Assembly (NCBI GenBank): GCA_963768305.1
Contig: CAVYHE010000008.1
Span: forward strand, 129,576-193,575
Direction of reading: 5' to 3'
DNA: 64,000 nt
Source: an uncultured bacterium
GTDB taxonomy: Bacteria; Margulisbacteria; WOR-1; CAVSGV01
Made by a program: the position numbers and the translations under genes. Shown here piece after piece: positions 1 to 64,000 of this stretch (positions are counted from its first letter, which is position 1; every line of letters begins with the position of its first letter). The notes beneath the pieces were generated by a model that was not told the origin of the DNA, made no database searches, and saw only the letters and a list, made by a program, of their open reading frames with translations.

Positions 1-147
1 AAGATAGATCTTTTTATCGTTATAGCCCTTATCGCGGAATTCTTTCTCAAGTTCAGCTATAAAATACACTTTCTCTTCCCCCGAGAGCCCGTTAAAGGCG
101 TCAAAGAATGCTCGTATTTTTTCCTCGATTTTTGGCGTGTTTATCAT
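1..147 (-). CDS. hypothetical protein, N-terminal 49 codons only (gene runs off the left edge)
   Basis: Open frame from ATG at 147-145 down to position 1 (MINTPKIEEKIRAFFDAFNGLSGEEKVYFIAELEKEF...). Too short in-window for the ORF track. TATAAA lies 6 nt upstream of the ATG. Confidence 0.3.
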   Translation of the reverse strand, partial: MINTPKIEEKIRAFFDAFNGLSGEEKVYFIAELEKEFRDKGYNDKKIYL

Positions 148-231
148 AAAAAGTTTATATAGTTAAACTGTATTTTAACATATAACGGTAAAAGACAACA
201 CTTGTTTTTGCTTCTCCGAAAGCGTGATACG

Positions 232-240
232 TGCTATAAT
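232..240 (+). promoter_or_regulatory. extended -10 promoter element TGcTATAAT, 10 nt upstream of the DUF1015 ATG
   Basis: TG at 232-233 and TATAAT at 235-240, with the ATG at 251. No Shine-Dalgarno in between. Confidence 0.5.
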
Positions 241-250
241 AGCAAAACTT

Positions 251-1603
251 ATGGCTAAGATATTTCCCTTCAACGGGCTCATATATAATAAGGAAAAGGT
301 CGGGAAATTCTCAAAAGTGCTCATTCCTCCTTATGACGTCATATCAAAAGAAGATCAGGAAAAATATTACAAGTCCCACCCGTATAACTGCATAAGGCTG
401 ACGCTCGGAAAAGAATTCCCGGAGGACACCGAATATAATAATAAGTACTCCCGCGCCAGCAGCTTTTTCAATGCGTGGATTAAGAACGATATCCTGAAAA
501 AGGATGATGAAGAATCTGTCTATGCTTACGAGCAAAGGTTCTCTTATAAAGGGAAAAAATACGTCCGTCTGGGATTTATAAGCCTTTTCAAGCTGGAAGA
601 CATGGATACCGGAAAGATCTTCCCGCATGAGAACACTCTTCCAAAGCCGAAGGCGGACAGGCTGTCATTGATGGAAGCGACCGCGGCCAACTTTGAACCC
701 ATTTTCGCATTGTACGTTGATGAAGATGAAAAGATCCCCGGATTGATAAAAAAGAAGATAAAAAGAAAGCCGCTCGTTGAAGCAAGGGACATGTTCGGCA
801 TCCATAACAAGCTCTGGAAGATATCCGCAAAGGCCGTTATCAATAAAATAATGAAGGAAATGGCTGCCAAACAGGTCTTTATCGCCGACGGACACCACAG
901 GTATGAATCTTCCCTCAAATACAGGAATGAAATGAGGACAAAATCGCAAAAATCCATCGGGGACGAGCCTTACAATTTTATAATGACCTATTTTACGAAC
1001 ACCTTTGACAAAGGGCTGATAATTATGCCGATACACAGGCTCATTTTGAACCTGAACCTGAAACAAAAGATAAATCTGGAGAACCGGCTTCTGGACTGTT
1101 TCGAAATAAAGGATATAAAATTCTCCAAAAAGACCGAAGCTGCCGCGAGGAAAAAACTCCTGAAAGCCATGTCAAAGGCCGGCGAAGACGATCATTTTTT
1201 CGGGATGTACGTTCACGGCGAGAACAAATATTCTCTTTTGAAGCTGAAATATGAAAAGCTGGTAGATAAATACACCGGCGCCGACAAGCTGAAGGAATGG
1301 AAAAAACTGGACATAACCATCCTCCATTCGCTCATCATAAAAGATATTTTATGCATAACCGAACAGGACATAGAGGGGGAGAACGCGGTCAAATACGTTC
1401 ATAATGATGATCAGGCGTTCGATCTGGTAAAGGAAGGGAAATATCAGATAGCTTTTTTCCTGAACCCCACAAAGATAGAACAGGTCACCGCACTGGCTTC
1501 CAAATACGAAAAAATGCCGCAGAAGTCCACGTTCTTCTATCCGAAGCTGCTGACCGGGCTGGTAATGTACAAGATGATGCCGCCGGAAAAGTATTCGTTC
1601 TAA
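251..1603 (+). CDS. DUF1015 domain-containing protein
   Basis: The N-terminus MAKIFPFNGLIYN and the internal IADGHHRYES motif are typical of the DUF1015 family. I chose the ATG at 251 rather than the track start at 224. Confidence 0.8.
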   Translation: MAKIFPFNGLIYNKEKVGKFSKVLIPPYDVISKEDQEKYYKSHPYNCIRLTLGKEFPEDTEYNNKYSRASSFFNAWIKNDILKKDDEESVYAYEQRFSYKGKKYVRLGFISLFKLEDMDTGKIFPHENTLPKPKADRLSLMEATAANFEPIFALYVDEDEKIPGLIKKKIKRKPLVEARDMFGIHNKLWKISAKAVINKIMKEMAAKQVFIADGHHRYESSLKYRNEMRTKSQKSIGDEPYNFIMTYFTNTFDKGLIIMPIHRLILNLNLKQKINLENRLLDCFEIKDIKFSKKTEAAARKKLLKAMSKAGEDDHFFGMYVHGENKYSLLKLKYEKLVDKYTGADKLKEWKKLDITILHSLIIKDILCITEQDIEGENAVKYVHNDDQAFDLVKEGKYQIAFFLNPTKIEQVTALASKYEKMPQKSTFFYPKLLTGLVMYKMMPPEKYSF

Positions 1604-1620
1604 GGATCCGGAGAAAGAAG

Positions 1621-2208
1621 CTAGAATTGCTTCCCTATATTAAGGTCCCATTCCGCGATTGTTCCGCCGTCCTTGATATTGTTGATGGCGAATTTCGGGG
1701 TTAAAAAATAGTCCCAGATCATGAAATTCGGAGCGAACGCAATATAAGTGGCAGTTGCATGAGTATCATCATCGAAATATTGTTTTTTACCGTAACTATC
1801 CGTATAATTTATCGCATTTGTGATATACAAAGACGCCTACTCCCAAGTGGAACGTAAAATAGAGGTCTTTGGAAAAGATATATCTTAGCACGAGGCCGTA
1901 TTTTAAAATATTCAGATTCTGCTCAAGCTTGAAATTCGTGATCTGCTGCTCCACTTCTCCGCCCAAGCTGAAAATCCCCGTCGGGTAAAACATTTCTCCT
2001 CCTATGCTCACTCCAGTCCCCAGAGCCGCTCACAAGCCCCAGATGGAAAGACGAATCAAAAGGGAGATTGCCGCCCGAGAAAGTGGTGGCGGAAGCAAAG
2101 TTAAAAGGAAAAAATAAAAACGCAAAAATATATACGAAAATTAAAAATTTTGAATTTTGAATTGCAATTTTGCCTTTTGACTTTTACTTTTTGCCTTTGT
2201 TTTTTCAT
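1621..2208 (-). pseudogene. outer-membrane beta-barrel-like protein, frame broken at least twice
   Basis: An ATG at 2208 gives a K/Q-rich n-region. A signal-peptide-like IFAFLFFPFNFASATTFS follows in a second frame. Alternating beta-strand-like sequence continues in ORFs 1796-2011 and 1621-1830, ending ...DLNIGKQF with a C-terminal Phe as in OMPs. Confidence 0.4.
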
Positions 2209-3102
2209 GATTCGAACTTTTTGCCTGTCAGCTTCTCATAAGCTTCCAGATATTTTTCCCTGGTCTTGCTGACGACTTCATCGGGCAGCGGCGGCGCCGG
2301 CGGGTTCTTGTCCCATTTTATCGAGAGCAAATAATCCCTGACGAACTGTTTATCATAACTTTTTTGCGGCCCGCCTGCTTTGTAAATGTCCATCGGCCAG
2401 AATCGGGAGGAATCAGGCGTGAGCATCTCATCGATCAATATGATCTTCCCGCCGATCTCGCCGAATTCGAATTTCGTGTCCGCGATGATTATGCCTTTTG
2501 ATTCAGCGTGCTTGCACGCGGCCTTATATACCTCCAGTGTCTTGGTCTTCAAAATATCAGCTGTTTTCTCGCCGACTATCTTTCTCATGTCGGATTCCGT
2601 GATGTTTATGTCGTGGCCCGACGCTTCTTTCGTGGACGGCGTGAATATCGGCTGCGGCAGCTTGGATGATTCCTTGAGCCCGGCAGGAAGTTTTATGCCT
2701 GAAACAGAACCTTTCTGCTGATATTCCGCCCAGGCGGAGCCGGAAAGATATCCCCGCACGACGCATTCTATCTCGATAAGTTTCGCTTTCCTGCCGATAA
2801 CGGACCTTTTATCGAGCATTTCGGAATATTTCTGAAGCTCTTTCGGATATTTTTTCACGTCGGCAGTGACAACGTGGTTATCGATGATGTTCTTCGTGTG
2901 ATTGAACCAGAAAAGCGAGAGCATGTTCAATATTTTCCCTTTGTCGGGGATGGGGGTCGGGATAACGGAATCGAAAGCGGAGATGCGGTCGGTTGCAACT
3001 ATCAGAAGTTTGTCGCCAAGGTCGAAAACATCGCGCACTTTCCCTTTTTTGAACAGAGGGATGCCGGGAAGTTTTACATTGAGTGACCGCTTCGGAATTC
3101 AT
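2205..3102 (-). CDS. purC: phosphoribosylaminoimidazole-succinocarboxamide synthase (SAICAR synthetase)
   Basis: LIVATDRISAFD and overall PurC-like sequence in ORF 2205-3038. The conserved N-terminus KLPGIPLFKKGKVRDVF continues upstream in frame without a start codon. The ATG at 3102 is one base out of frame, so a 1-nt indel in the T4/A4 run at 3072-3075 is likely. Confidence 0.9.
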
Positions 3103-3113
3103 TTCAAAGAGAT

Positions 3114-3119
3114 ATTATA
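3114..3119 (-). promoter_or_regulatory. -10 box TATAAT, 11 nt upstream of the purC ATG (3102)
   Basis: The reverse complement of attata at 3114-3119 is TATAAT. No SD lies between it and the ATG. Confidence 0.4.
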
Positions 3120-3167
3120 GGATTTTTAAATGCAATTCAAGTAATACGTAAATTAATGCCGCAAGAT

Positions 3168-3800
3168 CTATCCTTTCGCTTTTATCGCGAACAGAGTATC
3201 GTCAACCTTAAAAATACTTTTAAAGCGATTTGAACTATAAATATTATTTAAAATGACGATCCTTGGCCCCATAAAACCGATATCATGGATAGCTATTGTG
3301 CCGCCGATCGATAAAAATGGCTCCCATAGGTCAAAATCTTTTTTAACATGTTCATATTCATGCCTTCCGTCTATCCACAGCATCCTTATTTTAGAGCTCC
3401 ATTTTTCAGCGGCTTTAAATGAAGTCGTCGGCAAAAGCTTAACATTCTCATTTAAGCCCGCATTTTTTATATTCCTTGAAAATATTTTCCTGCTGCCCGC
3501 CGATCTGAACAGAAACCTCGGCCTATCGGGAGTGCTGGTCCAGAAGTTCCTGTAAGGATCTATCGTGAACACTTTGCCGGCTCCGCGGTCCTTCACGCCC
3601 TGAGCCAGGCAAACGGTCGCCCTTCCTCGATAAGTACCTATTTCCACGATATCTCCCTTGCCCGCGCCGTATCTTGCGGCTAAATACAGAAAGCTCGCCT
3701 CTCTAGGCAAAAGAAAGCCGTCTATATTGGAAATGAGCCCGCTGATCTTCAGGGTTTCATGATCTGAGGGGATTATTTTATTGTTGAATATGCGCTTCAT
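3168..3800 (-). CDS. class I SAM-dependent methyltransferase
   Basis: Contains the glycine-rich SAM-binding stretch IVEIGTYRGRATVCLAQG. Small O-methyltransferase-like fold. Last gene of the rSAM operon, 26 nt after the maturase. Confidence 0.7.
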   Translation of the reverse strand: MKRIFNNKIIPSDHETLKISGLISNIDGFLLPREASFLYLAARYGAGKGDIVEIGTYRGRATVCLAQGVKDRGAGKVFTIDPYRNFWTSTPDRPRFLFRSAGSRKIFSRNIKNAGLNENVKLLPTTSFKAAEKWSSKIRMLWIDGRHEYEHVKKDFDLWEPFLSIGGTIAIHDIGFMGPRIVILNNIYSSNRFKSIFKVDDTLFAIKAKG

Positions 3801-3826
3801 TTTTGTATGATAACAAAACTGAACAT

Positions 3827-5218
3827 TTATTCAAAGAAGATATGTTTTTTTTCATCCAAATATTTCTCAATGGCTTTGACCGCCCCGGTTTTCTTCATAT
3901 ACAACACCGCGAAGAAATACGCCGCTTCTTTTATGAGGAATTGTTTCAATTCGCACAATAAAGGATCCGGTTTCAAGGATCCTCTTTGATAGGTTTCAAA
4001 TAAACACTCTCCTCCGCAGAGCTTTTTCGCCCAGCATTTTCCGCATTTTTCCAGAAAACCGTTCTTCTCCCCGGCTTTTTCAAGATAACCTGGCTTGAAT
4101 CCTTTATGTACGCTGCCCAAAGCGGTCTCCTTGGAACCGCCGAAAGAAGGACAAAGGAATATGGTTCCCTTATGGTCCACAAAGAATGACAGGTGTCCTG
4201 CCTCGCACCGCCTCATTTGTCCGGAATGCTTGAAAACCCTGAGCAAATATCTGCCAAAAAGATCTCCAGGATTTAGGATGGCGAACAGATAGTCGTAATT
4301 ATCCTTATAAATGATGGCTCCGAGAAGGATGTCCGTGAGATCGTGATATTCCTTTTTGACCTTTGCCAGCCTTGATCTTGTGATCTTATATCTCTTATCC
4401 ATCCCGCGGTAAGGCTTCATTATTACTTCCTTAAAACCTGAATGATACAGATATTCCAACCGTGGAACTAAAAAGGGACTATCGAATGTGTAAGTCACAT
4501 TCACGTTATCAAGCAACTTAATGGCATTTTCACGCCGTAAATTGGCCAGGCATTCACGCACGGCATAACTTGACCCTTTGCCCTGTTTATCATGCCTTAT
4601 CCGGTCGTTGATGATCGGAGGGCCGTCATAACTCAATGAGAAGCGCAAAATTCGATGGCATTTTCTATATAGATCTTTTATTTTGCGTATGACTTTTCTG
4701 TTGAACAAAGTGCAGTTGGATGTGAACCGCAGATAAATTCTCTTCCGCTTTTTATGGGTCAAGACATAGTTAGCAACCTGTTCTATCAGTTTGAAATTAA
4801 GCAGCGGCTCTCCTGTGCCGGTAAAGTCTATGTAAAGCTCTTTTACGTCGATAAATCGCTTTTTATAATGGTCAAAAAATAGATCGATGGCTTTTTTTGC
4901 GGTCTTGAACGACATCCTGCCGGGATGCAAATGCGTTCTTGCGGCAAAACAATAGCTGCAGGCAAGGTTGCAGCCGCTATAATTCTCAAGATTTATCGTT
5001 GCCACAAGATTTTTAGGCCCGGCTTTCGCGTTTGCCGGCTCAATGAGGGGAGTTTTGTTCTTTAAAATATCGGCTTTAACCGCGGATAACGAATCCGGCC
5101 CTTGAGGAATGAAATAGAAAGCGAGGTTATCCTGGTCAAAAAGGAATTGAAGGCCGCGATGTTTTATTTGATCAAGCATAATAAAATAACATGGCCAACC
5201 TCTGATCCAGCTGGCCAT
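3827..5218 (-). CDS. radical SAM/SPASM-domain maturase (peptide/protein-modifying type)
   Basis: CNLACSYC is CX3CX2C at Cys83/87/90. The C-terminal SPASM signature is CEAGHLSFFVDHKGTIFLC (C-x12-G-x4-C), then CGKCWAKKLCGGEC (CX2CX5CX3C), then a later Cys. A ~70-aa N-terminal extension precedes the rSAM core. Confidence 0.85.
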   Translation of the reverse strand: MASWIRGWPCYFIMLDQIKHRGLQFLFDQDNLAFYFIPQGPDSLSAVKADILKNKTPLIEPANAKAGPKNLVATINLENYSGCNLACSYCFAARTHLHPGRMSFKTAKKAIDLFFDHYKKRFIDVKELYIDFTGTGEPLLNFKLIEQVANYVLTHKKRKRIYLRFTSNCTLFNRKVIRKIKDLYRKCHRILRFSLSYDGPPIINDRIRHDKQGKGSSYAVRECLANLRRENAIKLLDNVNVTYTFDSPFLVPRLEYLYHSGFKEVIMKPYRGMDKRYKITRSRLAKVKKEYHDLTDILLGAIIYKDNYDYLFAILNPGDLFGRYLLRVFKHSGQMRRCEAGHLSFFVDHKGTIFLCPSFGGSKETALGSVHKGFKPGYLEKAGEKNGFLEKCGKCWAKKLCGGECLFETYQRGSLKPDPLLCELKQFLIKEAAYFFAVLYMKKTGAVKAIEKYLDEKKHIFFE

Positions 5219-5233
5219 GTTTTAATAGATCTA

Positions 5234-5686
5234 CTAGCAATAAATTCTGGAAATCCCTTTTCCTTCTGTTGAGCCAAGAATTACAAATGAATGATTTGGA
5301 CTTTGATCGAGCTGTCTCTTGACTATTTTAAGATCTCTTCCGCTTTCCGGATCAATAATATTGTAATTCCCTCTTCCTGCATGAGTTTCGTCCCTATATT
5401 GGATCAATGCCACAGCTTTTTTCCCAATAGCATCTCTTGAACCATCCTTTAGGGTGTATCCGCAAAGAATAGAAGAAATATAGTCGCTCAAATTAATACG
5501 GGATTTCTCCGAGAGCTTGCCTAATATTGCCTTCTGTTCAGGAGCGGACATATTCACGAAATCATATGCCTGATTCCCTATATAACCATCTCCCTTTTCT
5601 GCTTTAATGAATGCTGCTACGAATTTATCCGCCTTTGTCGAAATTTTAGTCTTCGTAGTGTCAGAAGATACTTTAGACATTTTCAT
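5234..5686 (-). CDS. paralog 1 of putative rSAM substrate family (150 aa, ends ...ILGSTEGKGISRIYC)
   Basis: GGAGG lies 9 nt upstream of the ATG. Paralogous to the next two ORFs, with an invariant C-terminal Cys. Confidence 0.7.
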   Translation of the reverse strand: MKMSKVSSDTTKTKISTKADKFVAAFIKAEKGDGYIGNQAYDFVNMSAPEQKAILGKLSEKSRINLSDYISSILCGYTLKDGSRDAIGKKAVALIQYRDETHAGRGNYNIIDPESGRDLKIVKRQLDQSPNHSFVILGSTEGKGISRIYC

Positions 5687-5727
5687 TTTATATCACCTCC
5701 CGGTAAGTTTTATTGTTTCCGGGCTTC

Positions 5728-6135
5728 TTAGCAGAATATTCGCGGGGATTTTTCCCCATAATATGATCCCAATAAAACATAGGAAAATCCCTCTGTTTGA
5801 TGCGTATAATATTCATTTTTCTTGCCTTGATGCCGATATACATCCTCCACTGTAAAATTCTTGAATTGAGGCTCTTCTCTATATTGGATCAATTGTTTTG
5901 CCTTGTCAGAAAGAGGCGTTTCCCTTAAGCGCGCCACCCGGGCCAAAGCATCGCTCAAAGCAAAACGATCGCAATCCGGATCGTTTAATACCGCCTTTTG
6001 CGCGGCATCGGACAACTTCAAAAAATCTTCAGCAAATTGATATGGGTTTATCCTGGTCGTTCGATTTTGATCGAACTGAATGTATGATTTTACGAATTTC
6101 TTTGCATCTGAAGCGGGGCTTACATCACCTGGCAT
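5728..6135 (-). CDS. paralog 2 of putative rSAM substrate family (135 aa, ends ...LLGSYYGEKSPRIFC)
   Basis: I chose the ATG at 6135 because the AGGAGG 8 nt upstream overlaps the GTG at 6144 used by the track. Shares SDKAKQLIxYxEEPQFKxFT with paralog 3. Confidence 0.7.
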   Translation of the reverse strand: MPGDVSPASDAKKFVKSYIQFDQNRTTRINPYQFAEDFLKLSDAAQKAVLNDPDCDRFALSDALARVARLRETPLSDKAKQLIQYREEPQFKNFTVEDVYRHQGKKNEYYTHQTEGFSYVLLGSYYGEKSPRIFC

Positions 6136-6175
6136 ATTGTTCACCTCCTGTTAAATTTTATTATTTCAAGGCTCC

Positions 6176-6571
6176 TTAGCAGAATACCCGCAAAACAGGC
6201 CCACCGTCTGTCCCCGATCCTAATATGATATGAGACATCCCGTATGTATGATATGGAAAATGCACAACCTTGCCATTTACCACTTTTTCCTGTTCTATTG
6301 TAAATCCTTTGAATTGAGGTTCTTCTTTATATTTGATCAATTGCTTCGCTTTGTCAGAACTGGGGCCCGTACCGCTATAGCAAAGCCAGCTTAATGAACT
6401 ACTCAACACAATGCGGGATTCTAGTGGAAGTTTGTCTAATACTGTTAATTGAACAACACTGGGTAAATTCACAAACGCTCTAGCATCGTCAACGCTCGGT
6501 TCACTATGGATCTTGTGCATCTTTACAAATTTCTGTGCTTCTGAGTTGATTTGTACGGGTGTAAGTGCCAT
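6176..6571 (-). CDS. paralog 3 of putative rSAM substrate family (131 aa, ends ...ILGSGTDGGPVLRVFC)
   Basis: GGGAGG lies 8 nt upstream of the ATG. This is the first gene after the promoter at 6644-6616. Confidence 0.7.
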   Translation of the reverse strand: MALTPVQINSEAQKFVKMHKIHSEPSVDDARAFVNLPSVVQLTVLDKLPLESRIVLSSSLSWLCYSGTGPSSDKAKQLIKYKEEPQFKGFTIEQEKVVNGKVVHFPYHTYGMSHIILGSGTDGGPVLRVFC

Positions 6572-6615
6572 TTTGTTCGCCTCCCGGTGGGTTTCATTGT
6601 TTCAAGAAACGCGTA

Positions 6616-6644
6616 ATTCTACCATATTTCAAGGCTTTTGTCAA
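6616..6644 (-). promoter_or_regulatory. sigma70-type promoter TTGACA-17 nt-TAGAAT for the paralog/rSAM operon
   Basis: On the minus strand, TTGACA is at 6644-6639, the 17-nt spacer at 6638-6622, and TAGAAT at 6621-6616. This is ~45 nt upstream of the ATG at 6571. Confidence 0.6.
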
Positions 6645-6662
6645 TTGCTTGCCGCCAAAGTC

Positions 6663-6679
6663 AAGCGCATCAAGCGCTT
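6663..6679 (-). terminator. short GC hairpin downstream of the GH8 gene (weak terminator candidate)
   Basis: AAGCGC-5 nt loop-GCGCTT. The T-rich tract is better on the plus strand (tcttttgg) than on the minus strand (gactttgg). Confidence 0.25.
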
Positions 6680-6741
6680 TCTTTTGGGGCTGTTAAAATG
6701 TTTTGGAGGATACAGTTGTCGCCGAAGCATTATGTCTGGGC

Positions 6742-8013
6742 CTATTTGCCGCCTTCCCCGTTCATGAAGAACAAAGAGAACCATATCCAGTTCTGGCCGT
6801 AATAATCACCGGGATCATTGCCCCAATATCCTTCTGTATGATATTCGCTTTGGATCTTGCTATATAATGCCTTTGCTCCTTCTTTATATCCTGACGCCCA
6901 AAAATAAGTCATGTAAACGCTAAGGGTTTGGAGAGTTTCGCTTCTCCAGTGCACTCTGCCGTCAATATTGTAGCCGGAGAATATCGTACCGTTCTTATTC
7001 AGCTCGCTCATGAAAAACTGGCACGGCGAGAGATCGGGATTAGCGCTTTTGCAGTCGCAGTAAGAATCCGCCGCCGCATCCGACGGGTCCAATTTATGCT
7101 GCAGCGCCATGAAGAAATGCGTGCGGAAAGCGTCGCCGCCCTGAAAATAGTCGTTCGGAGACCAGTTATGATCGTGGACTTTTTCCTGCGCGTCCACTGT
7201 TATCCAGTCCGGAACAAGATTTACCGATCCTTTTACGGCCTCATTTGATTCATTGTGCATTACTGCGGTTTCGGCTTTCCTTATGACCTCATAAGCCGGA
7301 GCGACCATGGATCTCCAGTCGTGATCGGTATCCGCTTCCGCGAACAGTTTTTCGTAATATGAAGGGCGAAAATAGGAAACGTTTATCCCGTTCGTCGGAA
7401 CTTTCGTTTTAGGATCTTGCGTATACATCTGGACATCGCTTCCGAGAAGGATCCTTTTCCCGTTGATGATCTTTGTTTCCTTGTTCCAGATATCATCAAG
7501 TAATGCGAGAGCTTCTTCTTTATAATTGATAACTCCGCCGCTTCCCCATTTCTTGTCCGCCCATAGCAATGCAGCTGCGATATCCTGATCGGCATCGGTC
7601 GCAGGATTAAGATGATCGCATGACAGCACGCCGCCTTTTTTACCGCCAACTGTCGGAAGGAATTGCCATGCAAAAAGATTATCTTTCTTTGAAGGTTCAA
7701 CCGGCTGCCATTTTTTTGAGTCGGCATTGTAGATGCCGGTGATATTCTTTCTCTGCATGTTCACTGAAGTCCAAGACCATATCTTGTCGAACGTGACTTT
7801 GTCGCCCATTAAAGCTGAGGCGCTCAATCTGTATGAAACTGCTTCGGAGAATGTGACTTTTTCAGTCGTGTCTCCGTCTTTATCAAGGTCGCTCTTATCT
7901 GGATCAGCTAAAGGCCTGCCGTCCTGAGCGATCATATTCCTGTTGTAATGATCGTAAGATCGCTTTAATATCGCGCTTATTGCCGGATCTTTTTGGACTC
8001 CAGTAACACCCAC
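6742..8013 (-). CDS. glycoside hydrolase family 8 (endoglucanase/chitosanase-type)
   Basis: ATDADQDIAAALLWADKKW fits the GH8 signature as I recall it (A-[ST]-D-[AG]-D-x2-[IM]-A-x-[SA]-[LIVM]-[LIVMG]-x-A-x3-[FW]). I chose the GTG at 8013, 8 nt after AAGGAGGG. No signal peptide is visible. Confidence 0.75.
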   Translation of the reverse strand: MGVTGVQKDPAISAILKRSYDHYNRNMIAQDGRPLADPDKSDLDKDGDTTEKVTFSEAVSYRLSASALMGDKVTFDKIWSWTSVNMQRKNITGIYNADSKKWQPVEPSKKDNLFAWQFLPTVGGKKGGVLSCDHLNPATDADQDIAAALLWADKKWGSGGVINYKEEALALLDDIWNKETKIINGKRILLGSDVQMYTQDPKTKVPTNGINVSYFRPSYYEKLFAEADTDHDWRSMVAPAYEVIRKAETAVMHNESNEAVKGSVNLVPDWITVDAQEKVHDHNWSPNDYFQGGDAFRTHFFMALQHKLDPSDAAADSYCDCKSANPDLSPCQFFMSELNKNGTIFSGYNIDGRVHWRSETLQTLSVYMTYFWASGYKEGAKALYSKIQSEYHTEGYWGNDPGDYYGQNWIWFSLFFMNGEGGK

Positions 8014-8063
8014 CGCTATTATCCCTCCTTGAATTTTGCCGTTCTCTACCCTTCTATATATAT

Positions 8064-8092
8064 ATATCGTCAAATTTGAGATGAAATTTCAC
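8064..8092 (-). promoter_or_regulatory. GTGAAAT-N16-CGATAT motif copy 1 (alternative-sigma-like promoter) facing the GH8 gene
   Basis: On the minus strand, GTGAAAT is at 8092-8086, the 16-nt spacer at 8085-8070, and CGATAT at 8069-8064. Confidence 0.5.
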
Positions 8093-8112
8093 TTAACAAC
8101 AGACAGTATTAT

Positions 8113-8121
8113 TGCTATAAT
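8113..8121 (+). promoter_or_regulatory. extended -10 promoter TGcTATAAT (with TTAACA 17 nt upstream), 10 nt before the Zn-ribbon ATG
   Basis: TG at 8113-8114 and TATAAT at 8116-8121, with the ATG at 8132. No SD. Confidence 0.5.
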
Positions 8122-8131
8122 TTCTTTCCTT

Positions 8132-8366
8132 ATGAAATTGAAATGCAGCATATGCGAAAATGAGATCGACATTAAAGAGGGCACAAAGCCCGGGACCAGG
8201 ATAACCTGCCCGAACTGCTTCGCGCAGCTCGCGGTTATATAAGCACAAGGGCAGGCTGATCATCGGCTGCGCCATGTGCAAAGAATCCGTCTTTGATCCG
8301 ACAAATTGCGAAAGATGCGAACGAAGGCGTGAACTGAAGGAACTGATAACGGAAGGGAGGCTGTAA
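8132..8366 (+). pseudogene. double zinc-ribbon protein (four CxxC pairs), frame broken near 8240
   Basis: MKLKCSICENEIDIKEGTKPGTRITCPNCFAQLAV, then a stop. The +1 frame continues YKHKGRLIIGCAMCKESVFDPTNCERCERRRELKELITEGRL and stops at 8364-8366. Confidence 0.5.
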
Positions 8367-8370
8367 TATC

Positions 8371-8881
8371 ATGGAAGACCTTAAAGGATCACTTGGATAC
8401 CGCTCTGGAAATGGAGCGGTCCGGATATGACCTCTACATGAAAGCCGCGAAGAAAACATCCAATCCGCTGGGAAGGTCCACGCTGGAAGCCATTGCCGCG
8501 AAGGAATTGGACCATATAAAAGCCATCAAGGATTTCGCGAAGAAGAATCTGGATAAGGCGATCGTAGACATCAACCCGGCGGACAAAAAGGGCTACATTA
8601 AGCCGATCATGGAAAAGCTGGAAAAATCCCTGGATGAGAATGTGAAGCCGGATTCCGACCTCAATGAGGCATACAAAGCCGCGCTTCAGCTTGAGAAAAG
8701 ATCATATGACCTCTACAAGAGCCTGAAGCAGAAAAGCTCCGGCGACAAGGAAAAGAGATTCTTTGATTTTCTCATGCAAGAGGAGAACATGCATTACGAG
8801 CTCCTGAATGAGACCCTGGAATACCTGGATAATCCGGCTAACTGGTACAGGGAAAAAGAACAGTGGCTGGTGGAATACTAG
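8371..8881 (+). CDS. ferritin-like (rubrerythrin-type diiron four-helix-bundle) domain protein
   Basis: Two E...ExxH half-sites (ALEMERSG...KELDHI and ALQLEKRS...QEENMHY). The ATG at 8371 with GGGAGG upstream is one base out of frame with ORF 8393-8881, so an extra G at 8395-8396 is likely. Confidence 0.65.
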
Positions 8882-8891
8882 GGATCGGTCG

Positions 8892-9366
8892 CTAGGCTTT
8901 TCTTATTGAATCCACGAACCCAGCGACTTTTAAAGTATAATTACCGCTTTTCAGTTCCGCTTCTTTTATGGCCAATGTAGCTACCGGTGACCTGCCGATG
9001 ATCTCTTCCATGCTTTTGAAAGCATTGTCGCTGCCTTTTCCGCCTTCAGAGCAGAAAAAGGACGCGCTGTTCATCTGGTCAATGTTCTGCATGAGGAATG
9101 TCCTTACCGGAGAGCATAAATTCCAGGCCCATATGGGCCCGCCGACAATGATGTGGTCATATGCTCTGATGTCTTTCGATAAATCCTTTATCTTCGTCAA
9201 CAATTTTTTCGACCCGTCCCGGCCGGCGGAGAACCAGCCCAATATTCCAGCCCTGTTCTTTGTGTCGATTATCTCCTCGATGTCGCATTTCAGTGCATTA
9301 GCTATCGCAATGGCGACCCTTTTTGTGTTGCCCGACCTGGAATAATAGACGACCAGGAGTTTTCAT
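8892..9366 (-). CDS. flavodoxin-like protein
   Basis: GGPIWAWNLCSPVRTFL in the ORF. The upstream in-frame sequence reads KLLVVYYSRSGNTKRVAIAIANAL. The ATG at 9366 is 1 nt out of frame, consistent with an indel in the T4/A4 run at 9360-9363. Confidence 0.7.
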
Positions 9367-9437
9367 GATGGAATATATTATACAATATTTTACAATACGC
9401 GCATCATCCATTATAATTGCCTCCGGAGGCGATAAAT

Positions 9438-10067
9438 ATGACAGAAAATGCTGCAAGGGCCCTTTCGATCCTTCGCGACTATTCTCGATTCCAGTGGTAC
9501 GTCATCCCTCTACTTCTGATCGTCCTTTACATATACTCCGTTGAAGTGGAAAGAAGGAATTGGAACGTTCTTTTCGGCGGGCTCGCCTTATGGGGAATGG
9601 ACTGGTTCAATGAGATATGGAACGCGCTCCTCTTCCATTTCAATAAGTTCGCGCCGGCATGGGCAACTCCCGGAGCAACGGCATACAATATATTGATAGG
9701 CCTGAACATAGAGATAACCCTCATGTTCGCCATAATGGGCATTTATGCCTGCAAAATGCTTCCTCCCGGCAAAAAAATGAAGATATTCGGTTTGAACAAC
9801 CGCATATTTTTCGCGGTCCTGAATTCTCTGCTTGCGGTGGGGATAGAGATCATCCTTAACCATATAGGGGCGCTCACATGGGACCTTCCGTGGTGGAACC
9901 TGAAGGCGCCGTGGCTCATATTCCTTATCGGCTACCTGCCTTTCTTCCTCGTCGCTTTCTGGGTGCATGACATGAAAAAGGTGAGCGACAAGGCAAAGAC
10001 CGTCGGGGCGATCCTGGGCTTTGATCTTTTATGCCTCATCGCATTCATTTCTATGAGATGGATCTGA
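9438..10067 (+). CDS. integral membrane protein, function unknown
   Basis: The ATG at 9438 is 8 nt after GGAGG. Several hydrophobic helices are present. Confidence 0.6.
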   Translation: MTENAARALSILRDYSRFQWYVIPLLLIVLYIYSVEVERRNWNVLFGGLALWGMDWFNEIWNALLFHFNKFAPAWATPGATAYNILIGLNIEITLMFAIMGIYACKMLPPGKKMKIFGLNNRIFFAVLNSLLAVGIEIILNHIGALTWDLPWWNLKAPWLIFLIGYLPFFLVAFWVHDMKKVSDKAKTVGAILGFDLLCLIAFISMRWI

Positions 10068-10169
10068 TACGTAAGTAAGGATCATTCTTATAATGAAAAT
10101 TCTCGCTATCGAAATCATTCGGCAGGCTCAGGGCATGATTTGTGAGTTTAAAGAAGTACTGTAATTCGT

Positions 10170-10197
10170 TTGACTATGAAATTTACGGTACTATAAT
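10170..10197 (+). promoter_or_regulatory. sigma70-type promoter TTGACT-16 nt-TATAAT
   Basis: TTGACT at 10170-10175 and TATAAT at 10192-10197, 34 nt upstream of the ATG at 10232. Confidence 0.55.
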
Positions 10198-10231
10198 AAC
10201 CCCACGTTAATCCATTAAGAAGGTATTTAAA

Positions 10232-11261
10232 ATGAAGACAAAAGTTTTTATCGTTTTAATGATCGCTCTTATTAACAGTTTCAACCAGCATCATAATGCT
10301 TGCCGGGTGCGGAAATGCTACCGGGGGGGGGTAGCAGCGGCGGAGGAGGATCAAACGGGAGGAACAGGGATCCTTTATATTGCTGGTTATACTAATAACT
10401 GTATCCTTGTTTATGATAACGCCAATACAAGGGAAGGCTCTACTTCGCCGGACAGATTGATATCAGGAGAGTTTACTCAAATCAATCACCCAAATTCAAA
10501 TAGTCTTTTTATTGATGCACAAAATGATAAATTGTATGTTTGCAACGATGGAAATCACTCCGTTTTGGTATTTGATAATGCAAGCACTTTGGAGGGTAAC
10601 GTTACTCCTGAACAGATGATAACCTATGCGGGCATGAAGTACCCAGAAGGGATCTCTGTAAGAACGAACAGGATATACGTGGCTGATGTCTTCCATTCAA
10701 AACTTTTTGTGTTTAGTTCCGAGGCAACTGGACCAACGTTGCCGCTTGCTACTATAGAGGCAACGAGCGTAGGTCTTGCAGCGCTGGGTGTTTATGTCGA
10801 TTCAAATAATAATATGTATTTAGCCGGTACATCAAACACCCCTCAGGTTATTTATGTTTTCAAAAACGTGAATACATACTCTTCAGGGAATAACGACCTT
10901 GTACCTGATAGAATAATTTCTTGCGAAGCATTGTATAATTATCCTTTCGCCGTTTGGGTGGATGAGAATAAGAACATTTTATATGCGGACAATTGTAGCG
11001 CCAGTGATATTTTGACTTTCAATAATGCCTCGACCTTGAGTGGTGAATGCAATTACTCATCCAGCGCTGAAATATCAGGGAATCCTTATCCTTTAGCCGT
11101 TGATACTAACAAGAACATTCTTTATGTGAGCAACGCGATCTAATATACAAGTTTGGACTAATTCAAATACTCTCTCGGGAACAGCAGAGCGGACAATAAC
11201 CATACCGGGAGCTTATGGCGGAAATTATAATGGTATTGCCATAGATACAACCAGAAATTGA
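10232..11261 (+). CDS. secreted/lipoprotein beta-propeller repeat protein (frame broken near 11133)
   Basis: Six-fold repeat pattern (..LYVxN....ILVFDNASTLxG..). The last repeat, SNIQVWTNSNTLSGTAERTITIPGAYGGNYNGIAIDTTRN, continues in another frame to the TGA at 11259-11261. Confidence 0.6.
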
Positions 11262-11298
11262 AGCGTAATTAATCAATAGAATATTTTCTGATAAATAC

Positions 11299-11334
11299 AA
11301 GCCCGTATTAATAAACGATGCGGGCTTTTTGTTT
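11299..11334 (+). terminator. rho-independent terminator candidate
   Basis: AAGCCCG (11299-11305), 15-nt loop, CGGGCTT (11321-11327), then TTTGTTT. It lies 38 nt after the corrected stop of the propeller gene. Confidence 0.5.
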
Positions 11335-11362
11335 GCCTGAATTACTGATAAAATGCTCATCT

Positions 11363-12424
11363 GTGAAAATCCTTGCCATCGAAACCTCATGCGACGAAAC
11401 TTCAGCTGCCGTTATTGAGAACGGCAGGAAGATATTGTCGAATGTTGTCGCGTCGCAGGTGGAGATACATAAAAAATACGGCGGGATAGTACCGGAAGTC
11501 GCTTCCAGAAAGCATATCGAATCCATCGCCGCTGTGGTCAAACAAGCCCTGGACGACGCAAAAACTTCCTTAAAAAAGATCGACGCGGTCGCGGCGACCT
11601 ACGGCCCTGGCTTGGTGGGCTCGCTTATAGTCGGACTGAACTATGCGAAAGCTATCGCTTATGCAGCAGGCAAGCCGTTCATTCCGGTGAACCATATCGA
11701 AGGACATATATACGCCAACTTCATAAAAGAGATGGGAGATAAGAGATCAGAGATAAGAAAAAACAAATCCCATCTCCGATCTCCAATCTCTAGTCTCTCC
11801 TTCCCTTTTATTTGCTTGGTGGTTTCCGGCGGCCACACTCAGCTGGTGCTGGTCAAATCTCACGGGAAATATCAAACTTTGGGCAGGACAAGGGACGATG
11901 CCGCGGGCGAGGCATTTGACAAGGTCGCCAGATTCCTGGGCATCGGATATCCCGGCGGGCCGTTGATAGACAAAATGGCAAAACAGGGCGATCCGGAAGC
12001 CATCGATTTTCCGCGCGCGATGATGAACGACGGCTATGACTTCAGCTTCAGCGGCATCAAAACAGCTGTGGTTAATTACGTAAGGCATCATGAAAAGGCT
12101 CAAACTCTCAACTCTAAATTCATAACTGATATTGTCGCTTCTTTTCAGGAAGCCGTCGTCGATATCCTTGTCGAAAAAACGATCAGGGCGGCGAAAAAAA
12201 GAAAAGTGAAATGGATAGCTCTTGCCGGCGGGGTTTCGGCGAATTCGAGATTGAGATCCAAGCTCTCGGCAAGAGCGGGAAAAGAAGGCCTGAAAATATC
12301 GATCCCGCCCATGTATCTTTGCACGGACAACGCGGCAATGATCGGGAGCGCGGCGTATTACCTGAAAAAGAACGCCAAAAAGAGAAACCTGGACATTGAG
12401 GCAGTATCAACTCTGAGGATATGA
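11363..12424 (+). CDS. tsaD: tRNA N6-adenosine threonylcarbamoyltransferase
   Basis: [30 protein letters not shown] and [10 protein letters not shown] motifs. GTG start at 11363. Confidence 0.9.
11736..11790 (+). repeat. modular inverted repeat (GAGATnn)x3 - 17 nt - (ATCTCnn)x3 inside tsaD
   Basis: GAGAT at 11736, 11743 and 11750. ATCTC at 11772, 11779 and 11786. Exact 7-nt periodicity in both arms. Confidence 0.7.
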
Positions 12425-12431
12425 CAAAAAA

Positions 12432-13416
12432 CTATTTCATGTTGTCGAGAAGGATAGCCATTGAAGCGACCACGTCCTTCGTTTCCGGCTGCATGAACTC
12501 CTCGTACGTGAATATTTTTTTGCCTTTATCGAACGCGGACATAACCTTCGCAGAATAATAACTATCCAGGGTGCTCTTTATCGCGCCCGATAACTGCTTT
12601 TTTACCGTATCCTTCGCCGATTCCATGCTATATGTGTTGAAACAAAGCGCGTAAGTGATGTACTCGTCCGAGGAAGCGTCGATCTTTGAAAGGTGCTTGT
12701 CCGCCTGCTCCTCCATGGCCCCGCGGTTACCGCCGATATCGGCGTAATCGATATCAAAAGCTTTAAGCGCCAGCCCGAGATCGCCCATGCTCTTGTCCAC
12801 CATAGCGATGGTATCCGCCGGCGTGTATATGATGTATCTTTTCCACGCGCTCCCGTTAAGCAAAGCGTACGCCCAGCCCAGCCGGTTGTATGCTTTCGCG
12901 TAATAAAGCGGGTAGTATTGCCCGGGGGAAATGCTCATGCTTTTCTCGGTGGTAAGGTTCGATATTGACGTAAGTACCTCGTTTATACAGTTATCCGCAT
13001 CCTCGTACATTTCAAGCTGCTTGTAAAGCTTTACCACCGAACCTTCTATCGTCCTGTGCGTGAGGATGCCTTTTCTGTAAGCGGAAGCTATCGCGTACGG
13101 CAGAACATCGGCAGCAAGTTTTGGCGAAGTTTCCTTTGAATTTGAGGATCTCCGCCGCTTTTGAGTTGACCAATGAAAGAGCGCCCAGCGCGTTATCGTA
13201 TGCTCCAAGCCTTTCCCTGACAAGTGCTCTCTTGTAAAGCTCCGCGAGATATTTCACGGTGTTATCAGTATTGGTGCCGACCACGAAATCCGTCGCGTTC
13301 GAGCCCAAGGACTTTGAATCCGATTGCGACATGTTCTCGAACGTGGTCGTCAGCTGCTGGCCATAACTCGCCGTTGATAGGAGCAATAATAATATTAAAA
13401 TGTAAACCTTAAGCAT
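12432..13416 (-). CDS. secreted hypothetical protein (frame broken in the T4/A4 run at 13119-13122)
   Basis: Signal peptide MLKVYILILLLLLSTASYGQQ from the ATG at 13416. Removing one A from GCCAAAACTTGC joins ...KGNFAK to LAADVLPYAIASAY of ORF 12432-13223. Confidence 0.6.
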
Positions 13417-13484
13417 AGTGAACCTGACAAGTTTAGCACAAGAAGATATTGATGGCAATTGAGGGGAAAACAGGGTCCCGGAGG

Positions 13485-14015
13485 TTAATCGCTGGGCATG
13501 CGAAGAAATTCCGCATATCTTTTCATGTTTTCCCCCAATTCCGGCATTCTGGCGTTCTTGTTTATCCTGGCGATCTCCTCAGCTTTGAATTTCAAAGCTT
13601 TTGACATTATAGAAGTTTCGGCATCTGATCTTCCAAATTTATCGCAGGAATAAAACCTGTCCACCCAAAAAGTGTAAGTGCTTGCCAATGCCTGCGCGAT
13701 CCGGGAACTTTCATTTGCCAATAAAGGGAAAAGCCTCTTGATCTTTTCATGATTTTCATGAGGGCTTTTATCCTCGCCGATAAGCTTCCAGATTTTGACG
13801 GCCGTCACCCCTTTTATGCGTTTTTCCGATATTAGATCGTTTATCGACCTTAATTGTTCTTTTGCATAAAAGCCTATGCACACGGCTTGTTTCCAGAACG
13901 GGCGTTCCAAGAATCCTTTTCTGAGATCAGAAGTGACCAGCGGATCCTTTGTCAGCATCGCTTTGCGCATCGTCGACATAAAACCCGGTTTTATACTGAT
14001 TTTTTTAACCGCCAT
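13485..14015 (-). CDS. hypothetical protein (176 aa)
   Basis: AAGGAG RBS before the ATG at 14015. Preceded by motif copy at 14091-14063. Confidence 0.55.
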   Translation of the reverse strand: MAVKKISIKPGFMSTMRKAMLTKDPLVTSDLRKGFLERPFWKQAVCIGFYAKEQLRSINDLISEKRIKGVTAVKIWKLIGEDKSPHENHEKIKRLFPLLANESSRIAQALASTYTFWVDRFYSCDKFGRSDAETSIMSKALKFKAEEIARINKNARMPELGENMKRYAEFLRMPSD

Positions 14016-14062
14016 TGGATCTCCTTGATTTTTTTAGGCAACATTGGTCTTTTTCTAATATA

Positions 14063-14091
14063 TTATCGATATATTTTCGAGAAAATTTCAG
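14063..14091 (-). promoter_or_regulatory. cTGAAAT-N16-CGATAA motif copy facing the 13485-14015 gene
   Basis: On the minus strand, TGAAAT is at 14090-14085, the 16-nt spacer at 14084-14069, and CGATAA at 14068-14063. Confidence 0.5.
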
Positions 14092-14126
14092 TTTTTAATA
14101 AAAATCCCTGACTCTAAGATTCGATA

Positions 14127-14657
14127 TTATTCACGGACAAATTCAAACAGATATTCGCTGAGCTGCGGCGTTAACATCTTCCCGTAATTATTCGCGTCGT
14201 TATTGTCCAGGTTAAATCCCTTTGATGTAATATCTGAAGCACATACCGCTTTACTCTTTATCTCTGTTTGGCCCGCTGCTTCTCTCTTCAACAGGACCAG
14301 CCTTACCAGGTACTTATTCAACACTACGATCTTGATCTTTTTGTCCTTCATCGCAACCGGGATATTGCCGACCCCTACCCATCCCGCATGTTTACCGTCC
14401 GCTATGACAAAAACATGGTCCACCTCTTTGTTCGCTATTTTTGATTGCATTTCGAGTTCATTCTTTTTTTGAAAATACATCACTGCGCCGATATCGATCA
14501 TAAAAGAAAGGTAAGCCCCTTCATACTTTTTCCCGACCACCACGGCATCCTGATCCGCGGTCAATTTTTCTTTTTCTGAAGCGGCATTTTCCGCTTTCTT
14601 TGGACTCGATACCTGGGAAAACCGGTTTATCGTCATTAACGAATCTATTGATGACAT
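14127..14657 (-). CDS. hypothetical protein (176 aa from the ATG at 14657)
   Basis: The track start at 14702 would lie 4 nt from the -10-like element, so I prefer the ATG at 14657 (MSSIDSL), which follows AAGAGGA. Confidence 0.5.
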   Translation of the reverse strand: MSSIDSLMTINRFSQVSSPKKAENAASEKEKLTADQDAVVVGKKYEGAYLSFMIDIGAVMYFQKKNELEMQSKIANKEVDHVFVIADGKHAGWVGVGNIPVAMKDKKIKIVVLNKYLVRLVLLKREAAGQTEIKSKAVCASDITSKGFNLDNNDANNYGKMLTPQLSEYLFEFVRE

Positions 14658-14705
14658 CTTTATTTTTATCCTCTTTTTATTGGGCTTGTTTTCGCTTACC
14701 AATAT

Positions 14706-14734
14706 GTATCGTCACATTTATCTTATAATTTCAC
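14706..14734 (-). promoter_or_regulatory. GTGAAAT-N16-CGATAC motif copy facing the 14127-14657 gene
   Basis: On the minus strand, GTGAAAT is at 14734-14728, the 16-nt spacer at 14727-14712, and CGATAC at 14711-14706. An A8 tract lies upstream. Confidence 0.45.
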
Positions 14735-14776
14735 TTTTTTTTGAAATCTCGATGGGTAAATATGGGCGAATTATTG

Positions 14777-14782
14777 TATAAT
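14777..14782 (+). promoter_or_regulatory. -10 box TATAAT, 6 nt upstream of the gatC ATG
   Basis: TATAAT at 14777-14782 and the ATG at 14789. The intervening cacccc has no SD. Confidence 0.45.
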
Positions 14783-14788
14783 CACCCC

Positions 14789-15076
14789 ATGAAAGTTACG
14801 GTCAAAGACGTGGAACACGTCGCCAAGCTCGCAAGGCTGGGCCTGACGGAAGAAGAGAAAAAGCGCTTCACCGAACAGCTCTCGAACATACTGGAATATG
14901 CGGAAACCATCAACAAGCTTGACACGAAAAATGCCGTGCCCACCTCGCACGCCATCCCGATGAAGAACATTTTCAGGGATGATAAAGCGATACCCTGTAG
15001 GAACACGGATGATATCCTTGCGAACGCCCCGGAAAAAGAAAATAACATGTTCGCCGTGCCGAAGATAATGGAGTAA
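14789..15076 (+). CDS. gatC: Asp-tRNA(Asn)/Glu-tRNA(Gln) amidotransferase subunit C
   Basis: [27 protein letters not shown] is a typical GatC N-terminus. Confidence 0.9.
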
Positions 15077-15078
15077 AA

Positions 15079-16536
15079 ATGGAGCTTTTTGAACTTACCG
15101 CGCATGAACTTCACGAAAAACTTAAGAAAAAGGAAACTTCCGCGCAGGAGATCGTGAAGTCCATTCTCGGAAGAATAAGCAAGGTGGAGAACAGCGTTTC
15201 CGCCTTCATGACCATCAATATTGATGAAGCCATAAAAAAAGCGAAAGAGATCGACGACCAGATTGCCGGCGGCAAACAGCTTACGGCTTTGACAGGGATA
15301 CCCATTGCCGTAAAGGATAACCTGTGCACAAAAGGGATACTTACGACAGCATCATCAAAGATACTTCAAAATTATATCCCGCCTTACAACGCGACCGTTG
15401 TCGAAAAGATAACGGAAGCCGGCGCCATTCCCATCGGAAAGACGAACCTGGATGAATTCGCGATGGGCTCGTCCACCGAAAATTCGGCGTACAAGACGAC
15501 CAAGAATCCGTGGAACCTCAAGACCGTTCCCGGAGGATCGTCCGGCGGCTCCGCCGCGAGCGTCGCTGCGGGAGAAGCTGTCCTTGCTTTCGGCTCCGAT
15601 ACCGGCGGCTCCATAAGGCAGCCGGCGTCGTTCTGCGGCGTCGTGGGATTGAAACCGACTTACGGCCGCGTTTCCAGGTACGGCCTCATCGCATTCGCTT
15701 CGTCGCTGGACCAGATCGGTCCGCTCACGAAGGACGTGACTGACGCGGCGATATTCCTTAATTTCATCGCCGGGCATGATCTTAAAGATTCGACGTCGGT
15801 CGATCTTCCGGTCCCGGACTACAGGAAGTCGCTTGTCGATGATGTCAAAAATCTTAAAGTCGGGCTGATAAAAGAGCTTCTGGGAAAAGGGATAGACGAA
15901 GGCGTTAAAAAAGCCATCCTCAATGCCGCGGAAACGATGAAAAAGCTGGGCGCAAAGGTTGAAGAGGTCTCATTGCCGGCGCTTGAATACGGAGTACCCG
16001 CTTATTATCTTCTCGCGACTGCTGAGGCGAGCTCGAATCTGGAAAGATACGACGGCGTGAAATACGGATTGAGGTCAAAGGACTCGGACGATCTTTTATC
16101 GATGTACTACAACACAAGGAGCGAAGGGTTCGGCCCGGAAGTTAAACGAAGGATAATGCTGGGGACTTACGCGCTTTCCGCCGGATATTATGATGCGTAT
16201 TATTTGAAGGCGCAGAAGGTCAGGACATTGATAAAGAATGATTTCGACAGGGCTTTTTCGAAATTCGATATCTTGATCTCCCCTACCGCGCCGACCGCCG
16301 CGTTCAATATCGGCGAAAAAGTTAACGATCCGCTTTCCATGTATCTCTCTGACATCGCTACAATTCCAATCAATCTCGCTGGAATTCCGGCGATATCCAT
16401 TCCGTGCGGATTCATCAATGACCTTCCGGTCGGTTTGCAGATAATGGGAAAAGCGTTCTCGGAAGAAACTCTTTTCAAAGCCGCTTATACATTTGAACAG
16501 CATACAGACTGGCACAAGAGAAGGCCAAAAATATGA
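15079..16536 (+). CDS. gatA: Asp-tRNA(Asn)/Glu-tRNA(Gln) amidotransferase subunit A
   Basis: Amidase signature [14 protein letters not shown] and full-length GatA-like sequence. Confidence 0.95.
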
Positions 16537-17978
16537 AATATGAAACAGTAATAGGGCTTGAAGTTCACGCTCAGTTATTAACTGAGTCGAAGATCTTCTG
16601 CACTTGCTCCACCAAATTCGGGGCAAAGCCGAACACGAACATCTGCCCGGTCTGCACGGGCCAGCCTGGAGTGCTTCCCGTCCTGAACAAGAAGGTCGTG
16701 GAGTTCGCTATCAAGACGGGGCTCGCGCTGAAGTCGAAGATAGCGCATCACTCGATCTTCGCCAGAAAGAATTATTTTTACCCGGACCTGCCGAAGAATT
16801 ACCAGGTCTCGCAATATGAACTGCCGATAGCGACGGAAGGAAAGCTTGAGATAACAGTTGACGGAAAACCACGAACTATTGGCATTACACGAGTTCACCT
16901 TGAAGAAGACGCGGGAAAGCTGGTCCACGTGGGCGCCGCGGGATTGAAGGGTTCCAAATCAAGCCTTGTTGATTTTAACAGAACGGGAGTTCCTCTTATG
17001 GAAATAGTGAGCGAGCCGGACATCCGGTCGCCGGAAGAAGCGAAAATTTACATGCAGGAGCTGAGGAGCCTTCTGGTGGCGCTGGGCGTCTGCGACGGGA
17101 ACATGGAGGAAGGAAGTTTAAGATGCGACGCGAATATTTCACTAAGGCCGGCCGGACAGAAGGAATTCGGCGTGAAAACGGAAGTCAAGAATATGAACTC
17201 TTTCAAGGCGGTGCAAAAAGCGCTGGCCGCGGAAGTCAAAAGGCAAACCCAGCTACTTGAAGAAGGCGGAAAGATAACCCAAGAAACAAGATTATATGAT
17301 GACACGACCGACGCGACCGTCCCGATGAGAAGCAAGGAAGAGGCGCATGATTACCGTTATTTTCCGGAGCCGGACCTTGTTCCCATCGAGATCGACAAAA
17401 AATGGATCGATGTGATAAGCATGACCATCGGCGAGGTCCCGCGGGACAAAAAAGCCAGGTTCATGAAAGATTTCGGTTTGCCTGAAATGGATGCCGATAT
17501 TTTGACAACTGATATTAATTTTTCAAAGTTATTCGAAGAAAGCGTTAAGCTTTTTGACCAGCCGAAAGAAATAAGTAAATGGCTTATCGGCGATGTTTCG
17601 GCATATCTTAATGACAAGAAAAAGAGTTTGGCTGAGATCGATCTTAAGCCGTCGAGCCTTATTGAATTGATAAAACTTGTGAGCGCCGGAACTATCAGCA
17701 GAGCAACTGGAAAAGACGCGTTCATCAAGGCTCTTGATACGGGAAAGAACATCGCTGATATCGTCAAAGATTCAGGCGCGACCCAGATATCCGATAAAGA
17801 TGAAATATCGAAGATGATCGTCGATGTCATTCAGAAAAATCCTAAGCCGGTTGCTGATTACAAGGCCGGCAAGGAAAATTCGCTTTTCTTTCTGATGGGT
17901 CAGGTAATGAAGGCTTCTCAGGGCCGCGCGAACCCCGAGGTTGTGAAGAAAATATTGATCGAGGAACTGAAGAAATAA
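16533..17978 (+). CDS. gatB: Asp-tRNA(Asn)/Glu-tRNA(Gln) amidotransferase subunit B
   Basis: [15 protein letters not shown]...[14 protein letters not shown] is a GatB hallmark. 4-nt overlap with gatA. Confidence 0.95.
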
Positions 17979-17983
17979 AATCC

Positions 17984-18589
17984 ATGAGCTCCATCACTTA
18001 CCAGATAGGACGATCGCTTTACCTTAACATCACGAACAGATGCACCAGCAAATGCCAATTTTGCATACGGTACAAAACAAAGCTGTTCAACAGCAAACAT
18101 GAGCTCTGGATAAAAAAAGAGCCCACGGCGCAGGAAGTGATAAAAGAGATCGGCGACCCGTCAAAATATCTGGAAATTGTTTTTTGCGGATACGGGGAAC
18201 CTCTTGTCAGGCTGGACGCGGTGATCGAAATAAGCAAGTGGCTCAAGGAGAAAAAAGCGAAAGTGAGGATCGATACCAACGGCCACGGGAATTTGATCCA
18301 TAAAAGGAATATCGTCCCGGAGCTGAAAGGATTGGTCGATTCCATCTCGATAAGCCTGAACGCCCACGACAGCAAGACATACGATCAATTATGCCGTTCT
18401 GATTTCGGGGAGGCGGCGTTCGATGGTATAATCGAGTTCGCCCGTGAATGCAAAAAATACATCCCGAAAGTCGAGATGACCGTCGTGGACCTTCCCGAAG
18501 TAAATAAAAAAGAAGCGAAAAAGATCGCCGATGATATCGGCGCAACGTTCCGCGTAAGGCCGTATTACGAACAGGATTATGTAAAATGA
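17984..18589 (+). CDS. small radical SAM protein (resembles the TatD-associated rSAM family)
   Basis: YLNITNRCTSKCQFC (CX3CX2C) very near the N-terminus. Length ~200 aa. Confidence 0.6.
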   Translation: MSSITYQIGRSLYLNITNRCTSKCQFCIRYKTKLFNSKHELWIKKEPTAQEVIKEIGDPSKYLEIVFCGYGEPLVRLDAVIEISKWLKEKKAKVRIDTNGHGNLIHKRNIVPELKGLVDSISISLNAHDSKTYDQLCRSDFGEAAFDGIIEFARECKKYIPKVEMTVVDLPEVNKKEAKKIADDIGATFRVRPYYEQDYVK

Positions 18590-19900
18590 AATATGATATT
18601 GCAGTTATTGGCGCAGGCCCCGGCGGATACACCGCCGCGATACGAGCCGCCCAGCTCGGCAAAAAAGTCGTCCTCATCGAAAAGGACCTTGTCGGCGGCA
18701 GCTGCCTTAATTACGGATGCATCCCGACGAAAGCGCTCCACGCCAGCACAAAATTATTCACAAAGATAAAAAAAGCGGGCCAGCTGGGAATAAGCGTCGA
18801 GAACCCGGCGATCGACCTCTCAAAGATCGTCGACAGGAAAGACCGGGTGATAGGCCAGCTCAGAAAAGGCCTTGAATACCTTTTCCGTGAGAACAAGATC
18901 GACCTTGTAAGGGGCGAGGCAAAGCTCATCAGCCCGAAAGAGATCAAGGTCAACGATCAGGTGATCGAAGCTTCTAATTTGATACTTGCCACCGGCTCCA
19001 CGATCCCGGACAGGACGCCTTTCCCCATTGACGAAAAAAAAGTTTTCTCTACTACCGGCATTTTGAACCTGAGGACCATCCCGCGAACGATGGCGATAAT
19101 CGGGGCTGGGGCGGGCGGAGTGGAAATGGCCTGCGTGTTCAACGCTCTCGGGTCTAAGGTCTCCCTTTTCGAAATGCTGCCGATCGATCCTTCCCGCGGG
19201 TGATGCGGAGACAGCCAAAGCGCTGGAGCAATATCTTGTAAAGAAAGGGATAGATATCAAATCGAACACGAAACTGGAGGATATTTCAGGGTACGATGCC
19301 GTCCTTGTAAGCGTGGGAAGAAAGCTTGTCACGGACGGATTTGAAAAGATCGGGGTCAAGATGGAAAAAGGGAAAGTCCTGGTGAACGAGAAAATGCAGA
19401 CGAATATTTCGAACGTTTACGCGATAGGCGACATCACCGGAAAATATATGCTTGCGCACGCGGCTGCGCGAGAAGGAATAGTCGCGGCTGAGAACGCCTG
19501 CGGAAAAAGCGCGAAAATGGACTACCGTTTCATCCCCCAATGCGTTTATTCCGAGCCTGAGGTCGCGTCCGTAGGCTTAACGGAGGAAGAATCCAGAGCT
19601 AAATACAAAGACATTAAGATCGGCAAAGTTCCTTTAACCGCGTCTTCAAAGTCATTGATCGAGGATGAAAGGGATGGCTTCGTAAAAGTGATCGCCGACA
19701 GTTCAGGCAGGATATTGGGCGCGCACATATTAAGCAGCGAGGCCACGGAAATGATAGGCGAAGCCGTCCTTGCCATGAACAAAGGCATGAAAATGGACGA
19801 TATTATTTCCACGATCCACGCCCATCCGACAATGTATGAATCCATGGGAGAAGCGGCGGCAAACGCGCTTAAACAAGCTATCACCATACTAAATCGATGA
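18586..19900 (+). pseudogene. lpdA: dihydrolipoyl dehydrogenase, frame broken near 19182
   Basis: [25 protein letters not shown]...GGSCLNYGCIPTKAL in ORF 18586-19203. The sequence ILPAGDAETAKALEQYL...HAHPT continues in the +1 frame through ORF 19313-19900. Confidence 0.85.
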
Positions 19901-20733
19901 GCCCCCTCCCCCATTGGCTGATAAAAAGAACTCCCAAATCTGAGAACATTAAACTGATCAGAGGTCTTATCGGCGATCAAATTAATACGGTTTGCGAATC
20001 GGCGAAATGCCCGAATATCGGCGAGTGCTACAGCAGAAAGACCGTCACTTTCATGATCTTGGGGAATATCTGCACAAGAGGTTGCAGGTTCTGTGCTGTC
20101 GATGCGGGATCACCAACCCAGCCCGATCCGATGGAGCCGAAAAATGTCGCGGAGGCGTCAAAGAAGCTCGGATTAAAATATGTTGTTGTGACTTCGGTGA
20201 CAAGGGACGATCTTCCGGACGGCGGAGCAAGCTATTTCGCCAAGACCATCATTGAACTTAAAAAAACCAGCCCCGGAACAAAAGTGGAAGTGCTTATTCC
20301 AGATCTCAACGGAAAAGAAGAATCCTTGAAAACAGTTATCGATGCGAGACCGGATGTGCTTAACCACAATATTGAGATGGCGCCAAGATTGTACGGCAGC
20401 CACAGGCCGAGATCGAATTATTACACGTCGATAAATGTCCTTAGAACGGCAAAGAGGATAAACGGCAAAACAGTGATAAAGTCGGGATTTATGCTCGGGC
20501 TTGGCGAAAAAGACGATGAGATCCGCAGTTTGATGATGGAATTGAAATCAGCCGGCTGCGATATTGTAACCATCGGCCAGTACATCGCCCCTTCACAAGA
20601 CAGGGCAAAAGTTGTAGAATACATACGGCCTGAAAAATTCGACGAATACAGGGATTTTGGAGCGTCGATCGGCATAAAAAAAGTGATCTCCGGGCCTTTT
20701 GTCCGCAGCTCATATCTTGCCGATAAAATTTAA
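19897..20733 (+). CDS. lipA: lipoyl synthase
   Basis: CESAKCPNIGEC (CX4CX5C) plus CTRGCRFC (CX3CX2C). Confidence 0.95.
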   Translation: MSPLPHWLIKRTPKSENIKLIRGLIGDQINTVCESAKCPNIGECYSRKTVTFMILGNICTRGCRFCAVDAGSPTQPDPMEPKNVAEASKKLGLKYVVVTSVTRDDLPDGGASYFAKTIIELKKTSPGTKVEVLIPDLNGKEESLKTVIDARPDVLNHNIEMAPRLYGSHRPRSNYYTSINVLRTAKRINGKTVIKSGFMLGLGEKDDEIRSLMMELKSAGCDIVTIGQYIAPSQDRAKVVEYIRPEKFDEYRDFGASIGIKKVISGPFVRSSYLADKI

Positions 20734-20748
20734 TAAAGGATTAACTAA

Positions 20749-21914
20749 ATGGAAGAGGCAGAGAGACTACAGAAACTACCCACCTACATATTCGCCAAAC
20801 AGGACAAGCTAAAGCGGAGATGAGGAAAAAGGGAGCGGACCTTATCGACCTCGGGCTCGGAAGCCCGGACATCCCTCCGCCGAAAGAAGTCATTGATGAA
20901 ATGATCTCCGCCCTGAAAGACCCCGCCAATCACAGATATCCGCCTTTTGACGGCTCGCATGAATTCATACAGGCGATAATCAACTGGGTTAAACGCCAGT
21001 ACAATGTCCATGTTAATGATGAAGAGGTTGTCCTCTCATCGGCTCAAAAGAAGGCCTGGTACATCTTCAGTTCGCTTATTTGAACCCGGGAGACACAACG
21101 CTTGTCCCGATGCCCGCTTATCCCGCTCATTTCAGGGGCGCGATCCTGGCGGGAGCTGAGCCGGTGGTGCTTCCGACCACTGAAAGGACGGGTTTCCTTC
21201 CGAACCTGAAAATAATCGACGAATCCATCGCGAAGCGCGCAAAGATGCTTTTCCTGTCCTATCCGACAAACCCGACCGGCGCCTGCGTGCCTATAGAATT
21301 TTTCGAGGAAGCGGTCCATTTCGCGAAGAAATACGATCTCATTCTTGTCCACGATTTCGCTTACGCGGAGATATATTTTGACGGAAAGAAGCCGCCAAGC
21401 ATCATGACCGTTCCCGGGCGCAAAGGACGTCGCGATAGAATTCCACACCATGTCAAAGACTTTCGGCATGGCGGGATGGAGATGCGGATTCGCCGTCGGC
21501 AATAGGAATTTTATCGAATCGCTGAGAAAGATAAAGACAAACCTCGATTACGGGATGTTCAATGCGATACAGAAAGCCGCGATAAAAGCGTTAACAATGG
21601 AGAACGGATATATAGATAACGTGAGGGCGACATATCAGAGAAGAAGGGACCTGGTCATAGACCGCCTGAAAGAGCTGGGCTGGAACGTCCCGAAGCCAAA
21701 AGGCGCCATGTACGTGTGGTTGCCCATCCCGAAAGGCTTCAATTCATACGACTGGATGATGTATCTTATGGAAAAAGCCGGCGTCGTCGTCACCCCGGGG
21801 ATCGCTTTCGGCGAGCTTGGGGAAGGATATGCCAGGATATCATTGATAGATTCCGAAGAGAACCTGAATAAGGCTTTCGATCGCATGAAGAAAGCGGGAG
21901 TGAGATATGGATAG
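20749..21914 (+). pseudogene. class I/II pyridoxal-phosphate aminotransferase (AspAT/LL-DAP-AT-like), three frame breaks
   Basis: MEEAERLQKLPTYIFAKQDKLK / MRKKGADLIDLGLGSPD... / SKEGLVHLQFAYLNPGDTTLVPMPAYP... / DVAIEFHTMSKTFGMAGWRCGF... occur in successive frames. The breaks are near 20811, 21037 and 21430. Confidence 0.8.
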
Positions 21915-22911
21915 GCCTGTTGTCGCGGTAACAATGGGAGACGCTTCCGGGATAGGCCCGGAAATAATAGTAAAGGCGTTCCAGAACGCGGAAATACAGA
22001 ACATTTCGCGCACCATAGTGATCGGCGACGCCCGCATAATGAAGTCAGCCCTTAAATTCGCGAAAGACCACTCCATAGATATTAACCCGATAAAGGACGT
22101 GCAGGAAGCGCGCTTTGCAAGGGGCGTCATAGACGTGCTTGATCTTGCGAACCTTGAGCCGTCCAAAGTGAAGATCGGCCAGATCTGCGCGCCATGCGGA
22201 AAAGCGGCGATCGAATATCTGGAAAAAGCCATTAAGCTTGCAATGGGAAAAGATATTGACGCTATTGCCACGGCTCCCATAAACAAGGAGGCCATCCGCA
22301 AAGCAGGGTACAGGTTCGCGGGCCACACGGAGCTGCTCGCAAAAAGGACAAAGACAAAGAATTACGCGATGATGTTCGTCTCCGATCCGTTCTGGGTCAT
22401 GCTTGTCACGACGCACCTGCCGCTCAATAAAGTGAGCAAGGCGATCAATAAAAAGAAAGTCCTCCAGACGATCAAACTTGCCAATGAATTCCTTTACAAT
22501 ATCAGGGGAAAGAAACCGAAGATCGGCGTGGCAGGCTTAAATCCGCACGCGGGCGAAGGCGGGATATTCGGCAACGAAGAGAAAAAAGCGATAAAACCTG
22601 CGGTCGAGGAAGCAAAGAAGATGGGGATAAATGTCCGGGGACCTATATCTCCGGACGGGATATTTTACCTGGCGAAAAGCGGCTTGTTCGATATAGTGAT
22701 AGCAATGTACCACGATCAGGGATTGATCCCTCTTAAGCTTCTCTCTTTCAATAAGTCGGTCAATGTGACAGTGGGCCTTCCGATAATAAGGACATCCGTG
22801 GACCACGGCACGGGATTCGACATAGCGGGCAAAGGATGGGCAAATCCGGCCAGTCTTATTGAAGCCGTGAAGGTCGCCGCGCATTTCGCGAAATCCCGCA
22901 ACAATAAGTGA
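21907..22911 (+). CDS. pdxA: 4-hydroxythreonine-4-phosphate dehydrogenase
   Basis: GLNPHAGEGG, MYHDQGLIPLK and TSVDHGTGFDIAGKG motifs. Confidence 0.9.
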   Translation: MDRPVVAVTMGDASGIGPEIIVKAFQNAEIQNISRTIVIGDARIMKSALKFAKDHSIDINPIKDVQEARFARGVIDVLDLANLEPSKVKIGQICAPCGKAAIEYLEKAIKLAMGKDIDAIATAPINKEAIRKAGYRFAGHTELLAKRTKTKNYAMMFVSDPFWVMLVTTHLPLNKVSKAINKKKVLQTIKLANEFLYNIRGKKPKIGVAGLNPHAGEGGIFGNEEKKAIKPAVEEAKKMGINVRGPISPDGIFYLAKSGLFDIVIAMYHDQGLIPLKLLSFNKSVNVTVGLPIIRTSVDHGTGFDIAGKGWANPASLIEAVKVAAHFAKSRNNK

Positions 22912-23717
22912 TCCGGGAAACTCTACGCAAGTTCAACATCAGGCTTAATAAGGACCTCGGCCAGAATTTCCTTCCTGACAAGGACGCCTTGGATCGTATC
23001 GTTAAAGCCGCTGAAGTTTCGAAGGACGATTTGATACTTGAGATCGGCACAGGCATAGGCACTCTCACAAAACCTCTTGCACAAAAAGCCGGCTTCGTTG
23101 TGTCTGTCGAAATAGATGACAAGCTTATCCCCGCCGCGAAAGAATATCTTGCAGGGATCGATAACATTGAATTGATCAATGAGGATGTGATGAAGCTTGA
23201 TATTCCGTCAGTTATCAAAAAACATCCGAAATTCAAGACGGCAAAAGTCGTATCCAACCTCCCCTACTGCATAACGACGCCGCTTATTTCTAAATTGCTG
23301 AAACGCGAAAACAAATTCAGGCTGATGGTCATAACCATTCAAAAGGAAGTTGCGAAACGGATAGTCAGCCCGCCGGGAGGCAAGGAATACGGGGCTTTTA
23401 CGGTCTTCGTTAATTATTATGCGAAGCCTAAAATAATTTCATACCTTTCGAAAACATCTTTCATACCGCAGCCGGAAGTCGACTCGGCAATATTAAAGCT
23501 GGAAGTCCTGGCCAAGCCGTCGGTTGATGTTAAAGATGAGAAATTGTTTTTCAGGGTCTATCGCGCGGCTTTCAACCAGAGGCGGAAAATGTTGAAGAAC
23601 GCCCTCCAGGCCGCTCACATAGAATGGCCGGCTGACACGGATATTGACGGAAGGCGCCGTGGAGAGACGCTGTCGATCGAAGAATTTGCTAAGCTTTCGA
23701 ATCTGATCTCTGCCTGA
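22908..23717 (+). CDS. rsmA: 16S rRNA (adenine1518/1519-N6)-dimethyltransferase
   Basis: LGQNFL, ILEIGTGIGTLT and NLPYCITTP motifs. pdxA-rsmA adjacency as in many bacteria. Confidence 0.9.
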   Translation: MIRETLRKFNIRLNKDLGQNFLPDKDALDRIVKAAEVSKDDLILEIGTGIGTLTKPLAQKAGFVVSVEIDDKLIPAAKEYLAGIDNIELINEDVMKLDIPSVIKKHPKFKTAKVVSNLPYCITTPLISKLLKRENKFRLMVITIQKEVAKRIVSPPGGKEYGAFTVFVNYYAKPKIISYLSKTSFIPQPEVDSAILKLEVLAKPSVDVKDEKLFFRVYRAAFNQRRKMLKNALQAAHIEWPADTDIDGRRRGETLSIEEFAKLSNLISA

Positions 23718-23745
23718 TCCTCTCTTAAAATAACCCTAAAAAAAA

Positions 23746-23774
23746 GTGAAATTTTCGGACGAATGTCTCGATAT
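23746..23774 (+). promoter_or_regulatory. GTGAAAT-N16-CGATAT motif copy facing the 23794-24486 gene
   Basis: GTGAAAT at 23746-23752, 16-nt spacer, CGATAT at 23769-23774. An A8 tract lies upstream. The ATG is 19 nt downstream. Confidence 0.5.
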
Positions 23775-23793
23775 ATATTTGTAGGGAAATTTT

Positions 23794-24486
23794 ATGTTAG
23801 AACTTTACAAAATACCATGTATCACGGGAAAGAACTTTCGAAAAACCGAATTCGTCGGATTTAACAGCGTTCAGGTTGATAAGCTTGCTCTATTAGCAAA
23901 GAAAGGCGTCTTTTTCACAAGATCTGTGCTTTTGGCTTTACGCAACCATCCTAATGCATCTCAAGGGCTAACTGGGTTCCTAAATAAGGCGGTTGAGTGG
24001 CCCACGTTCAGATCAGATGATCTGAATTATGCAGCTAAAAAAACTTTCGGCTCATTCCCATTCCGTTTATCCCAGATACCGGCTTATTGTTTGGATGAAG
24101 GGTTCTTATGCGCCCACAAAAAAGTTAAAACGCTTATTGCTTCTTGGGATGACAGCACGGTACCATATCCAAAGGAGTTGGAAATAAAGCTCACAGGAGA
24201 AATCGGTAACACTGAGCTCGCCGAAAAGATCCTGCCATTATTAAGGATACATGTTCAAGTATGGAGACAAAAATGGGATGATTATCCGGAAACTTCAAGC
24301 TTATATGGGGAGTTTGCAAAAATCTATGTTCATGAAACAATCAATAAAGCTTTAAAGGAAGCTTTGCCAAACTTATCCGCTTATACTCCTCATCATGAAG
24401 GGCCATCAATATTTCAGATCAGTGATACATATACAATAATAGCTGTTGTCAAAAAAGCTCCGTCAACTCCCCATTCAATTTGGTGA
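23794..24486 (+). CDS. hypothetical protein (230 aa)
   Basis: Long ORF with no competing frame and no domain I recognise. Confidence 0.55.
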   Translation: MLELYKIPCITGKNFRKTEFVGFNSVQVDKLALLAKKGVFFTRSVLLALRNHPNASQGLTGFLNKAVEWPTFRSDDLNYAAKKTFGSFPFRLSQIPAYCLDEGFLCAHKKVKTLIASWDDSTVPYPKELEIKLTGEIGNTELAEKILPLLRIHVQVWRQKWDDYPETSSLYGEFAKIYVHETINKALKEALPNLSAYTPHHEGPSIFQISDTYTIIAVVKKAPSTPHSIW

Positions 24487-24542
24487 TCTTTTTAATATAG
24501 CACCCAAATATTCTTATATAAGTTTATCCTGATCTTATCAAA

Positions 24543-24571
24543 TTGACCTCTATCTAATGTAAAGCTATAAT
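24543..24571 (+). promoter_or_regulatory. sigma70-type promoter TTGACC-17 nt-TATAAT for the mdh operon
   Basis: TTGACC at 24543-24548 and TATAAT at 24566-24571. GAGGTG RBS, then the TTG start at 24592. Confidence 0.6.
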
Positions 24572-24591
24572 GAACCTCACGAGGTGAAAAT

Positions 24592-25518
24592 TTGAAGCAT
24601 AAGGTATCGGTTTTCGGCGCGGGCAACGTAGGAGCGGAAACGGCAAGGCGGATAGCGGAAAAGGATCTTGCCGATGTCGTTCTGGTGGACATAATCGACG
24701 GCATCCCCCAGGGAAAAGCGCTTGATATCCTCCAATCAGGCCCCGTACAGGGCTTCGACGGCAAGATCGAAGGCACGAACGATCCTTCGATGATCGAAAA
24801 CTCTGATATCGTGGTCGTTACTGCCGGCCTCGCAAGAAAGCCGGGAATGAGCAGGGATGACCTTCAGGCGGTCAATGCCAACATCGTCAAGGGCATTACC
24901 GAAAATATCAAGAAGTTCGCTCCAAATTCGATAATAATAATGGTGACGAACCCTCTGGACGTGATGACATATTTGGCGTGGAAAGTCAGCGGTTTTGAGA
25001 GCCGAAAAGTTTTCGGAATGGCGGGTCTTCTTGACACGGCAAGGATGATAACTTTTATATCGATGGAAACCGGCATCCCCTCTTCAAAAATACAGGCGAT
25101 GGTCCTGGGCGGCCACGGGGACTTGATGGTTCCGATCATCAGCCAGGTTAAGGCTGACGGAAAGCCGCTTGAAAAATTGATCTCTAAGCAAAAGATCGAT
25201 GAGATAGTCAAAAGGACCGCGAATGGCGGAGCGGAGATAGTCAATCTGCTTAAAACCGGTAGCGCGTATTACGCGCCTTCCGCTTCTGCCGCGGCGATGG
25301 CGGAAGCGATCATAAAGAACAGCGGAAAGGTAATTCCCAGCGCTGTCATCATGAACGGGGAATACGGATTGAACAATATTTGTTTCGGCGTTCCTGCGAA
25401 GATAGGAAAGAACGGCATCGAAAAAGTGATCGAACTTAAACTGACAAATCAGGAGCATGAAATGCTGTTGAAGTCCGCCAATTCTGTTAAAGAAAATATT
25501 GCGAAACTAAATATATGA
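24592..25518 (+). CDS. mdh: malate dehydrogenase (LDH-like family)
   Basis: KVSVFGAGNVGAETA Rossmann motif and LDH/MDH-like sequence throughout. Confidence 0.9.
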   Translation: MKHKVSVFGAGNVGAETARRIAEKDLADVVLVDIIDGIPQGKALDILQSGPVQGFDGKIEGTNDPSMIENSDIVVVTAGLARKPGMSRDDLQAVNANIVKGITENIKKFAPNSIIIMVTNPLDVMTYLAWKVSGFESRKVFGMAGLLDTARMITFISMETGIPSSKIQAMVLGGHGDLMVPIISQVKADGKPLEKLISKQKIDEIVKRTANGGAEIVNLLKTGSAYYAPSASAAAMAEAIIKNSGKVIPSAVIMNGEYGLNNICFGVPAKIGKNGIEKVIELKLTNQEHEMLLKSANSVKENIAKLNI

Positions 25519-26357
25519 AACAGATCGAAGCAAAAAAAATAACTGAAACTGTCCGCGACCTCTGCATACAGGCGAACTATGAACTCTCCGATGAAATGGT
25601 TGCTCTTCTGAATAAGGCTTTAAAAAATGAAAAGTCCGGCAACGGCAGGGAAGTTATCAGGGAACTGATAAGCAATGCCGATATCGCGAAGAAGGCAAGA
25701 TATCCTGTCTGTCAGGACACAGGGCTTGCGCTGGTATTCCTTGAGATCGGCCAGGATGTGATGATAACCGGCGGAAATCTGACCGAAGCCGTCAATGAGG
25801 GGGTCAGCCGCGGTTATAAAGAAGGCTATTTAAGGACTTCTGTTGTTCACGATCCTTTTCAGAGAAAGAACACAAATGACAATACTCCTGCGATCATACA
25901 CACTGATATTGTCCCGGGTGAAAAGATCAAAATAACTTTCATGGCAAAGGGCGGCGGATGCGAGAATGTGGGCGCGTATAAAATGTTCAAGCCCGGAGCC
26001 GGCAGGGAAGAGGTTGAACAATTCGTCGTTGAAACTGTTAAAAATGCGGGCGCGAACCCCTGCCCTCCTATAATTGTCGGGGTTGGGATCGGCGGAAACC
26101 AGGAGCGCTCTGCTTTCCTTGCCAAAAAAGCGCTTCTCCGGGAGATAGGAAAACAGAGCTCAAACAAAGAAACCCATCAGATGGAAAAAGATCTTTTTGA
26201 AAAGATAAACAAGCTGGGGATCGGCCCAGAAGGCCTGGGCGGAACGACCACCGCGCTTGCCGTCCACATTGAAACAGCGCCCTGCCACATTGCCAGCCTG
26301 CCGGTCACTGTCAGTATTGATTGCCATGCGCATCGCGTTAAAGAGGCGGTCATATAA
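25515..26357 (+). CDS. class I fumarate hydratase, alpha (N-terminal) subunit; tartrate dehydratase alpha not excluded
   Basis: YPVCQDTGLALVFLEIG and GGGCENVG motifs of Fe-S hydro-lyases. Confidence 0.85.
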   Translation: MKQIEAKKITETVRDLCIQANYELSDEMVALLNKALKNEKSGNGREVIRELISNADIAKKARYPVCQDTGLALVFLEIGQDVMITGGNLTEAVNEGVSRGYKEGYLRTSVVHDPFQRKNTNDNTPAIIHTDIVPGEKIKITFMAKGGGCENVGAYKMFKPGAGREEVEQFVVETVKNAGANPCPPIIVGVGIGGNQERSAFLAKKALLREIGKQSSNKETHQMEKDLFEKINKLGIGPEGLGGTTTALAVHIETAPCHIASLPVTVSIDCHAHRVKEAVI

Positions 26358-26902
26358 TGATAAAGAAGATAACAACGCCGCTGACGGCCAAAGAGATCAA
26401 GTCATTAAAGACCGGAGACAATGTCCTGATAACCGGCACTATTTATACGGCGAGGGACGCGGCTCACAAAAGACTGCTTTTTGACATAAAAAAGCCTCCG
26501 ATAAATCTGAGAGACACGATCATCTACTACTGCGGCCCGACTCCCGCGATGCCCGGGCGTCCTGTCGGATCCGCAGGTCCCACGACAAGCGGAAGGATGG
26601 ACGGATTTATCGAGCCGCTCCTGAAAGTAGGGCTTAAAGGAATGATCGGAAAAGGCCAGCGTTCAAAAGAAGCAAGAGCCCTAATGAAAAAATACAAGGC
26701 GATTTACTTTGTTGCGACCGGCGGAGCGGGCGCCCTGCTCGCGAAGCATATCAAGTCATCAAAAATAGCGGCATATTCCGACCTGGGACCGGAGGCAATA
26801 TATGAATTCCAGGTAGTTGACTTTCCTGCTATAGTAGCCGATGATATTAAAGGCAAGGATATCTTTGATGAAGGAATAAAAAAATACAGGAGGAGAACAT
26901 AA
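26357..26902 (+). CDS. class I fumarate hydratase, beta (C-terminal) subunit
   Basis: GTIYTARDAAHKRL...GPTTSGRMD motif. 1-nt overlap with the alpha subunit. Confidence 0.85.
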   Translation: MIKKITTPLTAKEIKSLKTGDNVLITGTIYTARDAAHKRLLFDIKKPPINLRDTIIYYCGPTPAMPGRPVGSAGPTTSGRMDGFIEPLLKVGLKGMIGKGQRSKEARALMKKYKAIYFVATGGAGALLAKHIKSSKIAAYSDLGPEAIYEFQVVDFPAIVADDIKGKDIFDEGIKKYRRRT

Positions 26903-27864
26903 TGACAAAATCCAAAAACCAAAATCAATCAATTTCAAAATGTTTAATTATTTGTATTTTGATCTTCATTTGTAATTTGTCATTGAACATTTGTCATTAC
27001 TCCTTCGCTGCCGCGAAGGAGTACGATGGTGTCTGGTTCCTCGGTTTTAACTTGAATACCGCCCTTTTCGGCGATGAGAACGGCAAGCCTGTCAGGCAGG
27101 CCGTTGCCATGGCGATCAACAGGAATAAGATCGCAAATAAGATCGTCGGAGATGAAGTCGTCCCGATCGGCATAATCCCTCCAGGAATGGAAGGCTATGA
27201 CCCCACGCTTTTGCCTTATCCCCATGATATCGCCCAGGCAAAAACACTGATGAAGGCATCCGGATATCCCTTATATGACAAGCGATTGAAAAATATTACC
27301 TTGCTTATGACCGACGGGGAAAAGACGAAAGCTATTGTTAATGAGATAAAGATCAATCTGATAAATCTCGGTTTTAACATAACCACCACAACCATTAAAT
27401 ACTCAAACACAAAACTCTGGGAAAAAGAGCTGATGTCCGGCAGGTATGATCTGTTCGTGATGGGATACAAGGCCGGGAGCGTTGGGGAGATATTCATAGG
27501 CGACAAAGCATCAAAGATCTTTCACACGTTCAACTGCTTCAAGAACACGACGGTCGAAGCTGACATTCAATATTTTGATAATTACAACGATGCTGTCGCC
27601 GCAGGCTTCACCCCTGATACTGTCTGCAATCCTCAACCGGAAAAACAAACCACGACGCTGGAGCTTGTGCTCCCGCTTTTCTACAAGACCGGCGAGGCGA
27701 ACGCGACGCATTTTCATAATATGATATCGGACGCCCTGGCGGATCAGATCAAATTAACAGATGAAAAACATGCCGCATTAAGAAAAGATGATTTTGAAGA
27801 GATAGGCCACATTATCTGGGAAGAGATCCCCGTTGTTCCTCTCTTTTACATCTCGAAAATATGA
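26902..27864 (+). CDS. secreted solute-binding-protein-family-5-like fragment with Ada-type Zn-binding-like insert
   Basis: Signal peptide ending SFAAA. VRQAVAMAINRNKI...DLFVMGYKA resembles peptide/nickel SBPs but at 320 aa is too short. IFHTFNC...AAGFTPDTVC resembles the Ada metal-binding motif. Confidence 0.45.
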   Translation: MTKSKNQNQSISKCLIICILIFICNLSLNICHYSFAAAKEYDGVWFLGFNLNTALFGDENGKPVRQAVAMAINRNKIANKIVGDEVVPIGIIPPGMEGYDPTLLPYPHDIAQAKTLMKASGYPLYDKRLKNITLLMTDGEKTKAIVNEIKINLINLGFNITTTTIKYSNTKLWEKELMSGRYDLFVMGYKAGSVGEIFIGDKASKIFHTFNCFKNTTVEADIQYFDNYNDAVAAGFTPDTVCNPQPEKQTTTLELVLPLFYKTGEANATHFHNMISDALADQIKLTDEKHAALRKDDFEEIGHIIWEEIPVVPLFYISKI

Positions 27865-28085
27865 ACCAGCTTGATTATTATTACAAAGTGAACAAGAGCG
27901 ATGTTTCATTCATCTGCTCATATCTGGAGGCATTCGAGGGTATGGCCGCCATACGGACGCCGAACCCGAAACCCGGCGAGGAGGCGATCCTTCACATGAT
28001 GGTAACGCCGGATTTTAATGACCAGTTCGAAGAGCTGATCGGAAAACTGAGCAAAGAAACGCTGATGGAAAAGACCGAGCCTTGA
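27861..28085 (+). CDS. DUF4911-like small protein
   Basis: YYKVNKSDVSFICSYLEAFEGMAAIRT...MMVTPDF pattern, recalled from memory as the DUF4911 family. Confidence 0.5.
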   Translation: MNQLDYYYKVNKSDVSFICSYLEAFEGMAAIRTPNPKPGEEAILHMMVTPDFNDQFEELIGKLSKETLMEKTEP

Positions 28086-28570
28086 AAATATTCCACCCTA
28101 AGCTCCGCGTCAAGGAAGTTCAGTCGATTGATCTGGCAGGATTGAAAGCAATGGGGATAGACAGCTTGATCATCGATCTGGATGAAACGCTCAGAAAAAG
28201 GAATTCTCACGATATTCCCGAAAAATCAATAAGATGGATCCAAGATGTTAAGGCACGGGGTTTCAAGGTCTGCATCACCTCAAATAATCCGTTCGGCTGG
28301 AGAACAGAAAATGTCCAGGAAAAGCTTAAGGTCCCGGTTTCTTTTCTGTCGTTCAAGCCTTTCCCGTTCGCTTTCTGGCAGGCCATGCAACAGCTAGGTT
28401 CCACGCCTGCGACCACAGCTTTAGTCGGTGATCAATTATTCACGGACATTCTCGGCGCGAACATTTTGGGGATACATACCATTCTTGTCGATCCGATAAC
28501 CGGGATTGAAATGGGTTTTTTCAGAAAGCAGATGCGTAAGCTGGAAAACATGATACTGGGGTCAGGTTAA
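28082..28570 (+). CDS. YqeG-family HAD-IIIA phosphatase
   Basis: IIDLDETL, ITSNN and VGDQLFTDILGAN motifs. Confidence 0.8.
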   Translation: MKIFHPKLRVKEVQSIDLAGLKAMGIDSLIIDLDETLRKRNSHDIPEKSIRWIQDVKARGFKVCITSNNPFGWRTENVQEKLKVPVSFLSFKPFPFAFWQAMQQLGSTPATTALVGDQLFTDILGANILGIHTILVDPITGIEMGFFRKQMRKLENMILGSG

Positions 28571-29161
28571 AGCCCGCAGCGACTGCTTGATAATATCTTC
28601 CGCTCCCTTGACCTTTGACAGGTCGATCCCCGACTTCATTATCGCTTCCCTGGCTTCTTTTGGTGTGTAGCCGAGCGTCATAAGCGCGGCTATCGCGTCG
28701 GCAACAACGGGCTCTTCAGATTGGATCTGCAGGGAGCCCGCGGTAGACACGGCGTAAGCTTTTGCGACTTTCTCTTTCAACTCGATCACAAGCTTTTGAG
28801 CGGTCTTCAATCCTATGCCGGGTACCATTGTGATAAGGTCAACGCTCCCTTTCGCGATAGCAACGACAAGGTCTTCCATCTTTATCTTGGACAGGAGTGC
28901 AAGTGCGCTCTTCGGCCCGATGCCGGAAACGGAAAGAAGCATACCGAACAGACCTCTTTCCTCTTTTCTTAAAAATCCGTAAAGGTCCAGAACGTCTTCC
29001 CGCACCACCTGATAAGTGAAAATTTTGATCTTTTGGCCGGCGGGAGGAAGTTTATCCATTGTGATCGCAGGAACGAAGACCTTGTAACCCACACCTTGAA
29101 CGTCAATCACTATGCTGTTCTGTTCTATGCTGTCCAATATCCCCGTAAGCTGATATATCAT
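28562..29161 (-). CDS. ruvA: Holliday junction branch migration complex subunit RuvA
   Basis: MIYQLTGIL...VQGVGYKVFVP and helix-hairpin-helix GIGPKSALALL / GIGLKTAQKL motifs. Confidence 0.95.
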   Translation of the reverse strand: MIYQLTGILDSIEQNSIVIDVQGVGYKVFVPAITMDKLPPAGQKIKIFTYQVVREDVLDLYGFLRKEERGLFGMLLSVSGIGPKSALALLSKIKMEDLVVAIAKGSVDLITMVPGIGLKTAQKLVIELKEKVAKAYAVSTAGSLQIQSEEPVVADAIAALMTLGYTPKEAREAIMKSGIDLSKVKGAEDIIKQSLRALT

Positions 29162-29655
29162 TTTATTTTCCTCGTTTTGGAATTAAATCCGTCGGAATTC
29201 ATGTGGCACAGAGCCACGGCAAGCGCGTCGGCCGCGTCGTCCGGAGTCGGAAGTATTTTCATTTTCAAAAGCCGCATGACCATCTGCTGCATCTGTTTTT
29301 TATCGGCCCTGCCGTACCCTGTGAGCGCCATTTTAACTTCCAGCGGCGTGTATTCCGCTATCTCCAGTCCAGCCTGCGACGCCGCCAGTATCACTACTCC
29401 CCTCGCCTGCCCAACGGACATGGCGGTCTTTGTGTTCTGCCCGAAGAATAATTTTTCGACCGCGATGCATTTCGGTTTATGTTTTGAGATGATCTTCTTG
29501 ATGCTTGAATATATCTTTTTGAGGCGGTCGCTAGAAGATTCCGTGCTGCTGGTCTTTATGCAGCCGTATTCCACCACCTGAACATCATCGCCGTTATTTT
29601 CCAGTATCCCGTAGCCTGTGGTGGCAGTGCCCGGATCAATGCCTAGGGCTTTCAT
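29158..29655 (-). CDS. ruvC: crossover junction endodeoxyribonuclease RuvC
   Basis: LGIDPGTATTGYGILE and AVEKLFF motifs. 4-nt overlap with ruvA. Confidence 0.95.
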   Translation of the reverse strand: MKALGIDPGTATTGYGILENNGDDVQVVEYGCIKTSSTESSSDRLKKIYSSIKKIISKHKPKCIAVEKLFFGQNTKTAMSVGQARGVVILAASQAGLEIAEYTPLEVKMALTGYGRADKKQMQQMVMRLLKMKILPTPDDAADALAVALCHMNSDGFNSKTRKIK

Positions 29656-29678
29656 GGCAGGAATTATAGCATATGAGA

Positions 29679-30647
29679 TCAGAAAGAAATCTTGAATTCC
29701 TGTATCCGGTGATTGTTCGTGTCCGCGACAAAAAGTCGGCCGGGCTGCCCGATAGCTATTCCCGTGGGATTATTGAACTGGCCGTCACCCATTCCGGTGG
29801 ACCCGAATTTCATTAGGAATTTTCCGTTCTTGTCGAATATTTGCACCCTGTTGTTCCCTGTATCGCTAACATATATATAGCGGTCATCAACATTTATCCC
29901 CGCTGGAGAATTGAATTCGCCGTCGCCGCCGCCTGTCTTCCCGAAAGAAAGCAGGGACATTCCGTTCTCATTCAGTTTCTGGACGCGGTCATTTTTGGTG
30001 TCAGCGACATAGATATTCATTTGGCCGTCAATAGCCACGTCCGAAGCAGAATTGAAATTCCCGTCGCTATAGCCAAAAGACCCGAATGAATTTATGAAAG
30101 TGCCGCCGTCATCGAATTTATCTATCCTGTTGTTGCCTGAGTCGGCAACAAGTACTGTTCCGGATGAGACCGCAATACCCAGAGGCCCTATCATGCTTCC
30201 CTGGTTCATCCCGAAAAATCCGAATCCGTTCAGATAATTGCCGTTGATGTCGAATTTCTGAACTCTGTTATTATCTTTGTCAGCGACATATATCCTCTGG
30301 CTCATATCCATCGCAACGCCTGCGGGAGAGTTGAATTTTCCGTTCGCATTACCCCAGCCGCCAAACTGGAGAAGGAACTGGCCGTCGCTGTTCAAAACCT
30401 GGATACGGTTATTTCCTGAATCAGAAACGATCATGTTATTAACCGCGGATGATGACGGCCCCGTGCTGATGTACATCGGATACAGGAATTGCCCGTTGCC
30501 TGATCCGGGACCGCCGATGACACTGACAAAAGTGACCGCCGGCACGGTGACCTCTATAGCGGGAACGGGCTGAGGAGCCTCAGCCATAGCGAAACAGGTG
30601 CAGCTTAATATCGAAGAGATAAACACTGCCAGGAAAAACCTTTTCAT
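29679..30647 (-). CDS. secreted NHL-repeat beta-propeller protein
   Basis: Signal peptide, then six repeats of the form GxFNSPxGVAxD....YVADxxNNRIQxF. Confidence 0.8.
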   Translation of the reverse strand: MKRFFLAVFISSILSCTCFAMAEAPQPVPAIEVTVPAVTFVSVIGGPGSGNGQFLYPMYISTGPSSSAVNNMIVSDSGNNRIQVLNSDGQFLLQFGGWGNANGKFNSPAGVAMDMSQRIYVADKDNNRVQKFDINGNYLNGFGFFGMNQGSMIGPLGIAVSSGTVLVADSGNNRIDKFDDGGTFINSFGSFGYSDGNFNSASDVAIDGQMNIYVADTKNDRVQKLNENGMSLLSFGKTGGGDGEFNSPAGINVDDRYIYVSDTGNNRVQIFDKNGKFLMKFGSTGMGDGQFNNPTGIAIGQPGRLFVADTNNHRIQEFKISF

Positions 30648-30656
30648 GATGCGGGC

Positions 30657-30665
30657 ATTATATCA
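30657..30665 (-). promoter_or_regulatory. extended -10 TGaTATAAT, 9 nt upstream of the NHL gene ATG
   Basis: On the minus strand, TATAAT is at 30662-30657 and TG at 30665-30664. The ATG is at 30647, with no SD. Confidence 0.5.
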
Positions 30666-30687
30666 TGCTGAAACTCACGCTCAAGTA

Positions 30688-30696
30688 TGCTAAAAT
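30688..30696 (+). promoter_or_regulatory. extended -10 TGcTAAAAT, 6 nt upstream of the AI-2E permease ATG
   Basis: TG at 30688-30689, TAAAAT at 30691-30696, and the ATG at 30703. No SD. Confidence 0.5.
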
Positions 30697-30702
30697 CCCG
30701 GC

Positions 30703-31800
30703 ATGCCTTCAGTATTCGACTGGCTTAAAACAAAGAAAAACAGGCTGAAGAGAAAAGGCATTAAATTCTCTCCTTCCGCTAAGTCGGCGGTTATCGTCGC
30801 CATTCTCCTGCTTGTTTATTTCATTCTTAGATATTCAGGGCAGATAATACATCCGCTTATCTGGGCGCTGATCACCGCCTACCTTTTTGCGCCCCTTATC
30901 TATTCTCTTGAAAAAAAGACACGCATACCGCGCGTATTTTGGATAATCGCGGTTTACATAATAATTGGTTTCGCCATCTACTGGGCTGTTTCTTACGCCA
31001 TCCCCATCGCAAAAAATGAAATATCTGAAATTTCCGGAAAAGGAAATGTTAACGGGGAATCTTTCATAGGGCACATCCAGAAGATCGGCACGGGAAATAT
31101 CCTGGGTTTTGATGTCGATTACAAGGATCTTGTGTCTAAAACAACCGATTGGATAAGCGACCAGATTACGGCTTTTGCCTTGCCCGTCTTTTTCGGGTTC
31201 ATGGAACGTATCATAATGATCTCCGCATATTTCATCATCACTTTCTATCTTCTTCTGGACGGCGAGAAATATATCCGGTTCTTTCTTCTTCTTTTTCCGG
31301 CAAAATACAGAAGAGAAATAACTGATGTCGCAGCGGAAATAAACGAAACCCTCGGCACATATATCAGAGGGCAGGTTATTTTGATACTGATAATGAGCGC
31401 TGCAAGCTGGATGATCCTGACCGCATTAAGGGTCCATTATTCGCTGGTCCTGTGCTCTATTACGGGTATCCTGGAAGTTGTCCCGATAATCGGGCCGATA
31501 ATAGCTACGATACTGGCGGCTTTCGTGGCTTTTTATCAGCCTGTTGCAACATGGGGAATGACAAATGCTGCGCTGGCAATGATTGTTGTCGCGGCTTATT
31601 TCGCGCTGAGGCAAATAGAAGACCTGATAGTCATACCGATTGTCGTCGGAAAATTCGTCCATGTCCATCCTGTTGTGGTCCTCGTGGCGTTATTTATCGG
31701 GGCGCGGGTCGGCGGGGTGCTTGGAGTTTTTCTTGCCCTGCCGGTCTCGGCCATGTTGAAGGTACTGTTCAATTATTTTTATCCGAAATTATCCAGCTAA
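30703..31800 (+). CDS. AI-2E family transporter (PerM/UPF0118)
   Basis: Multi-pass membrane protein with an ILEVVPIIGPIIATILAAFVAF-type motif. Confidence 0.8.
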   Translation: MPSVFDWLKTKKNRLKRKGIKFSPSAKSAVIVAILLLVYFILRYSGQIIHPLIWALITAYLFAPLIYSLEKKTRIPRVFWIIAVYIIIGFAIYWAVSYAIPIAKNEISEISGKGNVNGESFIGHIQKIGTGNILGFDVDYKDLVSKTTDWISDQITAFALPVFFGFMERIIMISAYFIITFYLLLDGEKYIRFFLLLFPAKYRREITDVAAEINETLGTYIRGQVILILIMSAASWMILTALRVHYSLVLCSITGILEVVPIIGPIIATILAAFVAFYQPVATWGMTNAALAMIVVAAYFALRQIEDLIVIPIVVGKFVHVHPVVVLVALFIGARVGGVLGVFLALPVSAMLKVLFNYFYPKLSS

Positions 31801-31868
31801 GGCCTCAGGAACATCCCATCAATTTGTGGCCGTCTTCTATCTTAAGCTTCGTCTTCGACGCGCTCTTC

Positions 31869-32961
31869 TCATTGAAACCGTCGCAGCCATTGACCGATTT
31901 CCTTTGAGGAATAGATAGCGAACGGGACCGGTTCCGCGGAATGCGTCTTTATCGATATGGGAGTGGAGTGGTCTGGCAGGACCATGATTTTATAGTTATC
32001 GAAGTTTTTGGCCATGCCTTTCAGGACAGGGCCGACCACATATTTATCAAAATCCCGTATCGCTTTTATCTTATTTTTTATGTTGCCTTCATGCCCCGAT
32101 TCGTCCGGAGATTCCACGTGAACAAAAACAAAATCATTTTTTTTCAGGGAAGCCAGAGCGTATCTGGCTTTTCCGGCGTAATTCGTATCAAGGTAGCCCG
32201 TCACTCCGGGAACATTTATCGCTTTAAGCCCTATCGCTTTCCCGATACCTTTTATCAGGTCCACGGCGGTGATAACGGATCCTTTCAGGCGGGAACTTTT
32301 TCATGTTCGGCTTCTTCCCCTGCCCCCAGAGCCATATCATGTTCGCTTTTCCGCCTTTTGCGGACAGGATGTCTCTGTTCGAATCGCTCATCAGCAATTG
32401 AGGATGTCGGCGCCGTGGTCCTTTCGGAAGATATCCTTTGATCGGCTTGCCGGTGATATCGTGGGGAGGCGTGTATTTAATATCCGCTGGGCCCGCCGTT
32501 TATAATGACAAGGTGCCTGTAGCTTATGCCGGGATAGAACTTGATCTTCTTGTTCCCTAATTCCCTGTTCAAAAGTGTTATGACCTTTTTTGCTTCCGCC
32601 GTGGTTATATGCCCCGCGCTGTAGTCCGCCATTTTCCCGTTCCGTATCTTCACCAGATTGCACCTGAACACAACATCATCCTTTTTAAGCTTTATCCCCC
32701 TGCTTAATGCTTCCAGGGGACCTCTGCCGGTATAAGATTCGCCGGGGGTCGTAGCCGAAGATACTGATGTTCCCCACATCCGAGCCGGGTTTCATGCCTT
32801 TCGGGATGGTCCTTACCAGTCCGCAGGTGCCGTTGCGCGCGATCCAGTCCATGTTGGGTATTTTCGCAGTATTCAAGCGGGGTTTTTCCGCCAAGCTGCG
32901 GGAGCGGCCAATCCGCCATCCCGTCGCCGACCAGAACAACGTATTTATATTTTCGAGACAT
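31869..32961 (-). pseudogene. apgM: cofactor-independent phosphoglycerate mutase, archaeal-type (ApgM), at least four frame breaks
   Basis: KYVVLVGDGMADWPLPQLGGKTPLEY / [41 protein letters not shown] / [19 protein letters not shown]... / ...[15 protein letters not shown]...VLPDHSTP occur in different frames. One break is the G5/C5 run at 32744-32748. Confidence 0.8.
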
Positions 32962-33482
32962 ATTTATTCCCCTTGATATAAAATCTTAACAATTTATTTG
33001 ACGCTTTTGATATGCCGATCCTTTTAGCCGCGGCAATATTATACCTTTCCGTTTTCCCTTTTGCTATGATCAAGTCTCCCTTTGTCAGGTCGGCCCTGTT
33101 GAGCTTTTTGTCTATCTTAAGCGCTTTCGTCAATTTTCCCGGGCCGTTCGTCTGCAGTTTGATGCCGCTTACCGGTTCGATAGCGCGGATAAGGACCGCT
33201 CCGGCTTTTCCCGCTTTCTCGGTCACGGCGTTCAGGCAATAATGATTGCCGTAGATGAAATATATGTAAGCGCGGCCCGGCTTCTTCGAACATTGGAGCG
33301 TTGCGTTCTGTTTTACCTCGATATGCGTGGCTGGCGGGATCATCCTGAAAATAAGCTTCCGTTTCAACTATCTTTCCGATCAATTTGAGGGGCCCGATCT
33401 TCCTTATGATATATTTGCCAAGCAAAGCTCTTGCGACAACACGGGTGTTCCTGCCGTAAAAAGAGCGGCGAAGCGGGAGCAT
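32945..33482 (-). pseudogene. mpg: DNA-3-methyladenine glycosylase (Mpg/AAG family), frame break near 33280
   Basis: ARALLGKYIIRK...VETEAYFQDDPASHAYRGKTERNAPMFEE in one frame, then PGRAYIYFIYGNHYCLNAVTE... in the next. Confidence 0.8.
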
Positions 33483-34092
33483 TTACAGCGCTGGCGGTTT
33501 TGGTTTTGGCGGTACTTTTAACGCAGGCGGAATATTTTCTTTTGTTGGAATGGCCGGAACTACCTGCTCCTGTATCCTCTGGAGGTTCTGCTGGATGAAA
33601 TCTATCTTCGGGAACATCCCGAAAATAGAAAGATATGATCTTGAAACCGTTGGGATGGCTACCTTCTTGGAGATCGAATGCCGAAAAAATATCCTTTGTG
33701 CCGGCTGAGAGCGGGAGCATAAGGCATATCTGGATGGCTATCCCCGCGACAAGAACTCCCTGAAGAAGCCCGAGAAGGAGCCCGCCCAGCGATTCCACCG
33801 CGCCGATAAAAGAAATTTTGACCAGCTTCATGATATACCCAACAAATAGCTCCAGCACCATGAACGCTATTATCCAGAAAATGGTGAAAGTTATCGCGTA
33901 TATCGTGGGATCCTGGGCCTTAAGGAAAGGCATTATGGTGTTCGTGAGCGACCTGTAAAGCTGGCCGGAAAAGAATATGGCGATAAGAACGGCGAGAATA
34001 TCCAGAAAGGTCTTCATTATCCCGCGCTGTATCCCGGAGAAGATAAAACCCGCGACGATGATCACGGCTATGACATCCACCCAGTTCGCCAT
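33483..34092 (-). CDS. cvpA: CvpA family membrane protein (frame probably broken in the A6/T6 run at 33684-33689)
   Basis: N-terminal CvpA-like TM helices. As sequenced, the ORF reads through into mpg. The alternative frame gives ...IQQNLQRIQEQVVPAIPTKENIPPALKVPPKPKPPAL with a TAA abutting the mpg ATG. Confidence 0.7.
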
Positions 34093-34547
34093 TATATCTT
34101 CACTCCCTTCTCCATTTTGACCTTCAGGGCTTTCAATAGTATCCTTAATTTGGGATATTTCAAGCTTAATATCTGCGCGGCAAGGATGGCCGCGTTCTTC
34201 GCCCCGCCGATAGCCACTGTCGCCACCGGGATGCCCGAGGGCATCTGGACTATCGAATATAATGAATCAAAGCCGGAAAGCGACTTTGTCTCTATGGGCA
34301 CGCCTATTACCGGAAGGACCGTATTGGCGGCGACAACTCCGGGAAGATGCGCCGCTCCTCCCGCCGCCGCAATGATAAGATCATATTTTGAAGCGGCTGA
34401 TGATGCGATCTTTGAGACTTTTTTGGGGTTCCTGTGGGCCGATGCCACGACAAGGTCAAAAGGTATCTTGAATTGGGAAAGAAGCTTTTTCGTCCCCTTT
34501 ATTTGAGGGATGTCGGATGCGCTTCCAAGTATGATCAGTACTCGCAT
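34092..34547 (-). CDS. purE: 5-(carboxyamino)imidazole ribonucleotide mutase
   Basis: ILGSASD and AAGGAAHLPGVVAANTVLPVIGVP motifs. Confidence 0.95.
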   Translation of the reverse strand: MRVLIILGSASDIPQIKGTKKLLSQFKIPFDLVVASAHRNPKKVSKIASSAASKYDLIIAAAGGAAHLPGVVAANTVLPVIGVPIETKSLSGFDSLYSIVQMPSGIPVATVAIGGAKNAAILAAQILSLKYPKLRILLKALKVKMEKGVKI

Positions 34548-35779
34548 TATGGCGTTACCGTCATTATTTTTCTTGCCTGCTCCGGATATTTCGCGACGAA
34601 CAGAAGCTCTCTCCTTGTGAGCGGCTTTTGAGTGTGAACGTTCGCGTACCTGACAAGCTCCAGCACTTTTTCGGCCTCTTTATCGTCCTTGAATTCAACT
34701 TCAAGCTTTCCGAAAACATTCCGGAACCCTTTTATTCCGCTGTATTCGCCTACCGTTATCATGCGGCCGGTCTCCACATATTCCGGCTGGCCCCTTCCGA
34801 GTTCTTCATATTCATACAGTTCGTAATTCCTTCTGTCCTTGAGCGCGCCGTCGGCGTGGATCCCCGATTCGTGCGCGAAAGCGTTCGCTCCCACGCCCAC
34901 CTGGTTGATGGGGAGCGGGATCCTGAAAGCGTAAGAAGCGTAATTGGCGATTTCCCAGGACTTGGAAAGGTCCACTCCTTCCGGGAAATAACCCTTTCCC
35001 GTCAAGCCGCTGGAATATTTAAGGGCAAGCAGGACGGCCAGCATGTCAGCATTCCCCGCTCTCTCCCCCATTCCGTTCACGGTTGAATTTATATACGCGT
35101 CCTGTCCGGCGTCAACTGCGCCTCTGGCGCCTTCCACTGAGCACGCAACGCCCATTCCGATGTCATTATGGCAATGGAGCTCTATGGCCATTTTTGTTTT
35201 GCTTGCCAGCTCGTAAATCCTGTCGTAGATGGTTTTTGGGTCGTCCGCGCCGAGCGTATCGCAATATCGCAGGCGCTTAGCTCCCGCGGCTTTTCCGGCA
35301 AGGCCGTATTCAACTAGAAAGTCCATGTCGGACCTGGAAGCGTCTTCGGCGTTAATGCCCACCGTTTCCGCTCCGTAAGCATAAGCCGTTTTCACTGCTT
35401 CCACCATATTTGAGATGACTTCGCTTTTGCTCATCTTCCCCAGGAATTTGTTTTCAAGCATCATATTCGAAGTTGAGATCGAGAGGTTGAGATGTTTTAT
35501 CTTCGGGGTCAGTTTATAGGAAAGGTCCACGTCTTTCTTTATCGCCCTGCACCATCCTTCAAGCCTGATTGGCTTCAAAGCTCCCATTTCGGCCAGTTCC
35601 AGGTTCGCATTAAGGTAATTTTGTTCATGCATCGTGAAAGGGAACCCGAATTCAGACTGGAATATCCCCATTTCATTAAGCATCATGTTTATGATGGTTT
35701 TTTCCAGCTTTGCCAGCCCCAGCCTCGAAGTCTGCACTCCATCCCTGTTCGTAACATCGATAATACGCACTTTTGCCAT
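34547..35779 (-). CDS. 2-isopropylmalate synthase / homocitrate synthase family protein (HMGL-like)
   Basis: IIDVTNRDGVQ, LHCHNDIGMGVA and NGMGERAGNA motifs. Confidence 0.8.
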   Translation of the reverse strand: MAKVRIIDVTNRDGVQTSRLGLAKLEKTIINMMLNEMGIFQSEFGFPFTMHEQNYLNANLELAEMGALKPIRLEGWCRAIKKDVDLSYKLTPKIKHLNLSISTSNMMLENKFLGKMSKSEVISNMVEAVKTAYAYGAETVGINAEDASRSDMDFLVEYGLAGKAAGAKRLRYCDTLGADDPKTIYDRIYELASKTKMAIELHCHNDIGMGVACSVEGARGAVDAGQDAYINSTVNGMGERAGNADMLAVLLALKYSSGLTGKGYFPEGVDLSKSWEIANYASYAFRIPLPINQVGVGANAFAHESGIHADGALKDRRNYELYEYEELGRGQPEYVETGRMITVGEYSGIKGFRNVFGKLEVEFKDDKEAEKVLELVRYANVHTQKPLTRRELLFVAKYPEQARKIMTVTP

Positions 35780-35855
35780 TAATATTCGCTCCTTCTAATC
35801 TCAGATCTGAGAAATAAAATTATAGCTGATGAGAAGACAAAAATCAAATTGGTAG

Positions 35856-36824
35856 TTAGCGGTATTCTTCGGAGGATTTGTAATACCTGAACCAGATATT
35901 CACGATGCCGATCATGACGATAAGCAGCAGGACAGATGTCGCGGCTCCTGTCCCGAAATCCCATCTCTGGAAGGAATTCCTGAAAATGTCGGTCATCATC
36001 AGGTCGCCCCATTGGCCGGGGAACCCGGCGCCGAACCCGAACATCATAATGACGATATTAAAAGAATAAACATTATATATAAGGCCGAACAATATCAGGA
36101 TCGCCCAGACGGGTTTCAGGAGCGGAAAAGTTATCATCCAGAATTTTCTCCACGGGGATGCGCCGTCTATGTCCGCGGCTTCATACAGCTCATCAGGGAT
36201 CGTCTGGAGCCCGGCAAGAAGCATGAGCATTGAAAGAGGCCAGAACCTCCATATCGTCGGGATTATTATGGCCCATAACGTATTAGGCCCCAGCAGCCAG
36301 AACGGCTTTGACGGAAGGATATGCAAAATATCAACTAGCAGAATATTTATTATCCCTATGTTCTTCTGCCACATGAAACCCCACAAAAGTCCGGTCACGT
36401 AAGTGGGCACTATCCACGGGAAAAGAAAAAGCGTCCTTACAAGCGAGCGGCCCCTGAATTTCCTGTTGACCATAAGCGCAACGATAAGCCCGACCCATAG
36501 CGTCCCGAGAGTTACGGCGATCGTGTAAATGACGGTATTCCTGACGGCCTCGAAAAGCCCGAGCCTGATGGGACTTTGCGCATTAATGAGGACATTGTAA
36601 TAATTCTGGAACCCGACAAAAGGGGCAAGGAGATACCTGCTGAGAGTGAATTGGTCAAGCTTAAGGAATGACATCATGACGCCTTGGACAATGGGAAGGA
36701 AATGCAGAAAGAACATCGCTGTCATGGTGGGAAGAAGGAACATATACGCGAATTTATTTTTTTTAATCTGTTTCCACATCAGGTCAGAAATTATACCTTT
36801 TGAGGCGAAAATTTCAAGCTGCAA
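35856..36824 (-). CDS. carbohydrate ABC transporter permease (MalF/UgpA-like)
   Basis: Six TM helices and the EAA loop EAADIDGASPWRKFWMITFPLLKP. Confidence 0.85.
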   Translation of the reverse strand: MQLEIFASKGIISDLMWKQIKKNKFAYMFLLPTMTAMFFLHFLPIVQGVMMSFLKLDQFTLSRYLLAPFVGFQNYYNVLINAQSPIRLGLFEAVRNTVIYTIAVTLGTLWVGLIVALMVNRKFRGRSLVRTLFLFPWIVPTYVTGLLWGFMWQKNIGIINILLVDILHILPSKPFWLLGPNTLWAIIIPTIWRFWPLSMLMLLAGLQTIPDELYEAADIDGASPWRKFWMITFPLLKPVWAILILFGLIYNVYSFNIVIMMFGFGAGFPGQWGDLMMTDIFRNSFQRWDFGTGAATSVLLLIVMIGIVNIWFRYYKSSEEYR

Positions 36825-36901
36825 AAATTAAGCTTACAGGTTCTGTTTCATTTCATAGGGGTGATCATATGCCGATTCTTTTCCGAAGTGGCACCAAAAA
36901 A

Positions 36902-36930
36902 GTGAAATTTTTACTTATTTTTGACGAAGT
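36902..36930 (+). promoter_or_regulatory. GTGAAAT-N16-CGAAGT motif copy (weakest -10) upstream of the uORF/HExxH gene
   Basis: GTGAAAT at 36902-36908, 16-nt spacer, CGAAGT at 36925-36930. An A6 tract lies upstream. Confidence 0.35.
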
Positions 36931-37120
36931 AAATATGTAATGAGCGACTGATCGGCATATAAGTGATTGAATAATCAAAAGGAGGACATTGTGACAATAA
37001 TAACAAAATATCCTGCGGCGTCTTAATAAGTTAATTGACCATGTTTCCCAAAAGTTCAATAAACCTTTTAAAATCATCGCCACGAGGATCTTAGGCGACT
37101 CCGAAGCAGGGTTATCTTTA

Positions 37121-38128
37121 GTGGAACGTCATAAAAAATATGATGTTATTCCCATATATTTGTCTCAAGTTCCAAATTATGTGAACAACAATAACGATCT
37201 TACTCCTTTAGGCGAGCATCTCGCCGCGCATGAAATAGGCCATTTCATGGTTTATAACGAAGGCTATGGAAAAATGAACATAAATATGCTTGGAATGGAT
37301 CCAGACGCGTTAAATAATCTCGGAAAAGATCTTGCTAATATTGTTCCTTTATTGTTGCCTGGATATTTTAGCGGGATATTCAATTTTGCTTCTCATTTGA
37401 TCGTAAACAACAGGCTTGCGGCGTATGGTTATGACGCATCAGGAGAAATGTATAATGTTTTATATGACAAAAACATCAATAGCCTCCGGGAAACACTGTC
37501 TGAACAACAAATGGACGCCTTTGGAGCACGTTATGAGATAAATCTGCGTGACAATCCGGATGCAGCAAGGATACTGTTCTTTGAAGGGACCAGGATGTTG
37601 TCCGAAATGTATCTTTTTCTGCCTCAACCTTATAAGGGTGAACTGTTGGAAAGTGTAGGCGAGTTCTGGAAGAATCAGGTAATAAGCTTGCTTAAGGAAA
37701 CTGAAACCGATTTAGATCGATCCAGGTTATATAGCCCCGAATTTAATAAATATTATTCACCAGAAAGATATCAGCAAACAATTATAAAAATGTTCCTATG
37801 GATCGGGGGCAAGGCAGAATACGTTTTTCCGGTAGCCAAACCTCATGACGAATATGAAAAGGGATTGATCCGTGAGAGCAAGCAATGTTATGAAAATGGC
37901 GATATTATTTCAGCGTACTATAAATTGTGCCAGGTAAACGATATTGACGTGTCAAAAGAATTTGAAATAGTGGAGGATGCATTGTGGGCGGAAGCATTCA
38001 AAAATATTGGCCAGCGTAACACGCAAGCGGCCGCCTCATTAATCCTGGAAACATTGGTTGGGAATGGCATGGCTGATGCGGCAATGATATTAAGAGAAAG
38101 ATTGGAACAACTGCAAAAAAGCAAATAA
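37121..38128 (+). CDS. hypothetical protein with an HExxH motif (possible zinc metallopeptidase)
   Basis: LAAHEIGHFMVYNEG. GTG start. Nothing else recognisable. Confidence 0.5.
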   Translation: MERHKKYDVIPIYLSQVPNYVNNNNDLTPLGEHLAAHEIGHFMVYNEGYGKMNINMLGMDPDALNNLGKDLANIVPLLLPGYFSGIFNFASHLIVNNRLAAYGYDASGEMYNVLYDKNINSLRETLSEQQMDAFGARYEINLRDNPDAARILFFEGTRMLSEMYLFLPQPYKGELLESVGEFWKNQVISLLKETETDLDRSRLYSPEFNKYYSPERYQQTIIKMFLWIGGKAEYVFPVAKPHDEYEKGLIRESKQCYENGDIISAYYKLCQVNDIDVSKEFEIVEDALWAEAFKNIGQRNTQAAASLILETLVGNGMADAAMILRERLEQLQKSK

Positions 38129-38264
38129 TTAGTGTTACTGTCAGCTATGATATTTGATCCTCCAATTCCTTGGATGTACCCCTTCTTGTTTCTTCAATTG
38201 CCCGAATCTTGAATTTTTTGCTATAATCACTAGGTTTTCTTAGAGTAATAGAAGGAGGAACATC

Positions 38265-39599
38265 GTGAAGAAGATATTGCTTCTTGTTCTGATAGTCTTA
38301 TTGACGACCTGCCTCGTGGGATGCGGAAAAACAAAAGAGGAAAAAGGCGTGGCCACTGTTCAGATGTGGGTCATGCCAAATTCTCTGGAACCTATCGGGG
38401 ACATAGAAAATCTCCTTAAAGATTTTGAAGCCGCCAATCCCGGAATAAAAGTTAAAGTGACCTCCGTTGACTGGGGCGCCGCGTGGACAAAGATAACAAC
38501 AGCAGCTACTTCCGGCGACGTGCCGGACCTTGTTCAGTTGGGTTCGACATGGGTCGGCTCCATATCAAGCATGGGATCGATGCTGGATATGAAGGACAGG
38601 GTCGCGGAGCTGGGCGGAAAGGACATATTCGTTCCCGCAGCCTGGAAGTCCACCGGGATAGAAGGCTCCGGCCAGGTCACGGCCATCCCGTGGTTCATGG
38701 ATGCGCGGGCGATGTTTTACAGGACGGATGTTCTGAGGGAGGCACATGTTTCCCCGAAAGAGCTGGATAACTGGGCATCGTTCAAGCACGCTCTCAGCAA
38801 GATCAAGGCCGCGAATATCGCGATAGACGGCGTGGAGATCGCGCCTCTGGGTATTTCCGGAAAGAACGACTGGAACGTGGTGCACAATCTCGCTCCGTGG
38901 ATATGGGAAGCAGGCGGGGATTTTATCGGGCCCGACAGGAAAAGCGCAGTTATCAATTCGAAAGAATCATTGGCAGGGATAATGTATTACATAGATCTGG
39001 TCAAGAACGGATATGTGCCTATTGAATATCTGGAATTGAACACCGCGCAAGTATCATCTAATTTCAACAACGGCTCCTGCGCGATATATTTCGACGGGCC
39101 TTACGAAGTTAAAACTTTGACCACGCCTCCCGGACAGGGCGGCGCGGAAGGCTCCCTCACCTCCAGGAATTTCGCAGTCGCCCTGTATCCGAAAGGTCCC
39201 AACGGCAGGGTCGCCTTCATAGGAGGCTCCAACCTCGGCATTTTCAAGCAGGCCAAGCACAAGGAAGAAGCATTCAAGGTCATTCAATACTTGACATCGA
39301 AACAGGCACAGGTAAATTATGCAAAGACCACTGGATTCCTTCCTGCAAGGCGTGATGCGTTCGATGATCCTTTCTTCTCAAATGACCCGAACAGGCGCGT
39401 TTTCAAGGATACGGTTCTCTTCGGAAAAACTTATCCCTGCATCCCGGCATGGGGTCTCTTGGAGCCCGTGCTCACAAGAAGATTCGGGATAATGTGGGAA
39501 TATGTGACGAATACTTATGAGGACGGCTTCAAGCAATCGGAAATAAAGAACCAGCTTGATCTGGCAAAGTCTGAAATTGACGGAGTACTTAAACAATAA
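38265..39599 (+). CDS. sugar ABC transporter substrate-binding lipoprotein (SBP family 1)
   Basis: Lipobox LVGC. SBP_bac_1-like sequence. GAAGGAGG RBS before the GTG. Confidence 0.85.
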   Translation: MKKILLLVLIVLLTTCLVGCGKTKEEKGVATVQMWVMPNSLEPIGDIENLLKDFEAANPGIKVKVTSVDWGAAWTKITTAATSGDVPDLVQLGSTWVGSISSMGSMLDMKDRVAELGGKDIFVPAAWKSTGIEGSGQVTAIPWFMDARAMFYRTDVLREAHVSPKELDNWASFKHALSKIKAANIAIDGVEIAPLGISGKNDWNVVHNLAPWIWEAGGDFIGPDRKSAVINSKESLAGIMYYIDLVKNGYVPIEYLELNTAQVSSNFNNGSCAIYFDGPYEVKTLTTPPGQGGAEGSLTSRNFAVALYPKGPNGRVAFIGGSNLGIFKQAKHKEEAFKVIQYLTSKQAQVNYAKTTGFLPARRDAFDDPFFSNDPNRRVFKDTVLFGKTYPCIPAWGLLEPVLTRRFGIMWEYVTNTYEDGFKQSEIKNQLDLAKSEIDGVLKQ

Positions 39600-39616
39600 C
39601 TTTGGTAATTTAACTT

Positions 39617-41441
39617 ATGTGCGGCATTTTCGGATATATCGGCAATAAAGAATGCATCTCCCTTTTGATGGAAGGGCTGAAGAAGCTTGAGTACAGGGGA
39701 TATGATTCCGCGGGCATTTCGGTCATCGACAACGATAAACTGATAACCGAAAAATGCGCCGGAAAAATATCCGAACTCGAAAAGCAACTTGACGGGAACT
39801 CCATCAAAAGCCATATCGGCATCGCGCATACCAGATGGGCGACACACGGAAGGCCATCCGACGAAAACAGCCACCCCCACACCGACTGCAAAGATGAAAT
39901 CGCGGTTGTCCATAACGGGATCATAGAAAATTATCTGCAGTTAAGGCGCGAGCTTTCCGCTGACGGGCATGTTTTCAAGTCGACCACTGATACTGAAGTC
40001 ATAGCGCATCTGATCGAAAAGTATTTTAAAGGGAACCTGGAAGAAGCTGTCAGGAAAGCAATAGCAGAGCTTGTCGGCTCTTTTGCTATTGCTGTCATCT
40101 CAAGCCGCGAACCCGAAAAGATAATAGCCGCAAAGCAGGGAAGCCCGCTTAAGATAGGGCTCGGTGACGGCGAAGTTTTCATCGCTTCCGACATCCCCGC
40201 GCTCATCAAATATACCGGGAAGGTCATTTTCATGGGCGAGCAGGAAATGGCCGTGGTAACAAAGAACGATGTGAAGGTGACCGATTTCGCCGGCAACCCC
40301 ATCAAAAAGGAAGTGACCCTTGTTTCCTGGGACCCGGTATCGGCGGAAAAAGGCGGATATTCCCACTTCATGCTGAAGGAGATACACGAACAGCCCAGGG
40401 CTATCAAGGACACGATAGCCGACAGAATAAAGGACGGAAAGATCCACTTTGATGAGCTTGATATGGATGATAAGGAACTGAGCAGGATAAACCGGGTGGT
40501 TTTCACTGCCTGCGGGACAAGCTGGCACGCCGGGCTTGATAGGCGAATATCTGATAGAACAGTTCGTGAAAATCCCGTGCGAGGTGGAATACGCCGCGGA
40601 GTTCAGGTACAGGCATCCTGTTGTGGATGAAAAGACACTTGTCATCGCCATAAGCCAGTCGGGAGAAACTGCGGATACCATGGGCGCCGTATGGGAAGCA
40701 AAATCAAGGGGTGCAAAGGTAATATCCATATGTAACGTTGAAGGAAGCTCGATCGCCAGGGAAAGCGACGGAGTAATGTATACCTATGCGGGGCCTGAAA
40801 TAGGCGTCGCTTCCACAAAAGCGTTCACCACCCAGATAGTCGTGCTTTATCTGTTCTCGCTTATGCTCGGCGTCATAAAGGGCAGCATCTCGCAGGCGGA
40901 AGCCGAAAAGATGATCAATGACCTGTACGAGCTGCCGCTGAAGGTGGAAATGATACTTTCCGCTGAGGACAAGGTCGAAAAATTGAGTGAAAAGCTCTAC
41001 AAGAACACGAACGCTCTTTATCTTGGCCGCGGCAAAGGCTTTCCGATAGCTCTTGAAGGCGCGTTGAAGATGAAGGAAGTATCATATATCCACGCGGAAG
41101 GATATCCCGCGGCGGAAATGAAGCACGGCCCTATCGCGCTGATAGACAAGAACATGCTTGTTGTCGTGCTTGCCCTGAGAGGCCGCAGGTATGAAAAAAT
41201 ACTCGGCAACATAGAAGAGGTAAAGGCGAGGGGCGGGTACGTGGTAGCGATCGCGGTGGACGGCGACGAGGAAATAAAGGAAAAAGCCGACGACATACTA
41301 TATATACCGCATACGACCGAATCACTATCCCCTATCCTGGCGGTCATCCCTCTTCAATTGCTGGCGTATTACATTGCGATAAAAAGAGGCTGCCACGTGG
41401 ACCAGCCTAGGAACCTCGCGAAGAGCGTGACCGTGGAGTGA
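39617..41441 (+). pseudogene. glmS: glutamine--fructose-6-phosphate aminotransferase, frame break near 40538
   Basis: MCGIFGYIG...ACGTSWHAGL, then a +1 shift to IGEYLIEQFVKIPCEVEYAAEFRY...SQSGETADT...KSVTVE. Confidence 0.9.
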
Positions 41442-43036
41442 TTCGAACCGGATTTCTCCCCCGCATAAGTTATCCTGTTAGCCAGATCGATAAAATTTTC
41501 CCTGCACTTTTTTGCGAAATCCTCGGGATAATGGCCCACTATCCAGCGATCCTGTTTTTCACACCATCCGGCGGGACTGGACGGTACAACAGGTAAAAAG
41601 CTGTAGAGCATCTTTTGTCCTGTCCCTTTCGCGCCGAACCTTCCTGATATTTCATATGCAGTGATCATTGAGGCGCCGACCTTTTCCAGTATCTTTAGTG
41701 CCGAAAGTATCGCTTTATCCAGCAGTTCCCGCGTTTCTGCATCCGCCTCAAGGATGTTCCCTGCATTGTTCACCAGTATCTGAAGCTCCCACGGGGACCT
41801 TTGGGCTTTTGGCACGAACAATGTCACGCCGTTCCTGTCGTAAATGAACAGATTGTTGGATCTTTCCGCAACTCCGTCCAGCCTTTTATTCGCTCTTAAA
41901 GCGCTGACATAGTCATCAAAGAAATTATGGCCCGTTTCCTGCCTGTATTCGAGGCAAAATTTCGCGACATCATCGCCTTGCACATGGGTCGGCAGTTTAT
42001 CTAACGGCTCTTCATTTTTCCCGTCCTGGAAGACCGTAACTGAGGACGGAATTAACGCATACTGCTGGTGAACCTGCTGGTGGGATGCATGGAGTTTATG
42101 TCCCGAAAGTGAATAATCATAACCGAAGTTCTGTCCCCATATCGACGCGTTGAAATTGAGGGTGCTGAGGTCCCTTTTAAGTATCTCGGTCCTGAGAAAT
42201 TCGAGCTCTTTGGTCGTGAGCTGCCTTTTAGCCGGAACATCCGGGATCTCAAGTTTTTGCGCGAGCTGCACATATATTCTCTGATAATACAAATGTCGCA
42301 ATCCCTTGATATCTGAAAGTGTCAGATCGCCAGCCTTGTAACGGATGGAATTATGCGCCATATTCGCTGCATAGTGCCCCCAGGGAATGTAGCTGTTGCC
42401 TCTTAAATATTCAAAAATATTTGTTTCTCCTTCGGTATAGTCACCCATTATCTCACTGGGCCCCTGGGCGCCGGGATCAAGGACCATTATTCTTTTAAAC
42501 TCATCGGGAAGAAAAGAATTATTGGCAAGAACTTCGAAAAGATCCTTCTGGATTATATCCCTGACCGGTTCGCCTTTTTTTTCTATATATGCTATCCCAA
42601 CCGGACTTCCGGCTGCGTCATTCTCAAAAACACAGGACAGGTTTGCGAGCTCGGCAAGCGCGGCAGGATCACGGGAGGCTTGACCAAAAGCCAGCGTTAT
42701 CGGATCTGATAGGCTCTTGATATCGATTTGAGCAGCATCTTGACTTATTGGTTTTTGTTTAAATTTCGGATCATCCGCATTCGATTTTAGTATGAACGTG
42801 CTACCCATGAACGGAAAAGCGTTCGGCACCTCGAACACCCATCCTTTTGACTTGGAAACTTCGTCTTCGGGAAAATTATTGAAATATTTATCGTCATGAT
42901 TGGTGATTTCTATGTCGCCGAAATGTCCAAGCACTTTTTCATGTTTTTTTGCCCTTAGGTTAACCACTTTATAGTCAGGCTTGTGGATCCCGTATCTGAA
43001 ATTCCCGGACTCAGAAACACATGTTCGTAAATTCAC
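41369..43036 (-). CDS. hypothetical protein (555 aa as sequenced)
   Basis: Long unambiguous ORF, third gene of a three-gene operon. The 3' end overlaps the glmS stop by 73 nt, so its end is uncertain. Confidence 0.6.
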   Translation of the reverse strand: MNLRTCVSESGNFRYGIHKPDYKVVNLRAKKHEKVLGHFGDIEITNHDDKYFNNFPEDEVSKSKGWVFEVPNAFPFMGSTFILKSNADDPKFKQKPISQDAAQIDIKSLSDPITLAFGQASRDPAALAELANLSCVFENDAAGSPVGIAYIEKKGEPVRDIIQKDLFEVLANNSFLPDEFKRIMVLDPGAQGPSEIMGDYTEGETNIFEYLRGNSYIPWGHYAANMAHNSIRYKAGDLTLSDIKGLRHLYYQRIYVQLAQKLEIPDVPAKRQLTTKELEFLRTEILKRDLSTLNFNASIWGQNFGYDYSLSGHKLHASHQQVHQQYALIPSSVTVFQDGKNEEPLDKLPTHVQGDDVAKFCLEYRQETGHNFFDDYVSALRANKRLDGVAERSNNLFIYDRNGVTLFVPKAQRSPWELQILVNNAGNILEADAETRELLDKAILSALKILEKVGASMITAYEISGRFGAKGTGQKMLYSFLPVVPSSPAGWCEKQDRWIVGHYPEDFAKKCRENFIDLANRITYAGEKSGSNHSTVTLFARFLGWSTWQPLFIAM

Positions 43037-43067
43037 GAAATACTCCTTCCTTTATATCTTCAAAATA

Positions 43068-43943
43068 TCAATATAGCTTCACCGCGTCCGGAATCTTGCA
43101 TCCTTCGATCAACTTTTCAATGTCTATTACCGCCATCCTTACCCCTTCTTCGCTGTCGTGTAATTCTCCTCCGCCGGGGTTGATGGAAATTGTGCCTGAC
43201 GGCATCCTTGCATAAGCCCTGCTAAAATCATATATTTTCTTATCCTTCACAAATGGGACCGAATGGACATGCCCCGTCACATGGACAATTGGATTTAAAG
43301 CTTGAATAAAACTGAACATCGAATGTGTTCCATGGTTTCTTCCGCCCACGGCATCCACAAATCCATACGCCGGCTGATGCGTAAGCAATATGATCTTTTT
43401 CCTCTGCTCATCTATCCAATCGCTGGTCTCATCAAGTAAACCGGAAAGGATTTCCGATTGTTCCTCGCTGGAAATGACTCCCTTATACCATGGATTAAAA
43501 TTCAGGATATTCCCTCTGTCTCGATTATCCGGCTGGATCGAACCAACGCCAATGAAAGAATAACCGGAATGATGGAATATTTCGCCTGATTTTAACGCGA
43601 ACAGCCCCGGGAATTTTTCTTTGTTTTGCCTTAAATATTCAAAAGAGATAACATCCGCATTCCCGTTGATCGTTATCACGGGTTTCCTGCCGGCCGCGTC
43701 CAATATCTTCGGCATGCCTTCTTCTGCCGACCTTCTGCTAAAGTCCGTTCTTTCATATATCTCAGCCGGTGTAGCCCGACCTTTGATCAATGCGTCCCAA
43801 TGTGTCCTTTCAAGCCCAAAAGTATCCCCGCCGAACGCGAACGCGTTCACTTGGCCTCTTACTGCCTTCATTTTTAATGTAAGGCTCTTTAACCTTTCTG
43901 CATGGGGCAAGTGAATATCCGTCACATACGCTAGCCTGAACAT
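43068..43943 (-). CDS. metallophosphoesterase (calcineurin-like)
   Basis: VTDIHL, FGGDTF, NGNAD, LLTHQP and VTGHVH motifs in canonical order. Confidence 0.8.
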   Translation of the reverse strand: MFRLAYVTDIHLPHAERLKSLTLKMKAVRGQVNAFAFGGDTFGLERTHWDALIKGRATPAEIYERTDFSRRSAEEGMPKILDAAGRKPVITINGNADVISFEYLRQNKEKFPGLFALKSGEIFHHSGYSFIGVGSIQPDNRDRGNILNFNPWYKGVISSEEQSEILSGLLDETSDWIDEQRKKIILLTHQPAYGFVDAVGGRNHGTHSMFSFIQALNPIVHVTGHVHSVPFVKDKKIYDFSRAYARMPSGTISINPGGGELHDSEEGVRMAVIDIEKLIEGCKIPDAVKLY

Positions 43944-43956
43944 TATTTTCTCCTTT

Positions 43957-44631
43957 TCAATTCCAATCTTTCAATCTTGCCAACTCAAAAAGGCGGACGC
44001 CGCTATTGAAAAGCCGCGAAGAAGAACTTTGATAATCCGTTATATTGCTGAAAAGATTTTGACGGGCGCAACAGTTCCCCTTATCTCCCGATTCAATTTC
44101 CGCCAATTCAAAAAGATCGAGCGTTTCTATCTTCCCGCTGGCCCGGATCTGCTTAAGCATGTTCAATTTTGGAACAAATATATTCCTGCCTGTTTCGCCG
44201 CTCATCCATGACGAATATCGCCTCGCATCATAAATGGTCAAGCAGGGCATGCTCTTATCCAGGTTTGCTGTGTCATGCATGAAAGCCTTAATTCTGTTTT
44301 CTAAATCGCCAAGCTCCCGCATTACGGATCTGGTATCGTTCAAAAACCGCAGGAATTGCCTTACGGTGATCGGCCTTTTCATCGCCGATAAAGGCATATG
44401 CATAGTATTTACAAATTCCGGGAATTGGACCCTGCTTGCCGTAAAGTCAAAATTTTTGGCCCTTTTATGTGTTCTTTCATGAACCAGCATATTTACTACA
44501 TCGGTAGCCCGCATGATCTCCCCTGATTTTTCAGATCTACATTCAACCCCTAATTGGTGGTATCTGGTATGTGGATCTCTTAAAAGTTGCTCATGTACGG
44601 ACAATCTTGATCTTAACCTGTTTATATTCAT
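43957..44631 (-). CDS. hypothetical protein (224 aa)
   Basis: GGAGAA RBS before the ATG at 44631. Preceded by motif copy at 44694-44665. Confidence 0.55.
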   Translation of the reverse strand: MNINRLRSRLSVHEQLLRDPHTRYHQLGVECRSEKSGEIMRATDVVNMLVHERTHKRAKNFDFTASRVQFPEFVNTMHMPLSAMKRPITVRQFLRFLNDTRSVMRELGDLENRIKAFMHDTANLDKSMPCLTIYDARRYSSWMSGETGRNIFVPKLNMLKQIRASGKIETLDLFELAEIESGDKGNCCARQNLFSNITDYQSSSSRLFNSGVRLFELARLKDWN

Positions 44632-44664
44632 TATTATTTCTCCATTTATTGTTCGGACAAATAT

Positions 44665-44694
44665 ATATCGTCAAATTTGCCCTGGAAATTTCAC
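44665..44694 (-). promoter_or_regulatory. GTGAAAT-N17-CGATAT motif copy facing the 224-aa/phosphoesterase/555-aa operon
   Basis: On the minus strand, GTGAAAT is at 44694-44688, the 17-nt spacer at 44687-44671, and CGATAT at 44670-44665. Confidence 0.5.
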
Positions 44695-44912
44695 TGAAAT
44701 CGAATTCCGGGAATTGAGAGGTTTGAAAATCCAATGACCTCCGAACCAGATCCCCCGCCGGTTGTACCTGCTTTTTTCCCGGCTGCCACCCGATAAATAT
44801 ATGACTTTTGCTTATCCTCAACCTCACGCGGATCAGTAGCAATATTTTGAGGTTTTCTTTGCCCTTGAGCCAAAAACGCATTGCAATTCATCCGGGTTCC
44901 ATTCATTCTCAC
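44691..44912 (-). CDS. small hypothetical protein (73 aa)
   Basis: GGAGG lies 9 nt before the GTG at 44912. Its own motif-type promoter is at 44978-44950. Confidence 0.5.
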   Translation of the reverse strand: MRMNGTRMNCNAFLAQGQRKPQNIATDPREVEDKQKSYIYRVAAGKKAGTTGGGSGSEVIGFSNLSIPGIRFQ

Positions 44913-44949
44913 TTTTATGTTCCTCCGATAAATTTGTTCAACTATTTAT

Positions 44950-44978
44950 TTATCGTTATATCCTGGCTGAAATTTCAT
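44950..44978 (-). promoter_or_regulatory. aTGAAAT-N16-CGATAA motif copy facing the 73-aa ORF
   Basis: On the minus strand, TGAAAT is at 44977-44972, the 16-nt spacer at 44971-44956, and CGATAA at 44955-44950. Confidence 0.5.
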
Positions 44979-45012
44979 TTCTATTCACCTTCACTTGACT
45001 CATGATTTAAGG

Positions 45013-45018
45013 TATAAT
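45013..45018 (+). promoter_or_regulatory. -10 box TATAAT (TTCACT 17 nt upstream), 11 nt before the ATG of the 1037-aa gene
   Basis: TATAAT at 45013-45018 and the ATG at 45030. No SD. Confidence 0.45.
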
Positions 45019-45029
45019 CATTCTGTTTT

Positions 45030-48000
45030 ATGAACAAGCCGAAGTATTACATATCAAAAAATGATGAATTTGTGATAGAAAATTACAATTCATCTTCCAC
45101 GTTCTCCAGCTTTTTCCCAGGAATAGCGGGGGTTTTCGGCGTCCCCATGTGGGTCTTTTACGCTAACAGGGGCCAGTGCATAACTTCCTTCGGCGTCCAG
45201 GACAAGGACGGCGCCATTATGGAATTCCAGCCCGCGAACAAGGCTTACAGGAGCGCCGCGCTTAACGGATTCAGGACTTTCCTGAAAGTTGACGGGAAAT
45301 TCTACGAGCCTTTCAGCGAAACGGACAAGAGCGGCGCAAAAATGATGATAACACCGCATGACCTCACGATATCGGCGGAGAACAAAGCGCTCAAGATAAT
45401 CGTCGAAGTCAATTACTTTACTTTGCCTAATGAAAAATTTCCGGCCCTTGTCAGGACGCTGAAGGTCAAGAATTTGTCCAGAAAGAAAATGGACCTGGAA
45501 GTCCTGGACGGCCTGCCCGCTATGATACCCTGCGGATTCAACAACTCGCTCTTAAAGAACATGAGCCAGACGATAGAGGCGTGGAGCATCGTGGAGAACC
45601 TGGAAAAAAGCGCCCCATTTGTACGGTTGAAAGTTGTCCCCTCAGACGCGCCCGAGACCCAGCTTTCGCAAAGAGGTAATTTTTATTTCTCATTTTCCAA
45701 CCTTGATGGTAAGAAAAGGTCGCCCGATATCATAGTCAGGCGCAGAACGATATTCGGCGAAGTAAGCGGCCTGGGATATCCCGAAGTCTTCGCGGAAGGG
45801 GATTTCAAAGTTCCAGCATCGCAAATGAAGGAGAATTTCATCCCCTGCGCGTTCTCCCACTCAAAAACTGAATTTCCGCCGGCAGAAGAATTTGAGCTTT
45901 TCTCACTCATCGGCAATATCGATAGCATAAAAACACTTAACGAAACCAGGAAAAAGATCTCAAGTAAAGTATATATCGATAAAAAAGCCGCGGAGAACAA
46001 AGACCTGATCGATGACATCGCATCGCGGGCCTCAACCTCAAGCGGTTCAAAGAATTTCGACCTTTATACGAAGCAATCCTTCATCGATAATGTAATGCGC
46101 GGCGGACTGCCCATAAATCTGGACAGTAAAGCTTTCTATGTCTATTACAGGAAGCACGGCGACATGGAAAGGGATTACAACGACTTCCGGCTCCTTCCGA
46201 CCTATTTTTCGCAGGGAAGCGGGAATTACAGGGACATAAACCAGAACCGGCGTAATGACGTGTTCTTCAATCCGGACGTCGGCGAAAGCAATATCCTGAG
46301 ATTTTACAACCTGATCCAGCTGGACGGGTTCAATCCTCTGGTGGTTTTGCCGAGCAAGTATGTAGTCGGATCAAAAGAAGCCGCATCAAAACTTGCAAAA
46401 AAACATATCAAGGAGAACAGCGAAGCTATCGCCGGCGTCATACAGAAACCATATCTGCTGGGGCCGCTCCTGAACGCCATGGAAGACAACGGAGTCCGGC
46501 TGAACTGTTTAAGGGAGGACTTCATCGCGGACCTGATGACCAACTCGGCAAAGGTGGAGGAAGCTCAGCACGGGGAAGGCTACTGGACCGACCATTTCTC
46601 TTACAATCTGGACCTACTTGAGAGCTATGAGAACATATTCCCTGACAAGATCAAGAACCTTATCTTCAACAAAAAGGCTTTCACCTTTTTTGACAATGAC
46701 CACGTTGTGGCGGACAGGAAAAGCAAATACATATTAAAAGGATCCGATGTAAGGCAGTTCGGAAGCGTGAAGGTAGACCATGAAAAACACGCTCTAATGA
46801 ACGGCAGAATCCTGGACAAACACATAATGAGGATGAAATTCGGGACCGGCGAAATATACAGGACATGCCTGATAACCAAGCTTCTATGCATATCTGCGAA
46901 TAAGGCCGCCTCATTTGATGCTGAAGGAGTCGGACTGGAGATGGAGGCCGACAAGCCGGACTGGTACGACGCGCTGAACGGCCTTCCGGGATTGATGGGT
47001 TCTTCGCTCTCCGAGACATTTGAGCTTAAAAGAATGTGCGTTTATATACTGGAGCATCTGGATAATGACATCACTGCACGGATCCCAGTTGAGATAAAGG
47101 AATTCATCGACGGGGTCAATTCAGCCATGTCGGAGTTCTTCTCGGACGGCGATAGCTTCAAATATTGGGATACCGCAACTTCTATCAAGGAAAATTACCG
47201 CGGCAGGACGCGGCTTGGAATAAGCGGAGACGAAGTCAGCGTGCAAAGCGAATATATCCGGGCTTTCCTGGGCAATGTGGTAAAAAAATGCGACCTCGGC
47301 ATCCAGAAAACCATGCAAAAGCACAAGACCTATCATACGTATTTCATTAATGAAGCGATCGAACATGAAATGGAGGGCGGCACGGTCAGTGTGAAAAGAT
47401 TCAAGCAGAAGCCGCTTCCGCTCTTCCTGGAAGGGTTCGTCCACGCGCTGAAAGTCGAGGGAGACAAAAAGATCTATCAGATGGTAAAAAAGAGCCCTCT
47501 TTACGACAGGAAGTTGAAGATGTATAAAGTCAACGCGCCTCTCACCGGCACGCCCATCGAGATTGGGCGGGCGAAAGTTTTTTCGCCGGGCTGGCTGGAA
47601 AATGAATCCATCTGGCTTCACATGGAATATAAATATATGCTGGAACTTTTGAAAGCGGGCATGCATAAGGAATTTTTCAATGATCTTAAGAATGTCCTTG
47701 TCCCATTCATGGACCCGAAGGTCTATAAAAGAAGCGTTCTTGAGAACTCGTCATTTATTTCAAGCAGCGCTTATCCCGATAATGACTGCCACGGAAGGGG
47801 CTTTATCGCGCGGCTTTCCGGCGCAACGGCTGAGTTCCTGGATATGTGGCTGCGAATGACAACGGGCAGGAATATCTTTTCGGTGGACAAGAATGGACGG
47901 CTGTTGTTCAAGCTTTCTCCCATCTTGCCGAAATGGCTGTTCAAGAACGGGCGTTTCTCGTTCACTCTTTTGGGATCGATCAAAGTCGAATATGTCGGCA

Positions 48001-48143
48001 GCGGCTCGCATCCTGCATCATACAAGGTTTTTTTGGAGAAAAAAGAGATAGAACTGAAAGGCCCAGCCGTCGCGGAGCCCTATTCAACTATGATAAGGGA
48101 CAGGGTCATTAAGAAGATCATTGTAAGCCTCTCTCAAAAGTAA
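45030..48143 (+). CDS. large uncharacterised protein, probable (alpha/alpha)6-barrel glycoside phosphorylase/hydrolase-like
   Basis: DKPDWYDALNGLPG parallels the DWNDCLN motif of the adjacent GH94. SPGWLENESIWLHMEYKY is barrel-like. Co-operonic with GH42 and GH94. No signal peptide. Confidence 0.45.
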   Translation: MNKPKYYISKNDEFVIENYNSSSTFSSFFPGIAGVFGVPMWVFYANRGQCITSFGVQDKDGAIMEFQPANKAYRSAALNGFRTFLKVDGKFYEPFSETDKSGAKMMITPHDLTISAENKALKIIVEVNYFTLPNEKFPALVRTLKVKNLSRKKMDLEVLDGLPAMIPCGFNNSLLKNMSQTIEAWSIVENLEKSAPFVRLKVVPSDAPETQLSQRGNFYFSFSNLDGKKRSPDIIVRRRTIFGEVSGLGYPEVFAEGDFKVPASQMKENFIPCAFSHSKTEFPPAEEFELFSLIGNIDSIKTLNETRKKISSKVYIDKKAAENKDLIDDIASRASTSSGSKNFDLYTKQSFIDNVMRGGLPINLDSKAFYVYYRKHGDMERDYNDFRLLPTYFSQGSGNYRDINQNRRNDVFFNPDVGESNILRFYNLIQLDGFNPLVVLPSKYVVGSKEAASKLAKKHIKENSEAIAGVIQKPYLLGPLLNAMEDNGVRLNCLREDFIADLMTNSAKVEEAQHGEGYWTDHFSYNLDLLESYENIFPDKIKNLIFNKKAFTFFDNDHVVADRKSKYILKGSDVRQFGSVKVDHEKHALMNGRILDKHIMRMKFGTGEIYRTCLITKLLCISANKAASFDAEGVGLEMEADKPDWYDALNGLPGLMGSSLSETFELKRMCVYILEHLDNDITARIPVEIKEFIDGVNSAMSEFFSDGDSFKYWDTATSIKENYRGRTRLGISGDEVSVQSEYIRAFLGNVVKKCDLGIQKTMQKHKTYHTYFINEAIEHEMEGGTVSVKRFKQKPLPLFLEGFVHALKVEGDKKIYQMVKKSPLYDRKLKMYKVNAPLTGTPIEIGRAKVFSPGWLENESIWLHMEYKYMLELLKAGMHKEFFNDLKNVLVPFMDPKVYKRSVLENSSFISSSAYPDNDCHGRGFIARLSGATAEFLDMWLRMTTGRNIFSVDKNGRLLFKLSPILPKWLFKNGRFSFTLLGSIKVEYVGSGSHPASYKVFLEKKEIELKGPAVAEPYSTMIRDRVIKKIIVSLSQK

Positions 48144-48159
48144 TATAATTCCGCCTGTT

Positions 48160-50235
48160 ATGCTTCAAATGGGAGTTACCTTCTACCCCGACCAATGGCC
48201 GAAAGACTACTGGAATAAGGCTTTTTCGGACATCGCAGCGTCCGGGTTCAAGATAGTCCGCTTCGGGGAAATGGCATGGAACTGGATGGAACCCTCCGAT
48301 GGAAAGTTCTCATTTGAAGATCTGGACGAAGCCATGGGCCTGGCGGCAAAATTCGGACTCAAAGTGCTCCTCGGCATTCCCACTTCCCAGGCGCCGACCT
48401 GGCTGATAAAAAAACATCCCGAAATACGCCCCGTCGCGGACGACGGGACCATCTATCCGGAATACGGCCCAAGGCCGAACCTGTGCAGGGATTCAGCGAT
48501 CTATCAAAGATACGCCAAAAGGTTGATAGAGAACCTTGTTAAAAGATTTTCAAAACATCCGGCGCTGTACATGTGGCAGCTGGATAATGAGCCGACCTAC
48601 GCGCCGCTTGATTCGACGACACAGAAAGATTTCTGCCACTGCAAAGCCACCGCAACGGAATTCAGTAAATGGGCGAAAGAAGAATATGAAACTCTTGAGA
48701 AACTTAATGAAAAGTGGGGAACAAAATTCTGGACGGTGGAATTCTTCTCTTTCCGCGATATTACCCCGCCGAGATGCGGCATGTGGGACGCGGGAAACCC
48801 GCATATTTTCCTTGACTGGTTCAGGTTCAAGAGCGAAAAGCTCCAGCAATTCCTTTCCTGGGGATCGTCGATAGTGAAAAAGACCGATACCGAACATAAA
48901 GTTGGGACGAACGGATTCATCGGCATATGTTCCAGGGTCCCCGACCACGATGTCCTTGCAGCTGATATGGACTGGTACGGGTTGGATATTTATCCGCGGG
49001 GCAACAGAGCTTCATCTATGGATGTGGCAAGGATACTTGATTTGTGGAGAGGCTTTGTCAGCGAGAGGAACTGCGAGTTCCACGTGACGGAACTGCAGGG
49101 CGGGCAGAATGTGCGCTGGGGCTACCCCGGCCCGGTGGAGGGAAGAGACATACGCCTTTGGACGCACCAGACCATCGCGCACGGCGCGAAGACCGTTCTT
49201 TATCATGCGTGGAGAACCCCCCTTTTCGGCTCTGAAACCGGCGGATTTGGCATCCTCAAATTGAACGGCGAAAGATCAGAGCGGCTGGAGAAGATCGAAG
49301 AAGCGATAAAAGAAGTGGATAAGATCTCGTACGCGGTCGACAAATGCAAGCCGATCTCAAAGGTCGCCATAGCATTCCTGAAAAGCAGTGAGATCGAAAC
49401 TTATGAGGAACAGGGCCCGACAAGGAGCATTTCCGGCCAGTGGATGGATGTCAGGTCCGATATAGGGCTGACCCACGGGCTGATGTCCATTGAAGGAGCC
49501 CACAGGTCACTGTGGAACTATCATAATCCAGTTTCTTTCATATTTGAAAGGCAGCTTGAATCCGGAAAGACGCTCCCGCATGAAGCCATACTTCTGCCGA
49601 ATCCTTATATATTGCAAGAGAATTCGGAAAAACTATTAAGAAAATTCATTTTTGACGGCGGGATACTGATCACGGAAGCCAGGTTCGGCCTCAAGAACGG
49701 GAACGGCCATCTTTACGAACGGCCGCTAATGGAAGACCTTGTCGGAGTCAAATATGATCACACTGAGGTCATCGATAAAGAAGTTAATATCCCCGTTTTG
49801 AATGCCGTTGCCGTAGGGTTCCGGGACATGATCGATGCCGAGGACAACACGGTCATGGCAAAGTTTGAGGACGGACATCCGGCATTGATAGAAAAAAAGA
49901 TAGGAAAAGGCAGGGTTTATTACGCCACTTTCAGCCTTTTCATGTCGATACTTAAGGACGGGAACAAAAAGCTTGTCGATCTTATCAGAGAACGGATCCC
50001 CGAGCCGGAATTCAGGATCATCAACGCGGATCAGGTGGAAATGTCCGTCCTGGACGGCGAAAAATCCGTGCTGTACCTCATCAATCATTCGAATGTCATT
50101 CAGGCGCCAACGATCAAATTGCCTAAAAAATTCAAAAGCGCTAAAGATATTTTGAACGGCGGAAGTTATTCTTTCGACGGCTCCATTTCCCTGGAAATGA
50201 AAGGTTCGGAAGTAAAGGTCCTGGCATTGGATTAG
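48160..50235 (+). CDS. beta-galactosidase, glycoside hydrolase family 42
   Basis: GVTFYPDQWPKDYW...IVRFGEMAWNWMEPSDGKFSF is a typical GH42 N-terminus. Length ~690 aa. Confidence 0.8.
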   Translation: MLQMGVTFYPDQWPKDYWNKAFSDIAASGFKIVRFGEMAWNWMEPSDGKFSFEDLDEAMGLAAKFGLKVLLGIPTSQAPTWLIKKHPEIRPVADDGTIYPEYGPRPNLCRDSAIYQRYAKRLIENLVKRFSKHPALYMWQLDNEPTYAPLDSTTQKDFCHCKATATEFSKWAKEEYETLEKLNEKWGTKFWTVEFFSFRDITPPRCGMWDAGNPHIFLDWFRFKSEKLQQFLSWGSSIVKKTDTEHKVGTNGFIGICSRVPDHDVLAADMDWYGLDIYPRGNRASSMDVARILDLWRGFVSERNCEFHVTELQGGQNVRWGYPGPVEGRDIRLWTHQTIAHGAKTVLYHAWRTPLFGSETGGFGILKLNGERSERLEKIEEAIKEVDKISYAVDKCKPISKVAIAFLKSSEIETYEEQGPTRSISGQWMDVRSDIGLTHGLMSIEGAHRSLWNYHNPVSFIFERQLESGKTLPHEAILLPNPYILQENSEKLLRKFIFDGGILITEARFGLKNGNGHLYERPLMEDLVGVKYDHTEVIDKEVNIPVLNAVAVGFRDMIDAEDNTVMAKFEDGHPALIEKKIGKGRVYYATFSLFMSILKDGNKKLVDLIRERIPEPEFRIINADQVEMSVLDGEKSVLYLINHSNVIQAPTIKLPKKFKSAKDILNGGSYSFDGSISLEMKGSEVKVLALD

Positions 50236-50248
50236 AAAGGGGAATTTA

Positions 50249-52603
50249 GTGAAATACGGATATTTTGACAACAAGGAAAAGGAGTACGTGATAACCCGCC
50301 CCGATACCCCGCTTCCGTGGATAAATTACCTCGGCTGCGAGGATTACTGCGCCCTGATGTCGAACACGGCCGGGGGATACAGTTTTTACAGGGACGCGAA
50401 AGAGAGGCGCATCACCCGCTACAGGTATAACAATATACCCATGGACAGGGGCGGAAGATACCTATACGTCAGGGACAATAAGTCAAAGGATTATTGGTCC
50501 GTTTCCTGGCAGCCTGTCCTGAAAGACACATCAAAATATAAATATGAATGCCGGCACGGCCTCGGCTACACTCAGATCACTTCTGTTTATTCGGGGATAA
50601 GGACAAAGACGACATATTTTGTTCCGCTGGGAGAAGACCTGGAAGTCTGGATGACGGAAATAAAGAACGAAACAAAGAAGGCAAGGAACATAACGGTGAC
50701 ATCGTTCGTGGAATTCTGCCTGTGGGACGCGCTTAACGACATGACCGATTATCAGTACAACCTGAACATAGGCGAGACCGTATTCAAGGATAACATCGTT
50801 TACCATCTATCGCGCTACAGGGTTGAGAAAAAATATTTCGCCTATCACGCATGCACGAACGCGAAAGCCGACAGCTTTGACAGCGACAGGACGGCCTTCC
50901 TTGGAAATTACGGCTCCCTCGCCTGCCCTGCCGCTGTTATAAGAGGCAAAGGTTCGAATTCTATAGCCAGCGGATGGGCGCCGATCGGAAGCGAATTCAT
51001 CAATGTAAAGCTGAAGCCCGGGGAATCAAAGACGCTTATTTTTATTCTTGGCTACAGCGAAAAAAAAGATGATATTCCCCGCATCATGAAAAAGTTCAAG
51101 AATGAATCTTCCATATTGGCCGAGTTGACCTCGCTTAAGAAATACTGGAACGAAAACCTGAGCAAATTCACAGCTGATACGGAAGATCCCGATGTCAACT
51201 CGATGGTGAACATCTGGAACCAGTATCAGGCGCGCACCACTTTCAATTGGTCGCGCTCCGCGTCGTATTATGAATCGGGCATCGGCAGAGGCATGGGATT
51301 CCGTGATTCAAATCAGGACACTCTGGGCTTTGTCCATCAAATACCGGAAAAAGTAAAATCAAGGATCGTGGACCTGGCAAGCACGCAGTTCGATGAAGGG
51401 AACGCCCTGCATCAATATTCCCCGCTGACAAAGAAAGCGATAAGCAACGAGAAGAATTACAGCGACGACCACCTGTGGTTGATATTTTCCGTCGCGAGCT
51501 ATATCAAGGAAACCGGCGAGATCGATTTTCTCGATAAGCAGGTGCCGTTCGCAAGCGGGAAGGAAGCGCCGTTATACGAGCACCTGGCAAAAGCAATGGA
51601 TTACACGATGAACAACCTGGGCCCTCACGGGCTTCCATTGATGTTCTTCGCGGACTGGAACGACTGCCTTAATCTGGGCGGGAGCAAGAACAAGGCGGAA
51701 TCCGTAATGGTGGCGCAAATGCTGGTAGCCGCAGCGGCTGAGATGTCTCGGCTTGCCAAAATATCAGGCAGAAAAGAGGACATTGCGAAATATTCCGCCA
51801 TCGCTGAAAAGATGAAAGCATCGATCAACCAGCGGGCATGGGACGGCAGCTGGTACCTGAGGGGTTTCACCGATGACATGGAACCGGTGGGCTCTTCCAA
51901 GAACAAGGAAGGCCAGATATACCTGGAAACGCAGCCGTGGGCGGTAATATCCGGCTCTGCCGATATGGAGCGGGCGAAAAAATGCATGGATTCGGTGAAG
52001 AAATATCTTGCGACGGATTACGGGATAATGATATTGACGCCGCCGTATTCGCAGTTCCATCACGAGCTTGGCTCCATTTCCATATATCCTCCGGGGCTGA
52101 AAGAGAACGGCGCGATATTCTGCCATCCGAACCCATGGGCGATGATAGCGGAGTGCATCCTTGGGCGCGGGAACCAGGCGTTCGAATATTACAAGGCGAT
52201 ACTTCCGGCAACAAAGAACAACATTCCCGATATTCACAAGGTGGAACCGTACATTTACTGCCAGATGATAGCGGGAAGCGACCACAAGAATTTTGGCGAA
52301 GGAAAGAACAGCTGGCTGACGGGGACAGCTGCGTGGAATTTTGTCGCCGTATCTCAGTGGATCCTCGGCATCCGCCCTGATCACGACGGGCTGATATTGG
52401 ATCCCTGCATTCCTTCAAAATGGAAAGGATTTTCGGTAAGGCGATACTTCAGGGGAAGCCATTATTTCATAACCGTGAGGAACCCAAAGCATGTTTCAAA
52501 AGGCGTCGCGAAAATGACGATCGACGGAAAACCGCATCAGGGGAACCTTATTCCTGACTTCAAGGATAAAAAGGACCACAACGTGGAAATAGAGCTTGGG
52601 TGA
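50249..52603 (+). CDS. GH94 glycoside phosphorylase (cellobiose/chitobiose phosphorylase family)
   Basis: MKYGYFDNKEKEYVITRPDTPLPWINYLG, RGMGFRDSNQDTLG and FADWNDCLN motifs. Confidence 0.85.
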   Translation: MKYGYFDNKEKEYVITRPDTPLPWINYLGCEDYCALMSNTAGGYSFYRDAKERRITRYRYNNIPMDRGGRYLYVRDNKSKDYWSVSWQPVLKDTSKYKYECRHGLGYTQITSVYSGIRTKTTYFVPLGEDLEVWMTEIKNETKKARNITVTSFVEFCLWDALNDMTDYQYNLNIGETVFKDNIVYHLSRYRVEKKYFAYHACTNAKADSFDSDRTAFLGNYGSLACPAAVIRGKGSNSIASGWAPIGSEFINVKLKPGESKTLIFILGYSEKKDDIPRIMKKFKNESSILAELTSLKKYWNENLSKFTADTEDPDVNSMVNIWNQYQARTTFNWSRSASYYESGIGRGMGFRDSNQDTLGFVHQIPEKVKSRIVDLASTQFDEGNALHQYSPLTKKAISNEKNYSDDHLWLIFSVASYIKETGEIDFLDKQVPFASGKEAPLYEHLAKAMDYTMNNLGPHGLPLMFFADWNDCLNLGGSKNKAESVMVAQMLVAAAAEMSRLAKISGRKEDIAKYSAIAEKMKASINQRAWDGSWYLRGFTDDMEPVGSSKNKEGQIYLETQPWAVISGSADMERAKKCMDSVKKYLATDYGIMILTPPYSQFHHELGSISIYPPGLKENGAIFCHPNPWAMIAECILGRGNQAFEYYKAILPATKNNIPDIHKVEPYIYCQMIAGSDHKNFGEGKNSWLTGTAAWNFVAVSQWILGIRPDHDGLILDPCIPSKWKGFSVRRYFRGSHYFITVRNPKHVSKGVAKMTIDGKPHQGNLIPDFKDKKDHNVEIELG

Positions 52604-52645
52604 TTAAACCCTAAGTTATCAGTTATGAGTTAAGAGTTGTGAGTT

Positions 52646-53509
52646 CTATGCCCCTAATTTCGTTGTTATCGCTGCCCCGAAACCGATGGTCAGCACAAGC
52701 ATTTTAACTATCGGACCTACGATAGGAATAATGTCGATAAGGAAGAGGATGAATATCCCCCAAATGGCTTCAATAAGCATAGGCTGATTGGGCTTCTTCA
52801 GCGCCTTGGTTACCTTCTTTCCGATCAGCTGGGCAACGGCGATATATCCGAGTGTCATGGCTATTGAGATAAGCAGCATTTCAATGAATATGAGCGGTAT
52901 GCCGATCAATGTTATCGCCAGAAGAAGCGCGACCGGAAGAATGAGGATCAGGCCGAGTATCCCCCATAAAAGCGCATTGAGCCAATTCCTCTCCACGCAG
53001 GATGAAATATTCCCGACCCGTGCGGTAAAGAAAGCGATCGTGAGCATCGCCAGTCCGATGAAGCCGATCGTTATGATCACCTTGAAGAAAAGGATCCCCG
53101 AAAAACACATCCACAAATACGAGCCGACCAGATTATCCATTTCGCCTGCCTCCTTCGTCATATTACCTTCTTTACTTACAAGCGCGATCATGTTCGTTCT
53201 GCCGGCTATTACCGCGCCCCTGTCCTTTATTATCCTGCCGCCGATGGCAGCAACATTGCCGCCGACTTTCGCGGTCGGGAAAAGATGGACATCCCCGAGG
53301 ACGGCCACGACATCGCCGTTCACGTTCCCCTTTACGTTGACATTGCCTCTTATCGCGACAAGGTCATTTAGGGTCATGCCCTGCCCCATGTTTATGTTCT
53401 CGTTGACCTTTACGACGGACGACTCTTTTGCGATGACTTTCGCATGTACAGCCGAAGCAGTGGAGATGAAAATGAACGCGGCAAGCACCAGAACAAAGAA
53501 TTTCTTCAT
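52646..53509 (-). CDS. membrane protein with bactofilin-like beta-helix repeats fused to a polytopic TM domain
   Basis: Signal peptide, then GNVNVKGNVNGDVVAVLGDVHLFPTAKVGGNVAAIGGRII repeats, then about five hydrophobic helices. Confidence 0.5.
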   Translation of the reverse strand: MKKFFVLVLAAFIFISTASAVHAKVIAKESSVVKVNENINMGQGMTLNDLVAIRGNVNVKGNVNGDVVAVLGDVHLFPTAKVGGNVAAIGGRIIKDRGAVIAGRTNMIALVSKEGNMTKEAGEMDNLVGSYLWMCFSGILFFKVIITIGFIGLAMLTIAFFTARVGNISSCVERNWLNALLWGILGLILILPVALLLAITLIGIPLIFIEMLLISIAMTLGYIAVAQLIGKKVTKALKKPNQPMLIEAIWGIFILFLIDIIPIVGPIVKMLVLTIGFGAAITTKLGA

Positions 53510-53585
53510 CTGTTTTCCCCCTCTTTCTTTCCCCTCAAAAAAACAAGAAGATTATATGCCTGACAAGGATTATTTCAAGCGGATT

Positions 53586-53825
53586 TTATCTTCTTTTACG
53601 CCTTGACCTGCCAAGCCAGTGCCTTGTGATGCTTATTTCCGTCTCTTCAGAAGACTTGAAGACCGCCGTCAGCATGAGTTCCAGCCCGATTATGATGACA
53701 AAGATAGGCCAGATATATTTCCACGAGGAGCCGGATATTATTTCGAGCGACTGAAGCATTAGGACCACGCCCGCCAATAGAACGGTGATCCCCCAGACGA
53801 ACCTGCGTATTGATGTCGGCGTCAT
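53586..53825 (-). CDS. small membrane protein (LiaF/DUF5668-like TM pair)
   Basis: Two TM helices and a basic C-terminus. GAGGGGGG RBS. Confidence 0.5.
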   Translation of the reverse strand: MTPTSIRRFVWGITVLLAGVVLMLQSLEIISGSSWKYIWPIFVIIIGLELMLTAVFKSSEETEISITRHWLGRSRRKRR

Positions 53826-53880
53826 TACAGCACCCCCCTCTTAGGCCACATATGATAACACAAAAATCTTAAAAGAAAAT

Positions 53881-53909
53881 GTGAAATTTTCGCTGAAAAG
53901 TATCGATAA
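53881..53909 (+). promoter_or_regulatory. GTGAAAT-N16-CGATAA motif copy with no downstream ORF
   Basis: GTGAAAT at 53881-53887, 16-nt spacer, CGATAA at 53904-53909. Confidence 0.5.
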
Positions 53910-53915
53910 ATAGGT

Positions 53916-54046
53916 AGCTAGAAACAGATGATCGACCCGCGAGCACCCGGGGTTGGTTCAATGTTCTAGTCTTTTATAAGCCCGTTGGAGACTCAAGCGC
54001 TCCCCTCTATTTCCTCAATGCTTGATATCCTCGGGCTTATTTTTTT
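53916..54046 (+). ncRNA. candidate ~130-nt small RNA (promoter motif to T-tract hairpin)
   Basis: No SD-preceded ORF (only a 13-codon ATG frame). Nested stems CTAGAA(A)C/GTTCTAG, CCCG/CGGG and GGAG/CTCC, with outer AAGCCCG (53978-53984)/CGGGCTT (54032-54038) followed by T7 (54040-54046) on the plus strand only. Confidence 0.35.
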
Positions 54047-54097
54047 GGGGGGGAGTAAAGGCAAAGGTTCTAAATCAAGGATTTACAGATATCTTCT

Positions 54098-57000
54098 TTA
54101 TTTGGCGAGCGGATCCAATTTATCTTTGTTCATTCGGGCCTTGGTCAATTGCGTACCGACGCTGACATTGTCAAAAGTGGTTTTTTTGAACATGAAATTG
54201 ATCAATTCATCCGACACCTCGATATTATCCGGGTTCTTTTCATCTGCCTTCAAGCTTGCGAATGCCTTATAGCCCTCTCCAAAAGAGCCGTCTTTTTCAT
54301 GCCTGTTCTTCACGATATACTGGATGTACCTGAAATTCTCGACCCCTTGCGCTTTTATCCATTTTATCAGGAACTCCTTGAAGTTTTTCTTGAGATCCGG
54401 AGTGAACTGGTCTGCCGCAGGCCGCGGATTTAATCCTTTCTCATTTCCAAGTAAATAGGGATCTATTGCCAATGCCGTCCCGAACAAGCCGCGTCCGAGT
54501 TCCTCAAAGACCGTATTCTCCATCTTTTCGTCATCTTGCATCACTTGATCTATGTATTTACCCGGGACCATGGCATCCATGAACGGGGACACAAGGGCAT
54601 CCGAAACTACAAGCCCGTATTTGGCGGCGCCGTTGGTCTTGACCGCTTCTTTCCACTCTTCCTTTGCTCTTGCTATGACAGATCTCATGTATGGGTCCAA
54701 GATCGCAGCTTCTGCCCCGCCAAGAGTGAGTTCGGAACCAAAAGCCGCCCACCCGACAAAAGGTATTGCCTTGCTCCCGACCTTTCCTATCGCCTTACTG
54801 CCGAGTTCCGCGGCCAATTTGGAGAATACCTTGACCCCAAGCCGCTTTAAAATGATCTTATTGCAGCCCACGGCAATATCTGGCGCCATGAACGCGGCAA
54901 ACTCGCCCCAGTTCCTAAGCTTTTCATTCTTCACTCCCAGCACATCCATGAGGACTCTCCAGCCGGAAGCCGTAAGTTTCCCGTAGCCGAAACCGCGCGT
55001 GGTTTCGACAAGATCATAACCTACTTTCGGGATCGTTCTCAAGGCTTTCAAGGCCGTCATCCCTTCCTTCAAGGTTTTCAGGGATTGGAGCCCGCCTTTA
55101 ATGCCCTGGCTCTTGAGGAGCATGTATGAGCGAATAACTCCGCTATTTACATATCGAGAACCAAGGATCGTAATTGAGAAATTTAATGACGGGTTCATGT
55201 CCGGCCATATGTAATTAAGCAGGGCGCTTATTCCCACCATCGAGATCATTCCGCCGGCAAACTGAGTGAAACTGACCCCGCCGCCCTTAACAATATACTT
55301 GTCTAATTTCGCTTTTATTTCGGTTGCTTTTCCGACAGGCTCCCCTATCAGTTTCGCGAATTCCCTGTTAGACATTTTCTTTATTCCTGTCTGAAGTTTT
55401 GTGCCGATCTCGTTGAACTTTTCCGTATCCAGGCCCTGCATATCCTTGAATATCTCGTTCCCGAGCTTCTCGCCGTATTCCTGAACAAGCAGCGGCCTTA
55501 ATTCTTCGGAGATCCTCATCCTTTCATTTGTTTCGAGCTCTTTTTTCAATAATGCAGGATCCTCATTTGCCTGATGAATATTTATTCCGCCGAGCAGGGT
55601 GGTCGGATATATGCGTTTCTCCAGCAACATGACTTCATGGGAATTTGGCTTATATTTTTTCAGTCCAGCCAGGACGTTCCGGGCGCTTCCATCCAATCCG
55701 CCTGCGAATTCGATCAACCTTGCGGGCTCCCTGTCGAGGACATTCTCGGCAAGGTCTAACAGGAACCGGTCTTTCTGCCCGTTCAGGTGTAACCCGTTTA
55801 TTTCATTAAGTATCTTGGCAATGTCTTCTCCCTGTAAAATACGCGCCATATAAGCGGAAATATCCGGCGTTGCCGCAAGTTTAGCAATCTTAGCTTTTAC
55901 GTCGGCTTTACTTATCTTTCCCAGCAGGCCGCGGTTGTCCCTCGCTTTCCGGGCCAAAATTCCCAGGAAGCGGAAACAAACCTGGTATCGGGATTTTTCT
56001 ATGTTCAATATTCCAGATGTTTTTACTTTGGTCTCTTCTGATACACCCATTTTGGCGGCAGTAAAGGCGCCCGGAAAGACCTCGTTCCCTATAACGATCT
56101 CTCTGACAGCCCTATGCTCCATCCCCTGAAAAACATTGATCCTCTCAACCAATAGGTCGAGGAGCTCATCCTTGGTTATTGTGCGTCCAATATCCTGAGG
56201 GACCTTGAATCCGCACTTGATCCCGAATAAATTGCAAAGTTTCCCGACCCTGTTATTTATCTCCCCTTTGGAATTAAGCAAAGATATTTCATAGTCCATG
56301 TTGGCGAATACTATTTCAAAAAGCGCGCGGTTGACCCCTTTTTGCCACTTAATATATTCCGCTTTGCTGGTCCGTGCCTGATCATTATCAGTGGCTGACA
56401 AAACTTGTATTTTCTGATAGGTGTCTGCGCCGGCCCCATTTCCCGATCTTTGAACATTTTCAGCATAACGGGCCGCCGCGCCGTCACCCCCTGTCCTCTC
56501 GCTCTTTTTAAAACTCTTTTGGGTATCTTTGTCAAAATTACCGGCGATCTCTTTCAATAGTGCGACCTTGTCATTGAAATTGCGCCTAGCAGCCCTTCCG
56601 ATGATCGGCACTCGTTCGTCAAACTGTGCATTCCAGAGATGAAATTTTTGCAGTATAGGCGACTGCATGAACCCGAGGCCCACGATGTTTTTCCAGCAGA
56701 AATGATACGCCGTATCAACAAATATGAATCTGGCGCATCTTTTTAAGGTCTTTTCCGATGTATCGTACTTTTTTAAAGACTCTAGCCATCTTGCTGACCC
56801 TGCTGCCTTTATCTCTTCAGCTGAAAGAGGCTCTTTCCCCCATTTCGGATCCCAATCTCCGCCCAGGACCTCGAGCCCTTTTTGAGCTTTTTCTAGAGTG
56901 AAATCATAAATATTAAGTATGGTATCAACTAAACGATGCTCTTCCACCCATGCGGCTCTATCTTCAGATGATTTCCAAGCATTTATTGCCGGTTTTACTG

Positions 57001-64000: not shown

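Follow-up and report, generated by a model that had tools for sequence, protein, structure and literature searches.

Three tandem genes for small proteins that end in a free cysteine precede the gene of a radical SAM/SPASM enzyme in the DNA analyzed here, a 64,000-nucleotide stretch (the window) whose source organism is probably a member of the Margulisbacteria. The small protein and the enzyme constitute a conserved unit, and their linkage is strict in both directions. Together they look like an undescribed protein-modification system, the chemistry of which we infer from sequence. In our leading interpretation, to which we assign a probability of roughly 0.45, the system is a two-component module in which a dedicated CteB/PapB/QhpD-type radical SAM enzyme would install a single thioether from the C-terminal Cys of the small protein to an upstream residue.

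Small-protein and enzyme genes are strictly linked

Five ORFs follow one another in the same orientation on the minus strand, in the order that an earlier note on this DNA had given (three paralogues, radical SAM/SPASM enzyme, methyltransferase):

6616..6644, minus strand: sigma-70-type promoter, TTGACA-17-(TG)TAGAAT, ~45 nt ahead of the P1 start codon
6176..6571, minus strand: P1, putative substrate paralogue 1, 131 aa, ending ...LRVFC-stop, with a GGGAGG ribosome-binding site; identical to P0001
5728..6135, minus strand: P2, 135-aa paralogue ending ...PRIFC-stop, with AGGAGG 8 nt ahead of ATG 6135; identical to P0078
5234..5686, minus strand: P3, 150-aa paralogue ending ...SRIYC-stop, with a GGGAGG ribosome-binding site; identical to P0077
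5178..5221, minus strand: terminator- or attenuator-like hairpin, 13-bp stem and 8-nt loop (5221-5188), then a U-rich tail, UUAUUUUAUUAU
3827..5179, minus strand: radical SAM/SPASM enzyme, 450 aa from the probable start ATG 5179 (longest ORF 3827-5218, 463 aa)
5009..5179, minus strand: N-terminal extension of the enzyme, modeled as three beta strands and one helix, then a disordered Lys-rich linker
4949..4972, minus strand: CX3CX2C (CNLACSYC), radical SAM [4Fe-4S] cluster motif, from sequence and orthologue alignment
3953..4207, minus strand: SPASM domain with seven conserved Cys (C338, C356, C392, C395, C401, C405 and C422 in the 463-aa numbering)
3168..3800, minus strand: class I SAM methyltransferase (Methyltransf_24, PF13578, E 1e-25), 210 aa, 26 nt 3' of the enzyme gene

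The promoter, also proposed earlier (TTGACA-17-TAGAAT at 6644-6616), matches 11 of 12 consensus positions, carries a TG extension in addition and is the top-scoring site between positions 2900 and 7000. A 138-aa version of P2 starting at GTG was rejected because this codon falls within the Shine–Dalgarno spacer.

The small-protein family is rare: searching 1.84 billion representative proteins yielded only 14 clusters (at 50% identity), and a separate search of 5.8 billion proteins yielded 9. An orthologous radical SAM gene lies immediately downstream in all 10 independent loci with enough flanking DNA (L001, L003, L006, L009, L010, L011, L016, L019, L020 and L022), and a family member directly precedes the enzyme gene in all six clusters of orthologous enzymes (48–54% identity). 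No family member was found beside the nearest non-orthologous radical SAM genes. The possibility, raised in advance, that the small proteins are common in genomes lacking such a neighbor does not match what we found, as none was seen without the enzyme. This family-wide linkage supports the earlier proposal of a dedicated radical SAM/SPASM maturase with co-encoded putative substrates marked by a free C-terminal Cys.

The remainder of the neighborhood is not conserved. No homologue of the methyltransferase occurs in any related locus of the family; its closest solved chain, 6G7D, is annotated only as 'Methyltransferase domain protein', and the gene has its own weak promoter-like site at 3834-3807. 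It had been taken for a tailoring enzyme; it adjoins the module here and is absent from every other locus, and it probably does not belong to the system. Across the 10 loci, we found neither a conserved protease or exporter nearby nor a conserved peptidase or further tailoring enzyme. The small protein is present in a single copy in all other loci, and the window has three tandem copies.

The small proteins are predicted to fold and end in an invariant cysteine

P1, P2 and P3 are true paralogues (29–40% pairwise identity) and share the tail ...S[FYH][VI][IL]LGS...R[IV][FY]C-stop, so that the claim of three paralogous ORFs with a common tail and a free C-terminal Cys was verified. Across the family, the last residue is Cys in every member; most members contain one to three Cys, and no other Cys is invariant. 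Arg is the sole further invariant residue among 17 aligned members, and there is no Arg at position −3 in the most divergent member, P0085 (...MVVC), or in two members ending in ...SRC/PRC. In the family alignment, the residue preceding the terminal Cys is nearly always aromatic, and a conserved [ST]-[YFH]-[ILV]-P-L motif lies 16–18 residues upstream of it; measured from the S-aromatic motif, the distance to the terminal Cys ranges from 16 to 26 residues across members.

An AlphaFold2 model of P1 (pLDDT of 90.6) comprises five helices, a beta hairpin and a C-terminal strand, with the tail (residues 128–130) modeled at high confidence as a strand belonging to the fold. The prediction is thus of a folded protein and not of a leader joined to a core peptide. 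A Foldseek search of the model against the PDB returned no match with E ≤ 0.001 (best E of 0.67), and searches of NCBIfam and Pfam with the small-protein sequences returned none. Read directly, these sequences contain neither a signal sequence nor a double-Gly type cleavage motif.

The earlier note saw in this locus the logic of a classic RiPP, and its view corresponds essentially to a secreted product with a leader of ~110 residues and a core of ~20 residues, which would be cyclized, methylated, cleaved and exported with the help of unlinked genes. The tandem copies, the terminator between substrate and enzyme genes and the adjoining methyltransferase in the window all fit this scheme. Leaders that are long and folded are known from the NHLP and Nif11 families, and a nif11-type radical SAM model is the second-best NCBIfam match of the enzyme (118 bits, well below its cut-off). 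The methyltransferase, the copy number and the lack of a conserved protease or transporter or of a cleavage motif argue against it, as does the alignment, in which the tail is the best-conserved portion of the protein and not a hypervariable core. By strict RiPP cluster criteria, a precursor-like gene is present, the recognition element (RRE) is partial and absent in four loci, and protease and exporter are not conserved. The dedicated maturase with co-encoded precursor-like genes fits the logic of a RiPP, which is otherwise incomplete, and we regard a secreted RiPP as quite unlikely.

A hairpin separates the small-protein genes from the enzyme gene

The hairpin sits between the P3 and enzyme genes and covers ATG 5218. 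Its predicted fold has a ΔG of −24.2 kcal/mol (z-score of −3.44), and none of 200 shuffled sequences was as stable. Hairpins with U-tracts are found at the equivalent position in L001, L011 and L020, and there is none between the paralogue genes. Because the hairpin covers 5218 and the orthologous enzymes start at the position of M14, which corresponds to ATG 5179, ATG 5179, and not 5218, is the most probable start of the enzyme. The gap ahead of the enzyme gene, previously given as 15 nt, is then probably 54 nt.

With this start, the N-terminal extension, put earlier at ~70 aa, is indeed present, with a length of about 57 aa. It bears the motif HRGLxF[IL]FDxDxxxFY[FL][IV]P in seven loci, and four orthologous loci lack it entirely. 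Together with a model of just three strands and one helix, this pattern does not sustain its description as RRE-like.

Because four orthologous enzymes lack a recognition-like N-terminal module, recognition might require a separate protein, and the small protein, which is predicted to fold, might be such an accessory subunit (a stand-alone, PqqD-like recognition or chaperone protein), with the true substrate encoded elsewhere. Solved PqqD-type structures are available in the PDB, and a fold of this type would be expected to give a match, in contrast to the best E of 0.67 found here. An accessory role also leaves the invariant, very last Cys and the three divergent tandem copies unexplained, and a terminator that keeps the enzyme scarcer than the small protein is what would be expected for a substrate and not for a partner needed in stoichiometric amounts. 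We consider this role very improbable.

The enzyme is closest to thioether-forming SPASM enzymes

The cluster signatures reported earlier were read in the sequence, where CNLACSYC, C-x12-G-x4-C, CX2CX5CX3C and the final Cys are all present and are kept in the orthologues. Matches to Radical_SAM (PF04055, 37 bits versus a cut-off of 29.5), Fer4_12 and the NCBIfam SPASM model TIGR04085 (41.8 bits versus a cut-off of 27) place the enzyme in the radical SAM superfamily with a SPASM domain. At the level of individual families, no curated NCBIfam cut-off is reached; a maturase falling firmly into a family with a different known substrate had been named as a possible refutation, and this is not what we see. 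The scores are 146.8 bits versus a curated equivalog cut-off of 340 for PapB (NF047865), 115.7 versus 425 for the SCIFF maturase (TIGR03974), 114.3 versus 453 for QhpD (TIGR03906, the fourth-best match) and 53.3 versus 349 for anSME (TIGR03942). Families that form cyclophanes or C–C bonds score lower than the thioether formers (DynA, 59 bits; YhhB, 57; FxsB, 42; XyeB, 33), and MftC and PqqE are not among the 25 best matches, all of which have at least 31 bits.

The AlphaFold2 model of the enzyme (pLDDT of 91.6) has CteB as its top Foldseek match (E of 1e-24, TM of 0.76) and anSME as its second-best (TM of 0.65), with TM values for these two proteins ranging from 0.65 to 0.77. CteB is also the best PDB match by sequence (E of 1e-20, ~21–22% identity). 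The enzyme is thus closest to the thioether-forming CteB, PapB and QhpD in both sequence and predicted fold. SPASM enzymes that are alike in sequence can nevertheless catalyze very different reactions. The seven-Cys SPASM pattern aligns one-to-one with the three-Cys auxiliary cluster 1 (AC1) and the four-Cys AC2 of CteB, with ligands assigned according to PMC10177961; in PapB and Tte1186, the open iron site of the three-Cys AC1 binds the substrate thiol or selenol (PMC10177961).

A second class of reactions would process the C-terminal residue or residues in another way, through MftC-like oxidative decarboxylation of the Cys to an aminovinyl-thiol or thioenol, or through anSME-like oxidation to formylglycine or a thioaldehyde, with the product either bound to the protein or released from the [FY]-Cys end, as in mycofactocin and 3-thiaglutamate. 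The invariant last Cys, its aromatic neighbor and a conserved scaffold domain with a variable middle resemble scaffold peptides from whose last residues the product is made, and anSME ranks second by structure. In anSME, both auxiliary clusters are fully Cys-ligated, whereas the enzyme here has the seven-Cys pattern of thioether formers, and the HMM ranks point the same way (53 bits for anSME versus 147 for PapB, with MftC and PqqE outside the top 25). Since no peptidase or tailoring enzyme is conserved in the 10 loci, release of a small molecule would need unlinked genes. We think such terminal processing unlikely, and the analogy to MftC drawn earlier is weak given that PapB, SCIFF and QhpD lead the matches.

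A proposed thioether module

In the thioether reading, strong transcription from one promoter and strong ribosome-binding sites would favor the substrate genes, and a leaky hairpin terminator and a missing ribosome-binding site would hold the enzyme at a low, catalytic level. The enzyme would dock the small, folded cytoplasmic substrate, aided by the three-strand N-terminal module in lineages that have one, and the C-terminal Cys thiolate would bind the open iron site of AC1. The 5'-deoxyadenosyl radical would then take a hydrogen atom from an upstream residue, and a single S–C thioether would form (−2 Da), closing the tail onto itself or onto the hairpin of the protein. The acceptor would precede the donor Cys in the chain, which is the order in NxxC peptides but not in PapB or QhpD substrates. 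Candidate acceptors are the near-invariant Arg at −3, which would give an R-x-x-C ring, and the [ST]-[YFH]-[ILV]-P-L motif.

Strict linkage, rarity, the invariant Cys, the PapB/CteB-type scores, the seven-Cys pattern and the hairpin architecture all speak for this reading, and NxxcB offers an earlier example of an acceptor placed before the donor Cys (PMC9389541). On the other side, the assignment rests on ~21–22% identity to CteB with family-specific HMM scores far below their cut-offs, and no candidate acceptor holds a strictly fixed position across the family. A donor-last topology is also atypical for the CteB/PapB clade, because PapB failed to form the cross-link when the motif was transposed to Asp...Cys (PMC9413430).

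In the crystal structure of CteB, AC1 was ligated by a peptide Cys other than the one that forms the cross-link (PMC10177961), so that cluster binding by itself would not prove that the terminal Cys reacts. This precedent lends some weight to an arrangement in which the terminal Cys merely anchors the tail, as a cluster ligand or by positioning it, and another residue is modified, by a C–C or C–O cross-link at conserved aromatics, by epimerization or at Arg. Conserved aromatics occur at −1 and within the S-[YFH] motif, and a radical SAM cross-link at Arg C-gamma is reported for WprB (PMC11851443). The low scores of cyclophane and C–C families relative to thioether families and the invariant Cys itself, the simplest candidate for the reacting group, make such an anchoring role rather improbable.

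As to the fate of the small proteins, they may stay inside the cell as mature proteins with a new fold, in which the terminal Cys becomes a protein-bound cross-link or cofactor (as in QhpC) or the terminal [FY]-Cys becomes a released small molecule (as in mycofactocin and 3-thiaglutamate), although we hold this doubtful. If true, it would represent a previously unknown protein-derived functional group in Margulisbacteria-type organisms, and the chemistry would be either a donor-last thioether topology or a new terminal-Cys reaction, unseen in characterized members of the CteB/PapB clade.

Comparison with known systems

Mycofactocin biosynthesis shares with the proposed system a radical SAM/SPASM enzyme (MftC) that acts on the extreme C-terminus of a co-encoded product (MftA) with invariant last residues. 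The substrate here is four to five times longer, folded and ends in Cys, not Tyr, and no equivalents of MftB, MftD, MftE or MftF or any other mft genes lie nearby. For anSME, there is likewise no sulfatase near the enzyme, and the tail carries R-x-x-C at the C-terminus, not C/S-x-P/A-x-R.

QhpD, another radical SAM/SPASM enzyme, introduces Cys thioethers into QhpC, the gamma subunit of quinohemoprotein amine dehydrogenase and thus an intact intracellular or periplasmic functional protein, not a secreted peptide. The enzyme here scores 114 bits against the QhpD cut-off of 453, its substrate would offer a single terminal Cys instead of several internal Cys-Asp/Glu pairs, and no qhp genes (dehydrogenase subunits, QhpE-type protease or QhpG flavoprotein) are found in the window or the related loci.

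CteB/ScfB and PapB combine the best HMM matches with, for CteB, the best PDB match by sequence and fold, and they have an identical seven-Cys SPASM pattern with a three-Cys AC1 and a Cys-containing substrate encoded directly upstream. They differ in that the scores here are far below their cut-offs (147 versus 340 for PapB, 116 versus 425 for SCIFF) and that their substrates are Cys-rich peptides of 40–50 aa, whereas those here are predicted folded proteins of 130–150 aa with one invariant Cys at the C-terminus. The PapB-type C-X3-D/E motif, with Cys upstream of an acidic acceptor, is absent, as no residue follows the invariant Cys; any acceptor here must lie upstream of the donor, a topology that PapB did not tolerate (PMC9413430). 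No six-Cys SCIFF peptide is encoded beside the enzyme, the neighboring putative substrates having no NCBIfam or Pfam match and mostly one to three Cys, and the recognition domain is truncated to three strands and one helix or absent.

The streptococcal RaS-RiPP system NxxcB/NxxcA, which forms a beta-thioether in N-x-x-C, differs in that its precursor is a short peptide, not a folded protein, that an Arg acceptor here would replace Asn and that the spacing is lost in P0085 and in the members ending in ...SRC/PRC. The NxxcB model is not among the NCBIfam matches listed for the enzyme, and we draw the likeness from its description. In NxxcA, two residues separate the donor Cys from an acceptor on its N-terminal side (PMC9389541), the same arrangement as the R-x-x-C found in most members of the family described here.

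Organization of the operon

Five open reading frames (ORFs) lie in a row on the minus strand within 3168-6644 of the window, and they and their promoter agree with the five-gene unit described in the earlier note.

Features of the minus-strand unit
6644-6616, minus: promoter, TTGACA-17-TAGAAT with a TG extension (11/12 matches; the best promoter-like site of the region)
6176-6571, minus: small-protein gene P1, 131 aa
5728-6135, minus: small-protein gene P2, 135 aa from the ATG behind AGGAGG
5234-5686, minus: small-protein gene P3, 150 aa
5221-5178, minus: hairpin with a 13-bp stem and an 8-nt loop, then UUAUUUUAUUAU, directly after the P3 stop codon
3827-5218, minus: radical SAM/SPASM (rSAM) gene, longest ORF; likely start ATG 5179, giving 450 aa
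3168-3800, minus: methyltransferase gene, 210 aa

A strong ribosome-binding site (GGGAGG or AGGAGG) precedes every small gene, and the listed GTG start of P2, three codons upstream of the ATG, falls within the Shine-Dalgarno spacer. The enzyme gene has no such site. The hairpin that follows P3 folds at -24.2 kcal/mol (z -3.4), with none of 200 shuffles folding equally well. Because it covers ATG 5218 of the enzyme ORF and orthologous enzymes start at the Met14 position (MLDQIKHRGLQF... in the window versus MIHHIKHHGFPF... and MTFKKIDHRGLSF...), translation most likely begins at ATG 5179, which puts the enzyme gene 54 nt from P3 instead of the 15 nt first proposed. Three independent related loci (L001, L011 and L020) have a strong hairpin and U-tract at the equivalent place, and no comparable hairpin lies between the window paralogs. 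We infer that this element may be a leaky terminator, through which substrate would be plentiful and enzyme in short supply.

The first 8 kb of the window, which holds the module, has a GC content of 0.415-0.45, compared to 0.46-0.50 across most of the window. A palindromic hairpin (AAGCGCATCAAGCGCTT; 6663-6679, plus strand) lies between the operon promoter and the stop codon of a glycoside hydrolase family 8 (GH8) gene; its terminator-like score is for the plus strand, on which no gene ends at this point. Read the other way it may terminate GH8 transcription, or it may be an operator site. The GH8 gene (PF01270, E 7e-20, with a weak BcsZ-like match; 6742-8073, minus strand) is situated between the operon and a zinc-ribbon gene (CxxC...CPNC; 8132-8363, plus strand), which we take to be LysW-like. 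This last gene is split by a +1 frameshift at ~8235-8245 relative to its intact homolog in the related locus L016 (77 aa; 118-351, minus strand), so that the gene is a pseudogene or the assembly is in error. The L016 zinc-ribbon gene adjoins the small-protein gene divergently, so the two loci are syntenic; the GH8 gene is missing from the corresponding position in L016, which suggests an insertion or rearrangement beside the module.

The small proteins form a rare family with a conserved terminal cysteine

P1, P2 and P3 are, as initially recognized, paralogs that each end in Cys; they are 29-40% identical and share the tail S-[FYH]-[VI]-[IL]-L-G-S-x7-9-R-[IV]-[FY]-C-stop. Among 5.8 billion protein clusters, a word-indexed search retrieved only P1 itself and one relative when P1 was the query, and 9 clusters when the family profile was used. 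Exhaustive HMM searching of 1.84 billion representatives yielded 14 clusters (E <= 0.001), all of which end in Cys (RVFC, RIFC, RIYC, RVYC, RIVC, MVVC and ...SRC/PRC). The only invariant residues in a 17-member alignment are the terminal Cys and one Arg; the Arg at -3 is missing in P0085, the most divergent member. In the family alignment, the tail ranks with the best-conserved segments and the hairpin region varies most. Scans of P1-P3 against Pfam, NCBIfam, PHROGs and PADLOC produced no match, the family profile retrieved nothing credible from the Protein Data Bank (PDB), and the family is undescribed in Pfam, NCBIfam (June 2026), PADLOC, PHROGs and the literature searched. Direct reading of the small-protein sequences revealed no signal peptide or recognizable cleavage motif.

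The AlphaFold2 model of P1, built from an alignment of only 11 sequences (pLDDT 90.6, pTM 0.81), places five helices within residues 5-78 and follows them with a long beta hairpin (82-98 and 101-115); after a loop, the R-V-F that precedes the Cys forms a short strand at the C-terminus (128-130). Foldseek found no match to this model with E <= 0.001 in the PDB (best E 0.67) or among viral structures (best E 0.07). As modeled, the small protein looks more like a folded protein undergoing modification than like a leader that is discarded from a hypervariable core.

The small protein and the radical SAM enzyme constitute the conserved unit

The earlier note had considered that the small-protein family might be common in genomes lacking a neighboring rSAM gene. 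Instead, an orthologous rSAM gene directly follows the small gene in all ten independent loci with downstream DNA (L001, L003, L006, L009, L010, L011, L016, L019, L020 and L022), and the nearest non-orthologous rSAM loci hold no member of the family. The enzyme has five orthologous clusters only, at 48-54% identity, with the next relatives at <= 33%; searched with the enzyme alignment, 185,579 species-representative genomes yielded a single orthologous locus, and JGI metagenomes added three. All named orthologs come from Candidatus Margulisiibacteriota metagenome-assembled genomes. Three tandem small-gene copies occur in the window only, with one copy in every other locus. The conserved unit is the small protein plus the rSAM, and it is extremely rare. 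We consider it very probable that the two form a dedicated enzyme-substrate pair; the alternative that the small protein is an accessory subunit we regard as highly improbable.

No protease, exporter or further enzyme is conserved around the pair. The methyltransferase belongs to Methyltransf_24 (PF13578, E 1e-25); among solved structures it is closest to 6G7D (E 4e-16), which we take to be a sugar O-methyltransferase. A tailoring role had been proposed for it, but tblastn detected no homolog in any other family locus, and we therefore rejected it as a conserved component; it is a neighbor of the module and probably no part of it. It may belong with the downstream 277-aa ORF (2205-3038), presumably purC-like, and not with the rSAM. 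The methyltransferase gene has its own weak promoter-like site (TTGAAT-16-TATCAT with TG) at 3807-3834 (minus strand), and no terminator-like hairpin was detected between this gene and that ORF. A classic RiPP pathway, whose product would be cleaved, methylated and exported, would suit tandem substrates encoded beside a maturase and a methyltransferase; with none of the additional genes conserved, we find it quite unlikely.

Other genes adjoin the pair in individual loci. In L003 (2988-7594; also L004, L005 and L015, one Margulisiibacteriota lineage), the gene for a 1056-aa protein abuts the small-protein gene (stop 7594, ATG 7595). This protein matches no Pfam domain, has an N-terminus resembling that of a lipoprotein, and its gene follows one for a 455-aa RCC1-repeat protein; homologs of either are absent from the window and from other loci. 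NTP_transf_2 matches, some of them weak, lie just upstream of the small gene in L006 (6453-7220), L009 (3352-3969) and L001 (16-342); they share the strand of the small gene in the first two but not in L001. These nucleotidyltransferase-like genes have no counterpart in the window, and their positions may be coincidental. We rejected all of these, as well as HAD and MBL genes, as partners: they recur neither across loci nor in the window.

The enzyme resembles thioether-forming SPASM proteins

The CNLACSYC motif and full SPASM signature (C-x12-G-x4-C, CX2CX5CX3C and a final Cys) reported from the first reading are present. No curated NCBIfam family accepts the enzyme, which misses all equivalog cut-offs by a wide margin and thus falls in none of the known rSAM-SPASM families against which the earlier note had suggested placing it. 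The best score is to the PapB ranthipeptide maturase (147 bits; cut-off 340), followed by nif11-type (118) and SCIFF (116) maturases, QhpD (114) and anSME (53). The models for PqqE and for MftC, the analogy initially drawn, are not among its best 25 NCBIfam matches. CteB is the best solved relative by sequence (5WGG, E 1e-20; about 21-22% identity) and by Foldseek comparison (E 1e-24, TM 0.76) of the enzyme AlphaFold2 model (pLDDT 91.6, pTM 0.91), followed in the latter by anSME and ChlB. The seven SPASM cysteines align one-to-one with the CteB ligands (PMC10177961) of auxiliary cluster 1 (AC1; C338, C356 and C405, in the numbering of the 463-aa longest ORF) and auxiliary cluster 2 (AC2; C392, C395, C401 and C422). 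PapB and Tte1186 bind the cross-linking (seleno)cysteine of their substrates directly at the open AC1 site (PMC10177961). In all tested respects, the enzyme groups with the thioether formers, but at about 21-22% identity. A PADLOC match to pVip (33 bits) is confined to the generic radical SAM core and was rejected as evidence of a defense role.

The N-terminal extension of ~70 aa noted at the outset, where an RRE-like domain would usually sit, spans ~57 aa with the corrected start and stops two helices short of an RRE. It is confidently modeled by AlphaFold2 as three beta strands and one helix, the order in which an RRE begins (beta-beta-beta-alpha...), and then a Lys-rich linker that is disordered. 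The window, L001, L011, L016, L019 and L022 have the extension, and L020 has a divergent form. It is missing in L003, L006, L009 and L010, loci in which the small gene runs up to, or almost up to, the start of the enzyme. It co-occurs with a long 'EPQ[FL]KG...' hairpin in the substrate; enzymes without it pair with substrates in which this segment is deleted or replaced. This co-occurrence suggests docking between the two beta elements, a lead that one or two evolutionary events may also explain.

A proposed cross-link from the terminal cysteine

By analogy with these enzymes, we favor, at a probability of about 0.45, a single S-C cross-link from the terminal Cys. The thiolate of this residue would bind AC1, the 5'-deoxyadenosyl radical would take a hydrogen atom from an upstream residue, and one S-C bond would be made, with a mass change of -2 Da. 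The acceptor would have to lie upstream because no residue follows the Cys. PapB was intolerant of this topology (PMC9413430); NxxcB uses it in N-x-x-C motifs (PMC9389541). The two invariant residues make R-x-x-C in most members, so Arg(-3) is one acceptor candidate. The other would be a conserved [ST]-[YFH]-[ILV]-P-L motif 16-18 residues upstream of the Cys, which in the P1 model precedes the loop leading to the final strand. Neither candidate is perfectly conserved in position. A rival reading, in which the Cys is an anchor while another residue is modified, is distinctly unlikely. We judge C-terminal decarboxylation or oxidation, possibly with release of a small molecule, to be unlikely for an enzyme that resembles thioether formers.

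Comparison with known systems

Much new enzyme chemistry comes from radical SAM/SPASM maturases, and orphan rSAM-precursor pairs are common; to our knowledge, almost all characterized maturases of this type act on short, disordered peptides. The system described here offers a clean, extremely rare pairing of such an enzyme with a ~130-aa protein, predicted to be folded, whose free C-terminal Cys is the sole universally conserved reactive feature. If confirmed, the cross-link would extend thioether-forming SPASM chemistry to protein-sized substrates and to a C-terminal-donor topology, and it would provide a first candidate post-translationally modified protein for a poorly known uncultured phylum. 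Because two genes suffice and three natural substrate variants exist, the system is highly tractable for experiment.

A maturase with a co-encoded substrate is a known kind of system. Distinctive here are the protein-sized substrate with its predicted new fold, the single invariant C-terminal Cys, the proposed donor-last topology and the lack of protease or exporter genes. The enzyme would work like the CteB/PapB/QhpD group, yet it lies outside each of these families, whose defining motifs are lacking from the substrates here. A parallel may be QhpC, which is modified by QhpD: a P1-type protein would likewise be folded and modified as a protein.

Follow-up and report, generated by a model that had tools for sequence, protein, structure and literature searches.

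Eight copies of a bipartite motif in the 64-kb stretch of DNA analysed here (the window) appear from their sequences to be the promoters of one alternative-sigma regulon, and we lean towards a divergent FliA/WhiG-type sigma factor as their most likely reader. The window comes from the Saganbacteria/WOR-1 group of Candidatus Margulisiibacteriota. Margulisiibacteriota, including Saganbacteria, are uncultured siblings of the Cyanobacteria and are known from metagenomes only; our literature search yielded no work on the promoters, sigma factors or motility of these bacteria, and a search on flagella in Termititenax found nothing either.

The pattern TGAAAT-N16-CGA matches the window eight times against 1.37 matches expected, and none of 100 dinucleotide shuffles held eight or more. 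Seven of these matches are copies named in the original prediction (8067-8091(-), 14066-14090(-), 14709-14733(-), 23747-23771(+), 36903-36927(+), 44953-44977(-) and 53882-53906(+)); the other, at 8133-8157(+), lies within a lysW-like ORF, lacks the rest of the consensus and was set aside as a chance match. With a 17-nt spacer the pattern finds the remaining predicted copy, 44668-44693(-), and one further match at 41629, which lies inside a gene and was also dismissed as chance. A bipartite matrix trained on the eight sites scores them at 27.1-34.5 bits, a test that is circular for those eight; the next-best score on either strand is 14.8 bits and falls within the range obtained from shuffled sequence (11-20.8 bits), so weaker copies do not form a grey zone below the eight. 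Counts, shuffles and the gap in matrix scores thus bear out the eight copies originally claimed, and their A-tracts and the CGAAGT variant were found as described.

All eight copies lie in non-coding DNA, which makes up approximately 7% of the window, and each faces a start codon or, in the case of copy 8, a candidate terminator-bounded non-coding transcript. An SD-preceded start codon follows the −10 element at a distance of 19-50 nt at six sites and of about 60 nt at the 36903 site, which agrees with the intergenic, gene-facing arrangement that had been proposed, as does the lack of an ORF downstream of the last copy. The proposal that the copies precede only hypothetical genes did not hold, since the targets include a GH8 glycoside hydrolase, a metallophosphoesterase and a GalT-fold protein (Table 1).

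Table 1. Positions of the eight motif copies, taken as putative promoters, and of the features that follow them in the window
Feature	Position	Strand	Basis or remark
Promoter copy 1 (aagTGAAATTTC-N-GACGATATAT)	8064..8092	-	Pattern and matrix score 34.5; predicted to drive GH8
GH8 glycoside hydrolase, 423 aa from GTG 8013	6742..8013	-	Pfam Glyco_hydro_8, 6.9e-20
Promoter copy 2	14063..14091	-	Pattern and matrix; predicted to drive 176-aa protein A
176-aa protein A (176A)	13485..14015	-	All-helical, multi-copy, lineage-restricted family
Promoter copy 3	14706..14734	-	Pattern and matrix; predicted to drive 176-aa protein B
176-aa protein B (176B)	14127..14657	-	Sequence unrelated to protein A
Promoter copy 4	23746..23774	+	Pattern and matrix; predicted to drive 230-aa protein
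230-aa protein, inserted between ksgA and mdh	23794..24486	+	No Pfam/NCBIfam domain
Promoter copy 5, −10 variant CGAAGT	36902..36930	+	Pattern and matrix
HExxH protein	36991..38128	+	Sequence reading
Promoter copy 6, 17-nt spacer	44665..44694	-	N17 pattern, matrix score 32.2
Three-gene operon under copy 6	41369..44631	-	224-aa, metallophosphoesterase, 555-aa
224-aa protein	43957-44631	-	First operon gene; no Pfam/NCBIfam match
Metallophosphoesterase	43068-43943	-	Pfam Metallophos
555-aa GalT/HIT-fold nucleotidyltransferase-like protein	41369-43036	-	Predicted structure
Promoter copy 7	44950..44978	-	Pattern and matrix; predicted to drive 73-aa ORF
73-aa ORF, good SD	44691..44912	-	No homology found
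Promoter copy 8, no ORF downstream	53881..53909	+	Pattern and matrix
Candidate small non-coding RNA, ~130 nt	53916..54046	+	Fold and terminator scan

In relatives, orthologous and paralogous genes still have the motif upstream, and the intergenic DNA adjoining it has diverged. In a three-way alignment of the copy 3 region with loci L220 and L221, whose GatB proteins are 77-78% identical, the only conserved islands are the motif and the gatC −10 element. Motif density in this lineage is 12-16 sites per 100 kb, or about one per 6-8 kb, which implies hundreds of promoters; the 1015 kb of Desulfobacterota loci that served as a negative control hold no site at all. Among the metagenome matches listed, a start codon lies downstream in 51/99 as compared with 28/99 when the orientation is reversed (p = 0.0013), the A-tract and the G before CGAT are conserved even though the search pattern left them free, and enrichment of a purine-G step is seen 11-12 nt past CGATAW. 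A further possibility is that the copies are remnants of a dispersed repeat or of a mobile element, or that the pattern arose by chance in AT-rich DNA between genes. The motif is indeed AT-rich and intergenic, and a 17-base version of it has about 10 matches in IMG/VR, which is the chance level. However, the copies have some 25 positions in common while their spacers and flanks vary, they point at genes, no shuffle attained their number and their orthologous positions have been kept, and we consider this explanation extremely improbable; the differing flanks and kept positions likewise contradict the dispersed repeat that the original prediction had set against itself.

Housekeeping genes in the window had been noted to use TTGACA/TATAAT-like or extended −10 elements instead of the motif, and most other units do carry strong sigma-70 promoters. 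Using TTGACA-N17-TATAAT or TGnTATAAT as the reference pattern, a match of at least 10/12 was found at 7 of the 13 other unit starts (a perfect TATAAT in six, TAGAAT in the other) and at none of the motif-driven units; by eye, gatC and purC have TATAAT-type −10 elements. Weak 9/12 sigma-70-like matches do occur near five of the seven motif-driven genes, which would suit a model in which a DNA-binding regulator has the motif as its operator, overlapping ordinary sigma-70 promoters, and at sites 8091 and 44977 the partly palindromic TGAAATTTCA forms a perfect palindrome. Most copies, though, read TGAAATTTT(C) and are non-palindromic, no symmetry relates the second half-site, CGATA, to the first, the spacing is fixed at 16 nt and the orientation is always that of the gene. 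These features and the want of strong sigma-70 matches make an operator very unlikely. The absence of strong sigma-70 elements, the conservation, the lineage specificity and the bias towards downstream starts instead support a separate promoter class under an alternative sigma factor, as originally suggested.

An extended consensus built from 19 sites chosen without the pattern reads aaAagTGAAATTTyc-N4-aaat-n-Tg-n-CGATAtAtAta. The conserved −35 block is GTGAAATTT, and the −35 element ends in AAT in every window site (8/8) and every independent site (19/19). CGATA is present in seven of the eight window sites, the remaining one having CGAAG, and in 16 of the 19 independent sites; CGA is present in 18 of the latter (CTGAT in the other) and CGT in none. 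Class-3 flagellar promoters recognised by sigma-28 have the form TAAAGTTT-N11-GCCGATAA in E. coli and Salmonella (FliA) and TAAA-N15-GCCGATAT in B. subtilis (SigD), and TAAA-N15-GCCGATAA is the consensus form used here for comparison. Both classes have the −10 core CGATA(A/T) and a T-rich run after the −35 element, and with a gap of exactly N15 between GAAA and nnCGATAw (N16 at one site) their spacing agrees in the layout (T/G)AAA-N15-nnCGATA(A/T). They differ in the −35 element, which is (C)TAAA in class-3 promoters but GTGAAAT with an upstream A-tract here, the first base of the aligned tetrad being G and not T. They differ also in the GC that classically precedes CGATAA, which is not conserved here: the positions are (G/T)(A/T/C), namely GA, AT, CT or AA in the window copies, and among the 64 intergenic metagenome matches listed the most frequent base at −2 is G (29/64), and C occupies −1 in a minority (15/64). 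Finally, class-3 targets are flagellar, whereas none of those sampled here is recognisable as flagellar; they include glycoside hydrolases, a GalT-like enzyme, a kinase, repeat proteins and many proteins without known function.

The original prediction had offered either an ECF-type or a sigma-28/SigD-type reader, and only the second of these is favoured by our analysis. A group 4 ECF factor of the SigW type, governing an envelope-stress or similar regulon, would account for the spacing, as the B. subtilis SigW-type promoter (TGAAAC-N16-CGTA) shares with the motif a six-base −35 element starting with TGAAA, a 16-nt spacer and a −10 element starting with CG; in addition, several metagenome targets look by eye like lipoproteins or membrane proteins. 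However, the hallmark AAC occurs in none of the eight window sites and none of the 19 independent sites, its invariant C being T here, and the −10 element has CGAT in place of CGT(A/C). ECF operons are usually autoregulated, and no sigma/anti-sigma pair was found downstream of the copies in the window or among 44 proteins encoded downstream of metagenome sites (25 leading families listed), by a search that is weak for ECF factors. The hundreds of promoters implied also far exceed a typical ECF regulon. We therefore prefer sigma-28 over an ECF factor, which is unlikely, on the strength of the T-ending −35 element, the CGAT −10 element, the lack of a sigma/anti-sigma pair after the copies and a FliA/WhiG gene that shares a contig with the motif.

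That gene was found outside the window, for which the absence of any sigma gene had been correctly noted (an RpoD-based search of the window ORFs found none). The RpoD-based search of the other loci, again weak for ECF factors, gave sigma matches in L117 and L131 only. L117 carries on one contig a top-scoring motif and a gene for a 236-aa sigma factor, located between flgI and flgB in a flagellar basal-body cluster; as in classical systems, a sigma gene of the cognate type is found among flagellar genes in relatives. The protein matches FliA_WhiG (TIGR02479) end to end at 8.6e-39, with a score of 133.6 bits that is under the NCBIfam trusted cut-off of 189.6; its best solved-structure relatives are WhiG (top) and FliA, and its 414 homologues at 65-97% identity bear the name FliA or sigma-28 and come from Saganbacteria, Margulisbacteria and WOR-1, the phylum to which the window belongs. 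In the four loci examined, the compact basal-body/export-ATPase cluster encodes a short FliG whose C-terminal domain is missing.

A different alternative sigma factor, either a group-3 factor other than FliA or one of an unrecognised kind, might read the motif and leave the FliA-like factor to serve flagellar genes only. Sigma gene and motif share contigs in one species-level group (L117, L216), and the link between FliA and the motif consists of this group and the shared geometry; the sigma-cluster loci L218 (of which L219 is the same region) and L222 are motif-free within their 20 kb. Late flagellar genes are also absent from the sampled targets: Pfam identified no flagellin, motor, chemotaxis or FlgM protein in either the window targets or the 44 proteins downstream of metagenome sites (25 leading families listed), flagellin was not found in about 0.8 Mb of fetched locus fragments, and when the motif-selected loci were queried with a B. 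subtilis flagellin and the L117 flagellar proteins, no additional flagellar genes were detected. Against such a factor, a CGATA −10 core together with N15 geometry is the signature of the sigma-28 family, and we know of no other sigma family that combines the two; the phylum-wide conservation of the FliA-like protein, at 65-97%, is moreover what would be expected of a factor with many targets. We judge this alternative to be distinctly unlikely.

Under the sigma-28 reading, a non-housekeeping sigma-RNA polymerase would bind the A-tract and GTGAAATTT at about −35 and (G/T)nCGATA(T/A) at about −10, and would begin transcription some 7-8 nt after CGATAT, so that leaders would be very short and contain little beyond the ribosome-binding site. 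Promoter function, the family of the reader and the position of the start site are all features that we infer from these comparisons. The reader would be the sigma-28-family factor encoded in the flagellar basal-body cluster of this phylum, and its regulon would have expanded far beyond flagellar genes. It would take in lone genes inserted between housekeeping operons, lineage-specific small proteins in tandem arrays, a glycoside-hydrolase slot whose occupant varies, an operon of nucleotide-sugar type and one or more small RNAs. More tentatively, the divergent sigma-28 may possibly act as a phylum-wide global regulator of hundreds of fast-evolving, lineage-specific genes, whose expression could be gated by the flagellar-type export checkpoint and some of whose products could leave the cell through that apparatus. 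Such a regulator would govern small-protein families arranged in tandem, a eukaryote-like kinase, repeat proteins, glycoside hydrolases that are interchangeable, and small RNAs.

There are precedents for sigma factors of this family outside motility. WhiG of Streptomyces and sigma-28 of Chlamydia serve a developmental or late-gene programme, but their regulons are small, whereas hundreds of promoters are implied here and the sigma gene lies within a basal-body cluster. A likeness is also found in Bdellovibrio bacteriovorus, where FliA is a global regulator of the attack phase with flagellar genes included in its regulon and the motif TTAAG-N16-CCGATA occurs in 92 of 140 attack-phase promoters (PMC3627812). 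In both systems a sigma-28-type motif of the same spacing precedes a large and mostly non-flagellar set of genes rich in uncharacterised proteins, and Bdellovibrio small RNAs also have it in their promoters (PMC3627812), as the candidate small RNA does here. Bdellovibrio belongs to another phylum, its −35 element is different and its targets include flagellar genes, none of which were seen among the targets sampled here; start sites and phase-specific expression were measured in that organism, whereas the start site given here is predicted from sequence. Should the sigma-28 assignment hold, a flagellar sigma factor would have been taken over for global control a second time, independently of the case in Bdellovibrio. 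So sharply defined a motif offers a handle, from sequence alone, on a co-regulated set of perhaps a tenth of transcription units, groups hundreds of function-unknown proteins into one programme, predicts a sigma-promoter pair that is testable in heterologous assays, and can improve the annotation of gene starts and small RNAs in Margulisiibacteriota genomes.

Several of the putative promoters stand beside housekeeping operons. Copy 1 is back-to-back with the lysW sigma-70 promoter, and in relatives the slot beside lysW holds a motif-driven GH26 gene (L220) or GH16 gene (L174), so that the motif is constant and the enzyme family switches. The GH8 protein of the window is BcsZ-like at 2.7e-14, far under the cut-off, and no hydrophobic signal was seen by eye at its N-terminus. 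Copy 2 has a conserved counterpart in L001 at 9881(+). Neither 176A nor 176B has a known domain in Pfam or NCBIfam, and 176A has just 3 homologues among 5.8 billion proteins and a structure model of low confidence (pLDDT 52.6). Paralogues of 176A lie in tandem beside gatC in L001, L220 and L221, several with a motif of their own, and another occupies the ksgA-mdh slot of L001, where a motif at 299(+) would drive it. Copy 3 is divergent from the gatCAB sigma-70 promoter; copy 7, in tandem with copy 6, is divergent from the sigma-70 promoter of a 1037-aa gene.

The extra spacer base of copy 6 could be an assembly indel. In the operon that follows this copy, the model of the 555-aa protein (pLDDT 65.6) resembles the folds of uridylyltransferase and of ADP-glucose phosphorylase (Foldseek E 9e-7); its orthologue in L082 (P0006, 57% identical) stands alone with its own motif 35 nt upstream, and a scan of species-representative genomes found the family in Desulfobacterota only, at no more than 52% identity. 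CGAAAT-type variants of the −10 element, like that of copy 5, occur in L220 (13765) and L117 (1818). The annotated start of the HExxH gene downstream of copy 5, GTG 37121, has no SD, and a GTG with a good SD is present at 36991, where an SD-preceded uORF (36991-37026) overlaps a reading frame continuous with the gene. Judging from the reading frames, the uORF is probably the true N-terminus of the HExxH protein, split off by a 1-base assembly indel, and other single-base indels are present in the window relative to L001. A riboswitch-type leader was considered for this gene and rejected, as the leader is unstructured (z = +1.8) and the split start region fits better. Searches of Pfam and NCBIfam gave no match for the HExxH protein, nor for a 335-aa protein.

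Copy 8 is followed by the candidate small RNA, which is composed of a hairpin at its 5' end (53917-53970) and a second, long one leading into a T7 run (53976-54046). No Rfam family or tRNA was detected in the window, the small-RNA region included. The segment 53973-54048 is 91% identical to 4920-4995 of L193, with flanks that diverge and no common reading frame, and in L193 too the small-RNA-like segment directly follows a copy of the motif (4884+).

The original prediction listed eight oriented copies of the motif (A-tract)GTGAAAT-N16-CGATA(T/A), and these proved to be real. Its core, TGAAAT-N16-CGA, has eight matches in the window when both strands are counted, a number never attained in dinucleotide-preserving shuffles (mean 1.37). 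Seven of these matches are predicted sites, and a pattern with a 17-nt spacer recovers the remaining copy, 44668-44693(-), along with one chance match within a gene. The other core match (8133-8157+) lies within a lysW-like small ORF, has no flanking consensus and was not accepted as a member site. Aligned side by side, the eight sites yield a longer consensus than first proposed: the predicted A-tract, GTGAAATTT(T/C), an A-rich patch about 5-8 nt before the −10, (G/T)(A/T)CGATA(T/A)AT and an AT-rich stretch. In a bipartite weight matrix the sites score 27-34.5 bits, a test that is circular for these eight since the matrix was built from them; the best other window position reaches 14.8 bits, inside the range of shuffled sequences. 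This gap (27 vs 14.8 bits) means that the window holds no tail of half-matches. As predicted, the copies are intergenic: all eight lie in the approximately 7% of the window that is non-coding.

Housekeeping units were predicted to use TTGACA/TATAAT-like promoters, and textbook examples are indeed found at lysW, mdh and a 287-aa gene, while gatC and purC have, by eye, TATAAT-type −10 elements (TTGTATAAT and TCCTATAAT, respectively). By a fixed criterion, a sigma-70 match of at least 10/12 is present at 7 of 13 other unit starts in the window but at none of the seven motif units. Four motif copies are positioned back-to-back with the sigma-70 promoter of a divergent unit (lysW, gatC, a 1037-aa gene and a 79-aa gene). 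This contrast, along with conservation and gene-facing orientation, supports the original reading of the eight copies as putative promoters of an alternative-sigma regulon.

The window GatB is 77-91% identical to those of other relatives; the nearest named ones (64-68%) are from Candidatus Margulisiibacteriota, Candidatus Saganbacteria and candidate division WOR-1. Consistent with fermentation of sugars by an anaerobe, the gene content includes class I fumarase, GH42 and GH94, a sugar ABC transporter, gatCAB, radical-SAM enzymes and a lysine pathway of the LysW type. Using relatives obtained without reference to the motif, we found that in L001, a syntenic ENA contig with coding DNA about 91-95% identical, the motif is kept before the orthologue of 176A (the 176-aa protein at 13485-14015) and at the ksgA-mdh slot, and the DNA upstream of it is unalignable. 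In loci L220 and L221 (GatB 78% and 77% identical to that of the window) the small genes adjoining gatC are of the same paralogous family as 176A and every such copy has its own motif. When the intergenic region divergent from gatC is aligned three ways, conservation is confined to two islands, the motif and the −10 region of gatC. P0006, a 57%-identical orthologue (locus L082) of the 555-aa protein of a window operon, stands alone in another neighbourhood, and its gene has TGAAAT-N16-CGATAT 35 nt before the start; the more distant Desulfobacterota homologues have unrelated upstream regions. At scores of at least 22, we counted 8 sites in the 64-kb window (12.5 per 100 kb), 8 in 48.7 kb of protein-fetched relatives (16 per 100 kb) and 0 in 1015 kb from 80 Desulfobacterota loci (0 per 100 kb), although the footprinting relatives are partly syntenic with the window and their counts are not independent genome samples.

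A metagenome scan with the pattern RTGAAATTTY-N13-CGATAWAT matched at least 120 stretches; those listed are concentrated in a few sediment-type sample series, and several of the matched contigs are relatives of the window since they carry orthologues of its housekeeping genes. Free positions in the matches listed are non-random: A-rich for 6 nt upstream, G favoured two bases before CGAT and, 11-12 nt past CGATAW, a purine-G step with SD-like purines behind it. Additional matrix sites outside the pattern selection also occur on many matched contigs. Among the matches listed with at least 300 nt on both sides, a set diluted by chance matches and divergent promoters, 51 of 99 have an SD-preceded ORF start no more than 150 nt downstream vs 28 of 99 in reverse orientation (Fisher p = 0.0013), in agreement with the predicted gene-facing orientation. 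As a control, IMG/VR was scanned with a 17-base version and yielded 10 matches, about chance level.

Two types of sigma factor had been proposed for the motif, sigma-28 and ECF. Written as GAAA-N15-(G/T)nCGATA(T/A), it has the geometry of sigma-28 promoters (consensus TAAA-N15-GCCGATA(A/T)), with N15 before the eight-base −10 element. Its spacing is identical to that of the experimentally mapped Bdellovibrio FliA motif, TTAAG-N16-CCGATA (PMC3627812). The spacing would also suit an ECF factor, but agreement ends there: no −35 has C as its last base, CGT is absent from the −10, and no sigma/anti-sigma pair was seen behind a copy among the downstream proteins examined. The sigma-28 proposal fared better, on geometry and on the presence of a FliA/WhiG-type gene in a relative. 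This gene, found by an RpoD-based search of all ORFs of the fetched loci, encodes a 236-aa sigma on contig L117, which also bears a top-scoring motif (32.5 bits). Its match to the FliA/WhiG model TIGR02479 spans the whole protein (8.6e-39; 133.6 bits, under the trusted cut-off of 189.6), and among solved structures WhiG and FliA are the closest to it. Homologues at E < 1e-10 number 414, and the 120 of these listed, 65-97% identical, are named FliA or sigma-28 by their sources and come from Saganbacteria, Margulisbacteria and WOR-1, the phylum of the window.

The FliA-like gene is embedded between flgI and flgB in a compact flagellar cluster conserved across Saganbacteria/Margulisbacteria contigs, with the order flgF-flgG-flgA-flgH-flgI-small ORF-sigma-flgB-flgC-fliE-fliF-fliG-fliH-fliI-fliJ (entire run from L216 and L218, the latter the same region as L219; sigma to fliJ from L117). 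Directly adjoining this cluster or within it, L216 and L117 carry motif-driven genes of unknown function; in L218 and L222, from other phylum members, no motif was found in 20 kb of mostly housekeeping genes. Taken together, motif geometry, phylum-level co-occurrence and this one contig group (L117, L216) link sigma and motif, and the best-supported reading is a divergent sigma-28-family factor that would control an expanded, mostly non-flagellar regulon in an uncultured phylum, for which Bdellovibrio FliA offers a close functional parallel.

The sigma proteins of L117 and L216 are 97% identical, and a two-gene insertion separating fliI from fliJ distinguishes the two contigs; on the opposite strand it encodes unknown proteins of 364 aa (with a top-scoring motif) and 206 aa (with a CGAAAT-variant motif). 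FliG is consistently short over four cluster loci (149-172 aa, N and M domains only) and no hook, filament, stator, C-ring or export-gate genes occur within the 20-kb cluster loci, observations from which we make no claim of a reduced flagellum. Upstream of the cluster are a short FlhB-C-like protein and a weak FliK-like protein, the latter suggesting that a hook may exist.

Window targets comprise GH8, two mutually unrelated 176-aa proteins (176A and 176B, 14127-14657), a 230-aa protein, an HExxH protein, a 73-aa ORF and an operon for a 224-aa protein, a metallophosphoesterase and the 555-aa protein. The claim that only hypothetical genes follow the motif thus holds for several unknowns but not for GH8 or the metallophosphoesterase. 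The majority of 44 proteins downstream of metagenome sites have no Pfam domain; domains among the remainder include HEAT, TPR, pentapeptide repeats, Ser/Thr kinase, GGDEF, GH16, SLH and PKD. Several families of small proteins are met repeatedly behind the motif, on separate contigs. Neither the window targets nor these 44 proteins include a flagellin, motor or chemotaxis protein, and no flagellin was seen in the fetched loci. The purC-lysW slot holds GH8 in the window (no N-terminal signal peptide by eye), GH26 in L220 and GH16 in L174, each motif-preceded and divergent from the lysW operon. Two lineage-restricted small-protein families, that of 176A and one of ~160-178 aa, form tandem paralogue arrays, with a motif promoter of its own before each of several copies. 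The 555-aa protein lacks any Pfam domain and contains an invariant S-H-Q-x-x-H-x-Q stretch; its predicted fold is GalT/HIT-like, the structure model (pLDDT 65.6, moderate) resembling GalT-type uridylyltransferases and ADP-glucose phosphorylase, both of the HIT superfamily. The family is widespread in Desulfobacterota (at least 548 tblastn-confirmed stretches, loci L002-L081), where upstream regions are varied and sigma-70-like; several Desulfobacterales loci (L034, L035, L040, L041, L074) have a different element, CTTGTTTTTATGAAAAATTTC(A/G)ATAAAAAT, about 100-130 nt upstream of the homologue.

For six sites the −10 lies 19-50 nt from an SD-preceded start codon, as expected of gene-facing promoters; the 'uORF' originally described at the 36903 site is reread here. 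This 11-codon frame (GTG 36991, Shine-Dalgarno AAGGAGG) overlaps a stop-free open frame that extends to the HExxH ORF, for which the annotated GTG start at 37121 lacks an SD. Given these features and one-base indels elsewhere in the window, we infer that the HExxH gene in fact begins with the 'uORF', ~60 nt from the −10. Relative to L001, isolated one-base indels split a pyridine-nucleotide oxidoreductase and an aminotransferase, and the window 263/148-aa gene is a single 327-aa gene in L001; glmS, with no counterpart for comparison, is also split in two. These breaks probably stem from errors in assembly, not from pseudogene formation. A like origin may underlie the HExxH 'uORF' and the lone 17-nt spacer, which we treat with caution since it could be another one-base indel.

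Positions of features in the window and in compared loci
Feature	Locus	Position	Remark
Sigma-70 promoter	window	upstream of the unit ending at 6571	TTGACA-17-TAGAAT
Sigma-70 promoter, lysW	window		TTAACA-17-TATAAT
Sigma-70 promoter, mdh	window		TTGACC-17-TATAAT
Sigma-70 promoter, 287-aa gene	window		TTGAAA-16-TATAAT
GH slot	window	6742-8131	GH8
GH slot	L220	224-2027	GH26
GH slot	L174	5-1800	GH16
Small-protein arrays	L220	6795-8094, 13845-14860	
Small-protein arrays	L221	6277-7967, 12829-14063	
Small-protein arrays	L001	414-914, 10001-10426	
555-aa protein	window	41369-43036 (-)	
Single-base indels/split genes	window	19185, 20750-21035, about 40536-40630, 13012-13223, 37004-37024	vs L001 except glmS
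Flagellar cluster	L216	5753-16401	
Flagellar cluster	L218/L219	4010-16174	
Flagellar cluster	L222	4093-16222	
Flagellar cluster	L117	144-8525	
fliI-fliJ insertion comparison	L117 vs L216	655-2473 vs 15903-16401	
Candidate small RNA	window	53916-54046 (+)	
Second hairpin element	L193	4920-4995	
2382-aa ORF	window	54098-61246 (-)	
743-aa ORF	window	61604-63835 (-)	no Pfam domain

The copy without an ORF downstream, 53881-53909(+), is followed by a candidate small RNA of two hairpins, the second one long and trailed by a T7 terminator run. This second element and a stretch of locus L193 share 91% identity over 77 nt, and in L193 it again lies directly behind a motif; the flanks diverge, no reading frame is in common and a 55-nt extra 5' hairpin is present in the window only. 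The candidate has no Rfam match. In Bdellovibrio, small RNAs are likewise found behind FliA promoters (PMC3627812). The candidate ends just short of the 3' end of the 2382-aa ORF on the opposite strand, which has a weak relative in locus L113, and the 743-aa ORF lies on that strand as well.
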